Virus record (IMG/VR): IMGVR_UViG_3300037424_000495
Location: 1-64,000 of that record
DNA from: a virus
Lineage: Duplodnaviria; Heunggongvirae; Uroviricota; Caudoviricetes
DNA: 64,000 bases
Reading direction: 5' to 3' (one strand)
Part shown: piece by piece, positions 1-64,000 of the stretch
Position numbering within the stretch: position 1 is the first letter of the stretch
How the letters are laid out: the number at the start of each line of letters is the position of its first letter
Notes under the pieces: generated by a model
Seen by the model: only the letters and a program-made list of their open reading frames with translations
The model's database searches: none
Told to the model about the DNA's origin: nothing
Translations under genes and position numbers: made by a program

Positions 1-8
1 TAGACACT

Positions 9-344
9 GTGCGTGAGGGCAAGCAAGTCCCAATGGATGTGAAATTGGAATGTGTTTACGAACACATAACGCAAGGGACTGCGGAGCCGACCAGCCCGAT
101 GGATGCGCTGAAAGGCATCGGCGGGGCGGTTCATTGGGTAAGTGCATCGAGCGACAAGTGTGAACCGTATGCAATTGACATTATTGTAGTGCATACACCA
201 CCTTGTGGTACGTCGCAGATTGAAACTACGACGTTCCCTGATTTCCGTTCAGATTCGCGAGAAATCAACCTCAAAGATGCTTCAATTTCGGTGAGCGGCA
301 AATGCAAGGCCGTTGAGCCGATTGTCGAGCGATCTAGTAGTTAA
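9..344 (+). CDS. hypothetical protein, possibly 5'-truncated at the window edge (upstream of the tail module)
   Basis: ORF in track; no recognisable motifs; gene order only. Confidence 0.3.
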   Translation: MREGKQVPMDVKLECVYEHITQGTAEPTSPMDALKGIGGAVHWVSASSDKCEPYAIDIIVVHTPPCGTSQIETTTFPDFRSDSREINLKDASISVSGKCKAVEPIVERSSS

Positions 345-473
345 ACGACTCCCCGGCTTTAAAAGTCGGTTTGGCTGGTCTACAAGACTAGTTAATAAGG
401 GCATCGGTGCCGGCGTCAAAACCGGCACCGTTCTTTTCACATTTCTTTTATATTCCATGCGAGGGAATAAATC

Positions 474-1001
474 ATGAAAATTGCTGGCGTTGATCCTAAA
501 ACATTGTGTAACGAGACTATTTTGGTGCTACCCCGTGGCGAGGAGACTATGGTCTTTCGCGCGGCCGGTTTAAAAGACATGGATGAATTTAATACTCTGT
601 GCCCAGTACCAAAGCCACCTGGAAAATTAACGAAAGACGGCTGGGTGGCTAATGACAATGATCCTACATATCAACAGGTAGTTTCTGAGTGGGGACGGAA
701 ACGGCTTGGGTACATGATAACGCGCTCGTTGATTCCGAGTCAGATTGAGTGGGATACGGTGAAATATGAAGACCCCCGTACTTGGTCTAGTTGGGACACT
801 GACTTGAAGAATGGCGGTCTGACGCAAACGGAAGTTAACCGTGTGTTGGGGTTAGTGCTGGAAGCGAATGCACTTGACGAGAGTAAATTGCAGAAGGCCC
901 GCGAGGTTTTTCTTCGTGGTCAGGCTCCCATGCCCTCCGAGTTCTCTGGCCTAGTTTCCGCACAAGCGAATACTCCGTCTGGAGAGCCTGCGAACGCTTA
1001 G
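474..1001 (+). CDS. hypothetical protein; position suggests a tail assembly chaperone
   Basis: ATG preceded by GAGGGA RBS; lies two genes upstream of the tape measure gene. Confidence 0.45.
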   Translation: MKIAGVDPKTLCNETILVLPRGEETMVFRAAGLKDMDEFNTLCPVPKPPGKLTKDGWVANDNDPTYQQVVSEWGRKRLGYMITRSLIPSQIEWDTVKYEDPRTWSSWDTDLKNGGLTQTEVNRVLGLVLEANALDESKLQKAREVFLRGQAPMPSEFSGLVSAQANTPSGEPANA

Positions 1002-1165
1002 GCATCCGGCCTCCCGGCGTCAATGAATCTTGGGATGACTGCGGTCTTGAAACGCAAGCTCTTATTGTCGCTTACGATCAAACTCGAAGCTATGACGAGG
1101 AACGAGCGGGAAGCTCAATGCTTGGGGCAGGGACGCCCCTTGGCGCGGTTAAATCCTAAGTTTCA

Positions 1166-1699
1166 GTGATGACGGAGTCTGACATGCGAGTCAAGTATTC
1201 ATTCCGTAGTCCACGTATAGATGTGGAAGCTTATCGTAAAACATTGGATAAGCAAATGAAAGAAGCGTTAGCACAGGGCCTCATGGCTTGGCTCGATGCG
1301 GTATTAGTGGAAATCCCTGATTGGAGCGGTGCGTCGCGTGCGACATTTATTCAACTCGCTAGTTTGATAGGGCACAATGTGGATGCCGGTGGCGGGGCGG
1401 CTCCGTTTAATCGCGTCGGCGAAGGCATCTCCAACGGACAAGGTGAAATGACTACAGACCAAGCAAAGGGTCTCTATACGTTCACGTATGGAACAACATT
1501 ACCTTGGTTGGTTTGGAATGAATATCACAACGCAAATACTGATCCAGACCCGACTAAGTGGCCATCTCCATCCATACTTCATAAACCTGGTCCGTATCGT
1601 TTCCAGGATAAAGGCGCTAGAGCGTTTCAGAAAATAGCTGACTCTGTGCAACTACCAAAAGTCGCTCCGTTTATTAAATCTTCCCCTGTTCGCTCATAG
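1166..1699 (+). CDS. hypothetical protein immediately upstream of the tape measure gene (likely start ATG ~1184 after GGAG)
   Basis: ORF ends 8 nt before the TMP start; internal ATG with GGAG RBS at 6-nt spacing. Confidence 0.5.
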   Translation: MMTESDMRVKYSFRSPRIDVEAYRKTLDKQMKEALAQGLMAWLDAVLVEIPDWSGASRATFIQLASLIGHNVDAGGGAAPFNRVGEGISNGQGEMTTDQAKGLYTFTYGTTLPWLVWNEYHNANTDPDPTKWPSPSILHKPGPYRFQDKGARAFQKIADSVQLPKVAPFIKSSPVRS

Positions 1700-1707
1700 G
1701 TGTAGAC

Positions 1708-4700
1708 ATGGCTGACGAAGTAATCAATAAACTGGGCTTCAATGTTGATGAAGCGTTGGAGGCTTTGCAGCGCTTGGACACTGCGTTGCAAGGCGCTGGG
1801 TCAGCATTTAGTAAGTTTGGCACGACTCTTGATTCTTTTAATGATCGTGCGTCTGCGGCTTTGGCGACTATGCGAAGTTTAGCTTCCGCAGCTTCTCGTC
1901 TTTCCACGTCAATGCAAAGTGCTCCAGCTTCTACTGGGGCGACTGCTACCACTGCGCCTGCAACTAAACTTTGGTTGCCGTCTGGTGTCGAGTCGTCTGC
2001 GTCACAAGCAGCCCAAGCTATGGCCGCAGTAGGTACGGCTGCTCAGCAAGCTGGTCAGAAGGCAGCGGCGGGCATGAATAATGCTGCCAATGCTACGGCT
2101 GGCGTGAAGAAGCACGCGGATTCTTTAATTGTCAGTTGGAATACAATCGCGCGTGTTGTTATGACGCAAACGATTGTACGCGCGATGTCAATGATTCGAG
2201 ACGCCTTGAAGGACGCCGTTACAACGGCGGAAGATTTTCAAGTTCATTTAGCAGAAATTCGATCCATTGCACCGCGCATCGGTGCTGATTTGGCAAAAGG
2301 TGTCGCCGGTGCCGGTGAGTCATTGAAGTCGTTTCAAATTGAAGTCACAGAGTTTTCTAAAAGAGCTAATCTACCGTTGCCACAAGTTACTGAAGGTTTA
2401 TATCAGACTATATCTGATCAATTCACGTCTGTGACAGACCGCAGCAATGTGATGAATGCCGCGATGAAATTGTCCAAAGTCGGTGTCATGGATTTCCAAG
2501 ATGCTATCACGTTGTTGACGGGGACATTGAATGCTTATGGAAAGGGCAGTGCAGAGGCCGAGTCTTCGGCCGCGAAATTCTTTGAGACAATTCGTTTAGG
2601 GCATGTTCGCGGCAAAGAATTAGCTGACACGATGGGGCAAGCGATTCCAATTGCGGCTGAGTTAGGAGTCGGTCTAGATGAATTGAATGCTGCAATGGTT
2701 ACTATGACTATTGGAGGCATGGATGCACATAAATCAGTTACAGCTTTGCGCGGTGTTATGACAGCTTTTCTTAAGCCTTCTGAGGACATGAAGAAGGTAA
2801 TGAGGGAGATGGGCTTTTCGGACCCGGCGCAGTTGATCGCTGCAAAAGGTTTCGAGGGGGCGTTGAAAGCAATCGCAGAGCAAGCGGATGGTATGGGTTC
2901 GGAGATTGCTAAGTCGGTTCGCAATGTACGTGCTTTAACAGCGGAATTGCGTTTGACGAGCGAGGGCGGCGCACAGCAGTATGAGCAAGCTTTAAAGGCA
3001 ATGCGAACTGCTACGCCCGAGAATCTAGAACAGATTCTCAAAGAGTTCCGATCTACAGACGCCGAACGACTGACTTCACAAATTAACGCGCTTAAAGTGA
3101 ATTTAACGCAAGATTTTGGACAAGCTATCGTTGGCGTTTTGGCCAATATGATGGAAATGATGGGCGGTGCCGACAAAATGGCGTCTGCTATTACAGCTAT
3201 TGCAGCGGCCGCTATTCCGTGTGCGGTTGCGTTGGCTGGTCTCGCAGCCGCGTTCGCACTTGTGCATATTTCACTCGGACCAATTGGTATTGCAATGCTT
3301 GCTTTGACAGCGGGGCTTTCGCTAGCTGTAGGCACATACACTTATGTAACGATGTCTAACATTGCCAATATCCGCCAGGAAGCGGACGCACGACGACAGC
3401 TTACTTTACAAGTCTTACGTGAGGAAGATCAGAAGATTGCTAAGTGGAAGGAAACGGCTGAGGCACAAAATAAGACTCGGTTAAGTAGTCTGCAAACTGA
3501 TCTCGCTAGCTTACGTCGTGATTATTTTCGTGCTATGGATGATCTTAAGGTGAAGAATAATGAAGCCATCAATGGCGCGCGCCAAACGATGGAGTCAATG
3601 ATTCAAGCCCAAGAACGTGTCATAGCAGTTTATCGCAACGCAGCTAATGCAGCGGTGCGGGCAGTTCAAGAGTCACAACAGCGGCAAAAAACTTTGTTGG
3701 CTGACTACGCGGACACACGGTTCAAGTATGCACAGCAAGGATTGGATGCTGAACAGAAAGCTGAGAATTATCGACTTCGTGCGTTACAGCAAGCTCGCGT
3801 CGCTGCGAAAGAATTAGCAAATGCCAAGTCGCCGGACGAAATACAATCTGCGCTAGCAGCTTATCAACGCGCGGAAGCACAGATTCAAGAGGCAGAGAAT
3901 ATCGCAAAAAGTACGAATAATATCGTACTTCAACAAGATGCTGAGCGGGCTGTCTTGACAATAATGTTGCAAAAAGTTGATGCCGAGAAGAAGTTACAAC
4001 AGGTACAAGCAAAACAAGCGGCTGATCTCGCTAAAAAGGCGGCCGCCGAGCAGGCTCGCACGAACGAGATGAAGTCTTTGATGCCACAGATTCTCAAGGA
4101 TCTGCAGGCGTTCGATAAACAAGGGCCAAAGGATGATAAGTCGCTAGCTGAACAGGAAGCTCGCTTGAAGGCAAATGTCGCCCGTTTTGGGCAGTTGTTC
4201 TTAGGTGGGCAAAAGGTTGATATTTCAGATTTATTGTCGTTCGATCAGTTACAGCGCCGTGTGACAGTTGCTTTGGAAGGCGGCGTAGACCAAGTAAAGA
4301 TTAACAAGTTTCTTGCTGATCCCGGTGGTTTTTCTGATTTACGCCAACAGATTAAGGACGGCGTCGGTCCTGTTGAAATCTTCATCAAAGCGGCTGTTAA
4401 ATACGACCCTGCGTTAAAACAAGAACTTAAAGGTATGACTTCGGGCGAAGCGATGGATCACATCGCCAACAAGGCAACGCAGGCTGCTCAACGGACTGTA
4501 GATTTTACTATTGCGGAACAAAATTTAGATGCAGCCGAGAAAGGACTTAAAAATCTAGCCGCGAACGCTGCTAAGTCTTTGCAACAGTGGGCACAAAAGA
4601 CTGGTGATATGGATATAGGTATCACTGACGCCTTTCAACTTCTACTGGCACCAGATTCTCAATGGTCAAAAGGTGTCAAAGCTGCAACTACCGAATTCAA

Positions 4701-5460
4701 GAAGCAGTCTGCTAAATTCACACGAAAAGGTGCGAATGTTACAGATAAAGACTTCAAAGAATTGGAGGATGCTTACACTCGGTATACGGAATTAGTAAAA
4801 CCCTCTGCTGAGTCCAAAGAAGCTTATGAACAGTTTGTTAAGGATGCCAAATCTGTTTTGGAGCAGTCGCAGAAAGTCAAAGCCGCTAAGACGTTAGTCG
4901 ATGGTGCTCGTAGTAATGCGACCGAAGCTGGTCAACGACTTCCCGACATTGAAGCTGCAATGAAGGCTGCGAAAGAAGCTGCCGAGCAGACAAAACAGTC
5001 TACAGACGGGGCGAATCAAGGCGCACAAGTAACTAAGTCTGCACTAGGTGAAGTTGCGTCCTTAGATATGAGTGGATTAACTTCGCAAATCAGTAATGCA
5101 GCCATAGCAATGTGGGATTTAGCATCCGCGTCAATGTCGGTGCAAGCTCCATCTTACGGTGCTACAGCGCGATTCGGCGGAGAAATGCAACGGTACGCAG
5201 ACGGCGGTTCCGTGGGCACGGATGTCATACCGGCATTACTTTCGCCCGGCGAGTTTGTAATGACATCGACGGCAACACGGAAGTTTGCTTCACAGTTGTC
5301 GGCAATGAATGCCGGCATTCAACCTATCTTCCGCAATGAAGGTGGCAGCGTCACCAATATCGGTGATGTTGCGATCAATATCGATGGCAGTAAGAGTCCT
5401 GAATTAACTGGCAGGGCTGTTCATTCTGCCTTGAAAAGATTTACGCGCCGCGGCGCATAA
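1708..5460 (+). CDS. tail length tape measure protein
   Basis: 1250 aa; Ala/Gln-rich coiled-coil N-terminus; hydrophobic segment AIAAAAIPCAVALAGLAAAFALV; long helical repeats; follows two small chaperone-like genes and precedes distal tail genes. Confidence 0.85.
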   Translation: MADEVINKLGFNVDEALEALQRLDTALQGAGSAFSKFGTTLDSFNDRASAALATMRSLASAASRLSTSMQSAPASTGATATTAPATKLWLPSGVESSASQAAQAMAAVGTAAQQAGQKAAAGMNNAANATAGVKKHADSLIVSWNTIARVVMTQTIVRAMSMIRDALKDAVTTAEDFQVHLAEIRSIAPRIGADLAKGVAGAGESLKSFQIEVTEFSKRANLPLPQVTEGLYQTISDQFTSVTDRSNVMNAAMKLSKVGVMDFQDAITLLTGTLNAYGKGSAEAESSAAKFFETIRLGHVRGKELADTMGQAIPIAAELGVGLDELNAAMVTMTIGGMDAHKSVTALRGVMTAFLKPSEDMKKVMREMGFSDPAQLIAAKGFEGALKAIAEQADGMGSEIAKSVRNVRALTAELRLTSEGGAQQYEQALKAMRTATPENLEQILKEFRSTDAERLTSQINALKVNLTQDFGQAIVGVLANMMEMMGGADKMASAITAIAAAAIPCAVALAGLAAAFALVHISLGPIGIAMLALTAGLSLAVGTYTYVTMSNIANIRQEADARRQLTLQVLREEDQKIAKWKETAEAQNKTRLSSLQTDLASLRRDYFRAMDDLKVKNNEAINGARQTMESMIQAQERVIAVYRNAANAAVRAVQESQQRQKTLLADYADTRFKYAQQGLDAEQKAENYRLRALQQARVAAKELANAKSPDEIQSALAAYQRAEAQIQEAENIAKSTNNIVLQQDAERAVLTIMLQKVDAEKKLQQVQAKQAADLAKKAAAEQARTNEMKSLMPQILKDLQAFDKQGPKDDKSLAEQEARLKANVARFGQLFLGGQKVDISDLLSFDQLQRRVTVALEGGVDQVKINKFLADPGGFSDLRQQIKDGVGPVEIFIKAAVKYDPALKQELKGMTSGEAMDHIANKATQAAQRTVDFTIAEQNLDAAEKGLKNLAANAAKSLQQWAQKTGDMDIGITDAFQLLLAPDSQWSKGVKAATTEFKKQSAKFTRKGANVTDKDFKELEDAYTRYTELVKPSAESKEAYEQFVKDAKSVLEQSQKVKAAKTLVDGARSNATEAGQRLPDIEAAMKAAKEAAEQTKQSTDGANQGAQVTKSALGEVASLDMSGLTSQISNAAIAMWDLASASMSVQAPSYGATARFGGEMQRYADGGSVGTDVIPALLSPGEFVMTSTATRKFASQLSAMNAGIQPIFRNEGGSVTNIGDVAINIDGSKSPELTGRAVHSALKRFTRRGA

Positions 5461-5536
5461 GCTCTTTGTCAAATTGGTAGGGTCGTTGCTGACCCATCAT
5501 CTTAATAGTTTTGAAAAATTCAAAAGAGGAACATCA

Positions 5537-6118
5537 ATGAACGACACTATTCAATTTCAACAACGAGCGAATTGTGAGTTGATTCGCCCGATTCCACAAT
5601 CTGCTGACCAACTTCAGTGTCGCGGTCGCTTCCAAGTGGAGCACTGGCGGGATGGAAAACTGATTGGGACGCATAGCATCCGCAATGCTGTCACGAACGA
5701 GGGGAAAAATAAACTCTTGGACGTGATGTTTCACGGTGTGACAGCCATCGGTACTTGGTATGTGCTGCTGGTAGATGGAGCCGGAACGCCGACTTTGGCC
5801 GCAGGCGACACTTACGCACAGATCAACGGTACAAATGGCTGGGACGAGTTTACGACTTATACTGAGTCCACTCGTCAAGAATGGACTGAAGGGGCGGCAG
5901 CGTCGCAATCGATTACGAATGCCAGTCCACTTGTCTTTAATATAAGTGGCTCAGGCAGTGTTTATGGTCTTGGCGTTGTTGGCGGCGGTTCGACTCCGTC
6001 AACAAAGAATGATGCAGCCGGCGGTGGTTCGCTCTGGGCGGCTGCACAGTTTTCGAGTGGCACTGTTTCAGTGCTTAATGGAGACCAATTAAAGGTGACG
6101 TACACCGTCAACGCTTAA
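5537..6118 (+). CDS. tail structural protein (hypothetical)
   Basis: ATG after AAAGAGGA RBS; Gly/Ser-rich C-terminus; sits between TMP and fibre-like genes. Confidence 0.5.
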   Translation: MNDTIQFQQRANCELIRPIPQSADQLQCRGRFQVEHWRDGKLIGTHSIRNAVTNEGKNKLLDVMFHGVTAIGTWYVLLVDGAGTPTLAAGDTYAQINGTNGWDEFTTYTESTRQEWTEGAAASQSITNASPLVFNISGSGSVYGLGVVGGGSTPSTKNDAAGGGSLWAAAQFSSGTVSVLNGDQLKVTYTVNA

Positions 6119-6208
6119 CGTGTACTCCCTCGCCACGGCCGGATCAGGGAGGTAACTTCCTGGTTCGGCCGATTATTTTCTTATACTCAGCGTTTGTGGA
6201 GGTGTGTT

Positions 6209-7255
6209 ATGTTACTCTGGATCGAAGGCTTCGAGACATTTGGCACCGCCGCCGCTCAATGGGCGCAGGTTGCGACAAAATACTACACAGACCCGACGTA
6301 TTATTCAGGCGGCAGTTACTATAAGTTACGTGACGGCCGGTGGGGTGGATACTCATTGGAGTTGTGGGATAATAACATTTACATCACAACGCTTCCGCTT
6401 CCTACAACTGACCCGACAATGGTGGTTGGGTTCAATTTTTATAACACAGTTATTGTTGACGGGAACTACAACGGTCCCAGTGTTGCGTTTTGGGACGACA
6501 CTGCAATGCGATTGGCCGTAATTTTAACTATCACAGGGGAATTATCTGTTTATCGTGGTTCAACATTATTAGGGACGACCACGGGTGCGGGTATATCTGC
6601 CGCTCAATGGCATCATATTGAAATTAAAGTTTATTGCCACGCGACTGCTGGGACAGTTACCATTCGTGTGGATGAGGTTGAAAAGTTAGCCTTAACGAGT
6701 CAAAATACTAGGAACAGCGGTGACGCGCGTTTTAATCGAGTGCGTTTTCGTGGCATTACGAATACCACTAATTCACGCTTTGATGACGTGTATATTCTGG
6801 ACGCGACTAGCACAGTAAATAATAATTTTCTCGGCCGTAAGCGCGTGATAGCAATTTTTCCAAACGCAGCAGGAGATTTGACGCAGTGGACAGCTTCCAC
6901 AGGAACTAATTGGGATTGTGTGGATGAGCAAAATCCTAGTACAACTGACTACGTGCAAGCGGATACGTCTGGTTTAACAGATTTATACAATTTTAGCGCG
7001 GTGTCGGGTATTACAGGTGGCGTGTGTGGTGTCCAGATCAATGTGCTTGCTATCTCGACTCAAGATGGAGCACCGTGGAATGTTTATCTGCCTGTTAAAC
7101 CTCAAAGCGGCAGTGAGAATGATGGGTCAGCAATTCTTGTAGTATCTTCCACACATAAAATTAAATCTCGTTTACTAGAAACGAATCCAACAACAGGTGT
7201 TGCATGGACGACGGCCGATTTGGATAGTGCGCAATTTGGTCTCAAGTTGGTTTAA
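6209..7255 (+). CDS. tail fibre/receptor-binding-like protein, paralog A
   Basis: GGAGG RBS; N-terminus MLLWIEGFETFG and C-terminus AWT..DL..AQFGLKLV shared with the next gene; central region divergent. Confidence 0.6.
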   Translation: MLLWIEGFETFGTAAAQWAQVATKYYTDPTYYSGGSYYKLRDGRWGGYSLELWDNNIYITTLPLPTTDPTMVVGFNFYNTVIVDGNYNGPSVAFWDDTAMRLAVILTITGELSVYRGSTLLGTTTGAGISAAQWHHIEIKVYCHATAGTVTIRVDEVEKLALTSQNTRNSGDARFNRVRFRGITNTTNSRFDDVYILDATSTVNNNFLGRKRVIAIFPNAAGDLTQWTASTGTNWDCVDEQNPSTTDYVQADTSGLTDLYNFSAVSGITGGVCGVQINVLAISTQDGAPWNVYLPVKPQSGSENDGSAILVVSSTHKIKSRLLETNPTTGVAWTTADLDSAQFGLKLV

Positions 7256-7268
7256 GGTGAGGTTGATT

Positions 7269-8288
7269 ATGGCATTGCTTTGGATTGAAGGCTTTGAAGG
7301 TTTTGGAATAACCGTTGATTCGGCCCCGACACCGACGGGAGTCTATGCGCGTAAGTATACTGTGACAACAGAGAGTGGCTTTAGAGTTGTTACGGGCCGA
7401 CATGCTGGTTATGCTTTAAAATTTGTGACTTCGACTTGTATTCTAGCGTCGGGTTCTTTAACGACCGATGCTACAATGGTTGTTGGCTTAGCCTATAAAA
7501 CTGTCAATGGAACCAGTCACGGTCTTTTAGCATTTTACGATGGCGTGACGATGGGGATGAATCTTCGATGGGTTAGTGGTGGCAATCTTGCGGTTTATCG
7601 GGGTGGTACACAATTGGCAGTGACAGCCGGCCTTGGATTACAGGTTAATACTTGGTACTACTTGGAGTTTAAGGTAGTTTGCAACAGTACAACCGGTTCT
7701 TTTGAAGTTCGTGTTGACAGCGTTAATCAGTTATCGGCGACGGGTCAGAATACGAAGGCAGGTAGCCACGATTATCATACTGCTTTTTGGATTCAGAATG
7801 TGGCCGGCGAGAATCCAACGTATGACAATTTATATTGTTTGGACGGCAGTGGTTCGGTCAATGATTTTTTAGGGGTACAACATGTTGCGACGAGTTATCC
7901 TGATGGAGCAGGTGACTCAGCACAGTGGACACCGTCTGCGGGTGCAAATTATGCTACCATCGATGAAGAATCGGCTGACGATGATACAACCTACGTGGAA
8001 ACAGACACGAGTGGATATTTGGATTTATACACCTACGGTGATTTGACTGGAACCGGCGATATCAATGGCGTCCAGATCAATACGCAGGTTCGACGGACGA
8101 ATTCACTGGTGAGCAGAGATTTTTACCAATCTGCTAAGCGTGGAACAACAGAGAGCGATGGATCAGCGGTGACAGCGGCAGAAGATACGTTTACAACTAA
8201 AGTACGTATTATGGAAACTGACCCGACGGGGATAGCTTGGACGCCGACAAATTTTAATGGTACGCAATTTGGTGAAAAACTCGTGTAA
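7269..8288 (+). CDS. tail fibre/receptor-binding-like protein, paralog B
   Basis: AAGGTGAGG RBS; MALLWIEGFEGFG N-terminus and ...AWTPTNFNGTQFGEKLV C-terminus mirror paralog A. Confidence 0.6.
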   Translation: MALLWIEGFEGFGITVDSAPTPTGVYARKYTVTTESGFRVVTGRHAGYALKFVTSTCILASGSLTTDATMVVGLAYKTVNGTSHGLLAFYDGVTMGMNLRWVSGGNLAVYRGGTQLAVTAGLGLQVNTWYYLEFKVVCNSTTGSFEVRVDSVNQLSATGQNTKAGSHDYHTAFWIQNVAGENPTYDNLYCLDGSGSVNDFLGVQHVATSYPDGAGDSAQWTPSAGANYATIDEESADDDTTYVETDTSGYLDLYTYGDLTGTGDINGVQINTQVRRTNSLVSRDFYQSAKRGTTESDGSAVTAAEDTFTTKVRIMETDPTGIAWTPTNFNGTQFGEKLV

Positions 8289-8300
8289 CAAGGTGCAGCG

Positions 8301-10541
8301 ATGGACCCGATTCGCATTACACAGCAGTTAGTGTCGGCCTTGCAAGACCTCGTGACTAATCGCCGTGTGGCACAAGAGTCCGTGGAGATTGCAGGGGATG
8401 CACCGATAGGTGGTAATGCGCGCATATCGCAGCAGGCTATTGAAGTTTTAGCTGATCCTATCGGGATATTTACAGCCAATGTTACAGACTCGCTTTCATT
8501 GAGTCACCAGGCTAGACTGACGACAGTGATTGTGAATGGTGTGCATTCTTTGAGTGTTACACACCAAGCAACGCAGAATCTTGTTCGTGAGGCGTCAGCA
8601 TCTAGCAATATCTCCTTGACAGACATTGCTGAAGGCGGAAGAATTCTTTCGGGCGATGTTACAGATACGTTGACTTTGGCACATGTGGCAACTGTTACGG
8701 CAGTCAAAGTCATAGTTGATACGCTTTCACTGTCTGATTTGGCTTCAGGCGAAATTATCAAGCTAGCCAATCATACGTTGGTTATCACCCATGAAGCGAC
8801 GGTCTCGAATGTATTTGAGCGTTTAGCAGTAGATACTTTGACGCCGGTCGATGAGGCAATTACTGCTTACGCTAAACGACTCAATGCAATCAGCAGTCTA
8901 GAAATTGTTGATGTTGCGTCGGGTGAATGTATAAAACCTATTTCGCATACGTTAACGATATCGCATACGGCTCAATTAGAATTAGTTCGACGTAGCTCGG
9001 ATACAATTTCATTAAATGATACAGCTAGTGTGGTGACAGTTTATGCCCGATCTGTTACAGAAGAGACTGTGTCTTTAGGGCATCAAGCGGCGTTTCTCGG
9101 TGAATTTGGCCGAGTTACGTCAGATACATTGACACTTAATGAATTGGTGGCCGGGGATCATTGTCGCGTTGTTACTAGTGTATTGACATTGGATGACATA
9201 GCAAGTGTCGATCTAGTACGATTAGCATCTGATACTTTAAGTCTATCTCAGACAGTCGAGTCAAATTGGATATTGACACGACGCCGGGCCGAGTTGTTAA
9301 ACGTAACACATTCTGCGATTGCTACACTTGTTCACACGTATGTAGCAGATTCAACCATTGTGTTAACTCAGCAAGCTGTCGTTAGCGTTGCTAAAGTCGT
9401 GGCGGATACGCTAACATTGATGCAAGTTGCGACTGTGGATAACGTCCGACAAGCGTCTGATGAATTAACAATTACACAAGTAGCGAGTGCGTCCAATACT
9501 AGGTTGGCAGCCTACGATGATTTGATTGGTTTGAATCATGTAGCCATAGTGGGTTTTGTTAAACAAGTATCAGCCGCAAGCACCCTAAATATACGCGAGA
9601 AAGCACGCTCAGGAATTGAAATCGGGGTTGCATCAGATCAGCTACAAGAATTGCATTATAATTATGATCCAGTAACGGGTGAGTTGACACCTTATTACAT
9701 TGGATTGCAAGACCGGGCGGATGTAGCTGTAATTCGGTACGCACCTTATCCAGCTATTGACATTGTATCACTGTCTGATAAATCTCTCGGTGTTTTGCTT
9801 CACGCGGACGCAAAGCCAGGTGATGGAAGTGATACATTAAATTTATCGCACACGGCTGTGGGTGAACAGTGGCCCTTTTTCCGGGGCGGTCAACAAGCAG
9901 CTAATAATTTGATTGTGACTCAAACTGCCGACGTATTGTTGGTGCGTTTGGCAAGCCATACGTTAGCTTTAACGCAATCGGCAGTGGTTGCAATTGTTCA
10001 TGCGACTTTACCAATTGTCGATACCCTACAATTTAGACATTCAGTTGGCTTCGTTCTGATTTCAGCAGATGCTACTCATCAATATCATCCGTTTATCGGT
10101 GAAGGCGATGGATTAACACCTTCTGCAAATTGTCCGACGCCGGTGGCGGGTATCGGTGCATGTAGGTTATGTTATCCTGTCAGCCATCCGACTGAGTCTA
10201 TAATTTTACGTAGCCCAGAGTTCAGCAACAGAGATCGGTTGCAGATGAATCGTATTAGCCGCGAGACGCGAGGCGGCACATTGATTGTGTTTGCGGATGC
10301 AATCTGGCCGAAGATTCAGACTTTGGCTCTAACATTCAGTGGTTTAACACGCACGCAAGCACAAGAGTATTTGCTTTTTGTGAAGGAACATCTTGGCCTT
10401 GAAGTTGGTTTTGTAGATTGGGAGGGATTCTATTGGAAAGGAGTAATTATGAATCCGTCGGAGCCGGCAGTCCAGGACAGTAAATCTATTTTCACTGTCA
10501 GTTTTGAGTTTGAATGTGAAACTGCAACTTGGGAGCCGTAG
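8301..10541 (+). CDS. repeat-rich tail protein with ~25 copies of a ~20-aa repeat (xDTLTLxHxAxVxxVxxV)
   Basis: Periodic motifs DSLSLSHQA / DTLTLAHVATV / DTLSLSDLA / HTLVITHEATV seen in the translation; globular C-terminal domain. Confidence 0.6.
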   Translation: MDPIRITQQLVSALQDLVTNRRVAQESVEIAGDAPIGGNARISQQAIEVLADPIGIFTANVTDSLSLSHQARLTTVIVNGVHSLSVTHQATQNLVREASASSNISLTDIAEGGRILSGDVTDTLTLAHVATVTAVKVIVDTLSLSDLASGEIIKLANHTLVITHEATVSNVFERLAVDTLTPVDEAITAYAKRLNAISSLEIVDVASGECIKPISHTLTISHTAQLELVRRSSDTISLNDTASVVTVYARSVTEETVSLGHQAAFLGEFGRVTSDTLTLNELVAGDHCRVVTSVLTLDDIASVDLVRLASDTLSLSQTVESNWILTRRRAELLNVTHSAIATLVHTYVADSTIVLTQQAVVSVAKVVADTLTLMQVATVDNVRQASDELTITQVASASNTRLAAYDDLIGLNHVAIVGFVKQVSAASTLNIREKARSGIEIGVASDQLQELHYNYDPVTGELTPYYIGLQDRADVAVIRYAPYPAIDIVSLSDKSLGVLLHADAKPGDGSDTLNLSHTAVGEQWPFFRGGQQAANNLIVTQTADVLLVRLASHTLALTQSAVVAIVHATLPIVDTLQFRHSVGFVLISADATHQYHPFIGEGDGLTPSANCPTPVAGIGACRLCYPVSHPTESIILRSPEFSNRDRLQMNRISRETRGGTLIVFADAIWPKIQTLALTFSGLTRTQAQEYLLFVKEHLGLEVGFVDWEGFYWKGVIMNPSEPAVQDSKSIFTVSFEFECETATWEP

Positions 10542-10555
10542 CTGGAGGAATAAGC

Positions 10556-10954
10556 ATGTTTATCTTCGAGGCACCTTATCCATTGATTCAGACAACTTCG
10601 TTGTTGCCAAACCCACAGTTCAGTGATCAAGAAATGTTGTTAGACACTGTGACACGGAAGTTGGCAATGGACGGAACACGGTATACTTACGTGAAACGAC
10701 GCAATGGTCGGCGTAAGTTGAAATGGTCTTTTCGTCTTACACGCAATAAAGCATTAGAGATGCGGGAATATCTTCGTGTATATTTTGCGTCAAAAATTCG
10801 CGTGACTGACCATAATGCACGGGTGTGGCTTGGTTATTTTGTGAATAATCCTTTTGAGTTTGAAACGGCTGATCGTGCGGCACCGGCGATTGAACCGTTG
10901 CCGCGTGGTGAGACAGTTAATATCGAAATCGAGTTTGAGGGGGTTGAGCAGTAA
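10556..10954 (+). CDS. tail assembly/minor tail protein (hypothetical)
   Basis: ATG after GGAGGAATAAGC RBS; stop overlaps the start of the large downstream tail gene (ATGA). Confidence 0.5.
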   Translation: MFIFEAPYPLIQTTSLLPNPQFSDQEMLLDTVTRKLAMDGTRYTYVKRRNGRRKLKWSFRLTRNKALEMREYLRVYFASKIRVTDHNARVWLGYFVNNPFEFETADRAAPAIEPLPRGETVNIEIEFEGVEQ

Positions 10955-13900
10955 TGCGCAATATATCTTCCGCTGGCTTGGCGAAACTGGCAACACGAAA
11001 CGGTATCGAACCCATCACCATCGTTGAGGTGGATTGGGTCAATGGGCATACGCGCACTTACGCCGATCGCGCTCTCACTACTGCCCTTAGTGAGATTCCC
11101 GGTAAAATTATCGAAGTCGGTGACATGGATAATGTTATCAATGTGTCTGATAACAATTCATCCCAATCCTTGAATGTAACGCTTGACGATACAGACGGCA
11201 CTATCAAGGCGGTTTTTGACAATCAGGATATTCATAAACGCAGTGCGCGCGTCTATCAGTATTTCGAGGGTCTTGACCTTGCAGACAAGTTTTTACTGTT
11301 CGCAGGCAAGGTAAGTTCACCGATTACATGGAATGAGCGTGACCGTACTGTCAAGTTTACGATTATTTCGCAATTGGAAGACCGGGAAATTGGCTTCAGT
11401 GCTGAAGAGGGGCAATTTCCTTATTTACCGGCGGATTTAGTTGGTAAGCCGTGGCCGATGATTTTTGGCACAGTTCAAGATTCACCTGCCTTACAAGTCA
11501 ATCATGCGGTGCAAGGCACCACGTTGACGGGCGTCGGGATAATTGCCGGGCAAGAATACTACTCTGATTTTCCAATCTATAACAACGGATCAGACCAAGA
11601 TAGCAATCTTGGCGCAGGGCTGGCAAATATCTCAGCCCAGATTAGTGTCTTATGGTGTGCGCACGCTTGTGCCAGTCAGATAGGTGACACTGGCAAAACG
11701 CGCGGATACATGGATCAGATAAATGAGTTAGAGGCTCAGCGCTCAAATATGGTGAATCAAGCCTCATCAAGTCAAGCTTGTGTACAGTGGCAAAGGGCGA
11801 AACAATTGGCCGACGCAAACGCCAAGGGGCTTGGATCAAATCCGATTAAAGTTATTGGCGGTGAAGATTTTCCACAGGATACGCCGATTATCATCGATAT
11901 TAACGGTGCTTGGTTCTGGGGGCATTTTCATGGGCAAGATTTTTATGTCACAAGTAGGTATAGTGAAGACTTAGCTGAGCAAGCTGCGAATGCAAATAAT
12001 GAACAGACCGACGATTGCCCGTATAATTCTGGCGGCGGCGGTGGAAGTATACAAGAGTATGACTATAAGATTGACGCATCTTGTAACTGTTCAGGCGTGG
12101 AAATGGACACGTGTTGGTGCCGGCAGCACGGCTGGATTATTACCACGGGTAGTGGTAGCACAAACAAGAAATCTGATAATCCAATTTTGCAGCAATTCTG
12201 GGCTGATGCTGGCGCTACTGTCAGGATGCACAGCGACGAACCTATTACCTACATAGTTTCAATTGTGCCGGGTACGGTTTTGGCCGTCAAAGCGTATAAA
12301 CAGTTTGACGGTGAGCGCCGATTGATTGCCGTGCCTAATAATCTGTACCGTGTGGAGACTAGAGTTTACGGGTCAATCACGGCGGTTCAAATTGTATTTA
12401 ACAAACCGTTAAGCACAGTCACGGATCAAGGGTGGAGTGACGATATCTACGTCACTTTCCAATCAAGTGTAGGCCCGGATACTGTCAACATTCTCAAGTA
12501 TCTAATTACTAATTACACAGACTTGACATGGGATAACACCAGTTTCGACCATGTTCAAACAAAGTTGACACCGTTCCCGGCAAATTTTCCAATCTTAGAG
12601 CGAAAGAATACGCTGCAAGTTCTGCAAGAGATTGCATTCCAGGCCCGATGTGCTATTTGGCTTGACAACGGCGTGTTTTCTATGAAGTATTTGCCTGAAG
12701 AGCCAACAGCCGATTCGACAATTACCGTGAGCGACTTGGACGCCGATGCTGGCGTGGAAGTCGAATTGACAAGCACGGAAGACCTTGTAACCAAGATGAA
12801 AGTCTCTTGGCGGGTAAGTTGGGCACCCGGGGCGACAGACCGGGATAAAGACAAGTCTGAAAAGACGATGATTTTGCGGCACAATATCACGCGGTACGGG
12901 ACTCAAGAAGAGGAGTTTGATTGGTACATCTATAATCAGCCGGATGTAATCTACAAAGCGGCAACCTTTTGGCTGATTCGGAAATCGAATACATGGAAAC
13001 GAATCAAGTTTAAGACTTTCCTGCAAAAGTTAAACTTGGAGACGTTTGACACGGTAACATTGAATGTTTCCAGTTACGTTGCTAACAGCGATATAAAAGC
13101 GATTGTTGAACAAGCAAATTATAATTCGGCAGATAACACGGTCGATTTTCAATGCTTGGTTCCAGTCCGTGCCGGCGAGATGACACAATATGTGTATTTC
13201 TGGCCGAGTGCTTTGCCACAATCCGTGGCATGGCCGCCCGCAAACGCTGTTGCCAGTAACGACGCCGGCGGCGGTGGAATCGGAATGGGCGCTACCGGTG
13301 ATTTACCGATTGGTGACACGTCTGAAATAGATGGGAGTGATGTTGTATGGGTCGGCGGTCCGAATGTTGTTTTCAGGGCGCGAAGCGATTGGGGAGACCG
13401 GCGGCCGACGGATGTTGGATTCTCTGCCCAGCAAACTATCAATCCAGCTAACTACGCGGAATTGGACGCAAAGCCTAAACCATATCTCAATCTGCGAACC
13501 TATACGGCAGAGCCATCAAAGCCATATATTCCTGCGCCATTGGCAGGGGCTTTCACTATAGATATTGCTAAAACAATTGTTGTTGACTCGGATGAAGACA
13601 ATAATGTACACACACATTTTAAATCTTTTTTCTCACGAATCAATGACAATGGTCGTTTGGTGATGCGGGATGATGCCCGTATTGGTGATGTTGATAAAAC
13701 GAAGGAAGGTAGTGCGGAGGATTTAATCTATGTAACGTCTGCTGGCGTGGTATGCCTCCAAGAAAATACTTATATTGCCAGCCAAGAACATGATACCAGC
13801 CAAGCTTGTTTATCTGATGCGTTAGTTATTGGTGATGCAACAGGCTACTTGTGCTTGGATGCTGACACGTTTATTGCCAATGGCGATGGAGAGGAAAATA

Positions 13901-13968
13901 AATTTGACTTTAAATGGGCGGCTGATTACAGCGTCTACGCTGCAGGGACCGCATTCTTACGAGATTAA
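10954..13968 (+). CDS. large tail tip / host specificity protein (gpJ-like central fibre)
   Basis: 1004 aa; poly-Gly tracts GGGGGS / AGGGGIG; placed at the end of the tail module. Confidence 0.6.
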   Translation: MRNISSAGLAKLATRNGIEPITIVEVDWVNGHTRTYADRALTTALSEIPGKIIEVGDMDNVINVSDNNSSQSLNVTLDDTDGTIKAVFDNQDIHKRSARVYQYFEGLDLADKFLLFAGKVSSPITWNERDRTVKFTIISQLEDREIGFSAEEGQFPYLPADLVGKPWPMIFGTVQDSPALQVNHAVQGTTLTGVGIIAGQEYYSDFPIYNNGSDQDSNLGAGLANISAQISVLWCAHACASQIGDTGKTRGYMDQINELEAQRSNMVNQASSSQACVQWQRAKQLADANAKGLGSNPIKVIGGEDFPQDTPIIIDINGAWFWGHFHGQDFYVTSRYSEDLAEQAANANNEQTDDCPYNSGGGGGSIQEYDYKIDASCNCSGVEMDTCWCRQHGWIITTGSGSTNKKSDNPILQQFWADAGATVRMHSDEPITYIVSIVPGTVLAVKAYKQFDGERRLIAVPNNLYRVETRVYGSITAVQIVFNKPLSTVTDQGWSDDIYVTFQSSVGPDTVNILKYLITNYTDLTWDNTSFDHVQTKLTPFPANFPILERKNTLQVLQEIAFQARCAIWLDNGVFSMKYLPEEPTADSTITVSDLDADAGVEVELTSTEDLVTKMKVSWRVSWAPGATDRDKDKSEKTMILRHNITRYGTQEEEFDWYIYNQPDVIYKAATFWLIRKSNTWKRIKFKTFLQKLNLETFDTVTLNVSSYVANSDIKAIVEQANYNSADNTVDFQCLVPVRAGEMTQYVYFWPSALPQSVAWPPANAVASNDAGGGGIGMGATGDLPIGDTSEIDGSDVVWVGGPNVVFRARSDWGDRRPTDVGFSAQQTINPANYAELDAKPKPYLNLRTYTAEPSKPYIPAPLAGAFTIDIAKTIVVDSDEDNNVHTHFKSFFSRINDNGRLVMRDDARIGDVDKTKEGSAEDLIYVTSAGVVCLQENTYIASQEHDTSQACLSDALVIGDATGYLCLDADTFIANGDGEENKFDFKWAADYSVYAAGTAFLRD

Positions 13969-13989
13969 AAGGGAGGTGTCAAAGAATAT

Positions 13990-14175
13990 ATGGCGAAGAA
14001 TTGGATTCAGGGTGCTATTAAACATCCTGGCAAGTTAACACAACGGGCCAAAGCGGCTGGCATGACTTTAAGCCAGTTTATGGCGATGCCGCACAAGAAT
14101 CCCGAGATTAAACGGGAGATTAACCTTGCTCAGACACTTATGTCCATGAATCATAAACGTGGACGCAGTAAGTAA
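13990..14175 (+). CDS. small hypothetical protein
   Basis: AAAGGGAGG RBS 8 nt upstream of ATG; followed by a terminator. Confidence 0.45.
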   Translation: MAKNWIQGAIKHPGKLTQRAKAAGMTLSQFMAMPHKNPEIKREINLAQTLMSMNHKRGRSK

Positions 14176-14203
14176 ATATCAATAAGTACGACAGTGTAAA
14201 ACA

Positions 14204-14237
14204 AAATGCCCAGGCGGATAACCGCCCGGGCATTTTC
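14204..14237 (+). terminator. rho-independent terminator ending the tail module
   Basis: ATGCCCAGGCGG-ATAA-CCGCCCGGGCAT stem-loop followed by TTTTCATT. Confidence 0.6.
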
Positions 14238-14265
14238 ATTAACTTCATTTATAAAGGAACATCTA

Positions 14266-14841
14266 ATGGAATCCGCTTTTGCTTGGTTAAATCAACTTAT
14301 TGAAGCGTTTTACAAGTTGTTTCCTCGCGTTCTCATTATACGAGCTACACATGGTGGGGTGAAATGGGTGCGTGGTAACAAGATTAAATTACTACCACCT
14401 GGTTGGCATTTATACTGGCCTTTAACAACTGAAGTCGAATTAGTTGTCACGGCGCGACAGACACTCGCTATTCCTGATCAGGTCATGGCGACAAAAGATG
14501 GCAAGACGGTCGTTGTTAAGACATTGGTAGTTTATCGTATCCCTGACCCATTGAAAGCTATAGGCAAAGTAAATTGGGATGTGGATACGACTATCAATGA
14601 CATGACGCAGGCTGCCGTGGCGAAAGTGATTGCTACGCATGTCTACGATGAGGTTATGGCGGGGATTCGAGACGAGACGTTAACGAAGACGTTAACAAGA
14701 GAAGTTCGTCGTGAGTTACGGCAATTCGGTGTACATATCACACGTTGTAAATTAGTAGATTTTGCAGTGTGTAAGGTTTACAAATTACTCACGACGCAGG
14801 CAGACCGTCAAGGTTTATCAACGCATCAATTTTATCAGTAA
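14266..14841 (+). CDS. SPFH/band-7 (prohibitin/HflK-like) domain protein
   Basis: TAAAGGAAC RBS; motif pattern ...VKWVRGNKIKLLPPGWHLYWPL...QTLAIPDQ..TKDGKTVVVKTLVVYRIPDP typical of SPFH domains. Confidence 0.55.
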   Translation: MESAFAWLNQLIEAFYKLFPRVLIIRATHGGVKWVRGNKIKLLPPGWHLYWPLTTEVELVVTARQTLAIPDQVMATKDGKTVVVKTLVVYRIPDPLKAIGKVNWDVDTTINDMTQAAVAKVIATHVYDEVMAGIRDETLTKTLTREVRRELRQFGVHITRCKLVDFAVCKVYKLLTTQADRQGLSTHQFYQ

Positions 14842-15313
14842 TGATCGGCATTGATCCGATGGCACATCCAATGACACATAAGCTACATTTTTCACGGGTA
14901 ATTGGTTTGTTAGCTGGGATACCTGTCAATGGATTTGAGCAGAGACCTTCGATTTTCAATTGACCGTCATCGAGCATCTGTACACGAAATATGCGATAAA
15001 TACATGATGGCCAGATTGGTCGCAATATCCAAGGGACGCTCTCGTCTCTCAAGTATCCTTCGGGTACTTGAGGAGCGGGAGCGTCTTTTTCATATTCTAT
15101 CCGACCGTCTGAATGAATCGTTGGGCGGTAAAGACGAATAATTTCATTCGGCTGGGTATGGTCAACAATATGTTGCATAGTTGCGTATTGTGCAGTGGGT
15201 GGCCCACCAGCGTACACGATAAAGAACACACCTTCAAGAGTCTTGTCGTCAGGACAATTATCACACCCCATGTTTAAGTCTCCCAAGGTTTTCGTGCGAG
15301 GCAACTGTGGCAA
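14789..15313 (-). CDS. hypothetical protein (start possibly internal)
   Basis: ORF in track, Cys-rich; first gene of the minus-strand block. Confidence 0.4.
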   Translation of the reverse strand: MPQLPRTKTLGDLNMGCDNCPDDKTLEGVFFIVYAGGPPTAQYATMQHIVDHTQPNEIIRLYRPTIHSDGRIEYEKDAPAPQVPEGYLRDESVPWILRPIWPSCIYRIFRVQMLDDGQLKIEGLCSNPLTGIPANKPITREKCSLCVIGCAIGSMPIITDKIDALINLDGLPAS

Positions 15314-15645
15314 GTGTCATGGCTGACACGGTCGGCAAAAGACGGTAATTGAGGGTTGTTACACCGCATGATGATGTTGATACAACCGCATTTGGCGATA
15401 CGATAACCTGTTTGAAACCGGAGTTGACACGGTAACCATAGAGGTACAAAGCGGTAAAGATTGTTAGGGTCACGAAGGTAGCCGTTAATGTCGTTGGGCG
15501 GGTCGTCATCTTCCTCTTGTTTGTAGACAATCGCGCCGTTTTCTTCAAAGCGCAGCACGCGGTCACGCAGGGGTTTATGTGGGGGTAGCGTAGCTTCAAT
15601 GCCCGCAAGCGACCAATGTCCAGATGGCAATTCTTTTTCAGGCAT
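15274..15645 (-). CDS. hypothetical protein
   Basis: ORF in track, minus-strand block. Confidence 0.4.
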   Translation of the reverse strand: MPEKELPSGHWSLAGIEATLPPHKPLRDRVLRFEENGAIVYKQEEDDDPPNDINGYLRDPNNLYRFVPLWLPCQLRFQTGYRIAKCGCINIIMRCNNPQLPSFADRVSHDTCHSCLARKPWET

Positions 15646-15654
15646 ATTTAATTC

Positions 15655-16275
15655 CTAGTACATTCGCAGCAATGTGCGATAAGCTTCGGCACCCGCTAGA
15701 CAATCGGCTAAAGCGTCATGTGGATTTGAATTGATGACGCCTAATTTATTGCAAAGGGGTCCGAGACCGACACGCTCGAAGAGAGCGTTTTCACCCCGGG
15801 CAACGGCTCGGTCATTTAGTGTAATTGCGCAGAGCATCGAATCACGTGCGTGTGAGTGGAATACTTGATCCACCATTGCGACCCCAAGCCAAGCTTTCAA
15901 CATTGACGACTCGAAAGCCCAGTTGTGGGCGAGCGGGACAAGACAGCGTTTGAAAGGTAGGTGTAAGTTTTCAAACCATTCAACGAGCCAATCTTTTACC
16001 TTGTCTTGTGTTGGAGCGTGTAGCATCAACTCGGCCATAGGAATCTTGTGTTTTTGCCGTGCTTGTTCAGATTCACGCTCTGGATGCTCTGGTCGAATGT
16101 GTGTGTAGAATGGACGCACACCTTCGTGTGGCTTAAAGTCGGAGTCTAATGGGACCACGGCAATCTGAATAATTTCGTGATACCCTGGTTGGACGCCGGT
16201 TGTTTCAAGGTCGATGGCGGCAAGGAGATTGCCGCGCATTGTAGCGAGACTGGAATACGTTTTGACACTGGACAT
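15655..16275 (-). CDS. DnaQ-like 3'-5' exonuclease (DEDDh)
   Basis: Exo I motif LETTGV, Exo II HNWAFESSML, Exo III HDALADCLAGAEAY (H-x4-D). Confidence 0.7.
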   Translation of the reverse strand: MSSVKTYSSLATMRGNLLAAIDLETTGVQPGYHEIIQIAVVPLDSDFKPHEGVRPFYTHIRPEHPERESEQARQKHKIPMAELMLHAPTQDKVKDWLVEWFENLHLPFKRCLVPLAHNWAFESSMLKAWLGVAMVDQVFHSHARDSMLCAITLNDRAVARGENALFERVGLGPLCNKLGVINSNPHDALADCLAGAEAYRTLLRMY

Positions 16276-16344
16276 GGGAAGATGGTAGTCGGAGTAGTGA
16301 TGAAGGGCGGCCTCCGTGTGGAGACCGCCCGTGAAGTCAAAGGA

Positions 16345-16797
16345 TTAAGCAGCTTTGCGGATTTTCCGTTTGGCGTTTTTTGTGGGTTTGCGAGATAGCT
16401 TACGGGCCATCTTCTTCTTGCTTCTGGGGACTGGCTCGTAGTTCGGCATGTCGTTTAACTCTGCCAGCAATACGCCTCGTTCAATCATCTCTTCGTAATG
16501 GATCAGAGCCATCGCATTGAACATGATAGCAGCCAGATGGTCTTCATCTTTTTTGCCTTGCTGGTATTTCATCAGGTGGCGTTTGAGAGACGCCACGCAC
16601 CGTGAGAAGGGCATTCCTTTCTCCCAGTTGCGTTCAGCGTATTTTCTAGCACCTAAGAGCAGCCAATGACCTTGACGTTCCTCGGCGAACGGTGAAATTA
16701 AATCAGGGCGAGGTTTATCGTCAGCCGTGTCGCGGATAGCTCGGTTCTCACCAAAAGATTGACGTTTACCATTATCAACCATACTGTATTTAGACAT
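16345..16797 (-). CDS. dATP/dGTP diphosphohydrolase N-terminal-domain-like phage protein
   Basis: Pattern ARKYAERNWEKGMPFSRCVASLKRHLMKYQQGKKDEDHLAAIMFNAMAL recalls the phage dATP/dGTP pyrophosphohydrolase domain; recalled from memory, not searched. Confidence 0.45.
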   Translation of the reverse strand: MSKYSMVDNGKRQSFGENRAIRDTADDKPRPDLISPFAEERQGHWLLLGARKYAERNWEKGMPFSRCVASLKRHLMKYQQGKKDEDHLAAIMFNAMALIHYEEMIERGVLLAELNDMPNYEPVPRSKKKMARKLSRKPTKNAKRKIRKAA

Positions 16798-17002
16798 TCT
16801 TTTCTTCCTCTTCAGGGTTCTGAGATGCAGTTTCTATGAGGTCGCCGTCATATTTGTCTGCGAATGCTCGCGGATTTTTCGGGCAGTTATTGGTTGGAAA
16901 TTCACGCACTAGTTCTGCTTGTAGGATCGAGCGTGTGAGATAGCCAGTGGTGCGGTAGACTCGAAGAGTCATGAGTCGGCTCCTTCCCTGTTGATTTTCC
17001 AA
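16790..17002 (-). CDS. small hypothetical protein
   Basis: ORF in track; overlaps neighbouring genes by a few nt. Confidence 0.3.
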   Translation of the reverse strand: MENQQGRSRLMTLRVYRTTGYLTRSILQAELVREFPTNNCPKNPRAFADKYDGDLIETASQNPEEEEKNV

Positions 17003-19695
17003 GCGAGGCCGGATACATAGCGTTTATTACCTGTGCCAACGACGAGTGGGTAGGTTAAAGGCATGTTTCTTTGCACATGGATTTTTGTCCAACTATGTTT
17101 TTCAGCCGGTGCAACTTGTTCATAGAAGCGTATGAAAAAATCTTTGAAGCTAATTTCTTTTGCGTCGGCTATGCGATCACAGTATTCGTCTATAAACACT
17201 TCTAATAAATTACGATTTACGCTTTCGGCTTGTCGTTTACTTTCAGTTGTGACAACCGGAATACGAAGTCGATCCATGACAGGGGGCAGTTCCAAGTGCA
17301 TTAAAGTGTAGAGAAAATGCGGAGCCTCTTTTTCTAATTCAATTTCCATCTTGGATTTAGCAATGATTTGCTCGGACAACAAATCAGGGACGTTAATGAC
17401 AGCAATGCGGGTGTCCCCTGGAAAAATAGGACAATTTTTCCGGCTGTTAGCTGTCTGCACCCAGTGGGTTGAATTTGGTTGTTCATACGCATCGTGTCGC
17501 ATTTTGCGTATCGTGATTGTGCGACCCGTTACCCATGTTTTGATTTTGGCGTGCGCACCCGGTGATTTGGAAATATCTTTTTCTTCAATCGCGCAGATAA
17601 TGGCTCCGGCTAGTTCGCCGTTGAAATCGTTGTTACTTGTTAAAGCGTGGTCAGCTTGAACTACACCTTTAGTGACTAGTATTTTTAGACTTTCAAAGAA
17701 AATACTTTTGCCACAGTTTTCTGTGCCAAATAGAAATAAATATGGTGTAGGCTCAAAAGGACAGCGGAAAGCACATGCCGTCCAAGCTCTTAAGTAATCT
17801 GCACCAGTTCGGATACCAGCACGTTGTGCCCACGCTAAATCTTTTAACGCGGATGTCAATTCAGTGCCGATATGCTCATAGATTTTGTCCCAGTGTGGGT
17901 GATAAGGAACTTCGTCATCACCTAATTCTATAGGTGCAAATCGGAATTGAGCCGCATCTATGTTCCACTGGCGATCACCAGGGTACTCCTCACGAAACGG
18001 CAAATTTACTAGTCGCCAAGACTGCCAGCCTGCACCGCCCATGACGCTTTCTGCGTCCGCTTTGGGTAGACCAAGATTTTGCAACATCATTTTGACTTGT
18101 CCGGCCGGTTGTCGGAGCCAGTCTTTGTTCTGCTTTGTAACCCAGCCAGAATGTTCGAGATTGGCAGACACTAGACAACGAACGACACTGTCATATTTTC
18201 CGATTGTGTCGTCTGCTTCATCATTTTGATCTATCTTCACGTCGAAGATGCGGACCCATTTGCCTGTTTTCTCCAGCCAGCCGGGGAGGGTAACATTATT
18301 CTTCGTGTCTTCTTTTGTTCGTTCAACTTGTGCGATTAACCGACCGTCTTTATGCGATTTAAGTGTGATTTTTCTTTCGTGGACCGTGGTAGGGTCTAAA
18401 TCAAGTTTCTGTCCGATTGCGTCAGCCGCTTTTATCGCATTGTTGATGTCTGTAAAAACGAAGCCACCGCCCTCTTCCTCTATACCCTCGTGCATTTTGC
18501 AGGCCGAGGCTAGCGTGGGGTAACGATTAAAATAGCAGGTAGTCCAGCCATCGTCACTCTGAGTCCAAGTGTCAGCCTCATTGATTCCCGGTGAAAAACG
18601 AAAGACTCGCCACCCGCCATTTGTTAACGGAAAAAGGAAACAATTGGGCGAGCCTTTATCATGCCCCTCAGAAATTGTTTTGAAGATGCCAATAAGATGG
18701 AGTTCTTTACGCGAGGTATCCAGTAGTTGCTGTAATGCGTGTGTGTGTGTTTGGAGTAAGTGATGGTCAGCTATCCACAGTGTTGTGTAACCTGATCGCA
18801 TCAAGGCTTCAATTTGAGCCTTATGGCTGTCGTCCAATGGAATCATTTTTCGGCCAGATGCCAAAGTCTCGAACGGGTCTTGGTCATCTTCGGTAATTTG
18901 GTTGACACGGATTTTATTGCGGCGACCTTTAACAACTTCGATGTGATCTTTCCAATTCAGTGGGAGATCGACCATAGACAACCGCTTACTTGCAGACTTG
19001 ATAATTTCCAAACCGTGATTTTCGGCAGTCATTTTTCGATGCCATATCCACATAACGTGCCCACAGGCGTCGATATGTGAAGCAAAATCGAAGTTAACTT
19101 CCGCAGACATCATTCCCAGAATACATCTGGCTAACGCAGCGTGTTCGGTGTGATTTTCACTTGGGATACCTTCATCATCTAAGTAGACGTACAAATGGAT
19201 ACCGCCGCCGCCGGTTGAGCGGCGCACCTCGACATAGGGCAGCGCACAGGCGGCTTCTTGGACCTTTGTTAATTGTTCGTCGTCAATTCCAATTCCCTTT
19301 GCGTGTCCTGTGATAGAGTCGAAATCATAGGCAAAATGCCGTGAACGACGGGCCTCCCAGTCCCATCCTGTCATGCCAATACCTTCTGCATAAACATCGA
19401 GTGGAAATGATAAGGAATAGTCGTTGAAAGTTGGCTCGGTATCAGCTTTTTTGGGGATGCGGACGTTGAACCATTCGTTAATCCCGTCCGACCAAGTAGA
19501 TTGTTTACCTCCGACTGGTTCGCCATTGTCTGGAGCCACTTTTAATTGGGTCTCCATATTCTTTCCCCAGCGTGCGACGAGATCAGCGTTGGCTGAAGTC
19601 TTTCTTGCATCCAAGAAGCTACGCAGGGCATCAGTGACTTTGGGCATTTGGTGATCTCTCGTCTTACAGAGCGTGTAAACAGTCTGAGGGCGCAT
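16969..19695 (-). CDS. bifunctional primase-polymerase (prim-pol) / SF3 (D5-like) helicase
   Basis: 908 aa; N-terminal GGGGIHLYVYLDDEG prim-pol-like motif; C-terminal Walker A FGTENCGKS and Walker B-like AIEEKD. Confidence 0.7.
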   Translation of the reverse strand: MRPQTVYTLCKTRDHQMPKVTDALRSFLDARKTSANADLVARWGKNMETQLKVAPDNGEPVGGKQSTWSDGINEWFNVRIPKKADTEPTFNDYSLSFPLDVYAEGIGMTGWDWEARRSRHFAYDFDSITGHAKGIGIDDEQLTKVQEAACALPYVEVRRSTGGGGIHLYVYLDDEGIPSENHTEHAALARCILGMMSAEVNFDFASHIDACGHVMWIWHRKMTAENHGLEIIKSASKRLSMVDLPLNWKDHIEVVKGRRNKIRVNQITEDDQDPFETLASGRKMIPLDDSHKAQIEALMRSGYTTLWIADHHLLQTHTHALQQLLDTSRKELHLIGIFKTISEGHDKGSPNCFLFPLTNGGWRVFRFSPGINEADTWTQSDDGWTTCYFNRYPTLASACKMHEGIEEEGGGFVFTDINNAIKAADAIGQKLDLDPTTVHERKITLKSHKDGRLIAQVERTKEDTKNNVTLPGWLEKTGKWVRIFDVKIDQNDEADDTIGKYDSVVRCLVSANLEHSGWVTKQNKDWLRQPAGQVKMMLQNLGLPKADAESVMGGAGWQSWRLVNLPFREEYPGDRQWNIDAAQFRFAPIELGDDEVPYHPHWDKIYEHIGTELTSALKDLAWAQRAGIRTGADYLRAWTACAFRCPFEPTPYLFLFGTENCGKSIFFESLKILVTKGVVQADHALTSNNDFNGELAGAIICAIEEKDISKSPGAHAKIKTWVTGRTITIRKMRHDAYEQPNSTHWVQTANSRKNCPIFPGDTRIAVINVPDLLSEQIIAKSKMEIELEKEAPHFLYTLMHLELPPVMDRLRIPVVTTESKRQAESVNRNLLEVFIDEYCDRIADAKEISFKDFFIRFYEQVAPAEKHSWTKIHVQRNMPLTYPLVVGTGNKRYVSGLAWKINREGADS

Positions 19696-19711
19696 CCCTC
19701 GTGCCAGAATT

Positions 19712-19790
19712 TGCTACCTAGACCTAACGAAAAAAACGTGTATTTGTTCAAAGAATTCTTGAATAAAGACTGGGATTTTTCGTTAGGTCT
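19712..19790. promoter_or_regulatory. divergent intergenic control region with a perfect 19-bp inverted repeat plus an inner EcoRI-centred near-palindrome
   Basis: ACCTAGACCTAACGAAAAA ... TTTTTCGTTAGGTCTAGGT with ~43-nt spacer containing TTCAAAGAATTCTTGAA; lies between the divergently oriented primase and ParB genes. Confidence 0.5.
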
Positions 19791-19819
19791 AGGTGCCAAG
19801 ATAAAAAGCGTGAATACCT

Positions 19820-20731
19820 ATGCAAGATGATACTCGTAACATTCCGCTGGGGCAGATTATTGAGCCGTGGGTGGTTCTACGCTTGGTAAATCGATCCTCA
19901 GTGGAATATATCGAGTTACGTGATTCTTTGGCAGATAAAGGCTTCTTCAATTCAATTTGTGTCCGGCCATCTGCCAAGAAACCGGACAAATATGAAGTTG
20001 TTGACGGTCTCTATCGTTTTACAGCAGCGACCGAGTTGGAATTACCTGTAGTACCGTGCATCGTGAAACATAACCTCACTGATGAGGATGTTTTAGCTGC
20101 ACAGATTCAAGCCAATGTGTTACGGCCGGAGACGACGCCGGTAGAGTATGCACGACAGTTACGAAAGATCATGGACTCAAAGCCGGACACTATGACTCTG
20201 GCTGAATTGAGTGTACGGATTCATAAGAATCCAGAGTGGATCAGCAGTCAACTGTCGCTGTTGAATCTTATCAAGATGGCGCAGAATGCGGTGTCACACG
20301 GTGAAATTCCATTGGCGTCTGCGTATGCGCTCGCTCGTGTGCCAAAGAGTCAACAGCGAGTTTACGTGGACATGGCAAAGATGATGGCTGCGAAAGAATT
20401 CGTTGCTGTCGTGAATACGCATGTCCGAAAGTATCGTGAAAATGTAAAACGTGGTATTTGGTTTGAGTTTCAATCTGAAGTTGAACCAGTGCCGCATCTT
20501 CGCCGTTTGAACGACATTCTCGCGGAGTATCAAAACCACAATTTAGGTGGGCTTACGCTAACGACTGCAAATTGTAAGACACCTGTAGATGCCTGGTATC
20601 TCGCATTGCAGTGGGTTTTACACTTGGACGAGGAGAGCGTCAAAGAACAACGTGAAAAAATCTTGCAACGGCAAAAGACCGCTATTGTAGAGCAAATTGA
20701 AGAGGAGGATGAGCCATGTGACACGTCGTAA
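19820..20731 (+). CDS. ParB-like nuclease/partition domain protein
   Basis: N-terminal ParB/Srx fold pattern ...ICVRP...KYEVVDGLYRFTAATELELPVVPCIV. Confidence 0.6.
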   Translation: MQDDTRNIPLGQIIEPWVVLRLVNRSSVEYIELRDSLADKGFFNSICVRPSAKKPDKYEVVDGLYRFTAATELELPVVPCIVKHNLTDEDVLAAQIQANVLRPETTPVEYARQLRKIMDSKPDTMTLAELSVRIHKNPEWISSQLSLLNLIKMAQNAVSHGEIPLASAYALARVPKSQQRVYVDMAKMMAAKEFVAVVNTHVRKYRENVKRGIWFEFQSEVEPVPHLRRLNDILAEYQNHNLGGLTLTTANCKTPVDAWYLALQWVLHLDEESVKEQREKILQRQKTAIVEQIEEEDEPCDTS

Positions 20732-20816
20732 TACACCAGTGAATTCATGAAACAACAACGTGAAACAACACCATGTAATGTGAAACTTTGAACCCTGAAA
20801 CTTAGAGGTATTTTAA

Positions 20817-21557
20817 ATGTCCGACAACACTGAATTAGCAATCGTCAATCTTGAACAGCTTCCTTCGACTCAAATCGGCAGCGATGACATCTACAATAAA
20901 TTGGCCCAGGGCGGCGACTATCTCGGCCGCTTGCAATTGTACACCAAGGGCAAAGCTGTCAATAAAGCTTTGATTCCTCCCGGCCACTATGGTATCCCCG
21001 AGAGCGAGGAAGAGATCATCGATTTGGGCACAGGTGTCGATTTCATTCCTTTGGCCCGCCGGCCGAAAGCTATCGACATGACTGATAGTGAAGCGTTAGT
21101 GATCTCCTATGATATGGAGTCCGAAGAATTCAAACGCATCGCGGCGAAGTCGGTAGAATCCGAGTCGCATTGTCAATATGGCCCGTCGTTCTTGATTTAT
21201 GAACGGACCACCGGCCGGTTCTTGGAGTTCTTCTGCGGAAACAAGAGCAACCGTATTGAAGCGAAGAAAATCTTCCCATTCTTGGCTCTTTCGCAGGTGG
21301 ATATCGACGCCAAGGCGGCAGCGGGGAATGATGTTGCCGATTTGAAACCACACGGCCCGATCCCTGTCACTTTGAAAGTGAAGTTGGCCGAGAACAGCCG
21401 TGGCTCTTGGCACGTTCCCGTGGTTGTGAAATGCAGCACGCCTTTCCCAAAAGTGCCAACAATGGATGTGATTGTCCGTGAGATGCAGAAGTTTCTCACA
21501 GTGAAAGACAACGGCGTTGAACGTGTGGCCGAAGATAAACCGGCTCGTGCGCGATAA
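20817..21557 (+). CDS. hypothetical protein
   Basis: AGAGGT RBS; no recognised motifs. Confidence 0.5.
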   Translation: MSDNTELAIVNLEQLPSTQIGSDDIYNKLAQGGDYLGRLQLYTKGKAVNKALIPPGHYGIPESEEEIIDLGTGVDFIPLARRPKAIDMTDSEALVISYDMESEEFKRIAAKSVESESHCQYGPSFLIYERTTGRFLEFFCGNKSNRIEAKKIFPFLALSQVDIDAKAAAGNDVADLKPHGPIPVTLKVKLAENSRGSWHVPVVVKCSTPFPKVPTMDVIVREMQKFLTVKDNGVERVAEDKPARAR

Positions 21558-21586
21558 CTCGTCCACCGTGTGTGGAAGGAGTACCG

Positions 21587-21665
21587 ACGCCGTGCCTTAA
21601 GGGACGGCGTCAGACGTATCTTAACCCAGCAGAATCAACCGAAAGGTCTTCTGCTGGGTATTGTA
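21587..21665 (+). terminator. pair of stem-loops after the 20817-21557 gene (terminator candidates)
   Basis: GACGCCGTGCC-TTAAGG-GACGGCGTC and CCCAGCAGAA-(14 nt)-TTCTGCTGGG followed by a T-rich stretch. Confidence 0.4.
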
Positions 21666-21921
21666 CTCCAAATGTTTAATGTGTTGCTGATCTAACTATA
21701 GCAAACTCGTCGGGCCTCTATTGCAAATATGCTCAACGCGACGGGTCTTTTATCCTGTCTGAGACTAGTTTCATAAACTGGCGCAGACAGCGTTATACCG
21801 CTTGGCTCATTGCGACAGTGGTGAGTCTGACTGTAGGAAGCTGATCGTATAGGTGTGCTACAGCCTCAACCATATTTGATTGACAGAAGAGATTAGCAAG
21901 CGGTTTTATTGGAATAAATAA

Positions 21922-22449
21922 ATGAATCCAGATGCAGTGTTAGTTCAAGTACCGTCGATTGATTTTCGCACATTTCTTGGTTTGACGCATAAGGTCTTGG
22001 GCCGCAATTTAGCTGCGGCAGCCGATGCTTCACGCCGAGAACTATCCGATGCGGAGAAGTTTCTTGGTTGCCTTGCATCCATGCGTGATGTGAAGGCTGG
22101 AGTCGGACTACCTCCATATTTATTGTCGCACGTTTCGTTCAGTGCTTTTATTGGCGCGGATGATCGCGACATGCTTGACATTCTTCAATGCTGTGCAGGG
22201 ATGCCGTTTGTCACGGTGGAAACAAATGTTCGTGGTGTTCAGATAGCAGTTGTCACTGGCACATTAGCTCAATGGAAAGATGCAGTCGTGTCTGGTTGTC
22301 GCCGTGAAGTCGAGCCGTCGGTTCGATCTTGTTTTAACAAATTATACGGCTTGTTTATGGCTAACGGTTTGAATGTCTGGATTGATTTTCAGACACGTTC
22401 TACGTCTGATCAAACTTTTCTGCTGCTTGAAGACAAACGTGGGAAGTGA
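21922..22449 (+). CDS. hypothetical protein
   Basis: ORF in track; stop overlaps the MTase start. Confidence 0.45.
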   Translation: MNPDAVLVQVPSIDFRTFLGLTHKVLGRNLAAAADASRRELSDAEKFLGCLASMRDVKAGVGLPPYLLSHVSFSAFIGADDRDMLDILQCCAGMPFVTVETNVRGVQIAVVTGTLAQWKDAVVSGCRREVEPSVRSCFNKLYGLFMANGLNVWIDFQTRSTSDQTFLLLEDKRGK

Positions 22450-24128
22450 TTATGCAACCTTATTATCAAAGCGGTGATGTGACTTTATATTCTGGTGATT
22501 TACGAAATGTATTACCTGCGTTGCCGGAGTGTAGCGTAGATTGTGTTGTAACCGACCCTCCCTACGGCTATTCATTTATGGGTAAGGATTGGGATCACTC
22601 TGTACCGGGGTCGGAGTATTGGAAAGAAGTTTTAAGAGTTTGTAAACCTGGCGCGATATTGTTGGCCTTTGGTGGAACTCGAACATTTCATCGTTTGACT
22701 TGTGCAATTGAAGATGCTGGCTGGGAAATTCGAGATTGTTTGATGTGGTTATATGGTTCGGGTTTCCCCAAGTCACTGGATATTAGCAAAGCCATTGATA
22801 AGGCCGCAGGTGCAAAGCGTGAAGTAGTTGGCAGTAAAGTAGGTTTGCCGGGTTATTCTTTGAAGCATCAAGGAGTCGGCGGTGTCTTGGCCGGCCGGGC
22901 AGATGGTTCGTTAGATAACAGTGAAGGTGAGTGTGCAATTACGGCCCCTGCCACTGATCTTGCGAAACAGTGGCAGGGTTACGGCACGGCTCTTAAGCCT
23001 TCCTGGGAACCCATCATTTTGGCAATGAAACCACTGGATGGCACCTTTGCTAACAATGCCGAGAAACATGGAGTGGCAGGTTTAAATATCGATGCTTGTC
23101 GAATTGCCACAGAAGAGAATTTAAACGGCGGTGCCTACGCTAAAAATGGCAGCAGGTCAAAACTTGTTGATGATAAGCGAGAAGGTGCGGCAGCCGGAAT
23201 GTTTCAGTCTGGAAAAACAGTTGGACAGGAATATGTACAACCGGTAGGACGTTTCCCAGCAAACTTATTGCTTGATGAAGAAGCCGCCAAACAACTTGAT
23301 GAGCAAACAGGCACACTTAAAAGTGGCACAAATTGTACACGAACAAAACCAGGGACAGGTTATCACGGCAACATTGGCAAGGCTGGAGATGTGCAAACTA
23401 CCTACGGCGACTCCGGCGGGGCGAGCAGATTTTATAGGGTTATTTCATGCCAAGACCAAAACCACCACTTAAACAGTGTGAATACTGTGGAAATTGGTTT
23501 CAACCCGCAAAGCGTAGCTGAAGATTCTGTTCTGGCTCTTGCAGTAATCTTGGAGCACCTCGGGGAAACAGTATCAAACGAACCGTTGGCACGTTTTATA
23601 GCCGACATGCGGAATGTATTAAGCGACAGCACAAAGACAGGTACGCAAACGATCCTGAGTTCAGGAGAAAAGTGCGTGCAAGAGTCGAAGCACATGCTCA
23701 TGGAACAGTTAAAACTGGACCCTGTGAATTGTGCGGAAATATCAAAGCAGACAAACATCATTACGACTATTCAAAACCTCTTGTGTACCAGTGGCTTTGT
23801 CGATCTTGTCATGTCAAGCAACATATTAAAGTCTTGGGCAGTTGGGGAAGTGGTTTGTCCCAAAAATAGATTTAAGTATTGTGCAAAAGCATCAAAGAAA
23901 GAACGTGGTGACGGCAACGATCATTCGACTGTTAAACCGCTTTCTCTTATGGAATATCTCTTAACACTTTGCTCAACACCGACGGGAGGTGTGGTATTAG
24001 ACCCCTTTGCGGGCAGCGGCACTACTCTTGTGGCCGCGAAGCGGCTGGGCCGCACATGTATCGGCGTGGAATTATTGGAACACAACTGTGAGATTGCAAA
24101 ATCACGAATCTCCCAAATACAACTCTAA
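22446..24128 (+). CDS. DNA N6-adenine/N4-cytosine methyltransferase (beta class) carrying a ~440-nt insertion
   Basis: Motif IV VVTDPPYG near the N-terminus; C-terminal HSTVKP...VVLDPFAGSGTTLVAAKRLGRTCIGVEL (motif I). The conserved SRFFY..CAKASKKER region is split (GASRFY ... KYCAKASKKERG) by an insert that encodes an HNH gene in another frame. Confidence 0.8.
   Translation: MIMQPYYQSGDVTLYSGDLRNVLPALPECSVDCVVTDPPYGYSFMGKDWDHSVPGSEYWKEVLRVCKPGAILLAFGGTRTFHRLTCAIEDAGWEIRDCLMWLYGSGFPKSLDISKAIDKAAGAKREVVGSKVGLPGYSLKHQGVGGVLAGRADGSLDNSEGECAITAPATDLAKQWQGYGTALKPSWEPIILAMKPLDGTFANNAEKHGVAGLNIDACRIATEENLNGGAYAKNGSRSKLVDDKREGAAAGMFQSGKTVGQEYVQPVGRFPANLLLDEEAAKQLDEQTGTLKSGTNCTRTKPGTGYHGNIGKAGDVQTTYGDSGGASRFYRVISCQDQNHHLNSVNTVEIGFNPQSVAEDSVLALAVILEHLGETVSNEPLARFIADMRNVLSDSTKTGTQTILSSGEKCVQESKHMLMEQLKLDPVNCAEISKQTNIITTIQNLLCTSGFVDLVMSSNILKSWAVGEVVCPKNRFKYCAKASKKERGDGNDHSTVKPLSLMEYLLTLCSTPTGGVVLDPFAGSGTTLVAAKRLGRTCIGVELLEHNCEIAKSRISQIQL
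23447..23869 (+). CDS. HNH homing-endonuclease-like gene nested in the +2 frame of the MTase ORF, interrupted by one in-frame TGA
   Basis: Translation MPRPKPPLKQCEYCGNWFQPAKRS-(TGA)-RFCSGSCS...CELCGNIKADKHHYDYSKPLVYQWLCRSCHVKQH has a canonical HNH motif plus an N-terminal zinc-finger; the MTase frame stays open across it. Confidence 0.5.
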
Positions 24129-24203
24129 AAACAATCGTAAGGATTGATCTAACTTTAGAGAACTAGAGATCAATCCGGCTTTAAGCCGTTTACACGAGGT
24201 CTG

Positions 24204-26243
24204 TTGATGCCTATCGAGCATGTCAAATTCACAGTGCGCACGTCCAGTGGGACGTTGATTCGCAAGCCCTTGATCCTAGAGTCCGTAGGTGGACGTATTT
24301 ATTTCTGGGACGAGGCGATGAAAAAATCGCCGTGGGGATTCAAGGATGAAATAAAGAGCATGTCTGGCTCGCACTTCCACGGCTACGATGATGAAGGCCA
24401 GTACGCCAAGAAGATGGTTTGGTCCGTGGACGAGTGTCAGCGCAATCGTTTTCAGCTTGGCTTTCTTATGGGAGAGGATGTCTATGCGTGGTTTGACCGA
24501 CCGTTCATTCGGCATCAGTATCGCCCGCTCTATCGCAACGGTGTCCCACAAGACTACATGCCGCATCAAGCAGACTTGTCCGACGGCGGGTTGACGTATC
24601 ACTATCAGATATTCGGTGCCGAGATGGGCGTTGGTAAGACGCTTGCTGCCCAGATGGTTATGGAGATGGCCGGTAAACCGTTGTGGTGGTGGGCAGGGCC
24701 AAAGACCAGTATCCCCAACATTAAACGTGAATTGAAATTGTGGGGCTTTCCATCTAACGATATTCATGTTGAATTCTTCACCTATGAAGGTTTAGTTCGT
24801 GTCATGGATGAGTGGGATGGGACACAGCCATTGCCTTATGGTTTTGTTGCTGATGAATCGAGTCGGTGCAAAAATCACACGTCACAACGCTCTCGTGCCT
24901 GCCAGAAACTTGCGGATTTGATCCGTACAACTTATGGCTTGGAAAATGGCTACGTGCTTGAAATGTCCGGCACGCCATCGCCTAAAACGCCGGTGGATTG
25001 GTGGAGCCAGTGTGAAATCGCGTGGCCCGGTTTTCTTAAAGAAGGCAGTCCGAAAGCGTTGGAAGAACGCTTAGCTTTCATGGTTGAGCAGCAATACGAC
25101 GCCGGCCCTTTCAAGAAGCGAATTGGTTGGCGTGATGATGAACATAAGTGTGAAGTATGCGGTGAGCTTCGTGACGAGGGGCCACACGCAATGGATACTT
25201 GTGACGACCCCGAGGACTATCACCCGTTTAAGGCCAGCAAGAATGAAGTTGGCTATCTCTACGAGCGGTTGAAGGGTTTGGTGATTGTAAAGCATAAGAA
25301 GGATTGTTTGAAACTGCCGGATAAACGCTACCGGAGAATTATTTGCAAACCAACGCCTAGTATTATGCGTGTTGCACAGGCTATCAGTAACGCAGCACCC
25401 AATGCCGTGACGGGGATGACACTTTTACGGGAATTGAGCGACGGTTTTCAATACCGCGATATCCAAGAGGGTGTGACAAAATGCACCCATTGTAAAGATG
25501 GCACGGTAGAAGAGTGGTCGGACCCAGACAACCCGGATAAAACATACTCAGCAATCGAAATGCTGGACCCGAATGTTGTATCAAAACTCGTCAAGCAAAT
25601 TGTCCCGTGCCCTGCTTGTGGTGGGAGTCAAGAAGTTCCAAAAATTGTTCGCGTGACTCGTGAAATCCCGTGTCCAAAAGAAGCAGCTTTGAAGATGTTG
25701 CTGGAAGAAAATGAGGAAACCGGTCGCATTGTGATTTTTGCAGGTTTCACTGGCTCCGTGGATCGAGTCGTTAAATTGTGTCTGCGTGAAAAGTGGAATG
25801 TAGTACGGTGTGATCAAGGTAACTTTCAAGTTTTTGCAGCGACGAGCGACGGTCCTGATGGTTGTCTAGTGACAAATGAAGAGCCATTGGATTATTGGGC
25901 TAATTTGGCGGATCACTCTAAAGTTGCGTTTGTCGCAAATCCTGAGTCAGGCGGCATGTCTTTGACTCTTGTTGAAGCCCGTATGGCAGTCTATTGGTCA
26001 AATTCTTGGAAGCCTGAGTATCGCGTACAGTCTGAAGATCGCATCCACCGTAAAGGCATGGACCTGAATCTTGGTTGCACCATTGTTGACTTGATTCACT
26101 TACCGAGTGATTCGCGCGTTCTTAATGTACTCCATGAGGATCGTCGTCTGGAATTGATGTCGATGGGTGAAATTATGGGGGACGTGAATTGGGATGACGC
26201 CAACGAAGAAGGCGGGATATTAGTCGAGGAGGCTGTGTCGTGA
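24204..26243 (+). CDS. SF2-family helicase with zinc-ribbon insertions
   Basis: Walker A GAEMGVGKT, DExx-like VADESS, helicase C-terminal motif QSEDRIHRKG, several CxxC pairs (CEVCGE, CTHCKDG, CPACGG). Confidence 0.65.
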   Translation: MMPIEHVKFTVRTSSGTLIRKPLILESVGGRIYFWDEAMKKSPWGFKDEIKSMSGSHFHGYDDEGQYAKKMVWSVDECQRNRFQLGFLMGEDVYAWFDRPFIRHQYRPLYRNGVPQDYMPHQADLSDGGLTYHYQIFGAEMGVGKTLAAQMVMEMAGKPLWWWAGPKTSIPNIKRELKLWGFPSNDIHVEFFTYEGLVRVMDEWDGTQPLPYGFVADESSRCKNHTSQRSRACQKLADLIRTTYGLENGYVLEMSGTPSPKTPVDWWSQCEIAWPGFLKEGSPKALEERLAFMVEQQYDAGPFKKRIGWRDDEHKCEVCGELRDEGPHAMDTCDDPEDYHPFKASKNEVGYLYERLKGLVIVKHKKDCLKLPDKRYRRIICKPTPSIMRVAQAISNAAPNAVTGMTLLRELSDGFQYRDIQEGVTKCTHCKDGTVEEWSDPDNPDKTYSAIEMLDPNVVSKLVKQIVPCPACGGSQEVPKIVRVTREIPCPKEAALKMLLEENEETGRIVIFAGFTGSVDRVVKLCLREKWNVVRCDQGNFQVFAATSDGPDGCLVTNEEPLDYWANLADHSKVAFVANPESGGMSLTLVEARMAVYWSNSWKPEYRVQSEDRIHRKGMDLNLGCTIVDLIHLPSDSRVLNVLHEDRRLELMSMGEIMGDVNWDDANEEGGILVEEAVS

Positions 26244-26518
26244 GAATTCATGTTGTGCTTTATAAGGGGCAATGGAAACGGTCAGCGACAGCGTCCCATC
26301 TTCGCGAGCAATTACAACGAGTATTTGGAGATGATTTATGCAATGTCGAGTTTCCTACACCGGATGACACTGATGTAGCTGTAGACGCGATGGTTCGCGT
26401 CTACACAGATAAAAACACAATTCGTGATTTACTTTGTGACAAGTTATTTGAAGCGTTACTACGCCGCATGGAGCCAGAATACGAAAGCATGTTGGAAGTG
26501 GAAGTGCTGGATATGTAG
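26240..26518 (+). CDS. small hypothetical protein
   Basis: Start overlaps the helicase stop (GTGA). Confidence 0.4.
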   Translation: MRIHVVLYKGQWKRSATASHLREQLQRVFGDDLCNVEFPTPDDTDVAVDAMVRVYTDKNTIRDLLCDKLFEALLRRMEPEYESMLEVEVLDM

Positions 26519-26571
26519 CTGAATATGCAACTGGCTGTTACATCTATACACCCCATTTGGAGTCTGCATCA

Positions 26572-27537
26572 ATGAAGTATCTATTAGCTGTGTGTATTGT
26601 CGCGATGTCGTTTGGTGCCTTATTGGCCGCCGAACCTATTACATCTATCCCGGATTATTTACAGGAAATCAGCGTGACTGTTAAAGCTGGCAACTCACAA
26701 GGTTCCGGCACAATTGTTACGCGCAAAGTGGGTGATGATACAGTCTCTTTTATATGGACTGCGGGCCACGTTGTCAATGACTTACGTGTCGTTCGCTCGA
26801 TTATTACTGACACTGGCAACACTCGTGTATTGACTGAATTTAAAGACGCTGAAATTGTTCAAGAATTTCGACAACAGGACGGCCGGCGTGTCGGTGAAAT
26901 CAAGTTGGACGCGAAGATTATTAAGTTTTCGGACGCAGACTACGGTGAAGATTTGGCTTTGCTTATGGTCCGCCGCTTGAATGCGTATCCACTTTCAACG
27001 TCCGCCAAGTTCATAACCGAGCGGCGCTATGTTCCAGCAATCGGCGTCGAATTGAGTCATTGCGGCAGTTTGCTTGGACAATTTGGTGCCAATAGTTATA
27101 CCACAGGTGTTTTGTCGCAGGTCGGGCGCACGTTGGCTATGAAGGGAGCGAATGTCAAGGTCTTTGACCAGGTGACAGCGGTTGCTTTTCCCGGTAGTTC
27201 AGGCGGTGGTATGTATTTGAAGGAGAATGGTGAGTACATCGGAATGTTGACGCAAGGTGTCCAGAAGCTTCAAGGCTTCAATTTTATTGTACCTATACGG
27301 CGCATACATGCTTTCGCGGCTGACGCTAAGATTGAATGGGCTATTGATCCGAATGCGACGATGCCTACATTGAAAGAGATTGATAAAATCCCCGTAGAAG
27401 ATCGAGGCATTCTTCCTGGCGACAAAGCAGCTTTAAATGATAGTTCGCCGTGTGAAGTTCAAGATTATCTCGAACAACTCCGCTACTGGGTACGTGCTCG
27501 TACTGATAGTTTCTTTAAGCGGTCAAAACCTGGTTGA
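26572..27537 (+). CDS. secreted trypsin-like (S1 family) serine peptidase
   Basis: Signal peptide MKYLLAVCIVAMSFGALLAAEP; catalytic-triad contexts TAGHVV (His), DLALLMV (Asp), GSSGGGMY (Ser). Confidence 0.6.
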   Translation: MKYLLAVCIVAMSFGALLAAEPITSIPDYLQEISVTVKAGNSQGSGTIVTRKVGDDTVSFIWTAGHVVNDLRVVRSIITDTGNTRVLTEFKDAEIVQEFRQQDGRRVGEIKLDAKIIKFSDADYGEDLALLMVRRLNAYPLSTSAKFITERRYVPAIGVELSHCGSLLGQFGANSYTTGVLSQVGRTLAMKGANVKVFDQVTAVAFPGSSGGGMYLKENGEYIGMLTQGVQKLQGFNFIVPIRRIHAFAADAKIEWAIDPNATMPTLKEIDKIPVEDRGILPGDKAALNDSSPCEVQDYLEQLRYWVRARTDSFFKRSKPG

Positions 27538-27548
27538 CCATCTGTGTC

Positions 27549-27590
27549 AAACGGCCTCGGGCAGCAGGCCGTTTGGCGTTCTTTTATTGA
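27549..27590 (+). terminator. rho-independent terminator
   Basis: AAACGGCCT-CGGGCAGC-AGGCCGTTT hairpin followed by GGCGTTCTTTT. Confidence 0.6.
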
Positions 27591-27707
27591 CACTGACGCT
27601 GATATCAACTGGCTGAAGAAGTGCATTTTATTGCGCATTTAGGCCACTTCCCAGGCATTGAATCCGTAAAATCAGGCAAAAGCGCATTATAGTAGTGCGG
27701 AGACATC

Positions 27708-29024
27708 ATGAAGTTAAAAAAAGAAATAGTGTCGAGTATTAAGCAAGCTATAGTGGACGGTGTTAAACAGTCTGAGATTGCGAATAAATTTCAGATAAGC
27801 CGATCTACAATTTCGGACATAGCGACTGGGCGGGTTCATAAGGACGTTGAATGGCCGAATAATATGCCACCGGCTCCCAAACGGGCGGGCGGGCAACATA
27901 AGCCTGTTCCAGATTATGACCCCACGGATAAGCGAATCTTGGAGTTGGAAGCTGAGGTTGTTCATCTGACTGATGAACGAAATCGAGAACGCCAACGAGT
28001 TAAAGCAAGTGCTAAGATTACGGGACTGTTTAAGGCTGTCACAGCGGAACTTGATCAACGCATCAAACCGTTTGACGCATTGCCTCAAGCCTTTGAACCC
28101 CGGTGTAAGGCACAGATTGTTGAACATTGTGTGATGCACATGTCGGATGGACATCATGACCAGGTTGTTCGGCCAGAGGAAGTTGGTGGGCTGGAAAATT
28201 ATAATTTCCCCATTTCCTGCAGTCGCGCTGAGCGGTATGTCAATACAGTTTTGGAATGGACACAAGATACTTTGACGCCGAAGTTTTACTTCCCTGTTCT
28301 TTGGGTGTTGGCTTATGGCGATTTTACAAGCGGTGAAATTCATAAGGCTTGTGAACGATCCTATTACCGCAACCAATTCCGAAACTGTTTGGCTATTGGA
28401 CAACTACATGCGTTGATGTACCGCGACTTAGCGGCACACTTCGAGCAAGTGAATGTTTTGTATCTTGCAGGTAATCACGGGCGACGCACGCCCAAGAAAG
28501 ATTATCTTGGTGCCAACGACAACTGGGACTTCTTATGTGGTGAAATTTCCCGTCTTTATTGCCGGGGGCTTGCAAATGTTAATTTTACCATCCCTGATGC
28601 GTGGAGTGCCAATGTTAATATCAACGGCGTAGGCTTCAACGTCTCACATGGCGACGATGTGAAGGGGAACATGGGTATTCCGTGGTACGCTATGACACGC
28701 CGACAAAAAGGCTTAATTGCTCTCGGTGCAGCAGCCGGTGCGCAGCGTTGCAGATATTTTTGTGTGGGGCATCATCACGCCGCAAGTATCTTGTCCGATG
28801 TAGACGGTGAATTGTTGGTTAACGGCAGTTGGATTGGAACTGATCCGTTTGCGTACAACGCCTTGTCTGGTTATCGGGAACCGTCGCAATGGTTACACGG
28901 TGTCAATCCTAAGCACGGTATTACGTGGCGGATGAATGTTAAGTTGCGGCATGAGGCAGAGAAACATGGACCGCAACGATACGTGATTGATGGCGGGCGT
29001 GATGTTGGTCCCTTAATACTGTAA
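27708..29024 (+). CDS. HTH DNA-binding domain fused to a calcineurin-like metallophosphoesterase domain
   Basis: N-terminal QSEIANKFQISRSTISDIATG HTH; phosphoesterase motifs SDGHHD, AYGDFTSGE, LAGNHG, VGHHHAA. Confidence 0.5.
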   Translation: MKLKKEIVSSIKQAIVDGVKQSEIANKFQISRSTISDIATGRVHKDVEWPNNMPPAPKRAGGQHKPVPDYDPTDKRILELEAEVVHLTDERNRERQRVKASAKITGLFKAVTAELDQRIKPFDALPQAFEPRCKAQIVEHCVMHMSDGHHDQVVRPEEVGGLENYNFPISCSRAERYVNTVLEWTQDTLTPKFYFPVLWVLAYGDFTSGEIHKACERSYYRNQFRNCLAIGQLHALMYRDLAAHFEQVNVLYLAGNHGRRTPKKDYLGANDNWDFLCGEISRLYCRGLANVNFTIPDAWSANVNINGVGFNVSHGDDVKGNMGIPWYAMTRRQKGLIALGAAAGAQRCRYFCVGHHHAASILSDVDGELLVNGSWIGTDPFAYNALSGYREPSQWLHGVNPKHGITWRMNVKLRHEAEKHGPQRYVIDGGRDVGPLIL

Positions 29025-29040
29025 CTTAAACGAGGTAACT

Positions 29041-29340
29041 ATGTCGAAAGTCAATGTTCAAGCGGCTGTCGCTATGTGCGGAGCCGCTGTCATCGGGGGT
29101 GTTGTCTTATTCTTAGCCGCCCTTTTAACTCGCGGTCTTGTAATCACATTACTGTGGAGTTGGTTTATGGTCCCAGTATTTGGCCTACCAGCCTTGGGGA
29201 TCGCGTCAGCACTCGGTTTAACACTTGTACTCAATTACTTACTTGACCCGGGTAAGAAGGGAAATCAAACTCTCGTGGAAATCTTTACCACTGCCGGCGG
29301 CGTCTTGGTGATTGGCTATGTGATTCATCTTTTTATGTAA
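29041..29340 (+). CDS. small membrane protein (three predicted TM segments), holin-like
   Basis: 99 aa, hydrophobic stretches VIGGVVLFLAALL, LLWSWFMVPVFGLPALGIASALGLTLVL, GGVLVIGYVIHLF. Confidence 0.4.
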   Translation: MSKVNVQAAVAMCGAAVIGGVVLFLAALLTRGLVITLLWSWFMVPVFGLPALGIASALGLTLVLNYLLDPGKKGNQTLVEIFTTAGGVLVIGYVIHLFM

Positions 29341-29359
29341 AGGAACTACAGTGGCTTGC

Positions 29360-29436
29360 ACGGGTAAAGGCGGTAAAGGTGGTAAGGGCAGTAAAAGCGG
29401 TCGCAAGGGCGGCAGTAAAAGCGGCTGCAAGGGAAA
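29360..29436 (+). repeat. imperfect 9-nt tandem repeat (GGTAAAGGC-like) able to encode a Gly/Lys-rich peptide
   Basis: GGTAAAGGCGGTAAAGGTGGTAAGGGCAGTAAAAGCGGTCGCAAGGGCGGCAGTAAAAGCGGC; GTG at ~29351 after AAGGAAC would give MACTGKGGKGGKGSKSGRKGGSKSGCKGK. Confidence 0.4.
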
Positions 29437-29456
29437 ATAATTTATACGAGGCACCA

Positions 29457-29657
29457 ATGACTACTTGCACTATTGAACATTGGCGGGATGGTGAGTGCCT
29501 AGAGACCTGGGCGGTTACGGAAGACATGATTCAGAAAAATGGCGACAAAGCACGCATTGTTTTCCCTGCTGGGCACATTGAATTGGCAAGTTTTGATGAA
29601 CTGCATTTTTGTCTGGCAGCCGGAATAAATGTTTTGGAGGAGGTACAGGACCGTTGA
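29457..29657 (+). CDS. small hypothetical protein
   Basis: ATG with weak RBS; the track ORF 29379-29657 likely starts here. Confidence 0.35.
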   Translation: MTTCTIEHWRDGECLETWAVTEDMIQKNGDKARIVFPAGHIELASFDELHFCLAAGINVLEEVQDR

Positions 29658-29915
29658 GTAGAGCACTTTTCATCGGCGGGCCTATTGATGGGCAGGAGCG
29701 TGTGCTACGTGACGCTGTATCCGTAATAAGTATAGCCTCGCACCATCAGTCTGATAAGGTCAGACTCTTTAACCCTCAGCCTGTTCCACCACCTGAGCCA
29801 ACATACGAAGTAATTGACTATCATCTATTATTTGCCTTTGGCTCACCAGAGATATTTATTTATTCAATTTGGGATATTACTCCGACACTGTTACATTTGT
29901 GGAAGAATTATAAAC

Positions 29916-30251
29916 ATGCCAACTCTGCCTGATTTTTATAATTTTATACGTGTTCATGCTAATCAAGATTGGGCCGGGGATCAAATTGATTTCCGAATAG
30001 CTCACCTTCAAACAGGTCGCAAACTAGCGGTTTGTCAACCGCTGGAGTTTATCGAGATTCCTGAAGGATCGCGGGTAGCACCGGCTTTCAGTCTAAATCG
30101 TGTGGAGGCGCAACGCCTTATGGATCAGTTATGGGACTGCGGATTACGACCGACGCAGGGGAAGGGCAGTGTTGGGCAGTTAGAAGCAACTGAGCGTCAT
30201 TTAGCTGACGTGCGGATGCTTGTTTCTAACAAGTTGGGAGTGAAATTGTAA
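29916..30251 (+). CDS. hypothetical protein
   Basis: Internal ATG of track ORF 29814-30251. Confidence 0.35.
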   Translation: MPTLPDFYNFIRVHANQDWAGDQIDFRIAHLQTGRKLAVCQPLEFIEIPEGSRVAPAFSLNRVEAQRLMDQLWDCGLRPTQGKGSVGQLEATERHLADVRMLVSNKLGVKL

Positions 30252-30278
30252 AACATTTTATAGTAAAGAGCGGCTTAT

Positions 30279-30392
30279 ATGCTTGATTTATTATTTCCGC
30301 AATCAGATGACCGTGGTGACGAGTGGGATGAGGAAGATGACTTCCTTGAAGAAGCCGACGATTTAATGTATGAGGCGGCAGATGAAGTTTGA
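30279..30392 (+). CDS. small highly acidic protein (37 aa)
   Basis: MLDLLFPQSDDRGDEWDEEDDFLEEADDLMYEAADEV; below the ORF-track cutoff; lies in an otherwise ORF-poor stretch. Confidence 0.3.
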   Translation: MLDLLFPQSDDRGDEWDEEDDFLEEADDLMYEAADEV

Positions 30393-30685
30393 TTCTGTGG
30401 CAGTAGTAGCGTGTAATACGCCTTATGCAATACCCGAATCCCTGTATGGTTAAGACATCGCATAAAGAATGTAGTGGACCAAAGAAACGAAAATACAGAG
30501 TAAAAGCTAGGTGAACAAAGAAGTATTTTCGTCCCGCAAGGGAGTGGCTGAGCACAGACTCACGGCCACAAAATCCTAGCGGATGGAAGACGCATCGCAT
30601 CGGTCTCAAATCTACGAAGAGGGTGAAAGTTCCAGTCGGTTCTATTCCGACCTGCCACAGACTTATATCAATTGAGGAATATCTA

Positions 30686-30895
30686 ATGAATAGTTTTATG
30701 CCTAATCCTCTTGGTTACCCTGTTTCACGCGACTGGGAAGAAATTGATTGCAATGCAGCCGCTTGCATAAACAACCGCGAGGGTAAGTGTCTTGTGCCTT
30801 CATTGGCGAAGATCAATGTCGCGGGACGTTGTGATGGGTATACACCTAAAATTGTAGATGATTTAATCAGGCAATATAAGGAGCAGTCAACTTGA
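30686..30895 (+). CDS. small Cys-rich hypothetical protein
   Basis: GAGGAA RBS; Cys-containing motifs CNAAACINNREGKC...GRCDGY. Confidence 0.45.
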   Translation: MNSFMPNPLGYPVSRDWEEIDCNAAACINNREGKCLVPSLAKINVAGRCDGYTPKIVDDLIRQYKEQST

Positions 30896-31686
30896 AAACA
30901 TTTGCAATTAGTGATTTGCATTGTGGTGACGGAGGTCCGCGTGACAACTTCGCTTGCGGCAACCATGAGAAGGATTTGCTTTCTTTCTTGGACATGGTCG
31001 AGGACGAAGGGGGCAAACTAGTCGTTGGTGGTGACTTATTTGAGTTGTGGCAAAGCAACATAAGTAAAGTCATCACTAAGCGAATTTGTCTTTTGGATCG
31101 GCTGGCGGCGATGGGTGCAATCTATGTCCTGGGGAATCATGATGCCGATCTTCGTTACTTCAAAAACTACGGCCGGCAATGGTTGAATCATCCGTTCTTT
31201 CGCACAATGTGTGATGAATACTTGCTGAATGTCAACGATACATTATTTTATTTCATTCACGGACATCAAGCAGACGCATATTGTGCGGGCGACACACCCG
31301 GCCTCGGACGCATCACTGCTATATACTCGGGACTTGCTGAGGATAAAAACGGTAGCCCGATGTTAGACAAGTATCGAACGGTTGAAGACAAGGTAGTTGG
31401 TCGCCTTGAAAAGCTGGTTAGCTTGTGGAATAGATTTCGGGGTAAACCAGATCGTTTCACAGAAATCAATCGTGCGTTACGGTATCAAGTGGCTAAATAT
31501 GCAGCACATGCAGTAATCTGCGGACACACACATTTTCCCGGCCAGTACGGTGGTTGGTTGTATAACACTGGGACATGGGCGGAACGAACTAATAGTTTCG
31601 TTCGCATTGATGACGACGGTTCAATCAATGTTTTTGATTGGGCCAATGGACGCGCGACTTTGAATCATACTACGTTGCCAATGTAA
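30892..31686 (+). CDS. calcineurin-like metallophosphoesterase
   Basis: Motifs DLHCGDGG, GGDLFELW, LGNHDAD, FIHGHQ, ICGHTHFP. Confidence 0.7.
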   Translation: MKTFAISDLHCGDGGPRDNFACGNHEKDLLSFLDMVEDEGGKLVVGGDLFELWQSNISKVITKRICLLDRLAAMGAIYVLGNHDADLRYFKNYGRQWLNHPFFRTMCDEYLLNVNDTLFYFIHGHQADAYCAGDTPGLGRITAIYSGLAEDKNGSPMLDKYRTVEDKVVGRLEKLVSLWNRFRGKPDRFTEINRALRYQVAKYAAHAVICGHTHFPGQYGGWLYNTGTWAERTNSFVRIDDDGSINVFDWANGRATLNHTTLPM

Positions 31687-31691
31687 TTGTA

Positions 31692-32534
31692 ATGGTAATG
31701 AATCTTGAACCAATTCCACAATACTCCGCGTACCCGTTGCCGGTAAGCAGCGTTTATTATGACTCGGATTTTAATTGCCGGGCTGAGTTCACGATGCAAT
31801 CGGTTAAGGATTTAGCGGACAGTGTCGCGGAGAATGGTCTTCAGTTTCCTCTTGTCGTGCAACCCTGGAAAAAGCAGTCTGGTTATAGCTATCGTCTACT
31901 CGCAGGTCACAGACGGTTCAAGGCGTTGACAGTCTTTTTACATTGGGACACCGTGCCGAGTATCATTCGTAAAAGACTCACTGACCATCAAGCCCGTTTA
32001 ATAAATGTTACCGAGAATCTGGAACGCAAGGATTTGAATATCTGGGAAGAGGCGCGTGCTTTGGAACGACTCTACCCTAAAGGCGTGACGTTGCGACAGG
32101 CGTCGAAGGAACTGAAACAATCAACAGATTGGGTGTTTGTTCGTTTACGGTTGCTGCGTATGCCGCCTGAAGTGCAACAGAAAGCAGCGGCCGGTTTATT
32201 GTCTCAAACAAATTTAAACGCGATAGCGGGTTTAAAAAAACCGGAAGATCAAATTCTAGCCGCCGGTAAGATTGCTGCAGCGAGAATTGCTGGGAAAGGG
32301 AAGCGGCTCCCAGGCGTCGAAAGAGTGTTTAAACGCCGCACCGCCACGGTGCGTTCTAAGGAAGAAATCAATCGGATGGTTGAACGAATGTTGTCAGCCG
32401 GCATCGATGGATTGGCTCCACGGGTTGGGGTGTGGTGTGCTGGCAACATATCAGATGAAGATTTATGGGCAGACGTTGAAAGTGCTCCAAAATTTCATCC
32501 GCCTATTGATCCAACTGTAGAGGAAGAAACATGA
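31692..32534 (+). CDS. ParB-like nuclease domain protein (second copy)
   Basis: YRLLAGHRRFKALTV ParB N-terminal motif. Confidence 0.6.
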   Translation: MVMNLEPIPQYSAYPLPVSSVYYDSDFNCRAEFTMQSVKDLADSVAENGLQFPLVVQPWKKQSGYSYRLLAGHRRFKALTVFLHWDTVPSIIRKRLTDHQARLINVTENLERKDLNIWEEARALERLYPKGVTLRQASKELKQSTDWVFVRLRLLRMPPEVQQKAAAGLLSQTNLNAIAGLKKPEDQILAAGKIAAARIAGKGKRLPGVERVFKRRTATVRSKEEINRMVERMLSAGIDGLAPRVGVWCAGNISDEDLWADVESAPKFHPPIDPTVEEET

Positions 32535-32917
32535 GCGAGGATTATAACGCTAATTCGGAACCAACTCCGACTGATCCGGCTACTCTGCCACTTTACATCA
32601 ATCCAAAGATGCTTAAAAGGGGCACAGCGTTGATTTTGGCGGGTGAGTCAGATATTTATGAGTTGACTCTACTTTATCCTGAGCATGGCATCGCTGAGAT
32701 TACGTCGAACTTGCCGCCGCTGCGTGCAGTTACAGTGGGTCAGTTTCTCTTTAGCGTGCGCTGGGATCAACCGGGTGTACGTCGCAATGTTATTCAGCAA
32801 GGCTGGGCACTGATGTTGCGTTTTCGTAATGGCGAATATCAGACACAACCTATTTTGACGGCGAGTGTTCACGGTCAATGTGAAGACGGTAGCCGTTGGT
32901 CTTATGACGTATTCTAA
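32531..32917 (+). CDS. hypothetical protein
   Basis: ORF in track; overlapping stop/start with flanking genes. Confidence 0.45.
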   Translation: MSEDYNANSEPTPTDPATLPLYINPKMLKRGTALILAGESDIYELTLLYPEHGIAEITSNLPPLRAVTVGQFLFSVRWDQPGVRRNVIQQGWALMLRFRNGEYQTQPILTASVHGQCEDGSRWSYDVF

Positions 32918-32929
32918 TCGCGAGGTCGT

Positions 32930-35578
32930 ATGAGTCTTTATCCTCCAAAATTATATTTAGATACAGAGACCTGCGGGCTGCATAGCATGATGGTACTTTT
33001 GCAGTACGCTTTGGAAGACGGTGACATTGTCTTACATGACGTGTGGTTACGACCTGTTAAAGAAACCTTATCGCTTATTGAATGGATTTGTAAGCATACT
33101 GTTGTCGGTTTCAATCTTGCATTTGACTGGTTTCATATCTGTAAAATCTACACTGTTTTCAGTTTGTGTGATCCCGATTGGATTCCTATCGAACACATAG
33201 ACGAAATCGCTTTATTGGAGCCAAAGGGACAAGATGGGCCGTGTATAAAACCGGCTGCTTCTCTTGATTTGATGCTCCACTCTCGAAAAGGCCCCTTTCA
33301 ATCACTCATGGCGCGGGACGACATTCGCATTAAGCGGGTGCCGACCGCGTTGGCCTATGCGCTGGCTGAAGAATTGGAAAGCCGAGTGCATTTGGACGAC
33401 ATCTATTTTGCCAAGTCAGCGGACCCGGATGCACCTCGGTGGCAAGTTTTTGACCGCAAGGATAGATGGGGCGACATTGATACTGACTTTAAAGATGTTG
33501 TTCTTCGTTTCAATCCTGCCGGCGGTTTGAAATTTTTAGCTGAGCATGTTCTGGGTTATAAGCCTAAATTTCATTTCAAGGATGTTGAACCTCCTACGTC
33601 TTGGCGGCCATACGAATTGGGTTATGCACCTACGGCTTTAGCTGTGTCCACACCTGAAAAGAATTGGGAAGTCTGGGGCGTCAAAAAGGGGAAGCCAAAG
33701 TTTCTAGATGAAGCCACCAGTGATCTCAGTGCTGATATGGTTGATGACCATGATGATGACCGCATTACGAAAGTTGATCCTGAGTCTAAATTATTGGGTG
33801 TAGCGTGGCCAGCCGTAATTCGCAAGCATGTTGAACACTGGGCAAATTCCCAAAATGCACGGGAATACGCCAATGATGATATTGTCTACACGCGGGGGTT
33901 GGATAAGCATTTCGGCAGCCCGGAGCCGAACGATGATGACTCCGTTTTGGCGTGCATGGTGCCGGCTGTACGTTGGCACGGCTTCAAGATTGACCGTGAA
34001 GGCGTCATAGAATTATTACGCAAAGCCTATAAAGTAGTTCTCGACAGTCCAGTTAACATCAATAAACCAGGTGACGTTCGTGCTTATGTGACAGCGGCAA
34101 TGGACGATGTTGAGGCGGTCATTCTGGAAGAATCGACAAAGAAAAGCAATCTGGAAGCGATTCTCGATTGGGAAATTCTTGCTGATGAACCATGTAGTAA
34201 GTGTCACGGCAACGATCCGAAATGTGCGCGTTGCGGTGGTACAGGCATCTTGAAGGTAGGTAAACATCCGGCAGCCCTTCGTGCGAAGGAAATTCTCAAT
34301 GTGAAGTTCGCTGCGAAAGAGGTAGAGTTATACAACAAATTGCTTATGGCGGGTAAGTTTCACGCCAGTTTTGTTGTGATTGGTGCATTGTCCTCGCGTA
34401 TGTCCGGGGCTGATGGCTTGAATCCCCAGGGCATCAAGCACACAAAAGAAGTTCGTTGCATGTTCCCGTTGGCGTGGGAAGGGACAGTTCTGTGTGGAGG
34501 TGACTTCGATTCGTTTGAGGTTACGTTAGCGGACGCTGTTTACAACGATCCGGCCTTGCGACGTGAGTTATTGAGTAAAGTACCGTGCCATAAATGCGGT
34601 TTGACTGGGTGGCAGGCGTGCAAGAAATGCTCGAAGAAGCATAAGCGTCCACATCCTGACTGCCCGGAATGCGGTAAAGGACAACTCGGCCCGTGCGAAG
34701 AGTGTGAGGGGACAACTTGGACCCGCAAGAAAATCCATGCTTTATTCGGGACTGCTTTGTCCGGTTTGACATACAACGAGGTCATGGCTTCGTCTGGCAC
34801 TGACGCCGATTGGTATGATAAGGGTAAACGCGGTGTATTCGCCATGATTTATGGTGGCGATTGGAATACTTTGGTTCAAAAGTTAGGCGTTACACCCGAA
34901 CGTGCTAAAGCGGCTTACGATAAATTCTGCTCTGATTATCCTGGCGTGTTCAAGGCGCGGCAAAAGACGTTTAATGCGTTCTGCTCAATGAAGCAACCGG
35001 CTGGCCTTGGTTCTGCCGTCGTCTGGGAAGACCCTGTAGACTATGCAATTACGTTCTTAGGATTTAAGCGGTACTTTACGCTTGAAAACAAGATTTGCAA
35101 GGCATTGTTTGATTTAGCCCGCAACATTCCCAAACATTGGAAAGCTTGCAAGGTTAAAGTCGTTCGGCGCGATCGTGTTCAAACAGCCGGCGGGGCGGTT
35201 GCGTCCGCTCTTTACGGGGCAGCGTTTCAGATGCAAGCGGCAAACATGCGTGCGGCAGCGAACCATGAAATTCAATCGCCCGGTGCTCAAATTACAAAGC
35301 GTGTACAACGTCGAGTTTGGGACTTGCAACCAGTCGGTATCCATCCGTTACAAATTGCCATTCTCAATGTCCACGATGAACTTATGACTGTAGCCGCTCC
35401 GCTTCTTGTTACAAGCATCACGGAGGTGGTTCGTGAATCCGTGGAATCATTCCGACCGCAAGTGCCACTGATCGGCATGACATGGTTCGAGGGGATGGAT
35501 AACTGGGCTGAGAAGAAGGGGGGAGCAACGCCGGTAAGGATTCGCTCGAAAGAAATGGAAATGGCAGTTTCAATATAA
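32930..35578 (+). CDS. family A DNA polymerase with N-terminal 3'-5' exonuclease domain and zinc-finger insertions
   Basis: Exo I YLDTETCGL; Pol A motif B KRGVFAMIYGG and motif C NVHDELM; Cys clusters CSKCHGNDPKCARCGGTG and CHKCGLTGWQACKKC...CPECGKGQLGPCEEC. Confidence 0.75.
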   Translation: MSLYPPKLYLDTETCGLHSMMVLLQYALEDGDIVLHDVWLRPVKETLSLIEWICKHTVVGFNLAFDWFHICKIYTVFSLCDPDWIPIEHIDEIALLEPKGQDGPCIKPAASLDLMLHSRKGPFQSLMARDDIRIKRVPTALAYALAEELESRVHLDDIYFAKSADPDAPRWQVFDRKDRWGDIDTDFKDVVLRFNPAGGLKFLAEHVLGYKPKFHFKDVEPPTSWRPYELGYAPTALAVSTPEKNWEVWGVKKGKPKFLDEATSDLSADMVDDHDDDRITKVDPESKLLGVAWPAVIRKHVEHWANSQNAREYANDDIVYTRGLDKHFGSPEPNDDDSVLACMVPAVRWHGFKIDREGVIELLRKAYKVVLDSPVNINKPGDVRAYVTAAMDDVEAVILEESTKKSNLEAILDWEILADEPCSKCHGNDPKCARCGGTGILKVGKHPAALRAKEILNVKFAAKEVELYNKLLMAGKFHASFVVIGALSSRMSGADGLNPQGIKHTKEVRCMFPLAWEGTVLCGGDFDSFEVTLADAVYNDPALRRELLSKVPCHKCGLTGWQACKKCSKKHKRPHPDCPECGKGQLGPCEECEGTTWTRKKIHALFGTALSGLTYNEVMASSGTDADWYDKGKRGVFAMIYGGDWNTLVQKLGVTPERAKAAYDKFCSDYPGVFKARQKTFNAFCSMKQPAGLGSAVVWEDPVDYAITFLGFKRYFTLENKICKALFDLARNIPKHWKACKVKVVRRDRVQTAGGAVASALYGAAFQMQAANMRAAANHEIQSPGAQITKRVQRRVWDLQPVGIHPLQIAILNVHDELMTVAAPLLVTSITEVVRESVESFRPQVPLIGMTWFEGMDNWAEKKGGATPVRIRSKEMEMAVSI

Positions 35579-35583
35579 GCTAA

Positions 35584-35610
35584 TCGAGAGGAAATCGAGA
35601 GGAAATCGAG
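35584..35610 (+). repeat. tandem 12-nt repeat overlapping the RBS of the next gene
   Basis: CGAGAGGAAATCGAGAGGAAATCGAG immediately upstream of ATG 35611. Confidence 0.5.
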
Positions 35611-36000
35611 ATGGGAAACTGGAATATCACTATACAAGGGATTGGTAGTCACGGTAACGGTAAACCTGAAATCGACGCTGATTTATTGGCTGTGGATTTT
35701 GTGAATTATCTACAGTCAAGGGGCCAAATAATAGAATCGGCTAGTTTTACCTGTGGTGGAAAAGTCGATTTGATTGAAAAGAGTGGGCGTGTGAAAATAC
35801 TGGTCAACGGCGTTTCTTATAAATCTCTACATACAGTGTCTTATGAAGAGGTAAAGAAACTAGCAGGATTCATTGCCCCAGTCGTTACTATAACATTCCG
35901 AAAAGCAAAGTTTGAAAACGCAGGGATTCTTGGACTGGGGCAATCTATCAAAGTCATCGATGGAACAATCTTTGACGTGGCTGATACAAGTAATGTTTAA
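35611..36000 (+). CDS. hypothetical protein
   Basis: ORF in track with GAGG-containing RBS. Confidence 0.5.
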   Translation: MGNWNITIQGIGSHGNGKPEIDADLLAVDFVNYLQSRGQIIESASFTCGGKVDLIEKSGRVKILVNGVSYKSLHTVSYEEVKKLAGFIAPVVTITFRKAKFENAGILGLGQSIKVIDGTIFDVADTSNV

Positions 36001-36017
36001 TTACTGCGTCAACAGCA

Positions 36018-36986
36018 GTGTCAACTATGGTAAGCAACAATGTGGATATACATACCCTCAGCCTGTGCTCCGGCGGTGCCGGACTCGATCTTGGACTTGA
36101 ATTGGCTCTCGGAGCAGTTCGCACAGTCTGTTGGGTGGAGTGGGAAGCCTTCGCCATCGAGTACCTGGCGTCGGCGATGCAAGCGGGTTGCTTGGCTCAA
36201 GCGCCTATTTGGACGAATTTGCGAACCTTCGACGGCCGCCCGTGGCGTGGCGTCGTGGATTGCATCACTGCAGGGTATCCTTGCCAACCGTTCAGTTTGG
36301 CCGGTAAGCGTCGTGGACAAGCTGACCCAAGACATCTATGGCCACATGTCTGTAGAGTCATTGAAGAAGTTGAACCAACACTCGTATTTCTCGAAAACGT
36401 GCCCGGCCATCTCACCCTTGGATTCGATGAGGTCGCCCGAGACCTTGAAAGTTTGGATTACAAAGTTGCGGCGGGTCTCTTTACAGCGGAGGAAGTTGGC
36501 GCAAGCCACAAACGAGAACGATTGTTTACCCTTGGCGTGGCCATCACCTCGCACAATTACTGGAGGAGCAGAATCGGCTCAACGGAAGAAAGAATTGGGC
36601 AGGTTGAATGCGGGCGGCGGGGATTTGCAGGCGGCAGTAATCAATTGGCCGACGCCCACGGCGCGAGATTGGAAGGACGGAGCGTGCGAGAATGCAAATG
36701 TCCCGGACAATGGATTATTGGGTCGAGTAGTAGTGCGACAGCACACACACACACACACAACTATTCCCACCAAGACCCAATGAACTCGATAAATGGTCTC
36801 AAGTGCTCAAAGAAAACCCGTGCCTCAGCCCCGCGATTGAATCCGGTGTTTGTGGACTGGTTGATGGGTTGGCCCGAACTGAATGGCTTCGACTTCTCGG
36901 CAACGGAGTGGTCCCGTTACAAGCAGCGTATGCGTTCTGCTCTTTGTGGGCTTCTATCCGAGGTGAGTAATGGGAAAGATTCGTAA
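36018..36986 (+). CDS. DNA (cytosine-5)-methyltransferase, frame-disrupted; candidate phase-variable gene or pseudogene
   Basis: Frame 0 has motif I LSLCSGGAGLDLG, motif IV GYPCQPFSLAG, motif VI FLENV, motif VIII HKRERLFTLGV. TRD-like WPSPRTITGG / NWPTPTARDWKDG repeats are in frame +1 (track ORF 36040-36783). Motif IX FVDWLMGWP is back in frame 0, and an LLGNGVVPLQAAYAF motif X-like stretch is in frame +2. Confidence 0.55.
   Translation: MSTMVSNNVDIHTLSLCSGGAGLDLGLELALGAVRTVCWVEWEAFAIEYLASAMQAGCLAQAPIWTNLRTFDGRPWRGVVDCITAGYPCQPFSLAGKRRGQADPRHLWPHVCRVIEEVEPTLVFLENVPGHLTLGFDEVARDLESLDYKVAAGLFTAEEVGASHKRERLFTLGVAITSHNYWRSRIGSTEERIGQVECGRRGFAGGSNQLADAHGARLEGRSVRECKCPGQWIIGSSSSATAHTHTHNYSHQDPMNSINGLKCSKKTRASAPRLNPVFVDWLMGWPELNGFDFSATEWSRYKQRMRSALCGLLSEVSNGKDS
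36742..36757 (+). repeat. (CA)8 dinucleotide microsatellite inside the C5-MTase gene at a frame junction
   Basis: GCACACACACACACACAACT, read as HTHTH / HTHTHT in the two frames. Confidence 0.8.
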
Positions 36987-37013
36987 ACCGCGCCTTGCGA
37001 AGGTGGTAGGCTG

Positions 37014-37421
37014 ATGGCAAGAATCAAACGACCAAAACACGGCCCCGAGTGGTTCATTCAAAGAGACTTGATCGCCCTTCTCAAGGCCCGTGGGTGGCAT
37101 GTCGAACGGACGCATGGCAATTTGTATCAGACAGGTTTCCCTGACTTGTATGTAATGCACAAGAAATGGGGAACTCGGTGGATCGACTGCAAACAACCAA
37201 AATACTATTCGTTTACGAAGGCTCAGAGGATCAAATGGCCACTGTGGGAGGCGATGGGCACTCCAATCTGGATTCTTACTGCTGCGACTCAGGAAGAGTA
37301 TGACAAGTTGATGGGGCCTCCGAACTGGCGAGATTACGTGAAGGATAGTTGGAAGATTCCAACTCAAGATGAGATCGACAAACTACTTGATGAGATAGAT
37401 GCCGGCGACGACTTCTTATAA
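37014..37421 (+). CDS. VRR-NUC domain nuclease
   Basis: Pattern EWFIQRDLIALLKARGWHVERTH...GFPDLYVMHKK...WIDCKQ matches the VRR-NUC PD-(D/E)xK layout. Confidence 0.65.
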   Translation: MARIKRPKHGPEWFIQRDLIALLKARGWHVERTHGNLYQTGFPDLYVMHKKWGTRWIDCKQPKYYSFTKAQRIKWPLWEAMGTPIWILTAATQEEYDKLMGPPNWRDYVKDSWKIPTQDEIDKLLDEIDAGDDFL

Positions 37422-37911
37422 CAAGAATCCAGACCATTACCGCGCTAAGTCGCGGGAGTATTATGCTGCGCATCGTAAAGAACGATTGGCTTATGCCAGA
37501 CGCTATCAGAAAGCCAACAAGAAACTTTTACGTGAGAAAAGCCGTGTTTACCGTGAAGCCAATCGTGACATAATAAATGCGAAACAGCGTGCTTATCGAG
37601 AGAGCAATCTTGAAAAGCGGCGTGCGTATTCACGCGAATACGGGCGTGCCCATCCACGGCGGGCACGTAATTATGGGTTGTGGTATCGACACGGGCTGTC
37701 CGTAGCTGATTATCGTGCCTTGCTTAAGAGGCAGAAACATTGTTGTGCCGTGTGCGGAAAGAAACCTCGCAAATATGTGGTTGATCATGACCATAAGACT
37801 GGGAAGATTCGTGGTCTGCTGTGTAGCTTTTGCAATTCGCTGCTGGGATTTGCAAAGGATAACCGCAGTGTCTTGAAAGCAGCCATCCACTATTTAAGCA
37901 AAACTGGCTGA
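37399..37911 (+). CDS. HNH endonuclease, recombination endonuclease VII-like
   Basis: CAVCGKKPRKYVVDHDHKTGKIRGLLCSFCNSLLG signature; basic N-terminus with repeats. Confidence 0.75.
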   Translation: MPATTSYNKNPDHYRAKSREYYAAHRKERLAYARRYQKANKKLLREKSRVYREANRDIINAKQRAYRESNLEKRRAYSREYGRAHPRRARNYGLWYRHGLSVADYRALLKRQKHCCAVCGKKPRKYVVDHDHKTGKIRGLLCSFCNSLLGFAKDNRSVLKAAIHYLSKTG

Positions 37912-37963
37912 GTACCCGTCTCCAACTTGCTATCAAGCGCTAACCGGCTAGGAGTCTGCGCCC

Positions 37964-38455
37964 ATGCTATTTCAACAACGTCCCGAACCGTGGATGTGTA
38001 TGCCATTAGCGTTCGCAATGGCATTGGACATGCCTGTTGCTGAATTGCTTGCGGAGATCGGCCACGATGGCGGCAAGATTTTATTTCCCAATCTGCCGGC
38101 TGAAGCCTGTCGTCAAGGATTTCATATCCAAGAATTTATTCATGTAGCTATGCAACGTGGATTCGCTGTGACGCCGGTTGAATTGTATCCCGTTTTAATG
38201 GCAGCCGATGGGCGACAGACTCACACAATTCTTTATCCAGATAGCAACTGGAAGCGTTTTACAGACCACCTTGCTACTAGTCGGGGCGTGATTGACGGAA
38301 TTGGTCGTCGTTTCGGTCACATGGTCGCCTATGACCACGGCCACATCTTTGATCCTAGAGGCTATGAGTATGCCTACTCGCGCATCGCGTGTGAGGCACA
38401 CCATTTTTACAGCCGTTGTCTTTGGCGTATTGACGCAGTAGGAGTAAATCAATGA
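37964..38455 (+). CDS. hypothetical protein
   Basis: ORF in track. Confidence 0.45.
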   Translation: MLFQQRPEPWMCMPLAFAMALDMPVAELLAEIGHDGGKILFPNLPAEACRQGFHIQEFIHVAMQRGFAVTPVELYPVLMAADGRQTHTILYPDSNWKRFTDHLATSRGVIDGIGRRFGHMVAYDHGHIFDPRGYEYAYSRIACEAHHFYSRCLWRIDAVGVNQ

Positions 38456-39162
38456 ATCAATATAGCAATTCGCAACTAATTGCGGAGATGAAGCAAAATG
38501 ACTCCCTCAATCGAGAAGACAATGACACATTGTTTGAATTGGTTAAGGCCGGCGATACTGCTGCTCGCGAACGAATGATTACAGGCAACATGTATCTTGT
38601 TGTAGATAAGGTTGATTGTTTTCTTCGACGCCATCCACATGCTACACATCTGCGAGATGACTTGACTAGCGCAGGTTTCATCGGACTTCTACAGGCCGTT
38701 AACGCGATTAGTGGCGGCAATGTCGCGAAAACAAATATTACTGGGTATCTTGCCGTGGGGATTGGTCGTGAAATGAGTGAGTTGATGGATCAAGAAAATG
38801 TAATCTTTATAAGTGCCGGCCAGCGTCGCTATGCACGCGAGCACGGTTACGAGTTAGAAATTCCAAAGGTGCAAACATTGCCCTCTGATAAAGATAAACA
38901 TTACGATCCGAATGACGACGGACAATTAGCTGACAATGAAACTTTGCCGGTCGGCAGTGATTTTGGTTACTATCCATTCGGAGCGACAGAAGTGCGTGAT
39001 TTACTAGACGCCTGCTGTCAAACACATGAAGAACGTGAATTTATGTGGTTGCGTGAGGCAGGTTACACGTTTAAAGAGATTTCGGGAAAATTAAAGATGC
39101 CTGTGGCATCTGTCCACGCAATTAAAACACGACTCTATCAAAGATTCTTGCGAAAATCTTAA
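38452..39162 (+). CDS. sigma-70 family (ECF-like) RNA polymerase sigma factor
   Basis: Region 2-like NMYLVVDKVDCFLRRHP and C-terminal region 4 HTH YTFKEISGKLKMPVASVHAIKTRLYQRF. Confidence 0.55.
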   Translation: MNQYSNSQLIAEMKQNDSLNREDNDTLFELVKAGDTAARERMITGNMYLVVDKVDCFLRRHPHATHLRDDLTSAGFIGLLQAVNAISGGNVAKTNITGYLAVGIGREMSELMDQENVIFISAGQRRYAREHGYELEIPKVQTLPSDKDKHYDPNDDGQLADNETLPVGSDFGYYPFGATEVRDLLDACCQTHEEREFMWLREAGYTFKEISGKLKMPVASVHAIKTRLYQRFLRKS

Positions 39163-39241
39163 ATTAGCACTCCAATAATATTCCCTTCCAGTGATTCAAC
39201 TTTAGAAAACAAAGTATGCAATCATTCACTGGATGTAACAA

Positions 39242-40396
39242 ATGGCAAAATCCCTAAAACGTGAATTCCTACAACTGGCGGATCATTATAAGACGGACAA
39301 ATCAAACGTCGCCGGTTGGTTCATATCTGAAAAATTGGACGGCACACGTTGTTTTTGGGACGGTGGAGTGAGTCGGGGAGTCCCCACTGAAGAGGTGCCG
39401 TGGGCATCGATCATTGACCCAAAAACTGGTAAGCGTAAGGCTAAGATCAAACCAGTGGCCACCGGCTTGTGGAGTCGCTATGGGAATCCGATTATCGCAC
39501 CTGACGAATTCCTAAATCTATTGCCGTGTTGTCCTTTGGATGGTGAGTTGTGGGCCGGACGTGGAAATTTTCAGCTTTGTCGGAGTATCTGTGGCGGCGA
39601 TACGCCTGATCCACGCTTCATGGAGCATATTGTTTACGCTGTCTACAGCAGCCCGCCATTGGCATCGATTTTTGCTACTGGCGAAATTGCCAATGCCAAT
39701 ATGGTTTGTTCAATTGATTACATCGCATGTGAGCATTGGCTCAATCAACGACTCAGTGCAAAATCCGAGAAAAATGCCGCCGTACCTGTCCCACGTCATT
39801 GTTTGCGTGACGATTATCGCTATCTGCCGCCAGATAGACCCTTCTCGGAAGAAGTGCGTTTCTTAGCTGAAAATCTTGACAACGGTCCTGAATCAAAGTG
39901 TTACCTACATCAGCAAACCAAACTGATTGACATCCCCGAGGAAGCTGCTGGTCAAGTGGAAGCCTTTTTACAAAAGGTTTTGGATCGCGGCGGCGAAGGG
40001 GTTGTAATTCGCAATCCAGACGCATTGTGGACTCCGAAGCGACATAAGGGCATCCTCAAATATAAGCCATATCAGGACTGTGAAGTCTCTGTCACTGGGT
40101 TTACTTCCGGCCGTGAGACTGATAAAGGCAGCAAGCATCTTGGTCGCATCGGCGCATTGATAACCGACTACAAAGGAAAGCGCCTCGAAATATCTGGACT
40201 AACAGATATCGAACGTGAATTTGCATCTGGGGAAATGGGCGTCTTTGCATCTGCGAATCCCGGCGTGGACATGCCAACTTGGTTTCAAGGTCGGCGTTTT
40301 AAAACCGGCGATACCATAAGCATTCTCTTCAGAGAATTAAGCGACGATGGTATCCCGAAAGAGGCAAGGTATTTTCGTCAGCGAGACGTGGAGTAA
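39242..40396 (+). CDS. ATP-dependent DNA ligase
   Basis: Motif I SEKLDGTRCFW (KxDG), motif IV GEGVVIRNP, motif V LKYKPY. Confidence 0.75.
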   Translation: MAKSLKREFLQLADHYKTDKSNVAGWFISEKLDGTRCFWDGGVSRGVPTEEVPWASIIDPKTGKRKAKIKPVATGLWSRYGNPIIAPDEFLNLLPCCPLDGELWAGRGNFQLCRSICGGDTPDPRFMEHIVYAVYSSPPLASIFATGEIANANMVCSIDYIACEHWLNQRLSAKSEKNAAVPVPRHCLRDDYRYLPPDRPFSEEVRFLAENLDNGPESKCYLHQQTKLIDIPEEAAGQVEAFLQKVLDRGGEGVVIRNPDALWTPKRHKGILKYKPYQDCEVSVTGFTSGRETDKGSKHLGRIGALITDYKGKRLEISGLTDIEREFASGEMGVFASANPGVDMPTWFQGRRFKTGDTISILFRELSDDGIPKEARYFRQRDVE

Positions 40397-40399
40397 ACC

Positions 40400-40588
40400 A
40401 TGAGATTCGGTAAACCAACCCGCCGCCCTAGTGACGGTGAAGAACGTATCTTCCGGCATTTTCTTTGGCTACCAGTAACTATTGGCGGTGAAACACGTTG
40501 GCTAGAGACGGCTGATATCAATTATCGTTATGAACGCAGTGGCTACGTTGGCGATGAGTGGGTGCCAATACGTTTTATCAATCACTAG
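40400..40588 (+). CDS. small hypothetical protein
   Basis: ORF in track. Confidence 0.3.
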   Translation: MRFGKPTRRPSDGEERIFRHFLWLPVTIGGETRWLETADINYRYERSGYVGDEWVPIRFINH

Positions 40589-40596
40589 GAATTAAC

Positions 40597-40872
40597 ATGC
40601 GAATACTGATATCAAAGATTCAACGCTGGTTGCGTTTATTCCGCCGTCGAAGTAATATGACATTGACCATCCCGCTAGCGGATAGATGGCTGGCTCAAGC
40701 CATTCTCAATTGTCTTTATTGTTGGCACAGGCAGCATGGCCCCGGGGTGTGGATTGTAACCAAAGAAGACATTGATCAATTAGAAGAAATGACTCGTTGG
40801 CTCTACGCTCAACATGAGGACACTCGTCGATTTGCGTTCTGGCAGCGTTATCGAATTAAATACCGGCAATAA
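40597..40872 (+). CDS. hypothetical protein
   Basis: Internal ATG of track ORF 40558-40872. Confidence 0.4.
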   Translation: MRILISKIQRWLRLFRRRSNMTLTIPLADRWLAQAILNCLYCWHRQHGPGVWIVTKEDIDQLEEMTRWLYAQHEDTRRFAFWQRYRIKYRQ

Positions 40873-40896
40873 CTAAACCACAAAGGAAACTAACTT

Positions 40897-41490
40897 ATGC
40901 GAACCTTGCTGTGTACCGCGATTATTGTTTTACTTTTTACAAGTATATCATGCGAATCACCCAAGAACGATCTTGTATGTCCGCCAGGACCACATTATCA
41001 GGCACCCGAGACGCCTCGATTGATGCTCTTGGATGAATTCCTCAAAATAAAAACTCGCTGCTTTCGCACAGGAGGTAGCGACAGTGTATTAAATACAATC
41101 GCCGAAGAAGGGGCAACTCTGCAAGCCATTGCACAACAATGTAGTCATGCAGGTTGGGATGCCAGACTGACGAAACTTGCTACAGCATACCCAGGCTGGG
41201 TGTTTCGCGAAGTTGTTTGTGACGCTGTAAGCGGGTTGTGTCATTTCGACTCCGCTAAAGATATTGCCACGAGTCTGCAGACTAACACTTCTAATTGGTC
41301 CGTTTTGAATGCCTCATGTGACGCCTGGGGACTGACGATGGTGAAAGGCAAGAATGATACCTACTACGCCTGCATCATCCTGGGTTACAAAAACAACAAT
41401 TTCAATGACAGGTACACGCCTGCAGAGGTGCCTAATCTTATCGACCAATATCGGCAAAACTATTGGCCGCATGGGGTGCCTAAACACTAA
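40897..41490 (+). CDS. putative lipoprotein
   Basis: Signal peptide MRTLLCTAIIVLLFTSISC with lipobox-like ISC. Confidence 0.5.
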   Translation: MRTLLCTAIIVLLFTSISCESPKNDLVCPPGPHYQAPETPRLMLLDEFLKIKTRCFRTGGSDSVLNTIAEEGATLQAIAQQCSHAGWDARLTKLATAYPGWVFREVVCDAVSGLCHFDSAKDIATSLQTNTSNWSVLNASCDAWGLTMVKGKNDTYYACIILGYKNNNFNDRYTPAEVPNLIDQYRQNYWPHGVPKH

Positions 41491-41492
41491 TA

Positions 41493-42404
41493 ATGTCCTC
41501 AACTATTTCAAGTCTGACTAATCGCGGACTAATAAGTCCACCGACATGGCTGCCTGATAACATCGTCTTCGAGGGTGTGCAAGGAAGCAATGCCTACGGT
41601 GTGGCAGTTGACACGTCCGACTTTGATATTATTGGCTTCTGTATTCCGCCGAAAGATTTGATCTTCCCGCATCTTGCAGGCGAGATTGAAGGTTTTGGAC
41701 GCCAAAAGAAACGCTTTGTCTGCTACCAGAAGCACCATGTTCGCGACCAGCAAGCACAGAATGGAGCCGGGCGTGAATATGATTTCAACGTCTACAACAT
41801 TGTCCACTATTTTAATCTGGCAATGCAGAATAATCCAAATATGCTAGCCAGCTTGTTTCTACCGGCCGATTGCATTCTTTTCACAACTCGAATCGGTGAG
41901 ATGATTCGCGACAAGAGGCATATCTTCTTACATAAAGGTGCATGGCACCGTTTCAAAGGCTATGCCTACAGTCAATTGTCTGAAATGGGTAAGAAACCCG
42001 ACTCTGGTAGCAAGCGGGAAGCCCTGGTGCAAAAGTTCGGTTTCGACGTAAAATTTGCGTATCATCTTGTCCGCTTAATGTTCGAGATAGAACAAATCTT
42101 AACTACCGGCGACCTCGATCTGCGAAGAAACGCAGAAGAACTAAAAGCGATTCGTCGTGGTGAGATACCCGAATCAGAGATTCGGAACTTTTTCGCCGAT
42201 AAAGAAAAGTTTCTCGAAGGTTTGTACGAGAAATCAAATCTGCCTTGGGGACCGCGTGAGGCAGAGATCAAGCAATTGCTCTTGGACTGTTTGGAAGAAC
42301 ATTATGGCAGCCTTGAAGATTGTGTCGTGACCGAAGCTGATCCGTTAAGAGCATTGCGTGAGATTGCGTCCATTGTCGATGACAACCGGCATCTGTTGAG
42401 GTAA
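41493..42404 (+). CDS. Pol-beta superfamily nucleotidyltransferase (RlaP/YcgL-like)
   Basis: GSNAYGVAVDTSDFDIIGF (GS..G......SDxD) nucleotidyltransferase motif. Confidence 0.55.
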   Translation: MSSTISSLTNRGLISPPTWLPDNIVFEGVQGSNAYGVAVDTSDFDIIGFCIPPKDLIFPHLAGEIEGFGRQKKRFVCYQKHHVRDQQAQNGAGREYDFNVYNIVHYFNLAMQNNPNMLASLFLPADCILFTTRIGEMIRDKRHIFLHKGAWHRFKGYAYSQLSEMGKKPDSGSKREALVQKFGFDVKFAYHLVRLMFEIEQILTTGDLDLRRNAEELKAIRRGEIPESEIRNFFADKEKFLEGLYEKSNLPWGPREAEIKQLLLDCLEEHYGSLEDCVVTEADPLRALREIASIVDDNRHLLR

Positions 42405-42407
42405 GGA

Positions 42408-42824
42408 ATGGCGCAGAGATTCAGGATTGGTTTGGGTCGAAACGACGATGAGACTTTCACGTTCGACGTAGTTCTCTACAAGAATCATCGTCAACTTCAA
42501 CGGTCTTATCGTCATTGTGCCAAGCAGGATCGCGGTGCCGAACCGAAGCGGACACGTATCGGTGCGTTCACCACTGAGTATTACTGGTCAAAGCATTCGC
42601 AAGAAATTGGGTCCATTCGATTTTCGACAGAACATCTGACTGAGAAGTTTATTGTCCACGAATCTACACACGCAGCATTGCATCTTGCCAGGTACATGGA
42701 CAAATATGCCGGTGGATTCAGGAGTAAACGTGCCCGCGAGGAGTTGGTGGCGATAGCCACGGATGTGATCTACATCGAGATTTGTCAGCACGTAAGAAAA
42801 CGAAAACTGAAGATAGGGCGGTGA
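42408..42824 (+). CDS. hypothetical protein
   Basis: ORF in track, immediately downstream of the NTase. Confidence 0.45.
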   Translation: MAQRFRIGLGRNDDETFTFDVVLYKNHRQLQRSYRHCAKQDRGAEPKRTRIGAFTTEYYWSKHSQEIGSIRFSTEHLTEKFIVHESTHAALHLARYMDKYAGGFRSKRAREELVAIATDVIYIEICQHVRKRKLKIGR

Positions 42825-42825
42825 A

Positions 42826-42996
42826 ATGATTATGACCGACTACACCAATGAAACATCAGAGCAATTGTTAACTGAATTAGTGCGCCTACGGCAAGAGATT
42901 CGATTGTGTCAAAGGCCAGTTGACCAGAAATGCAAGGACGCAGAGGTAATTTATGGCGTTTTGATGCAACGTGGTATCGATCCTGATTCACACTGA
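42826..42996 (+). CDS. small hypothetical protein (56 aa)
   Basis: MIMTDYTNETSEQLLTELVRLRQEIRLCQRP...; below the ORF-track cutoff; preferred over the antisense track ORF 42830-43204. Confidence 0.35.
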   Translation: MIMTDYTNETSEQLLTELVRLRQEIRLCQRPVDQKCKDAEVIYGVLMQRGIDPDSH

Positions 42997-42997
42997 A

Positions 42998-43531
42998 ATG
43001 ACTCGATCTACCCTCATCTATGAAGCGGAATTGTTTGCGCGTGAAGCACATGCGAGGCAGGTTCGTAAATACACGGGGATGCCATATATCGTCCACCCGA
43101 TGAACGTGGCCAAAATCGTGTCCGAAGTCACCGACGATCCAGTCACAATTGCCGTGGCATGGTTGCACGATACCGTGGAAGACACGAGTGTCACATTCGC
43201 CCAAATCGGAACACTGTTTGGCCGGGAAGTCGCTGACTTAGTGGCAGACGTGACGAACATCACGAAGAAGACAGACGGCAACCGCGCGTTTCGTAAGGCA
43301 TTGGAGCGGACCCATCTGGCGATGGCAGCCCCGAAAGCGAAAACTGTCAAGTTGGCGGACATGTTGGACAACATTCCCAGCACAGTGCAGTACGATCCAG
43401 GCTTCGCAGTTACTTACGTGGACGAGAAACGCCGGCTGCTGGGCTACCTACGCGCAGGCAATCGCACGCTTTGGGATCGTGCAGTGCGACTCATCGAACA
43501 GAGCACTGAACTTTTGAGGAGGAAGACATGA
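42998..43531 (+). CDS. HD-domain (p)ppGpp hydrolase, small alarmone hydrolase SpoT/Mesh1-like
   Basis: HARQVRKYTGMPYIVHP...AVAWLHDTVEDT...FGREVADLVADVT matches the RelA/SpoT HD hydrolase signature. Confidence 0.7.
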   Translation: MTRSTLIYEAELFAREAHARQVRKYTGMPYIVHPMNVAKIVSEVTDDPVTIAVAWLHDTVEDTSVTFAQIGTLFGREVADLVADVTNITKKTDGNRAFRKALERTHLAMAAPKAKTVKLADMLDNIPSTVQYDPGFAVTYVDEKRRLLGYLRAGNRTLWDRAVRLIEQSTELLRRKT

Positions 43532-43708
43532 ATTTAACCCGCGAGAAACTACTGGAATTGATTCGACGTTGGAATTATGCGAGTGAGGTAGATCACCGTA
43601 TCAAAGAATTGAATCAATACGGTAGTGCTGCCAGTGGCTCCCAACAGGTAATCGACGCCGCACTCGACGATGTGCTTGAAATTCTTAACGAAAGGCCAGT
43701 GCAATGAC
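43529..43708 (+). CDS. small hypothetical protein (59 aa)
   Basis: GAGGAGG RBS; ATGA overlap with the upstream stop. Confidence 0.4.
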
Positions 43709-43717
43709 TATTTCAAG

Positions 43718-44092
43718 TCACTCCCGGCGCTTCGCGAGTATAGGGACACCTTCGGAGAGAAGCCGGTCTAATTCCGTCCGGGGTATTTTCCAGCGACCAC
43801 TTGAATCCTTGACACCTTTGATATCGCCCTGAATGCACAGTTGGCGGATAGTCCAAGCAGACCGACTAAGATAAACGCCGGCTGCGGCTGCATTCAAGTA
43901 GACAGCCCTCGGTTTAGGCACATCACTTACATGCGAGAGGATTGTGTCATTTAACTGTTCAACATGTTTAATATGTTGCATCTGTTCAAGAAGAACATTG
44001 TTAAAAGTGTCATAAACAGTGTCACGCACAGTGTCACGAATAATTTGTCTTAATAAATCGTCAATAGTTTGTGTAGTCATATTAGCCTCCAT
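43718..44092 (-). CDS. excisionase/AlpA-like HTH DNA-binding protein
   Basis: RAVYLNAAAAGVYLSRSAWTIRQLCIQGDIKGVKDSSGRWKIPRTELDRLL helix-turn-helix (Xis family); the lone minus-strand gene in a + strand block. Confidence 0.6.
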   Translation of the reverse strand: MEANMTTQTIDDLLRQIIRDTVRDTVYDTFNNVLLEQMQHIKHVEQLNDTILSHVSDVPKPRAVYLNAAAAGVYLSRSAWTIRQLCIQGDIKGVKDSSGRWKIPRTELDRLLSEGVPILAKRRE

Positions 44093-44163
44093 GTCATTTA
44101 TTGTAATCGCTTCCTAAATTCTGTAAAGCTAAATTCTGAGAGCGTTTAAACGCGCTGCATAAC

Positions 44164-44892
44164 ATGACAAAAAGAAATCCAAAACAAGACGGCAGTAATT
44201 TATTCGATTGTATACCGCAGATCGGCCCCTGTCCAATCGGCTGCAACGCTTGCTTCTACAACCGGCCCGGTGCATTCTATCTCCCAATCGATCAACCCAG
44301 CATCCCAACGTCTGAGGAAGTAGGTGATGGAATTGTGCGAATGAATTGCGGCAACGATAGCAATAATCAACGCGATCTTGTAATTGAGACTGCTAAGCAA
44401 TACAAGCACGCTTTCTTCAACACCAGTATTCCACGTTTTGACTTTCCTGGCCCTGTCGTTTGGACCGCAAATCCTTGTGAGGAGCAATATGTGCGCATCC
44501 CGCCTGCATTGCAATGCGAGATTCCCAGCAACTTGATGTTTATTCGTTTGCGAGTATCAAGCACAAATCTTTTTCGCATTAAGTTGGCTGCCGAATGGTT
44601 CAACGCAAAACAAGTGCCAGTTGTCTTAACATTCATGGCTTATTATGAGACGGAGCCAATGGTGCCAACTGACGTACTCACCGCTGTCGGTGGACCGTGC
44701 TACGAATGGAAAGTACGTCACATCAATTCATATTTCTGTCCTACCCCTGCGTTCATTCGGTATGTCATGAGTCTCTTTAAAGGCAACCGCCTTGTATCAT
44801 ACTGTGGCAGCCTCGAAGGATCATACTGCCGACTGTGTCTAAACTGCGAAACATATTACCACCAGGCAGTTAAACGAATGAAGGGCGAGTAA
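44164..44892 (+). CDS. hypothetical protein
   Basis: ORF in track. Confidence 0.45.
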   Translation: MTKRNPKQDGSNLFDCIPQIGPCPIGCNACFYNRPGAFYLPIDQPSIPTSEEVGDGIVRMNCGNDSNNQRDLVIETAKQYKHAFFNTSIPRFDFPGPVVWTANPCEEQYVRIPPALQCEIPSNLMFIRLRVSSTNLFRIKLAAEWFNAKQVPVVLTFMAYYETEPMVPTDVLTAVGGPCYEWKVRHINSYFCPTPAFIRYVMSLFKGNRLVSYCGSLEGSYCRLCLNCETYYHQAVKRMKGE

Positions 44893-45413
44893 TGCGGCGA
44901 ATCAATATCTTCGGCGGTCCTGGTGTCGGTAAATCAACACTGGCCGCTCAAATCTTTGGACATTTGCGTCAACAAGGTCAATCAGCCGAATTGGTTCAAG
45001 AATGGTTTAAAACTTGGGCCTATGCCGGCCATCAAGCTAAATCATTTGATTACGTCTATGCTTTTGCCAACCAATTACATGCCGAGGACCAATTGCTGCA
45101 AGCAGGCGTCAAGATAATTATTTCTGACAGTCCGATGTACTTGCAGTGCATTTATGCGTATCGCCATAAATTGCCGTTTGCAGGTGAACTTTTGCAAATC
45201 GCAAAAAGGTTTGAAGCAACCTATCCCTCTATCAATTTTGTTATCGACCGGCCTCAATTTCAAGTCTACGAACAAGCAGGTCGCTATGAAACTCTTGACC
45301 AAGCGATAGAAATGGACCGTTTCATTGTGCAATTATTGGATGACTTTTGGGCCATTCCGTTTAAACGTGTTCGACCAGGTGACTTAAATGCAATACTCAA
45401 GGAGCTTGTATAA
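44892..45413 (+). CDS. P-loop nucleoside/nucleotide kinase-like protein
   Basis: Walker A INIFGGPGVGKSTLA close to the N-terminus; ~170 aa size typical of dNMP kinases. Confidence 0.55.
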   Translation: MRRINIFGGPGVGKSTLAAQIFGHLRQQGQSAELVQEWFKTWAYAGHQAKSFDYVYAFANQLHAEDQLLQAGVKIIISDSPMYLQCIYAYRHKLPFAGELLQIAKRFEATYPSINFVIDRPQFQVYEQAGRYETLDQAIEMDRFIVQLLDDFWAIPFKRVRPGDLNAILKELV

Positions 45414-45415
45414 AC

Positions 45416-46120
45416 ATGTATAAATATCTTTTGATTCTCTGTTTGGTATTTATTGGCTGCCAAGAGCCAGCGAAACCTAAGTCGCCACAGCCCGATCCAC
45501 TGCGAACCTTGCAGACAGATATACGACACATTGCGCACGTCCGCCCGAGCGGTAGTGCCGCAAATCAGCAAGTGGCCAATTATCTTGCTCGCGAGTTGCA
45601 AAAATCCGGCTTCCAAGTTACACGTCAACCTTTTAATAAAGGTACGAACATTGTCGGTATTCGCCGTGGATCTTCAGCCCGGACTATCATTATTGGCAGC
45701 CATTATGATAGCGTGAACTGTCCAGGAGCCGACGATAACGCTTCCGGTTGTGCTGTAAATCTACTTGTTGCTCGGCAGCTTATAAAGCAGAAACTCAATC
45801 ACACATTGACTATTATCTTCTTTGACGCTGAAGAAATTGGACTTGTTGGATCAAATTACTACGCCAAGTCGATGACAGCAAAATGCGACTTGATGATTAA
45901 CCTCGACATGGTAGGCAATCTTCATGTCTCAAGTACACCGGACGCCATATTCAACGACCTCTACCGTAAATATCCGTGGGCACGCAACATTTCTTTTAGA
46001 ACCGGCGACGCTCCAAGCGACCACACACACCGTTCAATGCGAAAGGCATTCCCGTCGTCTGGGTCTTTACTGGCACACATCCTCGTTACCATGAATCAAC
46101 AGATGTGCCTTCAAGTTTAA
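45416..46120 (+). CDS. M28-family zinc aminopeptidase lipoprotein
   Basis: Lipobox LVFIGC; M28 motifs IIGSHYDS, GADDNASG, FFDAEEIGLVGS, NLDMVG. Confidence 0.7.
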   Translation: MYKYLLILCLVFIGCQEPAKPKSPQPDPLRTLQTDIRHIAHVRPSGSAANQQVANYLARELQKSGFQVTRQPFNKGTNIVGIRRGSSARTIIIGSHYDSVNCPGADDNASGCAVNLLVARQLIKQKLNHTLTIIFFDAEEIGLVGSNYYAKSMTAKCDLMINLDMVGNLHVSSTPDAIFNDLYRKYPWARNISFRTGDAPSDHTHRSMRKAFPSSGSLLAHILVTMNQQMCLQV

Positions 46121-46237
46121 ACTACAGCGGAATGATTCTAATTTCGCAGTATGTTTGCGACATTGCACGCAGCTTCGATAAACAAATAAATACTACCTTC
46201 CTCAACTCTCTTCAGCCTTTAACCAACGAGGTATTCA

Positions 46238-46384
46238 ATGGGCGGAATAGTAACACTGATAATTAGCCTGCTTGCAGGAGCCATTGTCATCACCATGACT
46301 TGCGAGGCTCCAGTAGCCATTGTAACTGTCTGTGGTGTAGTGATAGTGGCTGCAATCATCGCCAAAGCCAAAGGTACGATATGA
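46238..46384 (+). CDS. small hydrophobic membrane peptide (48 aa)
   Basis: MGGIVTLIISLLAGAIVITMTCEAPVAIVTVCGVVIVAAIIAKAKGTI; below the track cutoff; ATGA overlap with the next gene. Confidence 0.35.
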   Translation: MGGIVTLIISLLAGAIVITMTCEAPVAIVTVCGVVIVAAIIAKAKGTI

Positions 46385-47418
46385 GCGACACGATTTGGAC
46401 GCCGTTACAAGCCGATATAGTCACCCCGAAATGGTGCGACGGCACAGCTTTTTATTATCCCACTCAATCTAAACCTTTATCGCTAACAGCGTACAATCAA
46501 ATAGTTCAAATTAGAAATGCAATTGTTCCCAATGCACTCAGGGACGAATGGCTACTGGATAAAGCGCTTACATGTACCGAAATTAAAACATTCAAGGAAG
46601 CCATTAACGAGCATCAATTTAATTATCCTTGGACAATCACGCCCGGCAGCGAGAAGTATTTTCACGCCGACGACATCAATGAACTACGTCGTTTGGCGAC
46701 TTACCCGAATACTTTAAAACAAATTGTTACCAATGAGTCCGCAATCCTTGATGAGTGGTGCATCGAGTATGTAACTAGCGGTATGCAGATATTGGCAGAA
46801 TGTGCTGGCAGTAGTTCAGAAGGTTGGCAATCATTTGTCGGCACCAAAGTAGCAGATGAAAACACTTCACATCGTTTTTGGATTTGGACTCAATACCCTG
46901 AGTATCATGATTGGTTAGGGGCCAGTGTTGGAATCATTGGACTCGACGGACGCATCAAAGCACCGATTGGTGGATCGGCCACCGAAGCAGGCGATTGGCA
47001 GTCTGGCCCGCAGTCTGGACAACATGATAACGCCAACTGGTGGCTAATTCAATTGGTCCAAGATATCCATAGTCCACTCAATGAAGTAGCCACAGTAACG
47101 AAGCCTCTAAAAGGTTTGATTTTCGGACAAGAAGAACACTATACCACCACCACTGAAATATACTATGAAAATTGTGTCCCGGCTACCGGCGACACGCAGG
47201 GCACCGTAGACAAAGTAACTAGATACACATGGTCAAGTAACTGTAACTATTGGGTATCGACGTATGTGCAACATCTAACTCATTGGCACACAAGTTGTGA
47301 CTGGTACAACAGTCACGTAACTTACACTTCAACAGGCACGTCACCAGCAGAATTTGATCTAATTGAAATCGGTGAAAGTTTCTTTCATACGTGGGAATTC
47401 TATATGGATCAACTTTAA
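46381..47418 (+). CDS. hypothetical protein
   Basis: ATG MSDTIW...; the track ORF begins further upstream at a non-ATG codon. Confidence 0.5.
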   Translation: MSDTIWTPLQADIVTPKWCDGTAFYYPTQSKPLSLTAYNQIVQIRNAIVPNALRDEWLLDKALTCTEIKTFKEAINEHQFNYPWTITPGSEKYFHADDINELRRLATYPNTLKQIVTNESAILDEWCIEYVTSGMQILAECAGSSSEGWQSFVGTKVADENTSHRFWIWTQYPEYHDWLGASVGIIGLDGRIKAPIGGSATEAGDWQSGPQSGQHDNANWWLIQLVQDIHSPLNEVATVTKPLKGLIFGQEEHYTTTTEIYYENCVPATGDTQGTVDKVTRYTWSSNCNYWVSTYVQHLTHWHTSCDWYNSHVTYTSTGTSPAEFDLIEIGESFFHTWEFYMDQL

Positions 47419-47923
47419 TATGACTACGCCAACTGTCTTAGATGTAATACACCCGTTTCAAGATATCTCGACGCAACTAGCACATTTAAAGATCGAAAGT
47501 GTTGATTTAGGTGATTGGCCTTCCTGTCTCTGGCGACTTTTTGAAATTAAATCAAATCAAACTGTCAATCCTGTCTGCGGGCACAAAAATAAGTATGGCA
47601 CACTAAATAACTCTCTTTGTCAAAACTGCAGGTCTCGACGGCCATTGATTGGCCCCATTGTAGAGGGGCCAATTATAAAAGGGCCGGGTGACCTCCTACA
47701 TGACGCTATTACTACCGTCTTCGGTGAAGAAGCCAGAAAAAGTTGCCACTGTAACAAACACATTGCACAGATGAATCGATGGGGTGCCTCTGGTTGCCGG
47801 GAACACATTGAAGAAATCGTACAGTGGCTTTATGACGAAGCACTCCGACGTGGCTGGAAAGCAGTGCAACTACCTTTATCCAGAATCTTTATAAAACAAT
47901 TTATCCTTGACGCAATCGCATAA
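47418..47923 (+). CDS. hypothetical Cys-containing protein
   Basis: Internal ATG MTTPTVLDV... of track ORF 47363-47923. Confidence 0.4.
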
Positions 47924-48020
47924 GTTGTACAGACAACTCTAATTTTAACTGACTCTGTTGATCTAACTTTAGAGTCAGAAATCTTGTCAACAACCGTCAA
48001 CTGTCTCGAACCCTGCACCC

Positions 48021-48668
48021 ATGTCAGAAGTCACAATCACCGTTGAACGTATTGAGGCCATTAAACCGCATCCAAATGCGGACAAAATGGAAATTGCCGA
48101 AGTAGCCGGCACTCAAACCCTTGTTGGCAAAGACCAATTTAAGGTTGGTGATTTAGCAGTCTATTTTCCACCTGACATTTTAATCCCCGGAGAAGTCTCC
48201 GAGGCTCTAGGTGTCGCAAAATATCTCAAGACCGCTCTCTATGGCGGCTTGCGTGTGCCTTGTCGCGTGGCGGCTTGCCGACTACGTGGCGTGCCGAGCT
48301 ATGGCTTTGCTCAACCGTTGACGGTTTTGGGAACTGTTGATCTACGCCAGATTCATGTCGGCAAAGATGTAACTGAAACCTTTCGTGGCCTCAAGTACGA
48401 GCCAGTGGTTAAGGTTCAGCGTGGGCACGGTGGCGGCACAGGTGAAGTCTGGGGTGGCTTGGCTCCCGAACCAATTAACTTCCACCGTTACACTGACATT
48501 CAGCATTACCGCAAATACAGGCATTTGCTTGCGACAGAGACGCCAGTGCGCATAACCGAAAAAGTACACGGTTGCCTAATGTTCCAGGAACGTATCACAA
48601 TGGTAGACGGGTCCAAGAAAAAGATTGGACACACGTCCGCATTGGTGATTTTGTTCTTGGGGTTGTGA
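48021..48668 (+). CDS. RNA ligase N-terminal segment: tRNA-binding (Myf/EMAP-like) domain, motif I lysine, start of intein
   Basis: IKPHPNADKMEIAEV...VGDLAVYFPPD tRNA-binding fold; EKVHG (ligase motif I) followed by intein block A CLMFQERITMVDGSKKKI; ORF stops shortly after an A5 run. Confidence 0.6.
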   Translation: MSEVTITVERIEAIKPHPNADKMEIAEVAGTQTLVGKDQFKVGDLAVYFPPDILIPGEVSEALGVAKYLKTALYGGLRVPCRVAACRLRGVPSYGFAQPLTVLGTVDLRQIHVGKDVTETFRGLKYEPVVKVQRGHGGGTGEVWGGLAPEPINFHRYTDIQHYRKYRHLLATETPVRITEKVHGCLMFQERITMVDGSKKKIGHTSALVILFLGL

Positions 48669-49639
48669 ATGGACAAGTCGTTCCGAGCCAAGTATTAAAC
48701 GTCTTTAATAACGGTCGCAGCGACCGCTGGCTCAAGGTGACATTCACACGGCGACTTGCGGGTCGGGGCGGCAACAATGTTGGCACAATACATTGCACAC
48801 CGAATCACTGCTTCTGGACGCCGGATAAAAATGACTACACACCAGCCAGTGAGTTGCGTGTTGGAAATCTCGTCAATTTACTTCGCTCTGACACCGATCT
48901 AACCCCAGTCCAGCACGCTATCTTGCCACCGACCGCAACACATTACAAGCCGCTTCTAGTCTCGCAGCGTGTTGTCGCTATTGAAGAATACATTGCTCCA
49001 CGAGCAAACCGCTATGACATTGAAACCGAAACACATAATTACTTCGCTAATGGTGTTTTGACTCACAATTCTAATTCGCGCGTGGGGCTTCTGAAAGTTG
49101 ATGGCGAATGGCAATTTGTTGCCGGCTCCCATAAGACTGCCCGCAAGCAGATTGATCCTGAAGGGCGAGAATCCGTGTACTGGTCTCCACTTCAGGATTT
49201 TAATGTGTTGCGGATGCTTACCGATATGTGCAATGAAGCCAACGATATTATTCTATTCGGTGAGTTATACGGTCCTGGAGTTCAAGACTTAGACTATGGG
49301 ATTCCTGCCGGTGACATTGGTTGGCGGATGTTTGATATCACTGCGAATGGAGAATACTTGGACTGGGGTCTCATTGCATTCTTATCCATGCACTACGATG
49401 TGCCCACTGTTCCGCTGCTTTATTCAGGTCCATTCAAACGGGAGTTGATCGACGAATTGACTTGTGGCCCGACGACTGTCGTCTCGGGGACCGAGATCAA
49501 ATCCAAATTCAAAGGTCGTGAAGGGATCGTCATTACACCATTGGTAGAAGAGACATGCAGCATTGGCCGTCTAATTCTAAAGTCTGTCAGCGCGGATTAT
49601 TTAGACAGGAAGGGAGCAGAAGACAATGGTGACATCTAA
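48572..49639 (+). CDS. remainder of the mini-intein plus the RNA ligase nucleotidyltransferase domain (Rnl2-like), in the -1 frame relative to the upstream segment
   Basis: Intein block B TPNHCFWT and C-terminal YDIETETHNYFANGVLTHN|S; extein motifs ILFGELYG (III), GWRMFDI (IV), KGREGIVIT (V), LILKSVSADY (VI). Confidence 0.6.
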   Translation: MPNVPGTYHNGRRVQEKDWTHVRIGDFVLGVVNGQVVPSQVLNVFNNGRSDRWLKVTFTRRLAGRGGNNVGTIHCTPNHCFWTPDKNDYTPASELRVGNLVNLLRSDTDLTPVQHAILPPTATHYKPLLVSQRVVAIEEYIAPRANRYDIETETHNYFANGVLTHNSNSRVGLLKVDGEWQFVAGSHKTARKQIDPEGRESVYWSPLQDFNVLRMLTDMCNEANDIILFGELYGPGVQDLDYGIPAGDIGWRMFDITANGEYLDWGLIAFLSMHYDVPTVPLLYSGPFKRELIDELTCGPTTVVSGTEIKSKFKGREGIVITPLVEETCSIGRLILKSVSADYLDRKGAEDNGDI

Positions 49640-50510
49640 CACGTGCTTAACATCTGACGATCAATTGTTCACAAAAAATCGAAGCCGTGAAGCTCCATCT
49701 TTTGCAAATATCAATCTTCTCGGCCGATGTAATGTAGACTGTTATTTCTGCCTGGGAAAAGATATCCCAGACTTGCTTGCGCCTCATAACCAATTGACAA
49801 CACACTTTTTGCAGTGGAATAATTGGCTGGATTTCCTGATAACGTGCCAGCAACACAACATTCGTAAGCTGTATGTCACCGGCCAGAACACCGACAGTTT
49901 ACAGTATCGGTATCTTGCAGAATTGATTAACTATTTGCACAGGTATGGCTTCCAAGTCGGACTGCGAACAAATGGCTACTTGGCATTGAAGCAAATGGCG
50001 GCCATAAACCAATGCGACTTATCGGTTGGCTACTCAATTCATACGCTCAAGCCAGATATAAACTTTCAGTTGATGAAACACCGCCGGCTACCAGAATGGC
50101 AAACTATTTTGGAAAAGACAAAGCGGCCACGAGTACAAATTGTTGTTACAAGACACAATGCTTCCGAAGTATTTGACATTATTAAATGGCTGTCACAATT
50201 TCCACATCTACGTTATGTACAAGTGCGGCGTGTCAGCAGCGACACTCGGCGTGAGGAATTAGCGCCCGACGCATTGGCTTATGATACGTTACTCTCGCAG
50301 GTACAGGATTTGTATCCACGAGAAAGTGTTCTATGGGGCACAGCAAGCATTTATCGAATACATGGGCTGCCAGTATGCTTCTGGCAAACAACAGCCACAA
50401 GTATCAACAGTTTCAACTACTTTACAGACGGCACTATCAGCCGTGAGTATTTTATTGTTGAAGGCTATAAGAAAGCCTTGCAAGGAGCCAAGTGTGACAC
50501 CAAAGTCTAA
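49626..50510 (+). CDS. radical SAM enzyme
   Basis: CNVDCYFC (CxxxCxxC) cluster-binding motif near the N-terminus. Confidence 0.65.
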   Translation: MVTSNTCLTSDDQLFTKNRSREAPSFANINLLGRCNVDCYFCLGKDIPDLLAPHNQLTTHFLQWNNWLDFLITCQQHNIRKLYVTGQNTDSLQYRYLAELINYLHRYGFQVGLRTNGYLALKQMAAINQCDLSVGYSIHTLKPDINFQLMKHRRLPEWQTILEKTKRPRVQIVVTRHNASEVFDIIKWLSQFPHLRYVQVRRVSSDTRREELAPDALAYDTLLSQVQDLYPRESVLWGTASIYRIHGLPVCFWQTTATSINSFNYFTDGTISREYFIVEGYKKALQGAKCDTKV

Positions 50511-50985
50511 AGAAATCATACTATTATCCTTACGTGGCTTACTTATAGCCCAATGTCTTTTCCTTTTACTACCATACAGTATCGGCTGGTGGTATGACCA
50601 TACTGGACCACACGCTTCCGAACAACTTTGGCTTAATAAAGCTATTACGCATTGCAAACAGATGCGAGCAGCGTGCGTCGATCCCGATCTCTGCGATATC
50701 CTTGACTACACCATTCAACGCTATCACCGCATCGGCGGCTTTGATGTAGCTGTTATGCCTTGCTTCACTCCCGATGATAGCGACGGTGGTTACGTGATTG
50801 GTATAAATATGCCAACATGCCCGGGAATGTGTATTGACCCAAAAGTTTTAAATTACCCAATTGAAATAGGCGCGATGGTTGTAGTTCATGAGGCCATGCA
50901 CGATTACCGGCCGTGGTGGGGCCACAATCACATCAATGAACGTGAACGCAAACTCTATGACCTTTCCTACAGTGTAAGGAGATAA
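50493..50985 (+). CDS. secreted/membrane HExxH zinc-metallopeptidase-like protein
   Basis: GTG after AGGAG; signal-like LLSLRGLLIAQCLFLLLPYS; HEAMHDY motif. Confidence 0.4.
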
Positions 50986-50987
50986 CG

Positions 50988-51665
50988 ATGGATTATACTC
51001 GCGAACAAATTTTAAGCGTCTTGGACATTGCGGTTCTACGACCGGCTGCACCCTTATTAGAAATTCAAGAGGCTGCTATTGAAGTAGAGCGGCAGAACAT
51101 GGCTTCCGTATGCGTCACCTCAGCTAACGTGGCGTTTGCCCGGCGGTTCACAAAACGAGTTTGTGCTGTCGTTGGTTTTCCACACGGCAACACGTTACCG
51201 CAAATCAAAGCCGTTGAAGCACAGAATGCGATCAAAGATGGGGCGGTAGAAATTGATTTTGTTCTTAATTACGGACATTTTCTGTCCGGCGATATCCGAA
51301 CTGTCGAAGAAGAATTGCAATTATTGTCACAGACACGTGCGGAAGTATACGGATGCAAATTAAAAGCGATTCTTGAAACATGCTACTACCATCCTTCACA
51401 AATCGCAACAATCAGTGAGCTTTGCATCAGCTATGGCATGGACTTTATAAAAACATCGACAGGCTTCGGTCTGGAGACGGCTATTTATGCTAGTCTACCT
51501 GACGCACTTCAAGTAATCCTTAACACAATCAAAAAGTGTAATAGCCGCACGAAGGTTAAAGCCAGCGGCGGTATTCGATCTTACGCAGATGCGTGTAAAT
51601 ATCTGGATATGGGCTGTACACGTTTAGGCGTCAGCTATCAAAACTATGAGAATTTGCTGCCATGA
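50988..51665 (+). CDS. deoxyribose-phosphate aldolase (DeoC/DERA family)
   Basis: VVGFPHG, Schiff-base lysine context IKTSTGF, KASGGIR. Confidence 0.75.
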   Translation: MDYTREQILSVLDIAVLRPAAPLLEIQEAAIEVERQNMASVCVTSANVAFARRFTKRVCAVVGFPHGNTLPQIKAVEAQNAIKDGAVEIDFVLNYGHFLSGDIRTVEEELQLLSQTRAEVYGCKLKAILETCYYHPSQIATISELCISYGMDFIKTSTGFGLETAIYASLPDALQVILNTIKKCNSRTKVKASGGIRSYADACKYLDMGCTRLGVSYQNYENLLP

Positions 51666-51889
51666 AAATACCTGCTGGTTACATCGTGGAGAAACGCCTA
51701 CGAAACATCTTAGGCGAACCGCATGAAGAAACGATTCTCACGCACCCTTGTGGTTCCTACATCGCCTGGTGTGTTCAAATCCAAGCTGATGGCACACCGT
51801 CCCACAAGAGACTGAAATCTATGAAAATAGAAGTCTCAAAAATAATAGACCAACACATTGCGTACTTTAATTTAAACCGCGCGGCATAA
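51662..51889 (+). CDS. small hypothetical protein
   Basis: ORF in track. Confidence 0.35.
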   Translation: MKIPAGYIVEKRLRNILGEPHEETILTHPCGSYIAWCVQIQADGTPSHKRLKSMKIEVSKIIDQHIAYFNLNRAA

Positions 51890-51891
51890 CA

Positions 51892-52476
51892 ATGACTAAA
51901 CATAAAATGAATCGTTTAGCTTTCAACCGATGCTACTTATGCGGTCCTATGGACCGTGTTCCAGACGGTGGAATCGGTTGGCGTCAAAAGCTTATCCACG
52001 ATCTGAAAGACTTAAAAATCAATTGGCTCAATCCATGCTGTAAACCTATTGACATAGGTGTCGAAGATTTGGAGAGCCGCGCGGCACGGAATTACGCCAA
52101 GCAAATGGGCGATTTTGGCTATGTGCAAACCCAAATGCAACAAATTTGTCCGGTTGACTTGCGGATGGTCGATATAAGCGATCTCTTAATCGTCAATCTC
52201 GATCTAGCTGTCCATGCGACAGGGTCGTATGAGGAACTTTTCCGCGCTAATAACCTTGGTAAACCGATTTTAGTGCGAATCGAGCAAGGAATTGAACATA
52301 CGCCGGATTGGCTCTTGGGTCGCCTCCCTCTCGAAATGCTTTTTTCTACTTGGGACCAAGTTAAAACCTATGTGCGGCATATTGCACACGATCCAGTTAT
52401 TGACCGACTGAATCGATGGTTCTTTTTCAATTACACCGGTGAATATCCACACAAAAAGAAAAACAGCAAGCATTAG
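51892..52476 (+). CDS. nucleoside 2-deoxyribosyltransferase-like (NDT/DNPH1-type) protein
   Basis: CYLCGPM near the N-terminus and DLLIVNLDLAVHATGSYEELFRANNLGKPIL resemble the NDT family YLAGP / D..GT.fE.G signatures. Confidence 0.55.
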   Translation: MTKHKMNRLAFNRCYLCGPMDRVPDGGIGWRQKLIHDLKDLKINWLNPCCKPIDIGVEDLESRAARNYAKQMGDFGYVQTQMQQICPVDLRMVDISDLLIVNLDLAVHATGSYEELFRANNLGKPILVRIEQGIEHTPDWLLGRLPLEMLFSTWDQVKTYVRHIAHDPVIDRLNRWFFFNYTGEYPHKKKNSKH

Positions 52477-52485
52477 AGTTCAACT

Positions 52486-52708
52486 AATGAAACCTGATTC
52501 AAGCACACCAAAACGATCATTCTTGAAAGCCTTATCCTGGGAAACTTTCTCGAATCTTATCTGCTTCGTACTTGCCATTGCTATGTTTGGCAACATTGGC
52601 GGATGCGTAGCATTCACTATTCTTGCATTCATTGTGAAACTGATTCTTTATTATTGGCATGAACGTATTTGGCACCAAATCCCTTTCGGAAAGAACATAC
52701 GTGAATAA
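52486..52708 (+). CDS. small membrane protein
   Basis: Two hydrophobic helices FSNLICFVLAIAMFGNIGG / AFTILAFIVKLILYYW. Confidence 0.4.
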
Positions 52709-52862
52709 AACAGCAAAGACACTTCTTGAAATTGGTTGCGGTTTGGCACTCACCGGCGGTGCGGGTTTTGCATGGAATGCTTGGCAAATTAACGGATGGT
52801 TAGCCTGTTTTATTGCTCTTACAGGTCTCACGTTAATAACACATCCTTTTACAGTTGACTAA
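52659..52862 (+). CDS. small membrane protein
   Basis: Hydrophobic TLLEIGCGLALTGGAGF / WLACFIALTGLTLI. Confidence 0.35.
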   Translation: MNVFGTKSLSERTYVNKTAKTLLEIGCGLALTGGAGFAWNAWQINGWLACFIALTGLTLITHPFTVD

Positions 52863-52981
52863 CGATCCTCACGGGAGCCGGGGAGGTTGTCCAGCGAATC
52901 CGGGCTGGCGGTAAGGTTGGAGCATCAAGATTACTGGTCCGGCAGTAAGACTGACGCAGTACCCGGCTCTAGGAAGTAATT

Positions 52982-53236
52982 ATGCGTAAGACATGCAGAC
53001 AATGCAATAAACCCGTAGCCTTTGAAGGCTGTGCCAGGTGTGAAAATTGCTACGAAGTCGAAAGACGCCTTGAAGAATACCTCAGCCATCCGCGTGGTTT
53101 AGAGTTCGTATGTAATCTTTTAAAAACACAAGAAATTCAACGCAATCTCGAAGCGTTTGAACGCGGAGACTTTAAACCACTTTCGCAAGTGATCGAAGAC
53201 CTGCGGATTAAAATCAAAGAGGCTGAACATGGTTAA
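52982..53236 (+). CDS. small zinc-finger protein
   Basis: CRQCNKP...CARCENC; AGGAAG RBS. Confidence 0.4.
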   Translation: MRKTCRQCNKPVAFEGCARCENCYEVERRLEEYLSHPRGLEFVCNLLKTQEIQRNLEAFERGDFKPLSQVIEDLRIKIKEAEHG

Positions 53237-53852
53237 TTGGGAAGAAGCACAAAAACACGAAGCAGAATACTGGCAAAATTGCCTTGGTATGAGAGCCTGG
53301 GGTGAATTCTGCAAGCAGGAAATGTACGCCCGTGAAATGGGCCTATGGGATGCCTATGGCAACGGCCTAGGTGAATTACAGATGCAGGGCAAATCTGTCC
53401 TCGATGTCGGCGGCGGTCCTGTATCCATGACTCTTCGCTGTCTGGACGCTTCCCGATTGCTCGTAGTTGATCCGTGTGAGTGGCCGTCGTCAGTTTTACG
53501 GCGTTACCATAATTACGGTATTCAATTCGTCCGGCAACCGTGTGAAGACTTAGATAAGATATTTCTTGAACCAGCAACATGCTATGACGAAGTATGGATT
53601 TACAACGTACTTCAACACGTTCAAGACCCTGTCAAAGTCATGCAAAATGCAATTGCGCGTGTTGCTCCCGGCGGCGTTCTTCGTGTCTTCGAGTGGTGCT
53701 ATATACCGGCGGACGCTTGCCATCCACACGTTCTGACTCCCGAGGGATTGCTTACCTGGCTGACTGGTACACGCATCTTGCAAGTACGAATTCCACGTCT
53801 CAAAGAATTTTGGTCTGACGCAACCGCATTCTGTGGTGTTTTCGGGCGTTAG
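53229..53852 (+). CDS. class I SAM-dependent methyltransferase
   Basis: Motif I VLDVGGGPVSMTL. Confidence 0.6.
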   Translation: MVNWEEAQKHEAEYWQNCLGMRAWGEFCKQEMYAREMGLWDAYGNGLGELQMQGKSVLDVGGGPVSMTLRCLDASRLLVVDPCEWPSSVLRRYHNYGIQFVRQPCEDLDKIFLEPATCYDEVWIYNVLQHVQDPVKVMQNAIARVAPGGVLRVFEWCYIPADACHPHVLTPEGLLTWLTGTRILQVRIPRLKEFWSDATAFCGVFGR

Positions 53853-53944
53853 ACTCCAATCATAATTCGCAATACTGATCTAACTGTATGGACGAATCTG
53901 GTCCTACCGGTGTTAACGGCATCCAACCTCAGAAGAAAGCTACT

Positions 53945-54220
53945 ATGCCAACCTTTCGACGCGAAAAAGTTCCTCGCCGCAACGAGCGTTGCCCTTGTGG
54001 CAGCGGCAAAAAAGCCAAACGCTGTTGTTTAGCAAAAATTAAAATGCTCGCCACATTACCACCACGTGTTCGGAAGCAACTTGTAGTCGCCAAAGTGCTT
54101 CGCCGCCCGGTCGGAGAAACCCCGCCCGTACCAAAGAATCTTTTGAATCTTACTGACGGCAAAATCATCACATCAGATGGCGTCGAAATTCCTATTCAAA
54201 GTGCGGAGATCACAATCTAA
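53945..54220 (+). CDS. SEC-C motif (SecA C-terminal zinc-binding) domain protein
   Basis: ERCPCGSGKKAKRCC. Confidence 0.6.
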   Translation: MPTFRREKVPRRNERCPCGSGKKAKRCCLAKIKMLATLPPRVRKQLVVAKVLRRPVGETPPVPKNLLNLTDGKIITSDGVEIPIQSAEITI

Positions 54221-54222
54221 CC

Positions 54223-55224
54223 ATGCGTAAACCTAAATCTCTTAGCTACTCAGCACTTACACTATGGGAAACAGATCGAGACGAATTTTATATTCGCTAT
54301 CTTTCGGATCGCGCCGCTCCACGCCCTCCGCAAGAGAAGCCAATGGCAGTTGGATCGGCTTTTGACGCCTATGTTAAAGCTAATCTCCACGCTGCTTTGT
54401 TTGGAGCCGGCTCGAACCCGCAATTCGAGTTTAAAACCATCTTTGAGGCCCAAGTCGAGAAACAATGCCGTGATTTCGCCTTGGAAGCTGGCAAAGTAGT
54501 CTATGACGCATACAAATTGACCGGTGCTTACGATGATTTGTTGAAACTTTTACAGCAGTCCATTGAGCCACCACGCTTTGAGTTCACTGTCACCGGCAAC
54601 ATTGGCGGTGCGCCTTTCCTCGGCAAGCCGGATTGCCGTTTCGTCCTCGACTTGGGACAAGGACGTATTTCATGTATCTTCGATTTCAAAGTTCACGGCT
54701 ATTGCGGCAAATACAATACATCCCCGTCTAAAGGTTACATGGTTTGTTTAGACGGATTCAAAGCGGCCAAACCAAGCAAGAGTCACGGTAAAGAACACGC
54801 GATGTTCTTACCCTATGACTTCCGTGGCTTTACCATCAATTCCGGCTACATGGAATTTTGCAACAGTGAATACGCCGATCAACTTTGTCTCTATGGCTGG
54901 TTACTAGGCGAAAAACCAGGCGATGAAAATGTAGTATGCGGCATTGAAGAAATGTGCGCTAAATTCATGGGTGCAGATGTGCCCCCAACATTCCGATACG
55001 CACGCCATCGAGGACGTGTCAAAGCCGACTACCAACTTGCTTTGGAAGCCCGTGTTAAGAAATGCTGGGATGCAATCACAGACGGGTACATCTTCTCCGA
55101 CTTGTCTCCCGAAGATAGTCAAGCCCGTTGTGAAGTGCTTGATCAAATGGCCGTTACTCTTATGCCAGATGGCTCAGCTTTAGACAAATGGTTTTCAGAA
55201 GTCACGAAACCGTCGAGGTTTTAA
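54223..55224 (+). CDS. PD-(D/E)xK nuclease superfamily-like protein (Cas4/RecB-like exonuclease fold)
   Basis: N-terminal LSYSALTLWETDRDEFYIRYL and CIFDFKVHGYCGK (D...D.K) pattern; weak. Confidence 0.4.
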   Translation: MRKPKSLSYSALTLWETDRDEFYIRYLSDRAAPRPPQEKPMAVGSAFDAYVKANLHAALFGAGSNPQFEFKTIFEAQVEKQCRDFALEAGKVVYDAYKLTGAYDDLLKLLQQSIEPPRFEFTVTGNIGGAPFLGKPDCRFVLDLGQGRISCIFDFKVHGYCGKYNTSPSKGYMVCLDGFKAAKPSKSHGKEHAMFLPYDFRGFTINSGYMEFCNSEYADQLCLYGWLLGEKPGDENVVCGIEEMCAKFMGADVPPTFRYARHRGRVKADYQLALEARVKKCWDAITDGYIFSDLSPEDSQARCEVLDQMAVTLMPDGSALDKWFSEVTKPSRF

Positions 55225-55433
55225 TGTTAATTTTAAGCTTGGTTATTGTATTCTTGTGGGTGCTTGGCTCAATGTTGACGCTCAAAATGGACGCCATGTT
55301 TGGTGACACCGCAACAGACTGGAGCCAATGGTGGCTCTCCTTAATCGCCTGGGTGCCCATCGGCATACTTATGTTAACTACAAAACATAAAGCCAGATTT
55401 CGTTACCACCCTGATGACGAGTTTTACTACTGA
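55188..55433 (+). CDS. small membrane protein
   Basis: Two TM helices. Confidence 0.35.
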   Translation: MVFRSHETVEVLMLILSLVIVFLWVLGSMLTLKMDAMFGDTATDWSQWWLSLIAWVPIGILMLTTKHKARFRYHPDDEFYY

Positions 55434-55447
55434 AATGAGACAATAAG

Positions 55448-55684
55448 ATGAATCAAGTAATTGGCGTCTGTTCAATATGCGGCGGAAATGTTGTTTTTCC
55501 AAATATGATGGTGAATGCAGTGCCTTATTGTGAACGCTGCGGCGCACGATCTCGCCAACCGGTTATCCCAATGCAGAAGCCTATCAAACCCACTTGGCCG
55601 ACAGAACGCCCGACACGACCTTTCTTATATGAATACCACTGCGGCGATGTTGCACCGTTCCACACCGGCTGGATTAACTGCTAA
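55448..55684 (+). CDS. small zinc-ribbon protein
   Basis: CSICGGN ... CERCGA. Confidence 0.4.
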   Translation: MNQVIGVCSICGGNVVFPNMMVNAVPYCERCGARSRQPVIPMQKPIKPTWPTERPTRPFLYEYHCGDVAPFHTGWINC

Positions 55685-56146
55685 GGATGATTCGATGCCT
55701 ATTCCTGTACAACTATTAGATCGTATCCGATCTACATCGTTCGATAACCATAAAATCGCCGACACCTTGGAAAAAATAGCTGTCATCGCAGACGCAAGAA
55801 ATCTTAATGAGTGTGCTGTCAACATTGAATTTGACCGTGCAACAGATGCAATACACGCCGGCGATTTAATTCCAATGGTAACACTTTCCTTAGCACGAAG
55901 AGTCTGAATAAAGGTTTAAAATGACCGTAAAAGAACTTAAAGACGTGCTCCAAAACCTTGATGACAATTTAAATGTCCATATTCAAGACGATCCTCAAGA
56001 CGTTCACACGAAGTTAGTAACAACTGTAAAACTCTATAAACACGATGACAGTGTCCTATACCAGCAGGATAAGAGACCAGTCGCCTCGGTAATAAACCGA
56101 CTGCTGTTGTCGTAGTCATAGACACTCACATTGGAGAGGCTAGAGT

Positions 56147-56389
56147 ATGTCAGCCTTGGCAGTAATCGCTTTTGCGTTTGTCTGTGGTTTCGCAATGGAC
56201 CTTGTTTGGACCCTTTGCGTAAACGCCGTCACATGCAAGAAGCCTGTAACTGCCGCCAATTTGAGCGCCATCCTTTATATCTGCACCGTCGTCTCAACAG
56301 TCTTAATCATTGAAAAATGTTTTATCGCCGTCGCCGCCTACATCGTCGGCGGTTGGCTTGGTACTTACCTTGTTGTGCGTTGGAGATAA
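56147..56389 (+). CDS. small membrane protein
   Basis: Hydrophobic throughout (AVIAFAFVCGFAMDLVW...). Confidence 0.35.
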   Translation: MSALAVIAFAFVCGFAMDLVWTLCVNAVTCKKPVTAANLSAILYICTVVSTVLIIEKCFIAVAAYIVGGWLGTYLVVRWR

Positions 56390-56705
56390 AAGTTCATGCA
56401 CAGCCTAAGTCATATTGGCAAGCAAACCGGTACAGTGATGATCGACAATAGAAAACTATCTATCATCGGCTGGAGCTATTCAGATGCCGACTCCAAGCCG
56501 CTTTCTGTGGCCTACAAACATCGACTTTATTCACCTACAACCATTGAATTTAATTTTATTTTCCCTGCATTTTGCTGGTGGAAACCTTGGACGTGGTTTA
56601 ATAGTCAACGAAAACAGTGGCAAAAATATCTCCGTATAAGTCAAAGATACCGCCCACTATAACCCTGTTAAATCAATTTGCTATGAAACGCTTCCTCTCT
56701 TATGT

Positions 56706-56745
56706 CGCCGTGTTTTATCTCGGTGTTTTATCTCGGTGCCATCTT
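56706..56745 (+). repeat. tandem direct repeat 2 x GTGTTTTATCTCGGT in an intergenic region
   Basis: GCCGTGTTTTATCTCGGTGTTTTATCTCGGTGCC. Confidence 0.6.
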
Positions 56746-57219
56746 CTCTTTAAGATTCAGTTGTCATTGATTTGATGAAATACCGTGCATTAAATCTTGG
56801 CATCTTGCAGATGGGGATCGGTCCAGGATTGTTGTGGTTCCGAGTCTTCAACAAAGGGTTTCGCATAAAAGACCTGCAACAATCTCCGCTACTATTCTCT
56901 GAGCGGAATAGATTGGTGTTCGCTGTAACAATTTTCCAGTATCACATAAGACCGTTGTTATGAGTAGTAAAGTCATACGAATTTTAATCTATCAAGGCAA
57001 GCATGGAGACGAGTATTGGATCGCGGACACAGACGCGCAAGTGGATTGTGCTTGTCGTAAATTGTTTAAACGATTTGATGAGGATGGTTGTTACGAAGAT
57101 GATGAACCAGCCTTAAAAGAGGCTCGTGAAGGTGACATTCAAGCCATCAGGCACTTACTCACAAAACATCGCGGCTTTGAGTACGAGAAATGGAGCATCG
57201 TCATTGCGGTTGATCCACT

Positions 57220-57918
57220 ATGCGAATAATATCATCCTTTAAAGACTATTACGACTGTGTGCAGTCGCAGGGGCAAGATCAATCTTTGCTGTATCTGCGT
57301 GAGCCAAAAGAAGTTGTACTAGAAGGACGGCAGACACCTTTCCAATTTACGACTATCCTTCAGCGATGGGGTAATGATATCATTTACGGTTGTAACGTGA
57401 TTGGTTTCTGCGGTCGCGTTATACCCGTTCTCAGTTTGTGTCATCCGCAAGATTCTAGCATCAAGCCAGTATTTGCCTACACGCTGGCCGAAGTTGATTC
57501 CTTCGTCGAGGCACATTTCAAGAAGGCCCGGATAGAACGCTACTACGCCGCCAAGCGTAAAAGCTATTGGAGCGAGTTATGGCGGTATACGTCACACAGG
57601 ACAATTGACGAATTCTTCCAAGAAGCCGCGCGTCACGCTGGCGACTTTGAGCATCTGTTTCAAAATAATCGCAGCCCAATCTTCACCTACCGCGAGTGTC
57701 GGGCAGGTCACATTCTCACATTCAACGGCTGCTTGAAGGAGTTCCAATTCTTCAAGTTAGTGGACCCGTACACAGCATTTCAAGAGATTCAAATGTATCT
57801 GGGCGGCATGGCGTTTCCAAATAAACCTATGCCACAAATTGATGACAAGACAATGGCGGAAGCCAAAGGATTTAACAAATGGAGTTTCCGTAAAGAATCT
57901 AAACAATCGCATAAATGA
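57220..57918 (+). CDS. hypothetical protein
   Basis: ORF in track. Confidence 0.45.
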   Translation: MRIISSFKDYYDCVQSQGQDQSLLYLREPKEVVLEGRQTPFQFTTILQRWGNDIIYGCNVIGFCGRVIPVLSLCHPQDSSIKPVFAYTLAEVDSFVEAHFKKARIERYYAAKRKSYWSELWRYTSHRTIDEFFQEAARHAGDFEHLFQNNRSPIFTYRECRAGHILTFNGCLKEFQFFKLVDPYTAFQEIQMYLGGMAFPNKPMPQIDDKTMAEAKGFNKWSFRKESKQSHK

Positions 57919-57926
57919 ACGCCTAA

Positions 57927-58853
57927 ATGATGACACACCAATTGATTAACGCCGACTGTCTCGAATACCTGCAAGAATCCAATGATACTTGGGCTACTAT
58001 CGTCGCAGACCCACCTGATAATATCGGGTTGCGTTATAATCAATACAAAGACAAACTACCCGACGATGATTATATTGCACAACTTGATGAATGGCTGTCA
58101 CTCTTCATCAAACGTGCCTCAACAGTCTGGTTTTCATTTAACGCTCGCTGGACGATTCCAATGGGCGATATCGTGTCGTGCATTCAAAACGCCAACCCGA
58201 CATTAGAAGTCAAGCCCTGCGTGCAGACATTCACATTCGGGCAGCATTGTCACTCCGACCTTGGCAACAACCACCGACCACTTTGGCGCTTACAATGGCC
58301 GAATGCTTCATTGTTCCCTGACGCCATACGTGTGCCCTCTTGGCGGCAAGAAAATGGGGATAAGCGGGCTGATCCACGGGGAAGAGTGCCGGGGGACGTA
58401 GCCTCATTTGAACAATATGAACCTGCTGTACTAAGTCTCCGCATTGAAGATGTCATTCGCATTGTTCAGTCTAAAGATACGAATGCGGCACTCACTAAGC
58501 GATACGGTGTTTCAGACGCCGCTATAGATTGCATCCGCAACGGTCAACTCGCGCTAAGCGACTTATTTGATTACCCCCGTGTAACCGGAAATAGCAAACA
58601 ACGTCGCAATTGGCACCCGACACAGTTAAATGAGGGACTTGTCGAGCGATGTATCAAACTCACAACACCAGCTACCAGCACGGTTCTCGACCCATTCGGC
58701 GGCACTGGAACCACACTTAGAGTGTGTAAACGTCTTGGAATTCCCTGTTCCTTGATTGAATTGGACCCTAGTTATTGTGCCAAGATCGCAGAAGAGCATT
58801 GCATGGTGCAAACCGATGCCATCACTTGGAAGTTAAGCCATGGCGAAGGATGA
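57927..58853 (+). CDS. DNA methyltransferase-like protein (beta-class order) with atypical DPPD in place of DPPY
   Basis: IVADPPDNIG (motif IV position) then C-terminal VLDPFGGTGTTLRVCKRLGIPCSLIEL (motif I). Confidence 0.55.
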   Translation: MMTHQLINADCLEYLQESNDTWATIVADPPDNIGLRYNQYKDKLPDDDYIAQLDEWLSLFIKRASTVWFSFNARWTIPMGDIVSCIQNANPTLEVKPCVQTFTFGQHCHSDLGNNHRPLWRLQWPNASLFPDAIRVPSWRQENGDKRADPRGRVPGDVASFEQYEPAVLSLRIEDVIRIVQSKDTNAALTKRYGVSDAAIDCIRNGQLALSDLFDYPRVTGNSKQRRNWHPTQLNEGLVERCIKLTTPATSTVLDPFGGTGTTLRVCKRLGIPCSLIELDPSYCAKIAEEHCMVQTDAITWKLSHGEG

Positions 58854-58930
58854 AATCTACCGGCGAATTGAAAGCGCAACAAAACTGGTCCAAAGCTGGC
58901 CAGCTTGGAAACAAAATATCTTAATTCAAA

Positions 58931-59311
58931 GTGCGCAGCCGACCGTTAAAATACCGCGAATCCCTGTGGACAATAAACAAGAAAACGATTGATCCCGCTA
59001 TGCAATGTACACGTTGTGACGGTACGGGCTTTCTCAACCTGGAACAGGTTGATGGCGACATTCTCGCTAAATTCACAGAAACAGGCGACCATCAAATTAT
59101 TCTCGATTGGATCGACGAAATGGCCATCAAAGCCATGCGAGCGGGTGGAAGTTGCACATGCTCGATCCATCCTCAGTGGGTGCCTTGTTCCTACTGCGAA
59201 GTCCTGCACGATGTTCAAATCTGCAATTGCTGCAGCGACGGTGAAACATGGTATGGCACACCGGGTGAACATGATTGGAACAATTCTAACGATCCTAAAG
59301 GCTGCCGCTAA
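58931..59311 (+). CDS. Cys-rich zinc-binding hypothetical protein
   Basis: CTRCDGTG ... CSIHPQWVPCSYCEVLHDVQICNCCSDG. Confidence 0.4.
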   Translation: MRSRPLKYRESLWTINKKTIDPAMQCTRCDGTGFLNLEQVDGDILAKFTETGDHQIILDWIDEMAIKAMRAGGSCTCSIHPQWVPCSYCEVLHDVQICNCCSDGETWYGTPGEHDWNNSNDPKGCR

Positions 59312-60105
59312 TGCTCACTATTAAAATTGAACTCCATTCAGCCGTGACAGGTGAGGTTAAAACCGTTGCAACCGGCAAATCGTCAATACCGGCACCGGTA
59401 CACATGCCCAAGGGAACTACGTAATCGTTCTCCGTGATGCCGCCGGCCGCGAATGGAAACGTGGCACCGTGGAAAAATTTCCACGAACGCGCCTTCTTGC
59501 GTGGGATTTGCTGTATCGGGCACTAGCTTGCATGGTCGGAAGTCGAAATCCAACTCCAAAACTTCCATGCCGCGTTGATTCAACTTTAGGAGAGGAGAGC
59601 AACACCCTTAACACACCGTGAGGTCGAATCATGTACGCACAACTACCGTGTTTAAAAGAGATTTTGAAACGTAATGACATTCATCCAAAGTTCCACGATG
59701 AATTTCGCGCTCTTGTGGAAGACGGCATTCGCCCCGGCAAGGAACTACGAACCCGTCTTGATTGTGTCACCAACTATAAAGCCGCCTTGGATGAAGCACT
59801 GGTGGAATTGTCCAAGGGGCTTGACGATCAATTTCCACCGTCTGCTTTCGAGTCTTTGGATTTCGAGTCTTTGGATTTAGAGGAATTCACCCAATGAACA
59901 AACCTGTCGATTTTCTCGGGCATGAAATTACCCCCGGCTGTCTTTGCGTCTATCCGTGGCGACGTGGCAGTAGTATGGGAATGAACAAATTGAATGTGAC
60001 ACAAGTCACCGACTCCTATATCACCGGCTACAGCCCCACGGGCCGGCTTATAAAAGTCTCCAACCTGAAAAATGTTGTGGTAGTCCCTTCGGAGACTATC
60101 TAACT

Positions 60106-60312
60106 ATGCCGAATTACGATCTGCAATGCAGCGCGTGTGGTACATACTCCGAAGAATTCCAGGCAATGAATTTGCCTCAGCCCACGCGCTGCGAGAAATG
60201 TGGGAAGAAAAAAGTACGCAGGGTAATTTTAAAACCCGTCGCAACCTACAATTCTTACTCGCCAATGCACCCGCGTAAGAAACGTGGTACGGGTATCGGA
60301 CGTAAGAATTAG
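60106..60312 (+). CDS. FmdB-family zinc-ribbon protein
   Basis: MPNYDLQCSACGTYSEEF...RCEKCG. Confidence 0.5.
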   Translation: MPNYDLQCSACGTYSEEFQAMNLPQPTRCEKCGKKKVRRVILKPVATYNSYSPMHPRKKRGTGIGRKN

Positions 60313-60326
60313 CGGAGTAGGAATCG

Positions 60327-61106
60327 ATGGAATTCACGCGAAAAAAGAAACGTGGTCAAAACCGTCGAGTCCAAAGAATGTGGCTCTCCGTCGAAGGCTA
60401 CAGAATTGTTTGGCGCAAGGAGGTCTGCGGTATACCAGTCCCCGCCCGCTTTCAGGCTACTGTTCGCATCATGCTTCCTGAAAGCAAGCAAATGTGGGAC
60501 TTCACAGAGCGCCGTCTTTTCAAGACACTCGCAAAAGCGCAGGAATCCTGCGAACGTCATCACCGACTTTGGCTGCAAGCATGTGACGCTACAGGCGTGC
60601 GAAGTTTATTAAAAATCTTCGGCAAACTGCCCTTTGGAATTCCACTTTGGGTGCGAAAGAAACTTAACCGCACAGTTTATGAAATCCTTTCACAACCGCG
60701 TAGTGCCAAATACCTGGAGGAAGAGGAAAGGGAAGAGGAAGAAAACAAATGCTTGAGCGACCATACAAAAACCTTGAAGACTTCCGTCGAAAGCATTTCT
60801 TCTGGCGTCCCAACGCTGCAAACGACCCAATCAAATGGCCTTGTCTGCTCTGCAACAGCCGAGGATGGGATTACGATCCCGACGACCCGCCGGACCCCAT
60901 CGAAGGCAACAAAATGCGAAGACACCTCGCATGTCCCGCCTGTGAAAAAAGTGGGTGCGGTCCCCGTGAAGCGGTCGTCAAAGCGTACCGTGAAGCAATC
61001 ACGGCGTGGAAAAGAAGAAAAGACGAACACAACCAACTTGTCAAAATCCGCAAAACGGCCCTTAAAAAGCTCTCGAAAGAAGAAATCACCGCCCTCCGCT
61101 TGCTAG
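60327..61106 (+). CDS. hypothetical protein with low-complexity Lys/Ser-rich C-terminus (true end uncertain)
   Basis: Track ORF; the second half overlaps a better-looking ORF in another frame. Confidence 0.3.
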   Translation: MEFTRKKKRGQNRRVQRMWLSVEGYRIVWRKEVCGIPVPARFQATVRIMLPESKQMWDFTERRLFKTLAKAQESCERHHRLWLQACDATGVRSLLKIFGKLPFGIPLWVRKKLNRTVYEILSQPRSAKYLEEEEREEEENKCLSDHTKTLKTSVESISSGVPTLQTTQSNGLVCSATAEDGITIPTTRRTPSKATKCEDTSHVPPVKKVGAVPVKRSSKRTVKQSRRGKEEKTNTTNLSKSAKRPLKSSRKKKSPPSAC

Positions 61107-61114
61107 GAGTCTGA
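60749..61114 (+). CDS. zinc-finger hypothetical protein
   Basis: GGAAGAGGAAGAAAAC RBS then ATG; CLLCNS...CPACEKSGC. Confidence 0.45.
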   Translation: MLERPYKNLEDFRRKHFFWRPNAANDPIKWPCLLCNSRGWDYDPDDPPDPIEGNKMRRHLACPACEKSGCGPREAVVKAYREAITAWKRRKDEHNQLVKIRKTALKKLSKEEITALRLLGV

Positions 61115-61456
61115 TGTGCGAACGTGTTACTACGAAATAAAGGTTCAAGACTCCGACAACTTATTCATTGGCGGCAATGACACAACACAACTGTTGCAGC
61201 GCGATCGAACTTATTATCTGGCGACCAATCTCGGGATTGTTTTAAAAATCGCATTCCGAAATGAAACATGGCGTATTAAGCAAGTGGCCGGACCACCTGC
61301 TCGCCGCGATAAAGCACCGGACGGTGGTTGGTCAGACTGTGTTTACCACCCAGATAAAGTAACTGCCTATGTATTCGGTGTCGGGCATGGATACACCAAA
61401 CCCGATATTGCTATACGCACGATCCCTGGTTATCTCGTCCCTAGAATATAACAATC

Positions 61457-61987
61457 ATGTCTGAATTCTGCCCACGTTGTGCGTCACCGCTTGAAACGAC
61501 TTCAGATCCTAGCCGTCTATGTGATGTCTGCGGTTGGTTCGGCGACGCAATTGAAGCACTCGATAAGCCTCCCAAACCTGATGCCGTCAACCCTGTCTTA
61601 GCGGCCGCTCAATGTCTTGAACTATACCGTGAAGTATGTCGTAAAGAACTAATTGCAGAAATGATTTACGACGCCGGCAACGCCACGGAAGCCGAATTAC
61701 GCCATATTCACAACACCCGCCGAAACGCCGTCAATTCAATAATTGAACTCTTTGCTGCGTTTCAAAAACCTTCTACCCTGCCAAACCCGCCAAAGTACCG
61801 CATTCCGCGAGCATCTAACGGCCTCGTTCCTTGGCCAAATGAGTGGGCTGACCGCCACTTCAACGCCTGCAAGGAACCATGTGACATGCTGATCGGGCCA
61901 TGCGCCTGTGGTGCATGGCACACTGAGTCTGAACCTTGGGTCCAAGCTTTGTTGACAAAATACAACGCAGAAATTGTTGATGAATAA
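61457..61987 (+). CDS. hypothetical protein with N-terminal zinc ribbon
   Basis: CPRCASP...CDVCGW. Confidence 0.4.
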   Translation: MSEFCPRCASPLETTSDPSRLCDVCGWFGDAIEALDKPPKPDAVNPVLAAAQCLELYREVCRKELIAEMIYDAGNATEAELRHIHNTRRNAVNSIIELFAAFQKPSTLPNPPKYRIPRASNGLVPWPNEWADRHFNACKEPCDMLIGPCACGAWHTESEPWVQALLTKYNAEIVDE

Positions 61988-62045
61988 CTCCAATTTCTCC
62001 GTAGCCTGTTGATTCAACTGTAGAAGCAAAAGACACCAAAGATTC

Positions 62046-62981
62046 ATGAAGGTTCTACGAATGCGAAGAAAATTGTGCCCACACTGTGAAGAATTGCTTA
62101 AAACCGATGGTTGCGGTAACGCATCTTGCAACGGTTGTGGTTGGTCTGGCGACTTGCGTGACGGTTTAAAAGAGCCGAGTCTGCCAGCAGCACCTAAAAT
62201 GCCGTATGTCAGTATTGACATCGAAACGACTGGCTTAGACCCAGATACTTGCCAGATACTTGAATTCGGAGCCATTATTGATGACTGGAAGACTCCTATC
62301 AACAAGTTGCCTGTCTTCCGGCGTGTACTACTTTATGAAAAAGTGTCTGGCAGCCCGTTTGCAATGGCGTTAAATGCTAGTTTGCTCAAATTTATTGCAA
62401 ATGCACCAAACTCACTGCAATTACAATGTCTGGAAGGTGCAGTTTCAACATGGCTTGATCAATGTAGCAAACAAGATAAGCAACATGGCCAACAGATTAC
62501 TGCACTGCTACGTTCCCGTTTTCCGGACGCTAGAATACTTTGGTGGACGATCCCTGACAGACTGTTCGCAATTGAATCAATTGCGCAATATCCAAACATT
62601 CTCCGATTAGCGGCGAATCCGCCTGGAATAAGCTGTTCTTGCAAACCTGAACTCTTAGGCCCTCTATTCCAAAAGTGGCTTATAGCACATGGTTTGAATC
62701 CGTATGACGTGCAAGTGGCAGGTAAGAATTTTGCCGGTTTTGACGCACAGTTTCTTTGGAAACATCCAAATTTCAAATGTGTCAAATTTCGGCACCGTGT
62801 AATCGATCCGGCAATCCTCTATTGGCGACCGCTCGAAGACGACCGCTTACCGGACAGCAAAACTTGTTCACAACGATCAGGTGGAGACGGCCACGTTGCT
62901 CACACAGCCGTGGACGATGCCCTAGCAGTTGTGTGGCAAGTACGCAAAGGAGTCAAGCGCGTCATCGAATTGGGATTTTAA
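62046..62981 (+). CDS. DnaQ/RNase T-like DEDDh 3'-5' exonuclease with N-terminal zinc ribbon
   Basis: CPHCEELL...CNGCGW; Exo I SIDIETTGLD; Exo III HTAVDDALAV. Confidence 0.7.
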   Translation: MKVLRMRRKLCPHCEELLKTDGCGNASCNGCGWSGDLRDGLKEPSLPAAPKMPYVSIDIETTGLDPDTCQILEFGAIIDDWKTPINKLPVFRRVLLYEKVSGSPFAMALNASLLKFIANAPNSLQLQCLEGAVSTWLDQCSKQDKQHGQQITALLRSRFPDARILWWTIPDRLFAIESIAQYPNILRLAANPPGISCSCKPELLGPLFQKWLIAHGLNPYDVQVAGKNFAGFDAQFLWKHPNFKCVKFRHRVIDPAILYWRPLEDDRLPDSKTCSQRSGGDGHVAHTAVDDALAVVWQVRKGVKRVIELGF

Positions 62982-63017
62982 ATTATCAACAATGAAAGGT
63001 TTGAAAGGTACGAATCA

Positions 63018-63329
63018 ATGAGCCAACTTTATGTACAAGCGATCCAACAACTTTTAGGCAATACTCGCTCAACTGACTTTACCACGTTAGTGAGTCAACT
63101 CAATGAATTGCGTAACACTTTGAAGAACAAAACCACAACATTGATGCAAGCCACCACCACCCCGGAAATGGTGATTAAATATGCACCTCGGCTTCAAGAA
63201 CTTGCAGATGAAGACGCCACAGTCCTTACAGTCCTGAACGAGCTAAGCAAACTTATCGATGCGACAGCCGAAAGAAGCTCCCGCATTTTGAAGAAGCTTA
63301 CCAAGAAACTCCCTAAGTCGAATACTTAA
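63018..63329 (+). CDS. hypothetical protein
   Basis: ORF in track. Confidence 0.4.
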   Translation: MSQLYVQAIQQLLGNTRSTDFTTLVSQLNELRNTLKNKTTTLMQATTTPEMVIKYAPRLQELADEDATVLTVLNELSKLIDATAERSSRILKKLTKKLPKSNT

Positions 63330-63406
63330 ATATGCGGCGGGCCGAAGAGAATGGGTTATCTGGTTAAGGTTTACCCCACTCTCACTAACTTGCCCGCCCA
63401 TTTATG

Positions 63407-63530
63407 AACACTGTAGCTCAGTTGGTAGAGCGCTAAAACCGCTTGCCACCACTAGCCTGAAAGGGCCGAATGGTTAAGCGTTATCCATTTCTAACGGAGA
63501 GGTCGCAGGTTCAAGTCCTGCCAGTGTTCA
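63407..63530 (+). ncRNA. tRNA-like RNA 1 (Y-RNA-like tRNA mimic candidate) with ~50-nt insertion in place of a normal anticodon arm
   Basis: 7-bp acceptor-like stem AACACTG/CAGTGTT; D-arm TAGCTCAGTTGGTAGAGC; T-arm GCAGGTTCAAGTCCTGC; ~67 nt between D- and T-arms where a tRNA has ~22. Confidence 0.55.
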
Positions 63531-63535
63531 CTATG

Positions 63536-63666
63536 TACGTCGTAGCTCAGTCTGGTAGAGCAAAAGTTAGTATGCCGCTGTCCGCTCTTTTACCCGGCAA
63601 CGGGTCGATAGGCCAGCGTTATCATTGGGAACTTTAGGTCGCAGGTTCAAATCCTGCCGACGTGCC
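63536..63666 (+). ncRNA. tRNA-like RNA 2 (Y-RNA-like tRNA mimic candidate) with ~56-nt structured insertion in the anticodon loop
   Basis: Acceptor-like stem TACGTCG/CGACGTG; D-arm TAGCTCAGTCTGGTAGAGC; anticodon-stem-like AAAGT/ACTTT enclosing a 63-nt loop with a CCCG-GCAA-CGGG hairpin; T-arm GCAGGTTCAAATCCTGC. Confidence 0.55.
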
Positions 63667-63701
63667 TTAATTTTGGGTCGAATTTTAACCCGGAGACTAC
63701 T

Positions 63702-64000
63702 ATGAATTACGCCCAGCATGTTTCATCCCGCGTTACACCGCAATCAGAGCCGATCCCTGGAAAGCCCCAAGTGGCAAACAACGGTGGCGGCTACAGTTTC
63801 ACTCTTGATTGCTGGGGCCAACTTCAACGCTTCTTAATCCTTGGCTCTGAAGGCGGCACATATTATGTGTCCGAACATAAGCTAACTATCGATAACGCCA
63901 ACTGCGTATTGGCGTGCGGCAATGCTGACTCGACCCGTGCTGTTGAGTTGATTGTATCTGTGAGTCAAGCTGGTCGAGCGCCGAAGAATGACCCTGCCAT
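63702..64000 (+). CDS. rsr: Ro60/TROVE-domain protein (Rsr-like), 3'-truncated by the window end
   Basis: [34 protein letters not shown]...[12 protein letters not shown] closely parallels the Ro60 N-terminus ([22 protein letters not shown]...EGRAAKQEPTLFALA, recalled from memory). Confidence 0.8.
   Translation, partial: [99 protein letters not shown]

What the first reader, a model, noticed from the sequence alone, without database searches (positions are those of the whole stretch)
41493..64000. RNA-repair / RNA-conflict gene set: Rnl-type RNA ligase, RlaP-like nucleotidyltransferase, Ro60 and tRNA-mimic RNAs
Within ~22 kb the phage encodes an RNA ligase with a tRNA-binding domain, a Pol-beta-superfamily NTase of the kind found in RNA-repair operons, two 3'-5' DEDDh exonucleases, a Ro60 homologue and two tRNA-like RNAs. 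Such components co-occur in bacterial RNA-repair systems (Rtc/Ro/RlaP neighbourhoods). The phage may use them to counter host tRNA-cleaving defences such as anticodon nucleases or PrrC/RloC-like systems.
Basis: inference. Interest (0 to 1): 0.6.

Follow-up and report, generated by a model that had tools for sequence, protein, structure and literature searches.

The report
Phage Ro60, tRNA-shaped Y RNAs, RNA-repair genes
An uncultivated tailed phage carries a real Ro60 gene with three partner RNAs, two of them shaped like tRNAs with the Ro60-binding helix in place of the anticodon loop; it also carries scattered RNA-end enzymes (RlaP, and an RNA ligase that is broken as assembled), a toolkit already described for phages and not one operon.

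Summary
Most listed components exist. RlaP nucleotidyltransferase lies at 41493-42404. A DraRnl/NgrRnl-type (Rnl5) RNA ligase lies at 48021-49639. One DEDDh exonuclease lies at 62046-62981. Ro60 starts at 63702 and runs off the window. Two tRNA-like RNAs lie at 63407-63529 and 63536-63665, and a third, hairpin Y RNA lies at 63335-63399.

- Only one DEDDh exonuclease was found.
- The ligase's "tRNA-binding domain" is the Rnl5 N-terminal OB domain.
- The ligase is split in motif I by a 165-codon mini-intein that carries 2 extra bases, so no full-length precursor is encoded as assembled.

Related phages keep the ligase and Ro60 about 15 kb apart. They lack RlaP and the HD hydrolase, so this is a loose toolkit of the kind described for jumbo phages, not an operon.

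The solid unit is Ro60 plus its Y RNAs. The tRNA-like RNAs have a true 7-bp acceptor stem, D arm and T arm, and the Ro60-binding helix is closed by a loop where the anticodon loop would be. This is a circular permutation of published YrlA. The same architecture sits beside Ro60 in 49 of 79 genomes from many phyla, with strong covariation. I found no prior description of it.

The parts
41493..42404 (+). RlaP-family Pol-beta nucleotidyltransferase (303 aa)
   Evidence: Pfam PF10127 E 3e-16 and PHROG 388 E 1.6e-45. The Pol-beta motif GSNAYGVAVDTSDFD is readable in the translation. Homologues occur in 563 phage records. The gene is absent from the syntenic relatives L089 and L090.
42971..43531 (+). 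RelA/SpoT-type HD hydrolase (small alarmone hydrolase-like). Possible accessory; not shown to be linked to the rest.
   Evidence: Pfam HD_4 E 3.7e-18; TIGR00691 spoT_relA E 2.2e-29 over the hydrolase part; PHROG 990.
44892..45413 (+). P-loop kinase-like protein (AAA_28), the conserved upstream neighbour of the RNA ligase in relatives
   Evidence: Pfam AAA_28 E 1.6e-12. AlphaFold model pLDDT 93.6. Best PDB folds are thymidylate kinases, NadR and PSTK. The gene lies next to the ligase in L089, L171 and L172.
48021..48572 (+). RNA ligase N-extein: Rnl5-type OB domain and motif I up to ...EKVHG (catalytic Lys181)
   Evidence: PF21189; match to NgrRnl 5cot residues 9-129; junction confirmed by intein-free 373-378 aa homologues at 75-81% identity over 100% of the spliced protein.
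48573..49069 (+). Mini-intein inserted in ligase motif I (Cys1 ... CTPNH ... THN, then Ser+1). It is 497 nt, which is 165 codons plus 2 extra bases (AC at about 48633-48634 in GGACACACGTCC).
   Evidence: PF14890; alignment with the intact intein-bearing homologues P0143 and P0166; DNA and frame arithmetic. The truncated 215-aa N-ORF product (P0167) is on record from both JGI and Logan.
49070..49639 (+). RNA ligase C-extein (rest of the nucleotidyltransferase domain), read in the other frame
   Evidence: PF09414 E 2.3e-14; TIGR02306 covers 6-341 of 341 positions on the spliced protein.
62046..62981 (+). DnaQ-like DEDDh 3'-5' exonuclease with an N-terminal zinc ribbon; the only one found in the region
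   Evidence: Pfam RNase_T E 3e-5; PHROG 192 E 2.8e-14. Motifs SIDIETTG, NFAGFD and HTAVDDA are readable in the translation.
63335..63399 (+). Hairpin Y RNA: 5' GGGCCGAAG-P2-GGUUAUC ... P2'-CACUAACUUGCCC 3'
   Evidence: Rfam sbRNA (a model of nematode stem-bulge RNAs; these are Y RNA homologues by my own knowledge) scores 33.9 bits, E 0.0015. The homologous RNA in L003 scores 42.9 bits, above the gathering score. Fold energy is -26.4 kcal/mol, z -2.6. The same motif order occurs 66 times in 52 fetched loci, most of them Ro60 loci.
63407..63529 (+). tRNA-shaped Y RNA A: 7-bp acceptor stem, D arm, Ro60-binding module closed by a GAAA loop, UUAUC, small hairpin, T arm
   Evidence: Models R1 (102 bits) and R2 (87.6 bits); compensatory changes against L003 and L004; covariation across the family.
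63536..63665 (+). tRNA-shaped Y RNA B: acceptor stem, D arm, 6-bp anticodon-stem equivalent, Ro60-binding module, T arm
   Evidence: Rfam tRNA 46.4 bits with 62 nt in place of the anticodon loop; R1 95.9 bits and R2 76.7 bits.
63702..64000 (+). Start of the Ro60 (Rsr) gene; it runs off the window and is 530 aa on the contig
   Evidence: TROVE 0.0013 on the 99 aa inside the window. The full protein gives TROVE 1.2e-47 and vWA_Ro60 2.8e-63 and NF041674 Rsr 5.5e-158.

Best explanation
The region is the early/accessory arm of a tailed phage. Its nearest relatives are phage-like contigs binned with Thermoguttaceae (Planctomycetota).

One real functional unit lies at the right end: a Ro60 (Rsr) gene preceded on the same strand by three Y RNAs. 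Each RNA carries the classical Ro60-binding module: helix P1 (GCCCG/CGGGC), an asymmetric internal loop (ACAMCUU opposite CGAAG), a covarying helix P2, and then UUAUC. One RNA is a plain hairpin. The other two are complete tRNA-shaped molecules in which this module replaces the anticodon loop, so the free 5' and 3' ends lie in a 7-bp acceptor stem.

Inferred mechanism:
- The RNAs are cut out of a longer transcript by RNase P and a 3' tRNA-processing activity.
- They may receive CCA.
- They load onto the outer face of the Ro60 ring.
- They use the tRNA-like elbow and acceptor end to bring a tRNA-recognising or exonucleolytic partner to Ro60, by analogy with Y RNA tethering PNPase to Rsr in Deinococcus. 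This would handle damaged or misfolded RNA during infection.

The other RNA enzymes are separate accessory genes that fit the published phage RNA-repair toolkit. RlaP can add 1-2 nucleotides to damaged RNA 3' ends. The Rnl5-type ligase seals 3'-OH/5'-P nicks in duplex RNA. They are not co-organised with Ro60. RlaP is strain-specific. The ligase can only be made here if the 2-nt frame error in its intein is a sequencing artefact or is bypassed.
For: Shown:
- Ro60 identity.
- The Y-RNA module is present in all three RNAs.
- The tRNA-shaped architecture rests on an independent set of 72 sequences: 97% of cells paired, 26 of 30 pairs with changes on both sides, acceptor stem 7 of 7 pairs and P2 9 of 9 pairs covarying, 0 of 500 shuffles as high, and slid controls at 37-52% paired. 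A first alignment gave the same picture.
- P2 forms with its own partner at 7 bp or more in 44% of sequences, against 9% with mismatched partners.
- In L003 a single tRNA-shaped unit is flanked by hairpin Y RNAs, so a permuted reading across two units is impossible there.
- The RNAs lie beside Ro60 in 39 of the 83 sources searched (81 of them metagenome Ro60 loci) and in 49 of 79 genome loci.
- No promoter-like or terminator-like site lies around the RNAs.
- RlaP, ligase, intein and exonuclease identities.
- Synteny shows that RlaP and the HD gene are variable, while the ligase and Ro60 are conserved about 15 kb apart.

From the literature:
- Y RNA tethers Rsr to PNPase (abstracts).
- M. smegmatis YrlA is cut by RNase P and CCA-tailed.
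- RlaP activity.
- Phage RNA-repair toolkits.
Against: - There is no expression, processing or binding data. RNase P/Z processing, CCA addition and Ro60 binding are inferred.
- RNA B departs from the GNCGAA motif (it reads GUCGAU).
- The effector recruited by the tRNA-like domain is unknown.
- No RtcB or Pnkp-type end-healing enzyme was found. The kinase-like neighbour of the ligase looks like a thymidylate kinase rather than a polynucleotide kinase.
- The ligase is conserved inside a replication and nucleotide-metabolism block, which fits a DNA/RNA-junction role as well as RNA repair.
- As assembled, the ligase reading frame is broken.
Confidence: 0.6

Rival explanations
1. One reading: RlaP, RNA ligase, exonucleases, Ro60 and the tRNA mimics form one cooperating system that repairs tRNAs cut by host anticodon nucleases (PrrC/RloC-like, PARIS, retron effectors).
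For: All the families are ones linked to RNA repair in comparative genomics. RlaP is proposed to restore nucleotides removed by RloC before ligation by 5'-phosphate ligases. In another phage the closest RlaP sits beside a peptidyl-tRNA hydrolase, a metallophosphoesterase and a tRNA cluster.
Against: - There is no conserved linkage: the relatives lack RlaP and the HD gene.
- No enzyme that heals 2',3'-cyclic phosphate and 5'-OH ends was identified near these genes.
- The ligase frame is broken.
- Only one exonuclease was found.
- Rnl5 ligases seal nicks in duplexes and have not been shown to repair anticodon loops (my own knowledge of DraRnl/NgrRnl).
Confidence: 0.25
2. The ligase (with its kinase-like neighbour) serves replication or nucleotide metabolism, for example sealing nicks at RNA-DNA junctions. 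RlaP, the HD hydrolase and Ro60 are unrelated cargo. The clustering is only the usual packing of accessory genes in a phage early region.
For: In L089, L090, L171 and L172 the ligase lies between DNA polymerase A, DNA ligase and NT5C on one side and DeoC and DNA methylases on the other. It lies directly after the TMK-like AAA_28 gene in L089, L171 and L172. All genes share one strand, so co-orientation carries no information.
Against: The phage already has an ATP-dependent DNA ligase. TIGR02306/Rnl5 enzymes need an RNA 3'-OH strand (my own knowledge). Ligase and RlaP distributions track each other in jumbo phages.
Confidence: 0.3
3. The two tRNA-like elements are ordinary phage tRNA genes with introns, or decayed tRNA pseudogenes, unrelated to Ro60.
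For: Rfam's tRNA model matches one of them. Phages often carry tRNAs. Relatives have a real tRNA-Glu 2 kb downstream.
Against: - ARAGORN finds no tRNA.
- The insert carries the conserved Ro60-binding motifs and a covarying helix.
- Removing the insert leaves no anticodon loop.
- The same architecture follows Ro60 across phyla.
Confidence: 0.03
4. The RNAs are really canonical, circularly permuted YrlA read across the junction of A and B: T arm of A, a closed acceptor-like stem, then D arm of B.
For: Rfam YrlA aligns to 63501-63561 across the junction (31 bits). In mycobacteriophage LinStu the junction reading is the better one.
Against: The score is far below the family's 69-bit gathering score, and the junction stem has mismatches. 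Each unit's own ends form a perfect 7-8 bp stem with compensatory changes. L003 has a single unit.
Confidence: 0.05

Closest known systems
Bacterial and phage Ro60 (Rsr) with YrlA/YrlB Y RNAs (Chen et al. 2014, PMC4201824; Wang et al. 2018, bioRxiv 10.1101/312249; Rfam RF02553)
   Same: The Ro60 gene has several Y RNAs upstream on the same strand. The GNCGAAN0-1G motif and Ro60-binding helix are present. A tRNA-like D arm, T arm and acceptor stem are present, and a smaller hairpin Y RNA sits alongside. Ro60 is already annotated in 370 phage records.
   Different: Published YrlA has its ends in the Ro60-binding helix, and its acceptor stem is closed by a loop with no free CCA end. Here the acceptor stem is open and the Ro60 helix is closed. 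The RF02553 model scores only 31 bits against a 69-bit threshold. None of 20 further Ro60 loci of this clade reached the YrlA threshold.
[quoted passage not shown]
   Same: A Ro60-bound RNA whose tRNA-like domain ends in an open 7-bp acceptor stem.
   Different: There it is a two-piece RNA made by cutting a permuted precursor. Here it is a single chain with native tRNA connectivity.
Metazoan Y RNAs and nematode sbRNAs (RF01656)
   Same: Both strands of the Ro60 site are conserved (GGNCCGAAG ... UUAUC ... CUUGNCC). The sbRNA model hits these RNAs, above its gathering score in several loci.
   Different: Those RNAs have no tRNA-like domain, and the context is eukaryotic rather than phage or bacterial.
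Rnl5 nick-sealing RNA ligases (Deinococcus DraRnl DRB0094, Naegleria NgrRnl, PDB 5cot)
   Same: N-terminal OB domain plus C-terminal nucleotidyltransferase domain. TIGR02306 covers the whole model, and the N domain matches 5cot.
   Different: The gene is interrupted in motif I by a mini-intein carrying a 2-nt frame error. The score (141.8) is just under the equivalog cut-off (151.15).
Phage RNA-repair toolkits (T4 Pnkp/Rnl1; jumbo-phage sets of RtcB/Rnl, RlaP, TROVE, kinases and phosphoesterases; Iyer et al. 2021, PMC7824862)
   Same: RNA ligase, RlaP and TROVE with a tRNA-like partner all occur in one phage.
   Different: There is no RtcB, no recognisable Pnkp or 2H/HD end-healing enzyme, and no compact operon. 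RlaP is not conserved in sister phages.

Membership tests
Ro60/Rsr | TROVE (HEAT-repeat ring) domain followed by a vWA domain | tested here: met
   TROVE 1.2e-47 and vWA_Ro60 2.8e-63 on the full protein from the same contig; NF041674 Rsr 526.7 bits, below the equivalog cut-off of 900.
Ro60/Rsr | Y RNA genes close by on the same strand | tested here: met
   Three RNAs lie at 63335-63665, directly upstream of the start codon at 63702.
Y RNA (Ro60-binding module) | Conserved helix with the GNCGAAN0-1G strand and a pairing CUUGNCC strand | tested here: met
   The hairpin has GCCGAAG and RNA A has GCCGAAUG. RNA B deviates (GUCGAUAG). P1 is 99% paired and P2 92% paired across 72 relatives.
Y RNA (Ro60-binding module) | Physical binding to Ro60 | not testable with these tools
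   Needs immunoprecipitation or a gel-shift assay.
YrlA (Rfam RF02553) | Order T arm, closed acceptor-like stem, D arm, with the RNA ends forming the Ro60 helix; score at or above 69 bits | tested here: not met
   Only a partial 31-bit match across the A/B junction. The units have D-to-T order with open acceptor stems.
tRNA | Anticodon stem with a 7-nt loop | tested here: not met
   ARAGORN finds none. Rfam tRNA aligns only with 62 nt in place of the loop.
tRNA | 7-bp acceptor stem, D arm and T arm with conserved loop residues | tested here: met
RlaP (PF10127) | Match above the Pfam gathering score, with the Pol-beta GS...DxD motif | tested here: met
   60.3 bits against a cut-off of 23. GSNAYGVAVDTSDFD is in the translation.
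RlaP (PF10127) | Gene adjacency to an RNA ligase (the basis of the family name) | tested here: not met
   The gene lies 5.6 kb from the ligase with nine unrelated called genes between them, and it is absent from relatives that keep the ligase.
Rnl5 / DRB0094 RNA ligase | N-terminal OB domain plus nucleotidyltransferase domain with the motif I lysine | tested here: met
   PF21189 plus PF09414; TIGR02306 covers 6-341 of 341 positions; EKVHG|SNS is restored on splicing and matches EKVHGTNS in intein-free homologues.
Rnl5 / DRB0094 RNA ligase | One intact reading frame | tested here: not met
   The intein is 165 codons plus 2 nt, giving two ORFs in different frames.
Intein (class 1 mini-intein) | Cys1, block B TxxH, C-terminal HN followed by Ser/Thr/Cys | tested here: met
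   CLMF..., CTPNH, and THN then S; PF14890 at 30.8 bits, below its cut-off of 35.8.
DEDDh exonuclease | ExoI DxE, ExoII and ExoIII Hx4D motifs | tested here: inconclusive
   The motifs are readable, but the Pfam match covers only the first 25 profile positions (25.1 bits against 24).
rtcB-rsr-yrlA RNA-repair operon | RtcB (and RtcA) next to rsr | tested here: not met
   No RtcB or RtcA family match among the genes flanking Ro60 on the contig or in its relatives, nor among the window ORFs scanned.

The most novel reading that the evidence does not exclude
The two tRNA-like RNAs belong to a large class of Ro60 partner RNAs that I could not find described. Members have genuine tRNA connectivity: open acceptor end, D arm and T arm, with the Ro60-binding helix closed by a loop in place of the anticodon loop. 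They often occur in tandem arrays of 2-5 units. The class is found from phages to Chloroflexota, Myxococcota, Armatimonadota, Verrucomicrobiota and others. These RNAs would be RNase P/Z substrates and CCA acceptors, so they could couple Ro60 to tRNA-handling enzymes or act as decoys for toxins that target tRNA. Tandem arrays of them would be the ancestral state from which the permuted YrlA arose (T arm of one unit plus D arm of the next), as the dimeric-tRNA hypothesis of Wang et al. proposed.
Probability: 0.45. Interest if true: 0.7.

Novelty: new variant of a known kind. Interest (0 to 1): 0.5.

Why it matters
As a gene set this adds one more phage, from a poorly sampled host lineage, to a known theme. 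That part is ordinary.

The RNA part may matter more. If many bacterial and phage Y RNAs have real tRNA ends, that changes which factors they could recruit: RNase P, the CCA-adding enzyme, perhaps synthetases or EF-Tu, and toxins that act on the acceptor end. It gives a concrete, testable route for the origin of permuted YrlA. It also supplies a covariance model that finds Ro60 partner RNAs in lineages where the Rfam YrlA model finds nothing.

The intein in motif I of an RNA ligase, with a frame error, is a caution against counting that ligase as active.

Tried and rejected
- Exact-match and protein scans of IMG/VR for the same or close phages found nothing. Megablast against GenBank phages found nothing.
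- I tested whether the AAA_28 protein beside the ligase is a polynucleotide kinase. The model is confident, but its best folds are thymidylate kinases, NadR and PSTK, so this is not supported and not excluded.
- I tested whether the HD protein is an RNA 3'-end-healing HD. It is a RelA/SpoT-type hydrolase.
- I first read the frame change as a -1 slip on GAAAAAG. Alignment with intact inteins places it at an extra AC further downstream, and the GTGA stop/start overlap carries no information.
- I looked for a conserved partner of RlaP in the 138-aa downstream gene. It shows no similarity to the equivalent gene of Xanthomonas phage Xoo-sp13.
- An independent assembly of the ligase region could not be fetched; only the Logan contig was returned.
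- The conserved Cys-rich 242-aa protein upstream of AAA_28 gave no family match.
- The MAFFT alignment put helix P2 out of register. This was solved with a seed of uniform geometry and model R2.

Full report
**What the window is.** PHROG matches identify a tailed phage: tape measure protein, primase, helicase, DNA polymerase, DNA methyltransferases and an ATP-dependent DNA ligase at 39242-40396. The window is part of a 75-kb contig assembled from SRR12684511. No near-identical record exists in GenBank phages or IMG/VR. The nearest relatives are syntenic phage-like contigs of 137-174 kb, one of them binned in a Thermoguttaceae (Planctomycetota) MAG.

**Check of the listed components.**
- The ORF at 41493-42404 is an RlaP-family nucleotidyltransferase (PF10127, 3e-16; PHROG 388, 1.6e-45).
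- The ORFs at 48021-48668 and 48572-49639 together encode an RNA ligase, described below.
- The ORF at 62046-62981 is a DnaQ-like DEDDh exonuclease with a zinc ribbon. The profile matches are weak, but the three Exo motifs are readable.
- No second DEDDh exonuclease turned up among the ORFs of 150 aa or more in the region.
- Ro60 starts at 63702 and leaves the window after 99 codons. On the contig it is a 530-aa protein with TROVE and vWA_Ro60 domains.
- ARAGORN finds no tRNA in the window. Rfam's tRNA model matches 63536-63665 with 62 nt in place of the anticodon loop.

**The ligase.**
- Family. The N-terminal part is the OB domain of the DraRnl/NgrRnl (Rnl5) family: PF21189 and a match to PDB 5cot. 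No tRNA_bind family match was returned.
- Intein. The reading frame runs ...ITEKVHG, then Cys, a 165-residue mini-intein (block B CTPNH, C-terminal THN), then Ser-Asn-Ser-Arg-Val-Gly....
- Splice junction. Removing the intein gives a 373-aa protein. It aligns over 100% of its length at 75-81% identity with intein-free 373-378 aa homologues. It covers the whole TIGR02306 (DRB0094) model at 141.8 bits against a cut-off of 151.
- Frame error. Two homologues keep an intact intein at the same site (P0143 and P0166). Against them the window reads DGSKKKIGH / VRIGDF with two extra bases (AC) in GGACACACGTCC. The intein is 497 nt, which is 165 codons plus 2 nt.
- Consequence. As assembled, the catalytic Lys181 and the rest of the nucleotidyltransferase domain lie in different frames.
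- Record of the truncated product. The 215-aa product is on record from both JGI and Logan. I could not fetch the second contig.
- Open point. Whether this is a real mutation, a population variant or an error is not settled.

**Gene organisation.**
- In the relatives L089, L090, L171 and L172 the ligase lies in a conserved block: DNA polymerase A, NT5C and DNA ligase upstream, and DeoC, SEC-C and DNA methylases downstream. In L089, L171 and L172 it lies directly after an AAA_28 gene.
- Ro60 lies about 15 kb further on in the same Thermoguttaceae-binned contig.
- RlaP, the HD protein and the M28 peptidase are absent from those relatives, so they belong to a variable island.
- The HD protein is a RelA/SpoT-type hydrolase (TIGR00691, 2.2e-29).
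- The AAA_28 protein models with pLDDT 93.6 and most resembles thymidylate kinases, NadR and PSTK. A role as a polynucleotide kinase is therefore not supported.
- No RtcB, RtcA or Pnkp was found. A calcineurin-like phosphoesterase lies 10 kb upstream at 30892-31686.
- RlaP homologues occur in 563 GenBank phage records, ligase homologues in 174, and Ro60 in 370.
- The combination has been described as a phage RNA-repair toolkit (PMC7824862). RlaP has since been shown to add 1-2 NMP to RNA 3' ends (PMC12776372).

**The RNAs.** The 366-nt gap before Ro60 holds three elements.
- 63335-63399 is a hairpin: GGGCCGAAG-P2-GGUUAUC-loop-P2'-CACUAACUUGCCC. It resembles metazoan Y RNAs closely enough to hit the Rfam model of nematode stem-bulge RNAs, which I know to be Y RNA homologues. 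That model scores 33.9 bits here and 42.9 bits, above its threshold, on the homologous RNA in L003.
- 63407-63529 and 63536-63665 each have a perfect 7-8 bp stem formed by their own ends, then UA, a canonical D arm, a long insert, a variable region and a canonical T arm.
- The insert reads ...P2-CACNACUU/A-GCCYG-loop-RGGGC-CGAAN-P2'-UUAUC. These are the two strands of the Ro60 site in reversed connectivity, closed by a loop.

**Why the tRNA-topology reading holds.**
- The syntenic phages L003 and L004 carry 4-5 such RNAs. The acceptor stems of the orthologous units differ by compensatory changes.
- A regex search, and then covariance model R1, found the same architecture next to Ro60 in 39 of the 83 sources searched. 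Eighty-one of these were metagenome Ro60 loci.
- R1 also found it in 49 of 79 genome loci, 94 units in all. These come from Chloroflexota, Myxococcota, Armatimonadota, Verrucomicrobiota, Gemmatimonadota, a complete Desulfonema magnum genome and others.
- Model R2 includes P2 and was seeded only from metagenome loci. I used it to align 72 hits, 67 of them from the genome set.
- In that alignment 97% of cells pair and 26 of 30 pairs show changes on both sides. All 7 acceptor pairs and all 9 P2 pairs covary. None of 500 shuffles reaches the observed values, and slid controls pair at 37-52%.
- P2 forms at 7 bp or more with its own partner in 44% of sequences, against 9% with partners from other sequences.
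- L003 has a single tRNA-shaped unit between hairpin Y RNAs, so a permuted reading across two units cannot apply there.

**Comparison with what is known.**
- Published YrlA is a circularly permuted tRNA mimic. Its ends form the Ro60 helix, and its acceptor stem is a closed loop without a free CCA end.
- M. smegmatis YrlA becomes open only after RNase P cleavage.
- Rfam's YrlA model gives only a 31-bit partial match across the A/B junction, against a threshold of 69. It gives nothing at threshold in 20 other Ro60 loci of this clade, where hairpin Y RNAs are detected instead.
- In mycobacteriophage LinStu the T arm, a 6-bp closed stem and the D arm lie between two Ro modules, so the permuted reading is right there. 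Gordonia phage Cashline is intermediate.
- This fits the dimeric-tRNA origin proposed by Wang et al., with tandem unpermuted units as the starting state.
- I found no paper in the searchable library that describes the unpermuted form. The 2020 Annual Review by Sim et al. was not available, so prior description cannot be excluded.

**Mechanism, with what is shown and what is inferred.**
- Shown: the gene and RNA identities, the RNA secondary structure by covariation, and the linkage of the RNAs to Ro60 across phyla.
- Inferred: co-transcription (no promoter-like or terminator-like sites), excision by RNase P and a 3' processing activity, possible CCA addition (none is encoded), binding to Ro60 through P1 and the internal loop, and recruitment of a partner through the tRNA-like domain, by analogy with Rsr-Y RNA-PNPase.
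- More weakly inferred: RlaP and the ligase could act on broken RNAs. A link to tRNA-cleaving defences is plausible from the literature but has no support from this locus's organisation.

**Verdict.** As a gene set this is a new member of a known kind. The tRNA-topology Y RNAs are, as far as I can tell, a new variant of a known kind, and they are the part worth following up.

Noticed in passing
L001:14019-14086 (same contig, about 3 kb beyond the window end): This is another tRNA-like element with acceptor stem, D arm and T arm, but its anticodon arm is only a 4-bp stem with a 4-nt loop. ARAGORN does not call it. At the same position, after the SPFH gene, the relatives L003 and L004 have a normal tRNA-Glu(UUC).
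   Followed up: partly
L001:12292-13971 (downstream of Ro60, outside the window); L003:12850-14196; L004:11933-13282: A 447-449 aa protein with an SPFH/Band 7 domain (1.2e-06) follows Ro60 in all four related contigs. It is preceded by an 88-90 aa ORF in L001, L002 and L004. It is a possible conserved partner of the Ro60 module.
   Followed up: partly
window 44164-44892: A Cys-rich 242-aa protein (CPIGCNAC near the N terminus) overlaps the start of the AAA_28 gene. It is 75% identical to the gene in the same position in L089. It matches no Pfam, PHROG or NCBIfam family.
   Followed up: partly
window 49626-50510: A radical SAM protein with weak similarity to MoaA and prokaryotic viperin models lies directly after the ligase. 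It is absent from that position in L089, L090, L171 and L172.
   Followed up: no
window 40897-41490 and 45416-46120: Two proteins have lipoprotein-like N termini (hydrophobic stretch followed by Cys). The second is an M28 peptidase, which is unusual cargo among early phage genes.
   Followed up: no
L003:9755-9837: ARAGORN calls a false tRNA-Asp(AUC) inside a tRNA-shaped Y RNA, taking the conserved UUAUC as an anticodon loop. Such RNAs may be mis-annotated as tRNAs in databases.
   Followed up: partly
L015, L038, L052, L067, L071, L079, L081, L082: Several Ro60 loci from metagenomes lie beside long arrays of ordinary tRNA genes (10 or more within 10 kb), on the same strand as Ro60.
   Followed up: no
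window 19820-20731, 31638-32534, 22446-24128, 36018-36986, 57927-58853: The window holds two ParB-like proteins and three DNA methyltransferases. With a DeoC aldolase and a nucleoside deoxyribosyltransferase-like protein, this points to heavy investment in DNA modification and nucleotide salvage.
   Followed up: no
window 54223-55224: A conserved 333-aa protein (also present in L003, L089 and L090) has GKPDCRF and FDFKVHG motifs that look like a PD-(D/E)XK nuclease, but no profile matches it.
   Followed up: no

Follow-up and report, generated by a model that had tools for sequence, protein, structure and literature searches.

A predicted PaSpo-like stand-alone RelA/SpoT-type HD hydrolase encoded by a tailed phage

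A 64,000-nt stretch of tailed-phage DNA (positions 1 to 64,000 of IMG/VR record IMGVR_UViG_3300037424_000495; the whole stretch is referred to as the window) encodes a 177-aa protein of the RelA/SpoT hydrolase family, with an intact active site and the fold of the small alarmone hydrolases (SAHs). As judged from its sequence, its structural model and analogy with characterized enzymes, the protein is very probably a catalytically competent, stand-alone RelA/SpoT-homologue (RSH) hydrolase of the PaSpo-like type, borne by a tailed phage, that would remove what host RSH enzymes make. The predicted chemistry at the level of the enzyme, removal of a 3'-pyrophosphate, is well supported by sequence and model; we infer the activity, substrate range and biological role from tested relatives.

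Gene, fold and active site

The gene and the codons of its functional residues, the latter placed by alignment with human MESH1, are as follows:

42998..43531 (+), including the stop codon: SAH gene, single-domain RelA/SpoT-type HD hydrolase, predicted to be PaSpo-like (ORF, 177 aa)
43064..43069 (+): codons R23-K24, equivalent to MESH1 R24-K25, presumed nucleotide/phosphate binding
43094..43096 (+): codon H33, equivalent to MESH1 H35, presumed first metal-binding histidine
43166..43171 (+): codons H57-D58, equivalent to MESH1 H61-D62, presumed HD metal-binding dyad
43178..43183 (+): codons E61-D62, equivalent to MESH1 E65-D66, presumed catalytic ED dyad
43271..43297 (+): codons 92-100 (TDGNRAFRK), clade-specific basic motif DGNRxxRK
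43358..43372 (+): codons D121..N125 (within KLADMLDN), equivalent to MESH1 D122 and N126, presumed fourth metal ligand and substrate-contact asparagine

The ORF runs on the + strand from an ATG at 42998 to a stop codon at 43529-43531. A sequence-only reading of this DNA had described a 177-aa ORF with HD signature motifs, and both motif strings are indeed present in its translation (EAHARQVRKYTGMPYIVHP, residues 16-34; WLHDTVEDT, residues 55-63). An alternative in-frame GTG at 42971 would lengthen the protein by 9 residues; the ATG is favoured because it lies 1 nt past the stop codon of the upstream 56-aa ORF and because homologues begin at the equivalent position. The stop codon of the gene and the start codon of the following ORF share nucleotides (ATGA). 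No Shine-Dalgarno-like sequence is found before the ATG of the SAH gene, so that its expression probably occurs via coupling to the upstream ORF. Two antisense ORFs lying within the gene, 42830-43204 (-) and 43018-43383 (-), are without support.

Profile searches match the protein to its family far beyond chance. Pfam HD_4 (PF13328) is matched with 66.4 bits (cutoff 27.2, E 3.2e-18), while the match to NCBIfam TIGR00691 (spoT_relA, E 1.9e-29) covers only positions 3-121 of the 687 in the model, i.e., its hydrolase end. In PHROGs the protein falls into phrog_990, 'metal-dependent phosphohydrolase' (E 2.2e-38). All 22 sequence matches in the PDB at E <= 0.01 are Rel/SpoT hydrolase domains or SAHs, among them Lmo0812, human and fly MESH1, RelH, Leptospira SAH, P. 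aeruginosa SAH and Aph1. The 177 residues constitute a single domain, with matches to HD_4/HD profiles only and no synthetase, TGS or ACT domain. An AlphaFold2 model built on a 64-sequence alignment (pLDDT 97.3, pTM 0.92) is all-helical and forms one domain. In Foldseek searches of the PDB it superposes over its full length on human MESH1 (TM 0.85-0.86, rmsd 2.2 Å, ~178 columns) and closely resembles P. aeruginosa SAH (TM 0.82-0.84); Drosophila Mesh1, C. glutamicum RelH and Leptospira SAH are other top matches, and the long Rel/SpoT enzymes match via their hydrolase domain only. Complexes of MESH1 with NADPH and with PAPS are among the best structural matches. Thus, profiles, intact catalytic residues and a fold matching MESH1 and SAHs uphold the RelA/SpoT-type HD hydrolase identity put forward from the letters alone, and the strong HD_4 and TIGR00691 matches come from the very HMM searches suggested there as a check.

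In a MAFFT alignment with human MESH1 (reference sequence identical to PDB 3nr1), ten of ten functional residues are conserved: MESH1 R24, K25, Y32, H35, H61, D62, E65, D66, D122 and N126 correspond, in this order, to R23, K24, Y30, H33, H57, D58, E61, D62, D121 and N125 of the window SAH. The same ten positions are invariant in 64 of 64 aligned sequences and in 119 of 119 database relatives. The roles of these residues as metal ligands, catalytic dyad and substrate contacts are presumably those known from the RelSeq and MESH1 structures. The protein therefore has the metal-binding H...HD...D tetrad of the RSH hydrolase domain (H33, H57, D58, D121) and keeps the ED dyad (E61-D62) together with the substrate-contact residues R23, K24, Y30 and N125. 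The motif DGNRxxRK, within which G94, R96 and R99 are invariant in the clade, is common to the window SAH and SSU5 PaSpo and absent from PbcSpo; it might contribute to phosphate or RNA binding. The catalytic dyad is altered in the best homologue found in phage records, the TPWB-08 protein (PQ358087.1, L002:4998-5525; 46% identity), in which ED is changed to EA (A63); that homologue may be inactive or altered in activity.

Subfamily and relatives

Comparison with one reference each for the PaSpo, PbcSpo and Mesh1 subfamilies places the protein nearest to PaSpo. The BLASTP match to PaSpo of Salmonella phage SSU5 extends over 160 aa (39% identity, 96 bits, E 5e-29), compared with 70 bits and 35% identity for MESH1 and with 49 bits over 81 aa for PbcSpo of Salmonella phage PVP-SE1, located as gp220. 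Each of the 119 relatives resembles SSU5 PaSpo more closely than it does the MESH1 or the PbcSpo reference, and a neighbour-joining tree contains a clade of the window SAH with SSU5 PaSpo, with MESH1 outside. The motif DGNR and a C-terminal motif, DPxFA..Y..EK, are found in the window SAH and SSU5 PaSpo, and MESH1 and PbcSpo lack both. The protein is thus probably PaSpo-like, an assignment drawn from bit scores, the distances of relatives and the tree rather than from the official subfamily HMMs. Two other affiliations were considered. Similarity to the Aph1-type (p)ppApp-specific hydrolase (PDB 7smg; 39.6 bits, TM 0.59-0.64) is weaker than that to MESH1 and other SAHs, which argues against an Aph1-type enzyme. 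The notion that PaSpo denotes the P. aeruginosa SAH was dropped: the prefix means proteobacteria/acidobacteria, the window SAH matches the P. aeruginosa sequence (6yvc) weakly, with 31 bits, and SSU5 PaSpo matches it just as weakly.

The nearest database relatives share 58-59% identity with the window SAH. An identical protein is recorded on a 75-kb Logan contig (the longest contig listed for the collection has 129 kb). The family is common among viruses: relatives were identified in 343 phage records, none of them reaching 60% identity, and in no fewer than 558 IMG/VR contigs. The closest relative (P0003, 58% identity, L008:8001-8510) is encoded on ENA contig k141_481665, which at 388 kb is of jumbo-phage size. 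Its gene lies near an RNA ligase gene and a Thg1-like gene, echoing the RNA-repair genes near the window SAH, although the pattern is not general in the 80 viral loci surveyed below.

The phage and the neighbourhood of the gene

The window holds 85 densely packed and mostly co-directional ORFs and no tRNAs. PHROGs assignments include a tape measure protein, primase, helicase, exonuclease, DNA polymerase and DNA methyltransferases; the first three and the polymerase corroborate the earlier statement that the SAH is phage-encoded. The 24 kb from 32000 to 56000 have no nucleotide match in 50,697 phage records, and a tblastn search of the same records with the 882-aa DNA polymerase gave no match at E 1e-5, which together indicate a lineage far from cultured phages. 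The polymerase, the co-directional run that contains the SAH gene and the gene that follows it are:

32930-35578 (+): DNA polymerase, 882 aa (phrog_17, E 3e-19)
40897-43707 (+): run of six co-directional ORFs including the SAH gene (gaps of 2, 3, 1, 1 and -4 nt)
40897-41490 (+): lipoprotein-like 197-aa ORF with a lipobox-like LFTSISC, no known function
41493-42404 (+): pol-beta/RlaP NTase, separated from the SAH gene by the HExxH gene and the 56-aa ORF (RlaP, E 3e-16; phrog_388, E 1.6e-45)
42408-42824 (+): 138-aa protein with a HESTH (HExxH, zincin-like) motif (weak phrog_1365, E 7e-4)
42826-42996 (+): 56-aa ORF directly upstream of the SAH gene
43528..43707 (+): 59-aa ORF, the last of the run, its ATG overlapping the SAH stop codon
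43718-44092 (-): convergent HTH gene after the cassette

The 138-aa HExxH protein, encoded between NTase and SAH in translational coupling, matches nothing in Pfam or PADLOC and no sequence in the PDB. PADLOC models return nothing meaningful on the cassette, and promoter and terminator scans of 36900-44400 stay at chance level (10 found against 10.8 and 7.2 expected). Farther neighbours comprise EndoVII, a DNA ligase, a C5 DNA methyltransferase, AAA_28, an M28 peptidase, an RNA ligase with an intein-like insert and radical-SAM proteins.

Conservation of this setting was surveyed by tblastn, with 18 neighbour proteins from the window and from the locus of the closest relative against 80 IMG/VR SAH loci (1.1 Mb). 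EndoVII, RlaP, RNA ligase and Thg1 were each found in 1 of the 80 loci; the other 14 proteins, including the cassette genes apart from the NTase, were found in none. The SAH neighbourhoods of SSU5, TPWB-08 and Bas82 consist of unrelated small genes and have nothing in common with the window. A conserved SAH module, including a general linkage between SAH and RNA repair, is rejected, since each neighbour occurs in at most 1 of 80 loci. The lack of recurrent neighbours, the unrelated neighbours of the homologues and the 24 kb that separate the SAH gene (gp220) from the NTase gene (gp166) in PVP-SE1 indicate that the SAH gene behaves as a free-standing accessory gene. The suggestion that the neighbourhood is anti-defence-like holds in part: the NTase and the DNA methyltransferases are confirmed and fit it, but the nucleases (EndoVII, exonuclease) are ordinary replication/recombination enzymes, the remaining neighbours belong to nucleic-acid metabolism or have no known function, and none of them recurs beyond the single locus noted above.

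The NTase belongs to a widespread group, with relatives in 719 phage records. It reads GSNAYGVAVDTSDFD, and NPNMLA follows 69 residues after the SDFD motif; each of the two is one mismatch away from the two-site phage NTase signature of a preprint (10.1101/2022.06.09.495361), whereas the homologous PVP-SE1 gp166 fits that signature exactly. According to the same preprint, phage NTases of that signature make competitor cyclic dinucleotides against TIR-STING and lie amid anti-defence genes, and Atd1, encoded beside such NTases, depletes (p)ppGpp and dampens abortive infection driven by TIR. The Atd1-NTase pairing is a plausible parallel, rather than evidence of function, for an SAH gene two genes downstream of a related NTase.

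Several other genes of the window are noted here. Besides the SAH, the phage has a MazG-superfamily enzyme, a 150-aa protein at 16345-16797 (-) that matches PF18909 (MazZ-type dATP/dGTP diphosphohydrolase N-terminal domain, E 6e-20), a family associated with 2-aminoadenine (Z-genome) phages; the ORFs scanned include no PurZ-like gene. An RNA ligase at 48572-49639 (+) (PF09414, E 1.5e-13) carries the apparent intein-like insert, which scores 31.7 bits against Intein_splicing, below the cutoff of 35.8, and its end is overlapped by a radical-SAM gene (49626-50510). A 242-aa protein at 44164-44892 (+) without a family match contains CPIGCNAC (CxxxCxxC) near its N-terminus, a motif typical of radical-SAM iron-sulfur clusters. 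The M28-family metallopeptidase at 45416-46120 (+) (E 3e-27) has a lipoprotein-like N-terminus, MYKYLLILCLVFIGC; together with the lipobox ORF at 40897-41490 it constitutes unusual phage cargo. Two separate ParB_N + HTH_ParB proteins (19820-20731 (+) and 31638-32534 (+)), an SPFH/Band-7 protein (14206-14841) and a weak Multiubiquitin-domain match (35611-36000; 21.9 bits, below cutoff) complete the list.

Predicted function and known systems

That phage SAHs can counter alarmone-type toxins, as the sequence-only reading had assumed, is already established by experiment: SSU5 PaSpo and PVP-SE1 PbcSpo neutralise five of five toxic alarmone synthetases (toxSAS) tested (Jimmy et al. 2020, PMC7229694). 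Four of those toxSAS families do not make alarmones; they pyrophosphorylate the tRNA CCA end, and MESH1 and ATfaRel restore the aminoacylation of pyrophosphorylated tRNA, in the case of MESH1 of tRNA modified by FaRel2, consistent with removal of the 3'-pyrophosphate (Kurata et al.). SSU5 PaSpo is thus active against (pp)pApp-producing as well as tRNA-pyrophosphorylating toxSAS. SSU5 PaSpo was likewise reported to remove the FaRel2-installed tRNA modification (PMC11245113). CapRel is a toxSAS that acts in antiphage defence, and SSU5 PaSpo detoxifies it during purification (PMC9712102). MESH1 hydrolyses (p)ppGpp. Based on the published activities of SSU5 PaSpo, MESH1 and ATfaRel, Mn2+-dependent removal of a 3'-pyrophosphate is the most likely mechanism of the window SAH. 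Residues H33, H57, D58 and D121 would hold the Mn2+ ion, the E61-D62 dyad would activate a water molecule, and R23, K24, Y30 and N125 would position the nucleotide, so that pyrophosphate is cut off the ribose 3'-OH. By analogy with SSU5 PaSpo, likely substrates are (p)ppGpp, (p)ppApp and 3'-pyrophosphorylated tRNA CCA ends, although the substrate range may differ from that of SSU5 PaSpo, given 39% identity. During infection the enzyme would probably erase the products of host RelA/SpoT-family proteins, i.e., the alarmones of the stringent response and the output of toxSAS such as CapRel; with these alarmones and tRNA marks gone, the phage could continue to rely on translation and transcription.

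Two narrower readings differ from this explanation in emphasis only, and both are compatible with the data. The enzyme could serve metabolic takeover alone, degrading host (p)ppGpp so as to forestall or undo a stringent response provoked by infection, with no dedicated role against defence systems; we regard this as possible, though doubtful, and the same holds for its detail that rRNA, ribosome and nucleotide synthesis would be kept high. Takeover is what is usually proposed for phage SAHs at the level of annotation (PMC12846349), the active site is the same as in the (p)ppGpp hydrolases MESH1, Rel and SpoT, and the stringent response can restrict phages, which counter it by other means (PMC13483052). 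The sequence, however, holds nothing that would separate takeover from the main explanation, and the nearest tested enzyme, SSU5 PaSpo, also neutralises toxSAS that make no alarmone, so that one would not by default expect the activity to be confined to (p)ppGpp. Dedicated repair of tRNA 3' ends, with the CCA ends pyrophosphorylated by CapRel, PhRel or FaRel2 as the main substrate and the SAH as part of a phage RNA-repair toolkit, is an unlikely emphasis. SAHs do take off the tRNA 3'-pyrophosphate (Kurata et al.; PMC11245113). An RlaP-family NTase lies two genes upstream of the window SAH and an RNA ligase 5 kb downstream, the gene of the closest relative is 0.8 kb from an RNA ligase gene and 6.4 kb from the Thg1-like gene, and the basic motif DGNRxxRK could contact RNA. 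Yet RlaP, RNA ligase and Thg1 showed the scarcity described above in a tblastn survey of limited sensitivity, the SAH has no RNA-binding domain, and RNA ligases are frequent in large phages anyway.

Three further readings change the role more substantially. The SAH may belong to a translationally coupled cassette, formed by the six-ORF run and directed against abortive infection, in which the NTase would supply decoy cyclic dinucleotides and the SAH would take an Atd1-like role, removing (p)ppGpp and/or the tRNA 3'-pyrophosphate so that a shutdown triggered by TIR/NADase or by toxSAS could not be completed; this is rather improbable. If true, the Atd1 function would have a second solution, based on the HD fold and with a physical link to the NTase. 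A main substrate other than alarmones, such as NADPH, PAPS, another ribose-phosphorylated metabolite or a defence signalling nucleotide, is suggested by the MESH1-NADPH and MESH1-PAPS complexes among the best structural matches and by the documented promiscuity of SAHs (PMC9765508), MESH1 also acting on NADPH and binding PAPS; it is very unlikely, since the window SAH clusters with PaSpo and not with Mesh1, and the tested PaSpo member acts on products of RSH toxins. Lastly, some SAHs are antitoxins encoded beside toxSAS genes, which can also occur in phages (PMC7229694), but an antitoxin role within a phage-borne toxSAS module, like that of ATfaRel with FaRel, would be most surprising here: Pfam searches of the flanking genes and of about 40 ORFs of the window give no RelA_SpoT synthetase match, PADLOC is empty, and the homologues of SSU5, TPWB-08 and Bas82 are annotated without a toxSAS partner. 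A toxSAS-SAH module of the FaRel/ATfaRel type, which would place a synthetase next to the SAH gene, is essentially excluded within the window on the same Pfam and PADLOC evidence.

The preferred reading, an RSH hydrolase that erases host RSH products, extends a class already shown to neutralise toxic alarmone synthetases (SSU5, PVP-SE1) by a further divergent phage SAH, which comes from an uncultured lineage and has at most 59% identity to database relatives; no concept is changed. The importance of phage SAHs stems from the part that toxSAS such as CapRel play in antiphage defence and from the ability of the stringent response to restrict phages. In practice, the enzyme could serve in comparisons of substrate range or to detoxify toxSAS while they are being expressed. 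The close association of its gene with that of a pol-beta NTase, a mildly new angle, is the sole feature that might repay experiment.

Among known systems, the hydrolase domain of the long RSH enzymes (Rel, SpoT) is homologous to the window SAH and has the same catalytic motifs, but these enzymes also contain synthetase, TGS and ACT domains; their absence from the window SAH suggests that it lacks ribosome- or partner-dependent regulation and is presumably constitutively active. Atd1, a phage MazG-like (p)ppGpp pyrophosphatase, resembles it in function only: the window SAH has the HD fold and not the all-alpha MazG NTP pyrophosphohydrolase fold. The stand-alone HD hydrolases P. aeruginosa SAH (6yvc), C. 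glutamicum RelH (7qod) and Leptospira SAH (7qoe) share its fold (TM 0.79-0.84). Together with C. marina ATfaRel, these bacterial SAHs hydrolyse (p)ppGpp and/or (p)ppApp; they differ in being chromosomal and in sharing only 23-28% identity with the phage protein in structural alignment, and ATfaRel differs further in belonging to a toxin-antitoxin operon. Human and Drosophila MESH1 (PDB 3nr1, 5vxa, 3nqw) have the same length and fold, but they are eukaryotic members of the Mesh1 subfamily without the DGNR and DPxFA motifs, and MESH1 is reported to be a physiological NADPH phosphatase. PbcSpo of PVP-SE1 (gp220) is also a phage-encoded SAH; it belongs to another subfamily, aligns over only 81 aa and has D at the position equivalent to R23. 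SSU5 PaSpo (SSU5_099) differs in its length of 213 aa, with an extra insertion and a C-terminal tail, and in its host lineage. Like the window SAH, it is phage-encoded, consists of a single HD_4 domain with the same catalytic residues and the clade motifs RKYTG.PY, DGNR and DPxFA..Y..EK, and its gene lies among small accessory genes without a toxSAS partner.

Follow-up and report, generated by a model that had tools for sequence, protein, structure and literature searches.

A predicted intein-bearing RNA ligase gene in a metagenomic phage is probably broken by a two-base insertion rather than expressed through programmed frameshifting

Within the 64,000-nucleotide stretch of viral DNA analyzed here (the window), the plus strand, on which all the features described below are located, carries a 215-aa open reading frame in frame 0 (ORF1, 48021-48668), which is overlapped by a −1 frame that stays open from 48497 to a TAA stop at 49637-49639. 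ORF1 begins with the N-extein of a predicted RNA ligase (48021-48572), which comprises an OB domain (PF21189) and the first part of the nucleotidyltransferase domain, as far as motif I (E-K-V-H-G), whose Lys codon is at 48561-48563. The first 20 codons of an intein follow in the same frame (CLMFQERITMVDGSKKKIGH, block A, 48573-48632), starting with the Cys codon TGC at 48573, while the remainder of this mini-intein (residues 21-166, 48635-49069) is read in the −1 frame. As the earlier note had described, the upstream 215-aa ORF reaches motif I and then enters an intein N-terminus, and the intein continues in the −1 frame with block B (TPNH, 48797-48808) and an intein C-terminus that ends in ...YDIETETHNYFANGVLTHN at 49069. 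The last residues of the intein, ...THN, are encoded at 49061-49069, and together with the +1 Ser they occupy 49061-49072. From that Ser, at 49070, the C-extein of the ligase runs in the −1 frame to 49639, and it includes motif III (ILFGELYG, 49250-49273), motif IIIa (WRMFDI, 49322-49339), motif IV (REGIVITP, 49517-49540), and motif V (RLILKSVS, 49568-49591). In frame 0, the 215-aa product ends in a tail of 11 out-of-frame codons, TSALVILFLGL, before the TGA stop at 48666-48668, which overlaps the GTG at 48665-48667 that gene callers chose as the start of a 324-aa downstream ORF. Close to the junction of the two frames lie the lysine codons AAG AAA AAG (48615-48623), which contain an A5 run (48618-48622) and the G_AAA_AAG proposed as a slippery heptamer (48617-48623), where the conserved Lys-Lys pair of intein block A is encoded. 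A palindrome, GGACACACGTCC (48627-48638), with a stem of 4-5 bp and a 4-nt loop, follows them. Both elements are present as had been noted, but the coordinates given for them were one base too high.

Conceptual splicing of the two exteins yielded a protein of 373 aa that matched TIGR02306 from end to end (profile positions 6-341 of 341), with a score of 141.8 bits against a curated equivalog cut-off of 151.15 and the whole profile covered. PF21189 matched residues 6-100 of the spliced protein and PF09414 residues 175-356. An OB domain stands at the N-terminus, next comes a nucleotidyltransferase domain in which motifs I, III, IIIa, IV, and V can be located, and 16 residues remain after motif V; there is no C-terminal domain. 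Its best solved relative is NgrRnl, and many of its homologues bear the JGI label 'RNA ligase (TIGR02306 family)'. Judged by these matches, ORF1 and the −1 ORF together make up the gene of a predicted ATP-dependent RNA ligase of the DraRnl/NgrRnl type (TIGR02306, "Rnl5", DRB0094/NgrRnl). The protein had previously been assigned to the Rnl2 type, an assignment at odds with the lack of a C-terminal domain, the best-matching family, and the best solved relative. Motif VI, also listed at the time, is one that we take to be not applicable to this ligase family, since Rnl5-type ligases are without a C-terminal OB domain. As for the N-terminal tRNA-binding fold reported before, the OB domain is there, in the form of PF21189, but PF01588 (tRNA_bind) gave no match.

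The intein is 166 aa long and sits directly after motif I (EKVHG, then SNS), with all the splicing residues intact; the Cys that immediately follows the N-extein is found in the same place in 29 of 29 homologous inteins. TIGR01443 (intein_Cterm) scored 25.3 bits, against a cut-off of 15.6, PF14890 scored 34.2 bits, slightly below its cut-off of 35.8, and a profile search with the intein matched solved inteins with E-values down to 1e-13. Once the surplus AC described below was corrected, the AlphaFold2 model of the intein showed a Hint fold with a mean pLDDT of 82 and a pTM of 0.78, pLDDT being low at residues 108-123, and Foldseek matched the model to the RecA, DnaB, NrdJ-1, and gp41-1 inteins with a probability of 1.00 and a target-normalized TM-score (TMt) of ~0.7-0.8. 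In three full-length relatives (P0002, P0005, and P0006), ...TPVQHAVLLGK and GWLPPTTKTYK are separated by ~210 aa that contain PF03161, and comparison with these relatives places the deletion scar of a LAGLIDADG homing endonuclease at 48896-48961 of the window (DLTPVQHAIL+PPTATHYKPLLV). These matches and the model identify the insert as a predicted class-1 intein (Hint domain) with its LAGLIDADG endonuclease deleted, for which splicing is predicted. When the intein was used as a tblastn query against the whole window, no second intein was found.

The position at which the frame breaks can be read from the spacing of block A. All 29 homologous inteins, that is, 28 of 28 homologues plus gp147 of Mycobacterium phage Bobby, follow the pattern DG-x4-[I/V/L]-x2-[I/V/L]-x2-G[D/E] without indels. 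In the window, frame 0 gives KKK-IGH and can be followed to 48632, and frame −1 takes over with VRIGD at 48635, so that two bases are in surplus, the AC at 48633-48634 within the palindrome or, equally, any one AC unit of the ACACAC at 48629-48634. At this point, the DNA is GGG TCC AAA AGG AAG ATT GGA CTT GTT CAA GTT GGT GAC in the closest intein homologue and GGG TCC AAG AAA AAG ATT GGA CAC ac GTC CGC ATT GGT GAT in the window. The Lys-Lys-Lys block is 9 nt long in both, while the interval from ATTGGA to GGTGA is 14 nt in the window and 12 nt in the homologue. Frame 0 remains homologous for three codons past the lysines (ATT GGA CAC, I-G-H), and the first of these residues, Ile18 of the intein, is I in 27 of the 29 homologues and V/L in the remaining two. 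Moreover, an HMM built from 28 homologous intein N-termini matched frame 0 through residue 20, and it gave 102.7 bits to the model in which AC is removed versus 91.7 bits to a slip in the A run, which is 11 bits worse. In tblastn searches, the frame-0 match ended at 48629 with P0003 as the query and at 48632 with P0055, and P0003 placed the break between 48629 and 48635. With AC removed, the protein reads ...KKK IGH VRIGDFVLG..., colinear with all the homologues. On this alignment, the break reads as two extra bases inside the intein, a putative change from (AC)2 to (AC)3 within GGACAC[AC]GTCC; an allele without the extra AC would read GGACACGTCC, where the window has GGACACACGTCC. The frame change had been placed exactly at the lysine codons, whereas the 29 homologous inteins and the DNA of the closest homologue put the surplus at 48633-48634. 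Database and contig pattern searches found no intein relative more than 62% identical that shows the ancestral CAC GTC directly. A DNA pattern with exact flanks and a variable middle (A5/A6 or CAC/CACAC alleles) had 0 matches among viral and metagenome contigs, and when metagenome contigs were scanned with a peptide pattern, no closer relative with an intein emerged, the matches being mostly short and fitting intein-less ligase genes.

Programmed −1 frameshifting at G_AAA_AAG, the mechanism put forward in the earlier note, would join ORF1 to the −1 frame and set the ratio of the 215-aa OB-domain product to the intein-ligase precursor. The heptamer does have an A_AAG A-site motif, and in E. coli no tetramer is more prone to slip than this one when decoded by tRNA-Lys (PMC4066793); the heptamer lies four codons upstream of the lesion and within the overlap of both frames, the frame-0 stop comes shortly after it, and the −1 frame downstream is wholly intact. 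The product of such a slip, KKKDWTHVRIGD, still scored the above 91.7 bits against the intein profile, so it might fold. Nevertheless, it would be one residue longer than in all 29 homologues and would have Asp/Trp in place of the block-A Ile18. At the P-site, the tRNA would have to re-pair from AAA to GAA, which leaves the heptamer, good at the A-site (A_AAG), an imperfect X_XXY_YYZ. The relatives encode these lysines as AAA AGG AAG or AAG AAG AAG, so that the heptamer is absent from them, and there is a single frame in 17 of 17 related loci from which both gene halves were recovered, as there is a single ORF for 28 of 28 intein-bearing homologues from the protein database. The hairpin formed by GGACACACGTCC, which had been seen as a possible stimulator, is not significant (−5.4 kcal/mol, z = +0.2, with 114 of 200 shuffles folding equally well or better), the downstream stretch of 77 nt folds like its shuffles (z = −0.06), and a by-eye check revealed no obvious Shine-Dalgarno-like element upstream. 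Motifs that have no stimulator give ~0.1-0.5% frameshifting in E. coli, barely above background (PMC4066793). AAA-AAG accounts for 5 of the 36 Lys-Lys dicodons in this genome, and the long ORFs of the window contain 7 in-frame instances of N_AAA_AAG. Given the missing stimulator, the lack of conservation, the 9-nt Lys block, and the lower score of the slip product, we consider programmed frameshifting very improbable; AAG AAA AAG is the coding sequence of the conserved KKK in intein block A and not a recoding signal. The same lysine codons are central to the idea, raised as an A5-versus-A6 homopolymer error, that 1 nt was deleted from the A run (A6 to A5) and that the intein is naturally one residue longer in this phage. 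One added A does restore a single ORF, and homopolymer indels are common both as mutations and as errors. However, the A run and the codon block have the expected length, and a deletion there would demand a unique 1-residue insertion and the loss of the conserved Ile where 29 homologues are free of indels. It would also turn the frame-0 matches to K-I-G (AAG ATT GGA in the closest homologue) and to IGH (P0055/P0059) into coincidences, and it is the model that the HMM scored 11 bits lower, all of which makes it extremely unlikely. An even smaller likelihood, close to nil, falls to a working two-gene arrangement in which ORF2 re-initiates at the GTG at 48665 and the two halves undergo trans-splicing, as would an atypically split intein whose N-fragment is very short. 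Stop and start overlap as GTGA, an arrangement typical for translationally coupled genes, both gene callers picked that GTG, and phage genes do contain natural split inteins whose N-fragments measure ~25 aa. Yet intein residues 21-32 (VRIGDFVLGVVN), a segment with the invariant G24, V27, and G29 that the model folds with confidence into a beta-strand, are absent from both polypeptides, the N-fragment ends instead in 11 unrelated hydrophobic residues, and no relative has a split layout. A naturally split intein was therefore rejected, as the two products together do not contain a complete Hint domain.

The extra AC might also be an artefact of sequencing or assembly, or a minority variant in the consensus, with the true gene being a plain in-frame intein ligase. 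It is a single lesion in a gene otherwise perfectly conserved, and what we have is assembled consensus. Identical ORFs of 215 aa and 324 aa were called by JGI/IMG on a contig of 129 kb, and they recur in the Logan assembly of SRR12684511, whose contig matches the window base for base over 45021-52639. The Logan contig is not the source of the window, because the window begins 280 nt beyond the end of that contig, but the JGI and Logan assemblies may derive from one sequencing run and thus share a read set. The presence of an identical ORF pair in two different assemblies speaks against an artefact, and short-read consensus errors do not typically take the form of 2 nt inserted into a short (AC)n. 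Other long ORFs of the window are intact (1250, 1004, 908, and 882 aa), which argues for a very low indel error rate. That the window as a whole is an error-prone assembly was rejected on account of its many intact ORFs of 2.6-3.7 kb and the base-identical second assembly. All in all, we regard an artefact as unlikely, though a prospect to be reckoned with. A slimmer chance is that the lesion is genuine and tolerated, through ribosomal bypass at a useful rate, with a little intein-ligase precursor still being made; the intact downstream frame, otherwise taken to indicate a recent lesion, is equally expected if some recoding route still expressed the gene. Such a bypass could come from tRNA-Lys slipping by −1 at the G_AAA_AAG that lies four codons before the lesion, giving KKKDWTHVRIGD, or from a +2 re-pairing of tRNA-His from CAC at 48630-48632 to CAC at 48632-48634, which would restore the exact ancestral IGH-VRIGD. 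If true, it would be a 'saviour' recoding event on top of protein splicing.

The reading that we favor, to which we assign a probability of roughly 0.78, is that an intein-bearing Rnl5-type ligase gene was broken by a recent +2 insertion of AC, an ordinary frameshift lesion, and that no programmed frameshifting is involved. A real inactivating mutation had been one of the options in the earlier note; it is now the preferred one, with another position and of another kind. The anatomy, the place and size of the indel, and the absence of both conservation and stimulators are shown; we infer that the phage DNA truly carries the mutation, as opposed to an error in the reads, and that this leaves the gene inactive. 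According to this scenario, a class-1 intein would have invaded the ligase gene right after the Gly of motif I (EK[IV]HG, then [ST]N), the LAGLIDADG homing endonuclease would then have been lost in this lineage, leaving the mini-intein, and a 2-nt AC duplication at 48633-48634 would have shifted the frame in this genome. As a result of the duplication, standard translation would give a truncated protein of 215 aa and no active ligase; this protein would run from the OB domain to motif I and on through 20 residues of the intein before ending in 11 junk residues. The lesion is probably young, because everything downstream is open, the catalytic residues are all intact, and divergence is no greater than upstream, the window giving a C-minus-N difference in extein identity of +0.009 and pairs of intact homologues one of +0.020 ± 0.058.

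The ligase can be seen as part of a phage RNA repair/quality-control set that includes RlaP, a kinase-like AAA_28 protein, and Ro60 with Y RNAs. The start of the Ro60 gene and Y-RNA/YrlA-like RNAs are located at 63.3-64.0 kb of the window. An intein placed after the adenylylated-lysine motif of Rnl5-type ligases was found in at least 28 protein clusters and in cultured Cluster J mycobacteriophages, and this intein allele is common among related phages. A phrase search of the open literature returned no description of an RNA ligase intein, and an RNA ligase is not listed in the 2016 survey of mycobacteriophage inteins; the accession SRR12684511 likewise drew no paper. Within the family, the full life cycle of an intein is represented: full-length inteins, inteins whose endonuclease was deleted (several times independently), an allele free of the intein, and, in the window, a frameshifted copy. 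The candidate for frameshifting does not hold up, and the case calls for caution, as a conserved Lys-Lys-Lys beside an indel can mimic a slippery site, while the true break can be placed to within a few bases by the spacing of homologues.

Finally, we compared the locus with known systems. NgrRnl of Naegleria gruberi (PDB 5COT) and Deinococcus DraRnl have the same layout, in which the N-terminal OB domain precedes a nucleotidyltransferase domain that is the last of the protein; the intein is absent from both, unlike in the window. The metagenomic phage homologues P0002-P0007 are 55-76% identical to the window, and their neighborhoods are syntenic with it (AAA_28, RlaP, DNA ligase, DeoC, DUF2061). 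They are all single-frame, and whereas every relative with an intein encodes it in frame with both exteins, the window does not. At the same insertion site, P0003 (514 aa) and P0007 (520 aa) carry mini-inteins like that of the window, and P0002, P0005, and P0006 (~720-730 aa) carry full inteins, in contrast to the endonuclease-deleted intein of the window. The deletion boundaries differ among the window, P0003, and P0007, which suggests that the endonuclease was lost independently in each. With the intein-less P0004 (373 aa), the window shares 86% identity in the N-extein (residues 1-184) and 76% in the C-extein. Among cultured phages, the 'RNA ligase' gp147 of Bobby (QBI98777.1, MK524516.1) belongs to the same ligase family, and its intein is inserted at the same point (ITQKLHG, then C...VLVHN, then SSIRVG), with the block-A spacing of the window (DGTQKR-I-SC-I-VP-GD) and the C-terminal YDIETETHNFFAN motif, although amino-acid identity is only ~30%. 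It is, however, one ORF of 800 aa that has kept its LAGLIDADG endonuclease, where the window has a mini-intein and a +2 frameshift. The same gene is present in the other Omegavirus/Cluster J phages Phoebus, KashFlow, Beem, and Dallas, and a blastn search in distant mode with 47000-51000 gave no match among GenBank phages. With the frameshifting sites of the dnaX/IS911 type (A_AAA_AAG preceded by an SD and followed by a hairpin or pseudoknot), the window has in common an AAA_AAG read by tRNA-Lys and a −1 frame that is open downstream. Unlike them, its heptamer begins with G instead of A and has neither stimulator nor conservation, and the frame switch defined by homology is a +2-nt change located 9-14 nt further downstream.

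Frame 0 of the plus strand encodes a 215-aa ORF with an OB domain (48021–48668; PF21189), and the −1 frame, open from 48497 to the stop codon at 49637–49639 on the same strand, encodes an intein splicing domain and an RNA ligase domain (PF09414). Conceptual removal of the intein (Cys at 48573 to Asn at 49069) gave a 373-aa protein that covers the entire TIGR02306 profile (RNA_lig_DRB0094) at 141.8 bits, slightly under the cut-off of 151.15, and that aligns with PF09414 as well, starting at profile position 2; its nearest solved relative is the Naegleria gruberi RNA ligase. From these matches we infer that the host gene encodes a ligase of the Rnl5 type, composed of an N-terminal OB domain and a nucleotidyltransferase domain without motif VI, and not the Rnl2-type enzyme with motif VI proposed in the earlier note. 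That an RNA ligase is interrupted by a mini-intein just past motif I was, however, borne out by the domains, the junction (EKVHG/C...THN/SNSRVG, uninterrupted as EKVHGTNSRVG in the intein-less phage homologue P0004), and the splicing residues, namely Cys1, block B TPNH, a C-terminal His-Asn, and a +1 Ser. A profile built from seven mini-inteins matched solved inteins (best E = 1e-13), and an AlphaFold2 model of the intein (pLDDT 82, pTM 0.78) matched the RecA, DnaB, NrdJ-1, and gp41-1 inteins in Foldseek with a probability of 1.00. The intein is genuine, judged by sequence and predicted fold, and belongs to a common allele.

The frame change had been placed exactly at AAG AAA AAG, but comparison with homologues locates it at a surplus AC (48633–34). 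The block-A spacing, DG-x4-[I/V/L]-x2-[I/V/L]-x2-G[D/E], is free of indels in 28 of 28 homologous inteins and in gp147 of Mycobacterium phage Bobby. In frame 0 the window intein reads DGSKKK-I-G-H, ending at 48632, and the −1 frame takes over at 48635 with V-R-I-G-D; joining IGH to VRIGD produces IGHVRIGD, an exact match to the pattern, with 2 nt left over. The closest intein homologue, from the related phage locus L003, reads GGG TCC AAA AGG AAG ATT GGA / CTT GTT CAA GTT / GGT GAC where the window reads GGG TCC AAG AAA AAG ATT GGA / CAC ac GTC CGC ATT / GGT GAT, so that both have a 9-nt lysine block, and the segment that follows measures 14 nt in the window vs. 12 nt in L003. In a tblastn search with P0003, a mini-intein ligase homologue, the frame-0 match stops at 48629 and the −1 match restarts at 48635. 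Moreover, an HMM of 28 intein N-termini scored 102.7 bits with the AC removed and 91.7 bits with a slip (or a sixth A) at the A run, a model that requires an insertion and the loss of the block-A Ile (I in 27 of 29 homologues, V or L in the other two). Together, these comparisons point to a +2 insertion, most simply a change from (AC)2 to (AC)3 in GGACAC[AC]GTCC. A missing A in the run, the A5 versus A6 indel of the earlier note, was rejected on the HMM scores and the normal length of the lysine block, as was a change of frame at the lysine codons, since frame-0 homology persists to 48632.

Programmed −1 frameshifting at G_AAA_AAG is not supported, because the heptamer is an imperfect X_XXY_YYZ motif, has no significant structure beside it, and is not conserved. 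The hairpin noted just downstream (−5.4 kcal/mol) was equalled or bettered by 114 of 200 shuffles, and the 77 nt downstream hold no stimulatory structure beyond the shuffled level (z = −0.06). In relatives, the codons for these lysines are AAA AGG AAG or AAG AAG AAG, and none of the 17 related loci with both gene halves recovered has a two-frame layout, all being single-frame. Slippery motifs that lack a stimulator hardly exceed background in E. coli, with tetramers at about 0.15% vs. 0.11% and heptamers at 2–10 times a background of 0.055% (PMC4066793). N_AAA_AAG occurs in frame seven times in the window's long ORFs, and AAA-AAG accounts for 5 of 36 Lys-Lys dicodons in this genome. As for the origin of the AC, identical 215-aa and 324-aa ORFs are found in the JGI/IMG record (129 kb contig) and in the Logan assembly of SRR12684511 (75.2 kb), whose contig is base-identical to the window across 45021–52639. 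Coordinate arithmetic puts the window start 280 nt past the end of the Logan contig (window 1–280), so the window derives from a separate, longer assembly, probably that of the 129-kb JGI contig. The two assemblies, on which the reading of the lesion is based, may come from one read set; nevertheless, a sequencing or assembly artefact is improbable, given that the ORF pair recurs in both, that intact ORFs of 2.6–3.7 kb are numerous in the window, and that a 2-nt insertion is unlike a homopolymer error. On these grounds, a genuine mutation carried by the phages sampled is favoured. The inactivating mutation suggested earlier is thus the preferred option, but it lies at 48633–34 and differs in kind, being a +2 insertion. 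The lesion is probably young, as the C-extein has diverged no more than the N-extein (difference of +0.009, vs. +0.020 ± 0.058 in intact homologues) and the catalytic residues are all intact.

Standard decoding would yield no ligase, only a truncated 215-aa protein consisting of the OB domain, the stretch to motif I, 20 intein residues, and TSALVILFLGL. Low-level rescue by recoding is unlikely but could take two routes: an adventitious −1 slip at AAA_AAG, or +2 re-pairing of tRNA-His at CAC_AC, which would regain the exact ancestral sequence. Re-initiation at GTG 48665, overlapping the TGA at 48666–68, followed by trans-splicing of the two products fails because intein residues 21–32, including the invariant G24, V27, and G29, are encoded in neither. 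The window gene is a damaged case, a phage Rnl5-type RNA ligase whose mini-intein has no endonuclease and carries a private +2 frameshift; its value is low for the frameshift claim and modest for the intein family and the RNA-repair context.

The window is a portion of a tailed-phage genome, with a tape-measure protein, a DUF5906 primase/helicase, a family A DNA polymerase, DNA methylases, an ATP-dependent DNA ligase, RlaP ("RNA repair pathway DNA polymerase beta family"), and an AAA_28 protein; a peptidase M28 gene is also found. Near the ligase (39242–46120 and 50988–51665), a set comprising the ATP-dependent DNA ligase, RlaP, the AAA_28 P-loop protein, a DeoC-like aldolase, and DUF2061 is kept in three related phage contigs (L004–L006), which suggests a block for RNA/DNA repair and nucleotide metabolism. 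A radical SAM gene (49626–50510, plus strand; weak PF04055 match) starts 14 nt ahead of the ligase stop codon; in those contigs its place is taken by an HNH endonuclease, a methylase, or small ORFs. Two plus-strand ORF pairs without Pfam matches overlap in different frames, by 59 nt (6194–7255/7197–8288) and 49 nt (30892–31686/31638–32534), and may be start-codon over-extensions or additional frame breaks; another in-frame G_AAA_AAG lies at 31868–31874.

At the window end, a mini Y-RNA-like hairpin (63335–63399, plus strand) carries the Ro/Rsr-binding motif GGGCCGAAG...UGGGUUAUC...CCCA...ACUUGCCC. Its Rfam matches are sub-threshold (Y_RNA, 23.9 bits; nematode sbRNA, 33.9 bits against a gathering score of 38), but it folds at −27.9 kcal/mol (z = −2.9) and has covariation support, with compensatory changes at 7 of 13 pairs (alignment A2); fifteen similar hairpins were found in IMG/VR phage contigs, several adjoining tRNA-like sequences. 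Two tandem tRNA-like elements follow on the same strand (63408–63531 and 63536–63665), with Ro-binding-like inserts (GGGCCGAAUGG...GUUAUC and GGGUCGAUAGG...GUUAUC). The second matches the Rfam tRNA family at full length (46.4 bits), with about 56 extra nt in place of the anticodon loop, and ARAGORN called no tRNA. By sequence, they resemble Y RNAs of the YrlA type, which mimic tRNAs and bear a Ro-binding stem, and not intron-containing tRNAs. The plus-strand ORF at 63702–64000 (MNYAQHVSS...NNGGGYSFTLDCWGQLQRFLILGSEGGTYYVSEHKL...GRAPKNDPA), which runs past the window end, resembles the N-terminal part of a Ro60/Rsr protein, the start of an rsr-type gene; its Pfam TROVE match, cut by that end, is weak (E = 0.0013, 18.5 bits). 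With the hairpin and tRNA-like elements upstream, this ORF makes up an rsr-Y RNA module, and the phage has RNA-repair genes as well; such Ro60-Y RNA/YrlA arrangements are already known in phages and bacteria (PMC4201824).

Finally, protein searches recovered at least 28 intein-bearing ligase homologues and hundreds of intein-less ones, the former falling into proteins of about 700–730 aa with a LAGLIDADG endonuclease and mini-intein forms of 478–520 aa. The deletion scar in the window mini-intein (48896–48961) reads TPVQHAIL/PPTATHYKPLLV, its counterpart in the full-intein homologue P0002 being TPVQHAVLLGK...GWLPPTTKTYKSLLV, and the mini-inteins of P0003 and P0007 lack the endonuclease with other boundaries. 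Because these boundaries vary between lineages, the homing endonuclease was lost independently across this intein family. The exteins of P0007 and the full-intein P0005 are nearly identical, so the loss in P0007 is recent. We found no account of this Rnl5-ligase allele in phrase searches of the open literature or in the 2016 mycobacteriophage intein survey, and GenBank phage records carrying it are labelled merely "RNA ligase". The same allele is present in cultured Cluster J mycobacteriophages: Bobby gp147, an 800-aa "RNA ligase", reads ITQKLHG/CFPAK...VLVHN/SSIRVG, with the intein at the same insertion point as in the window.
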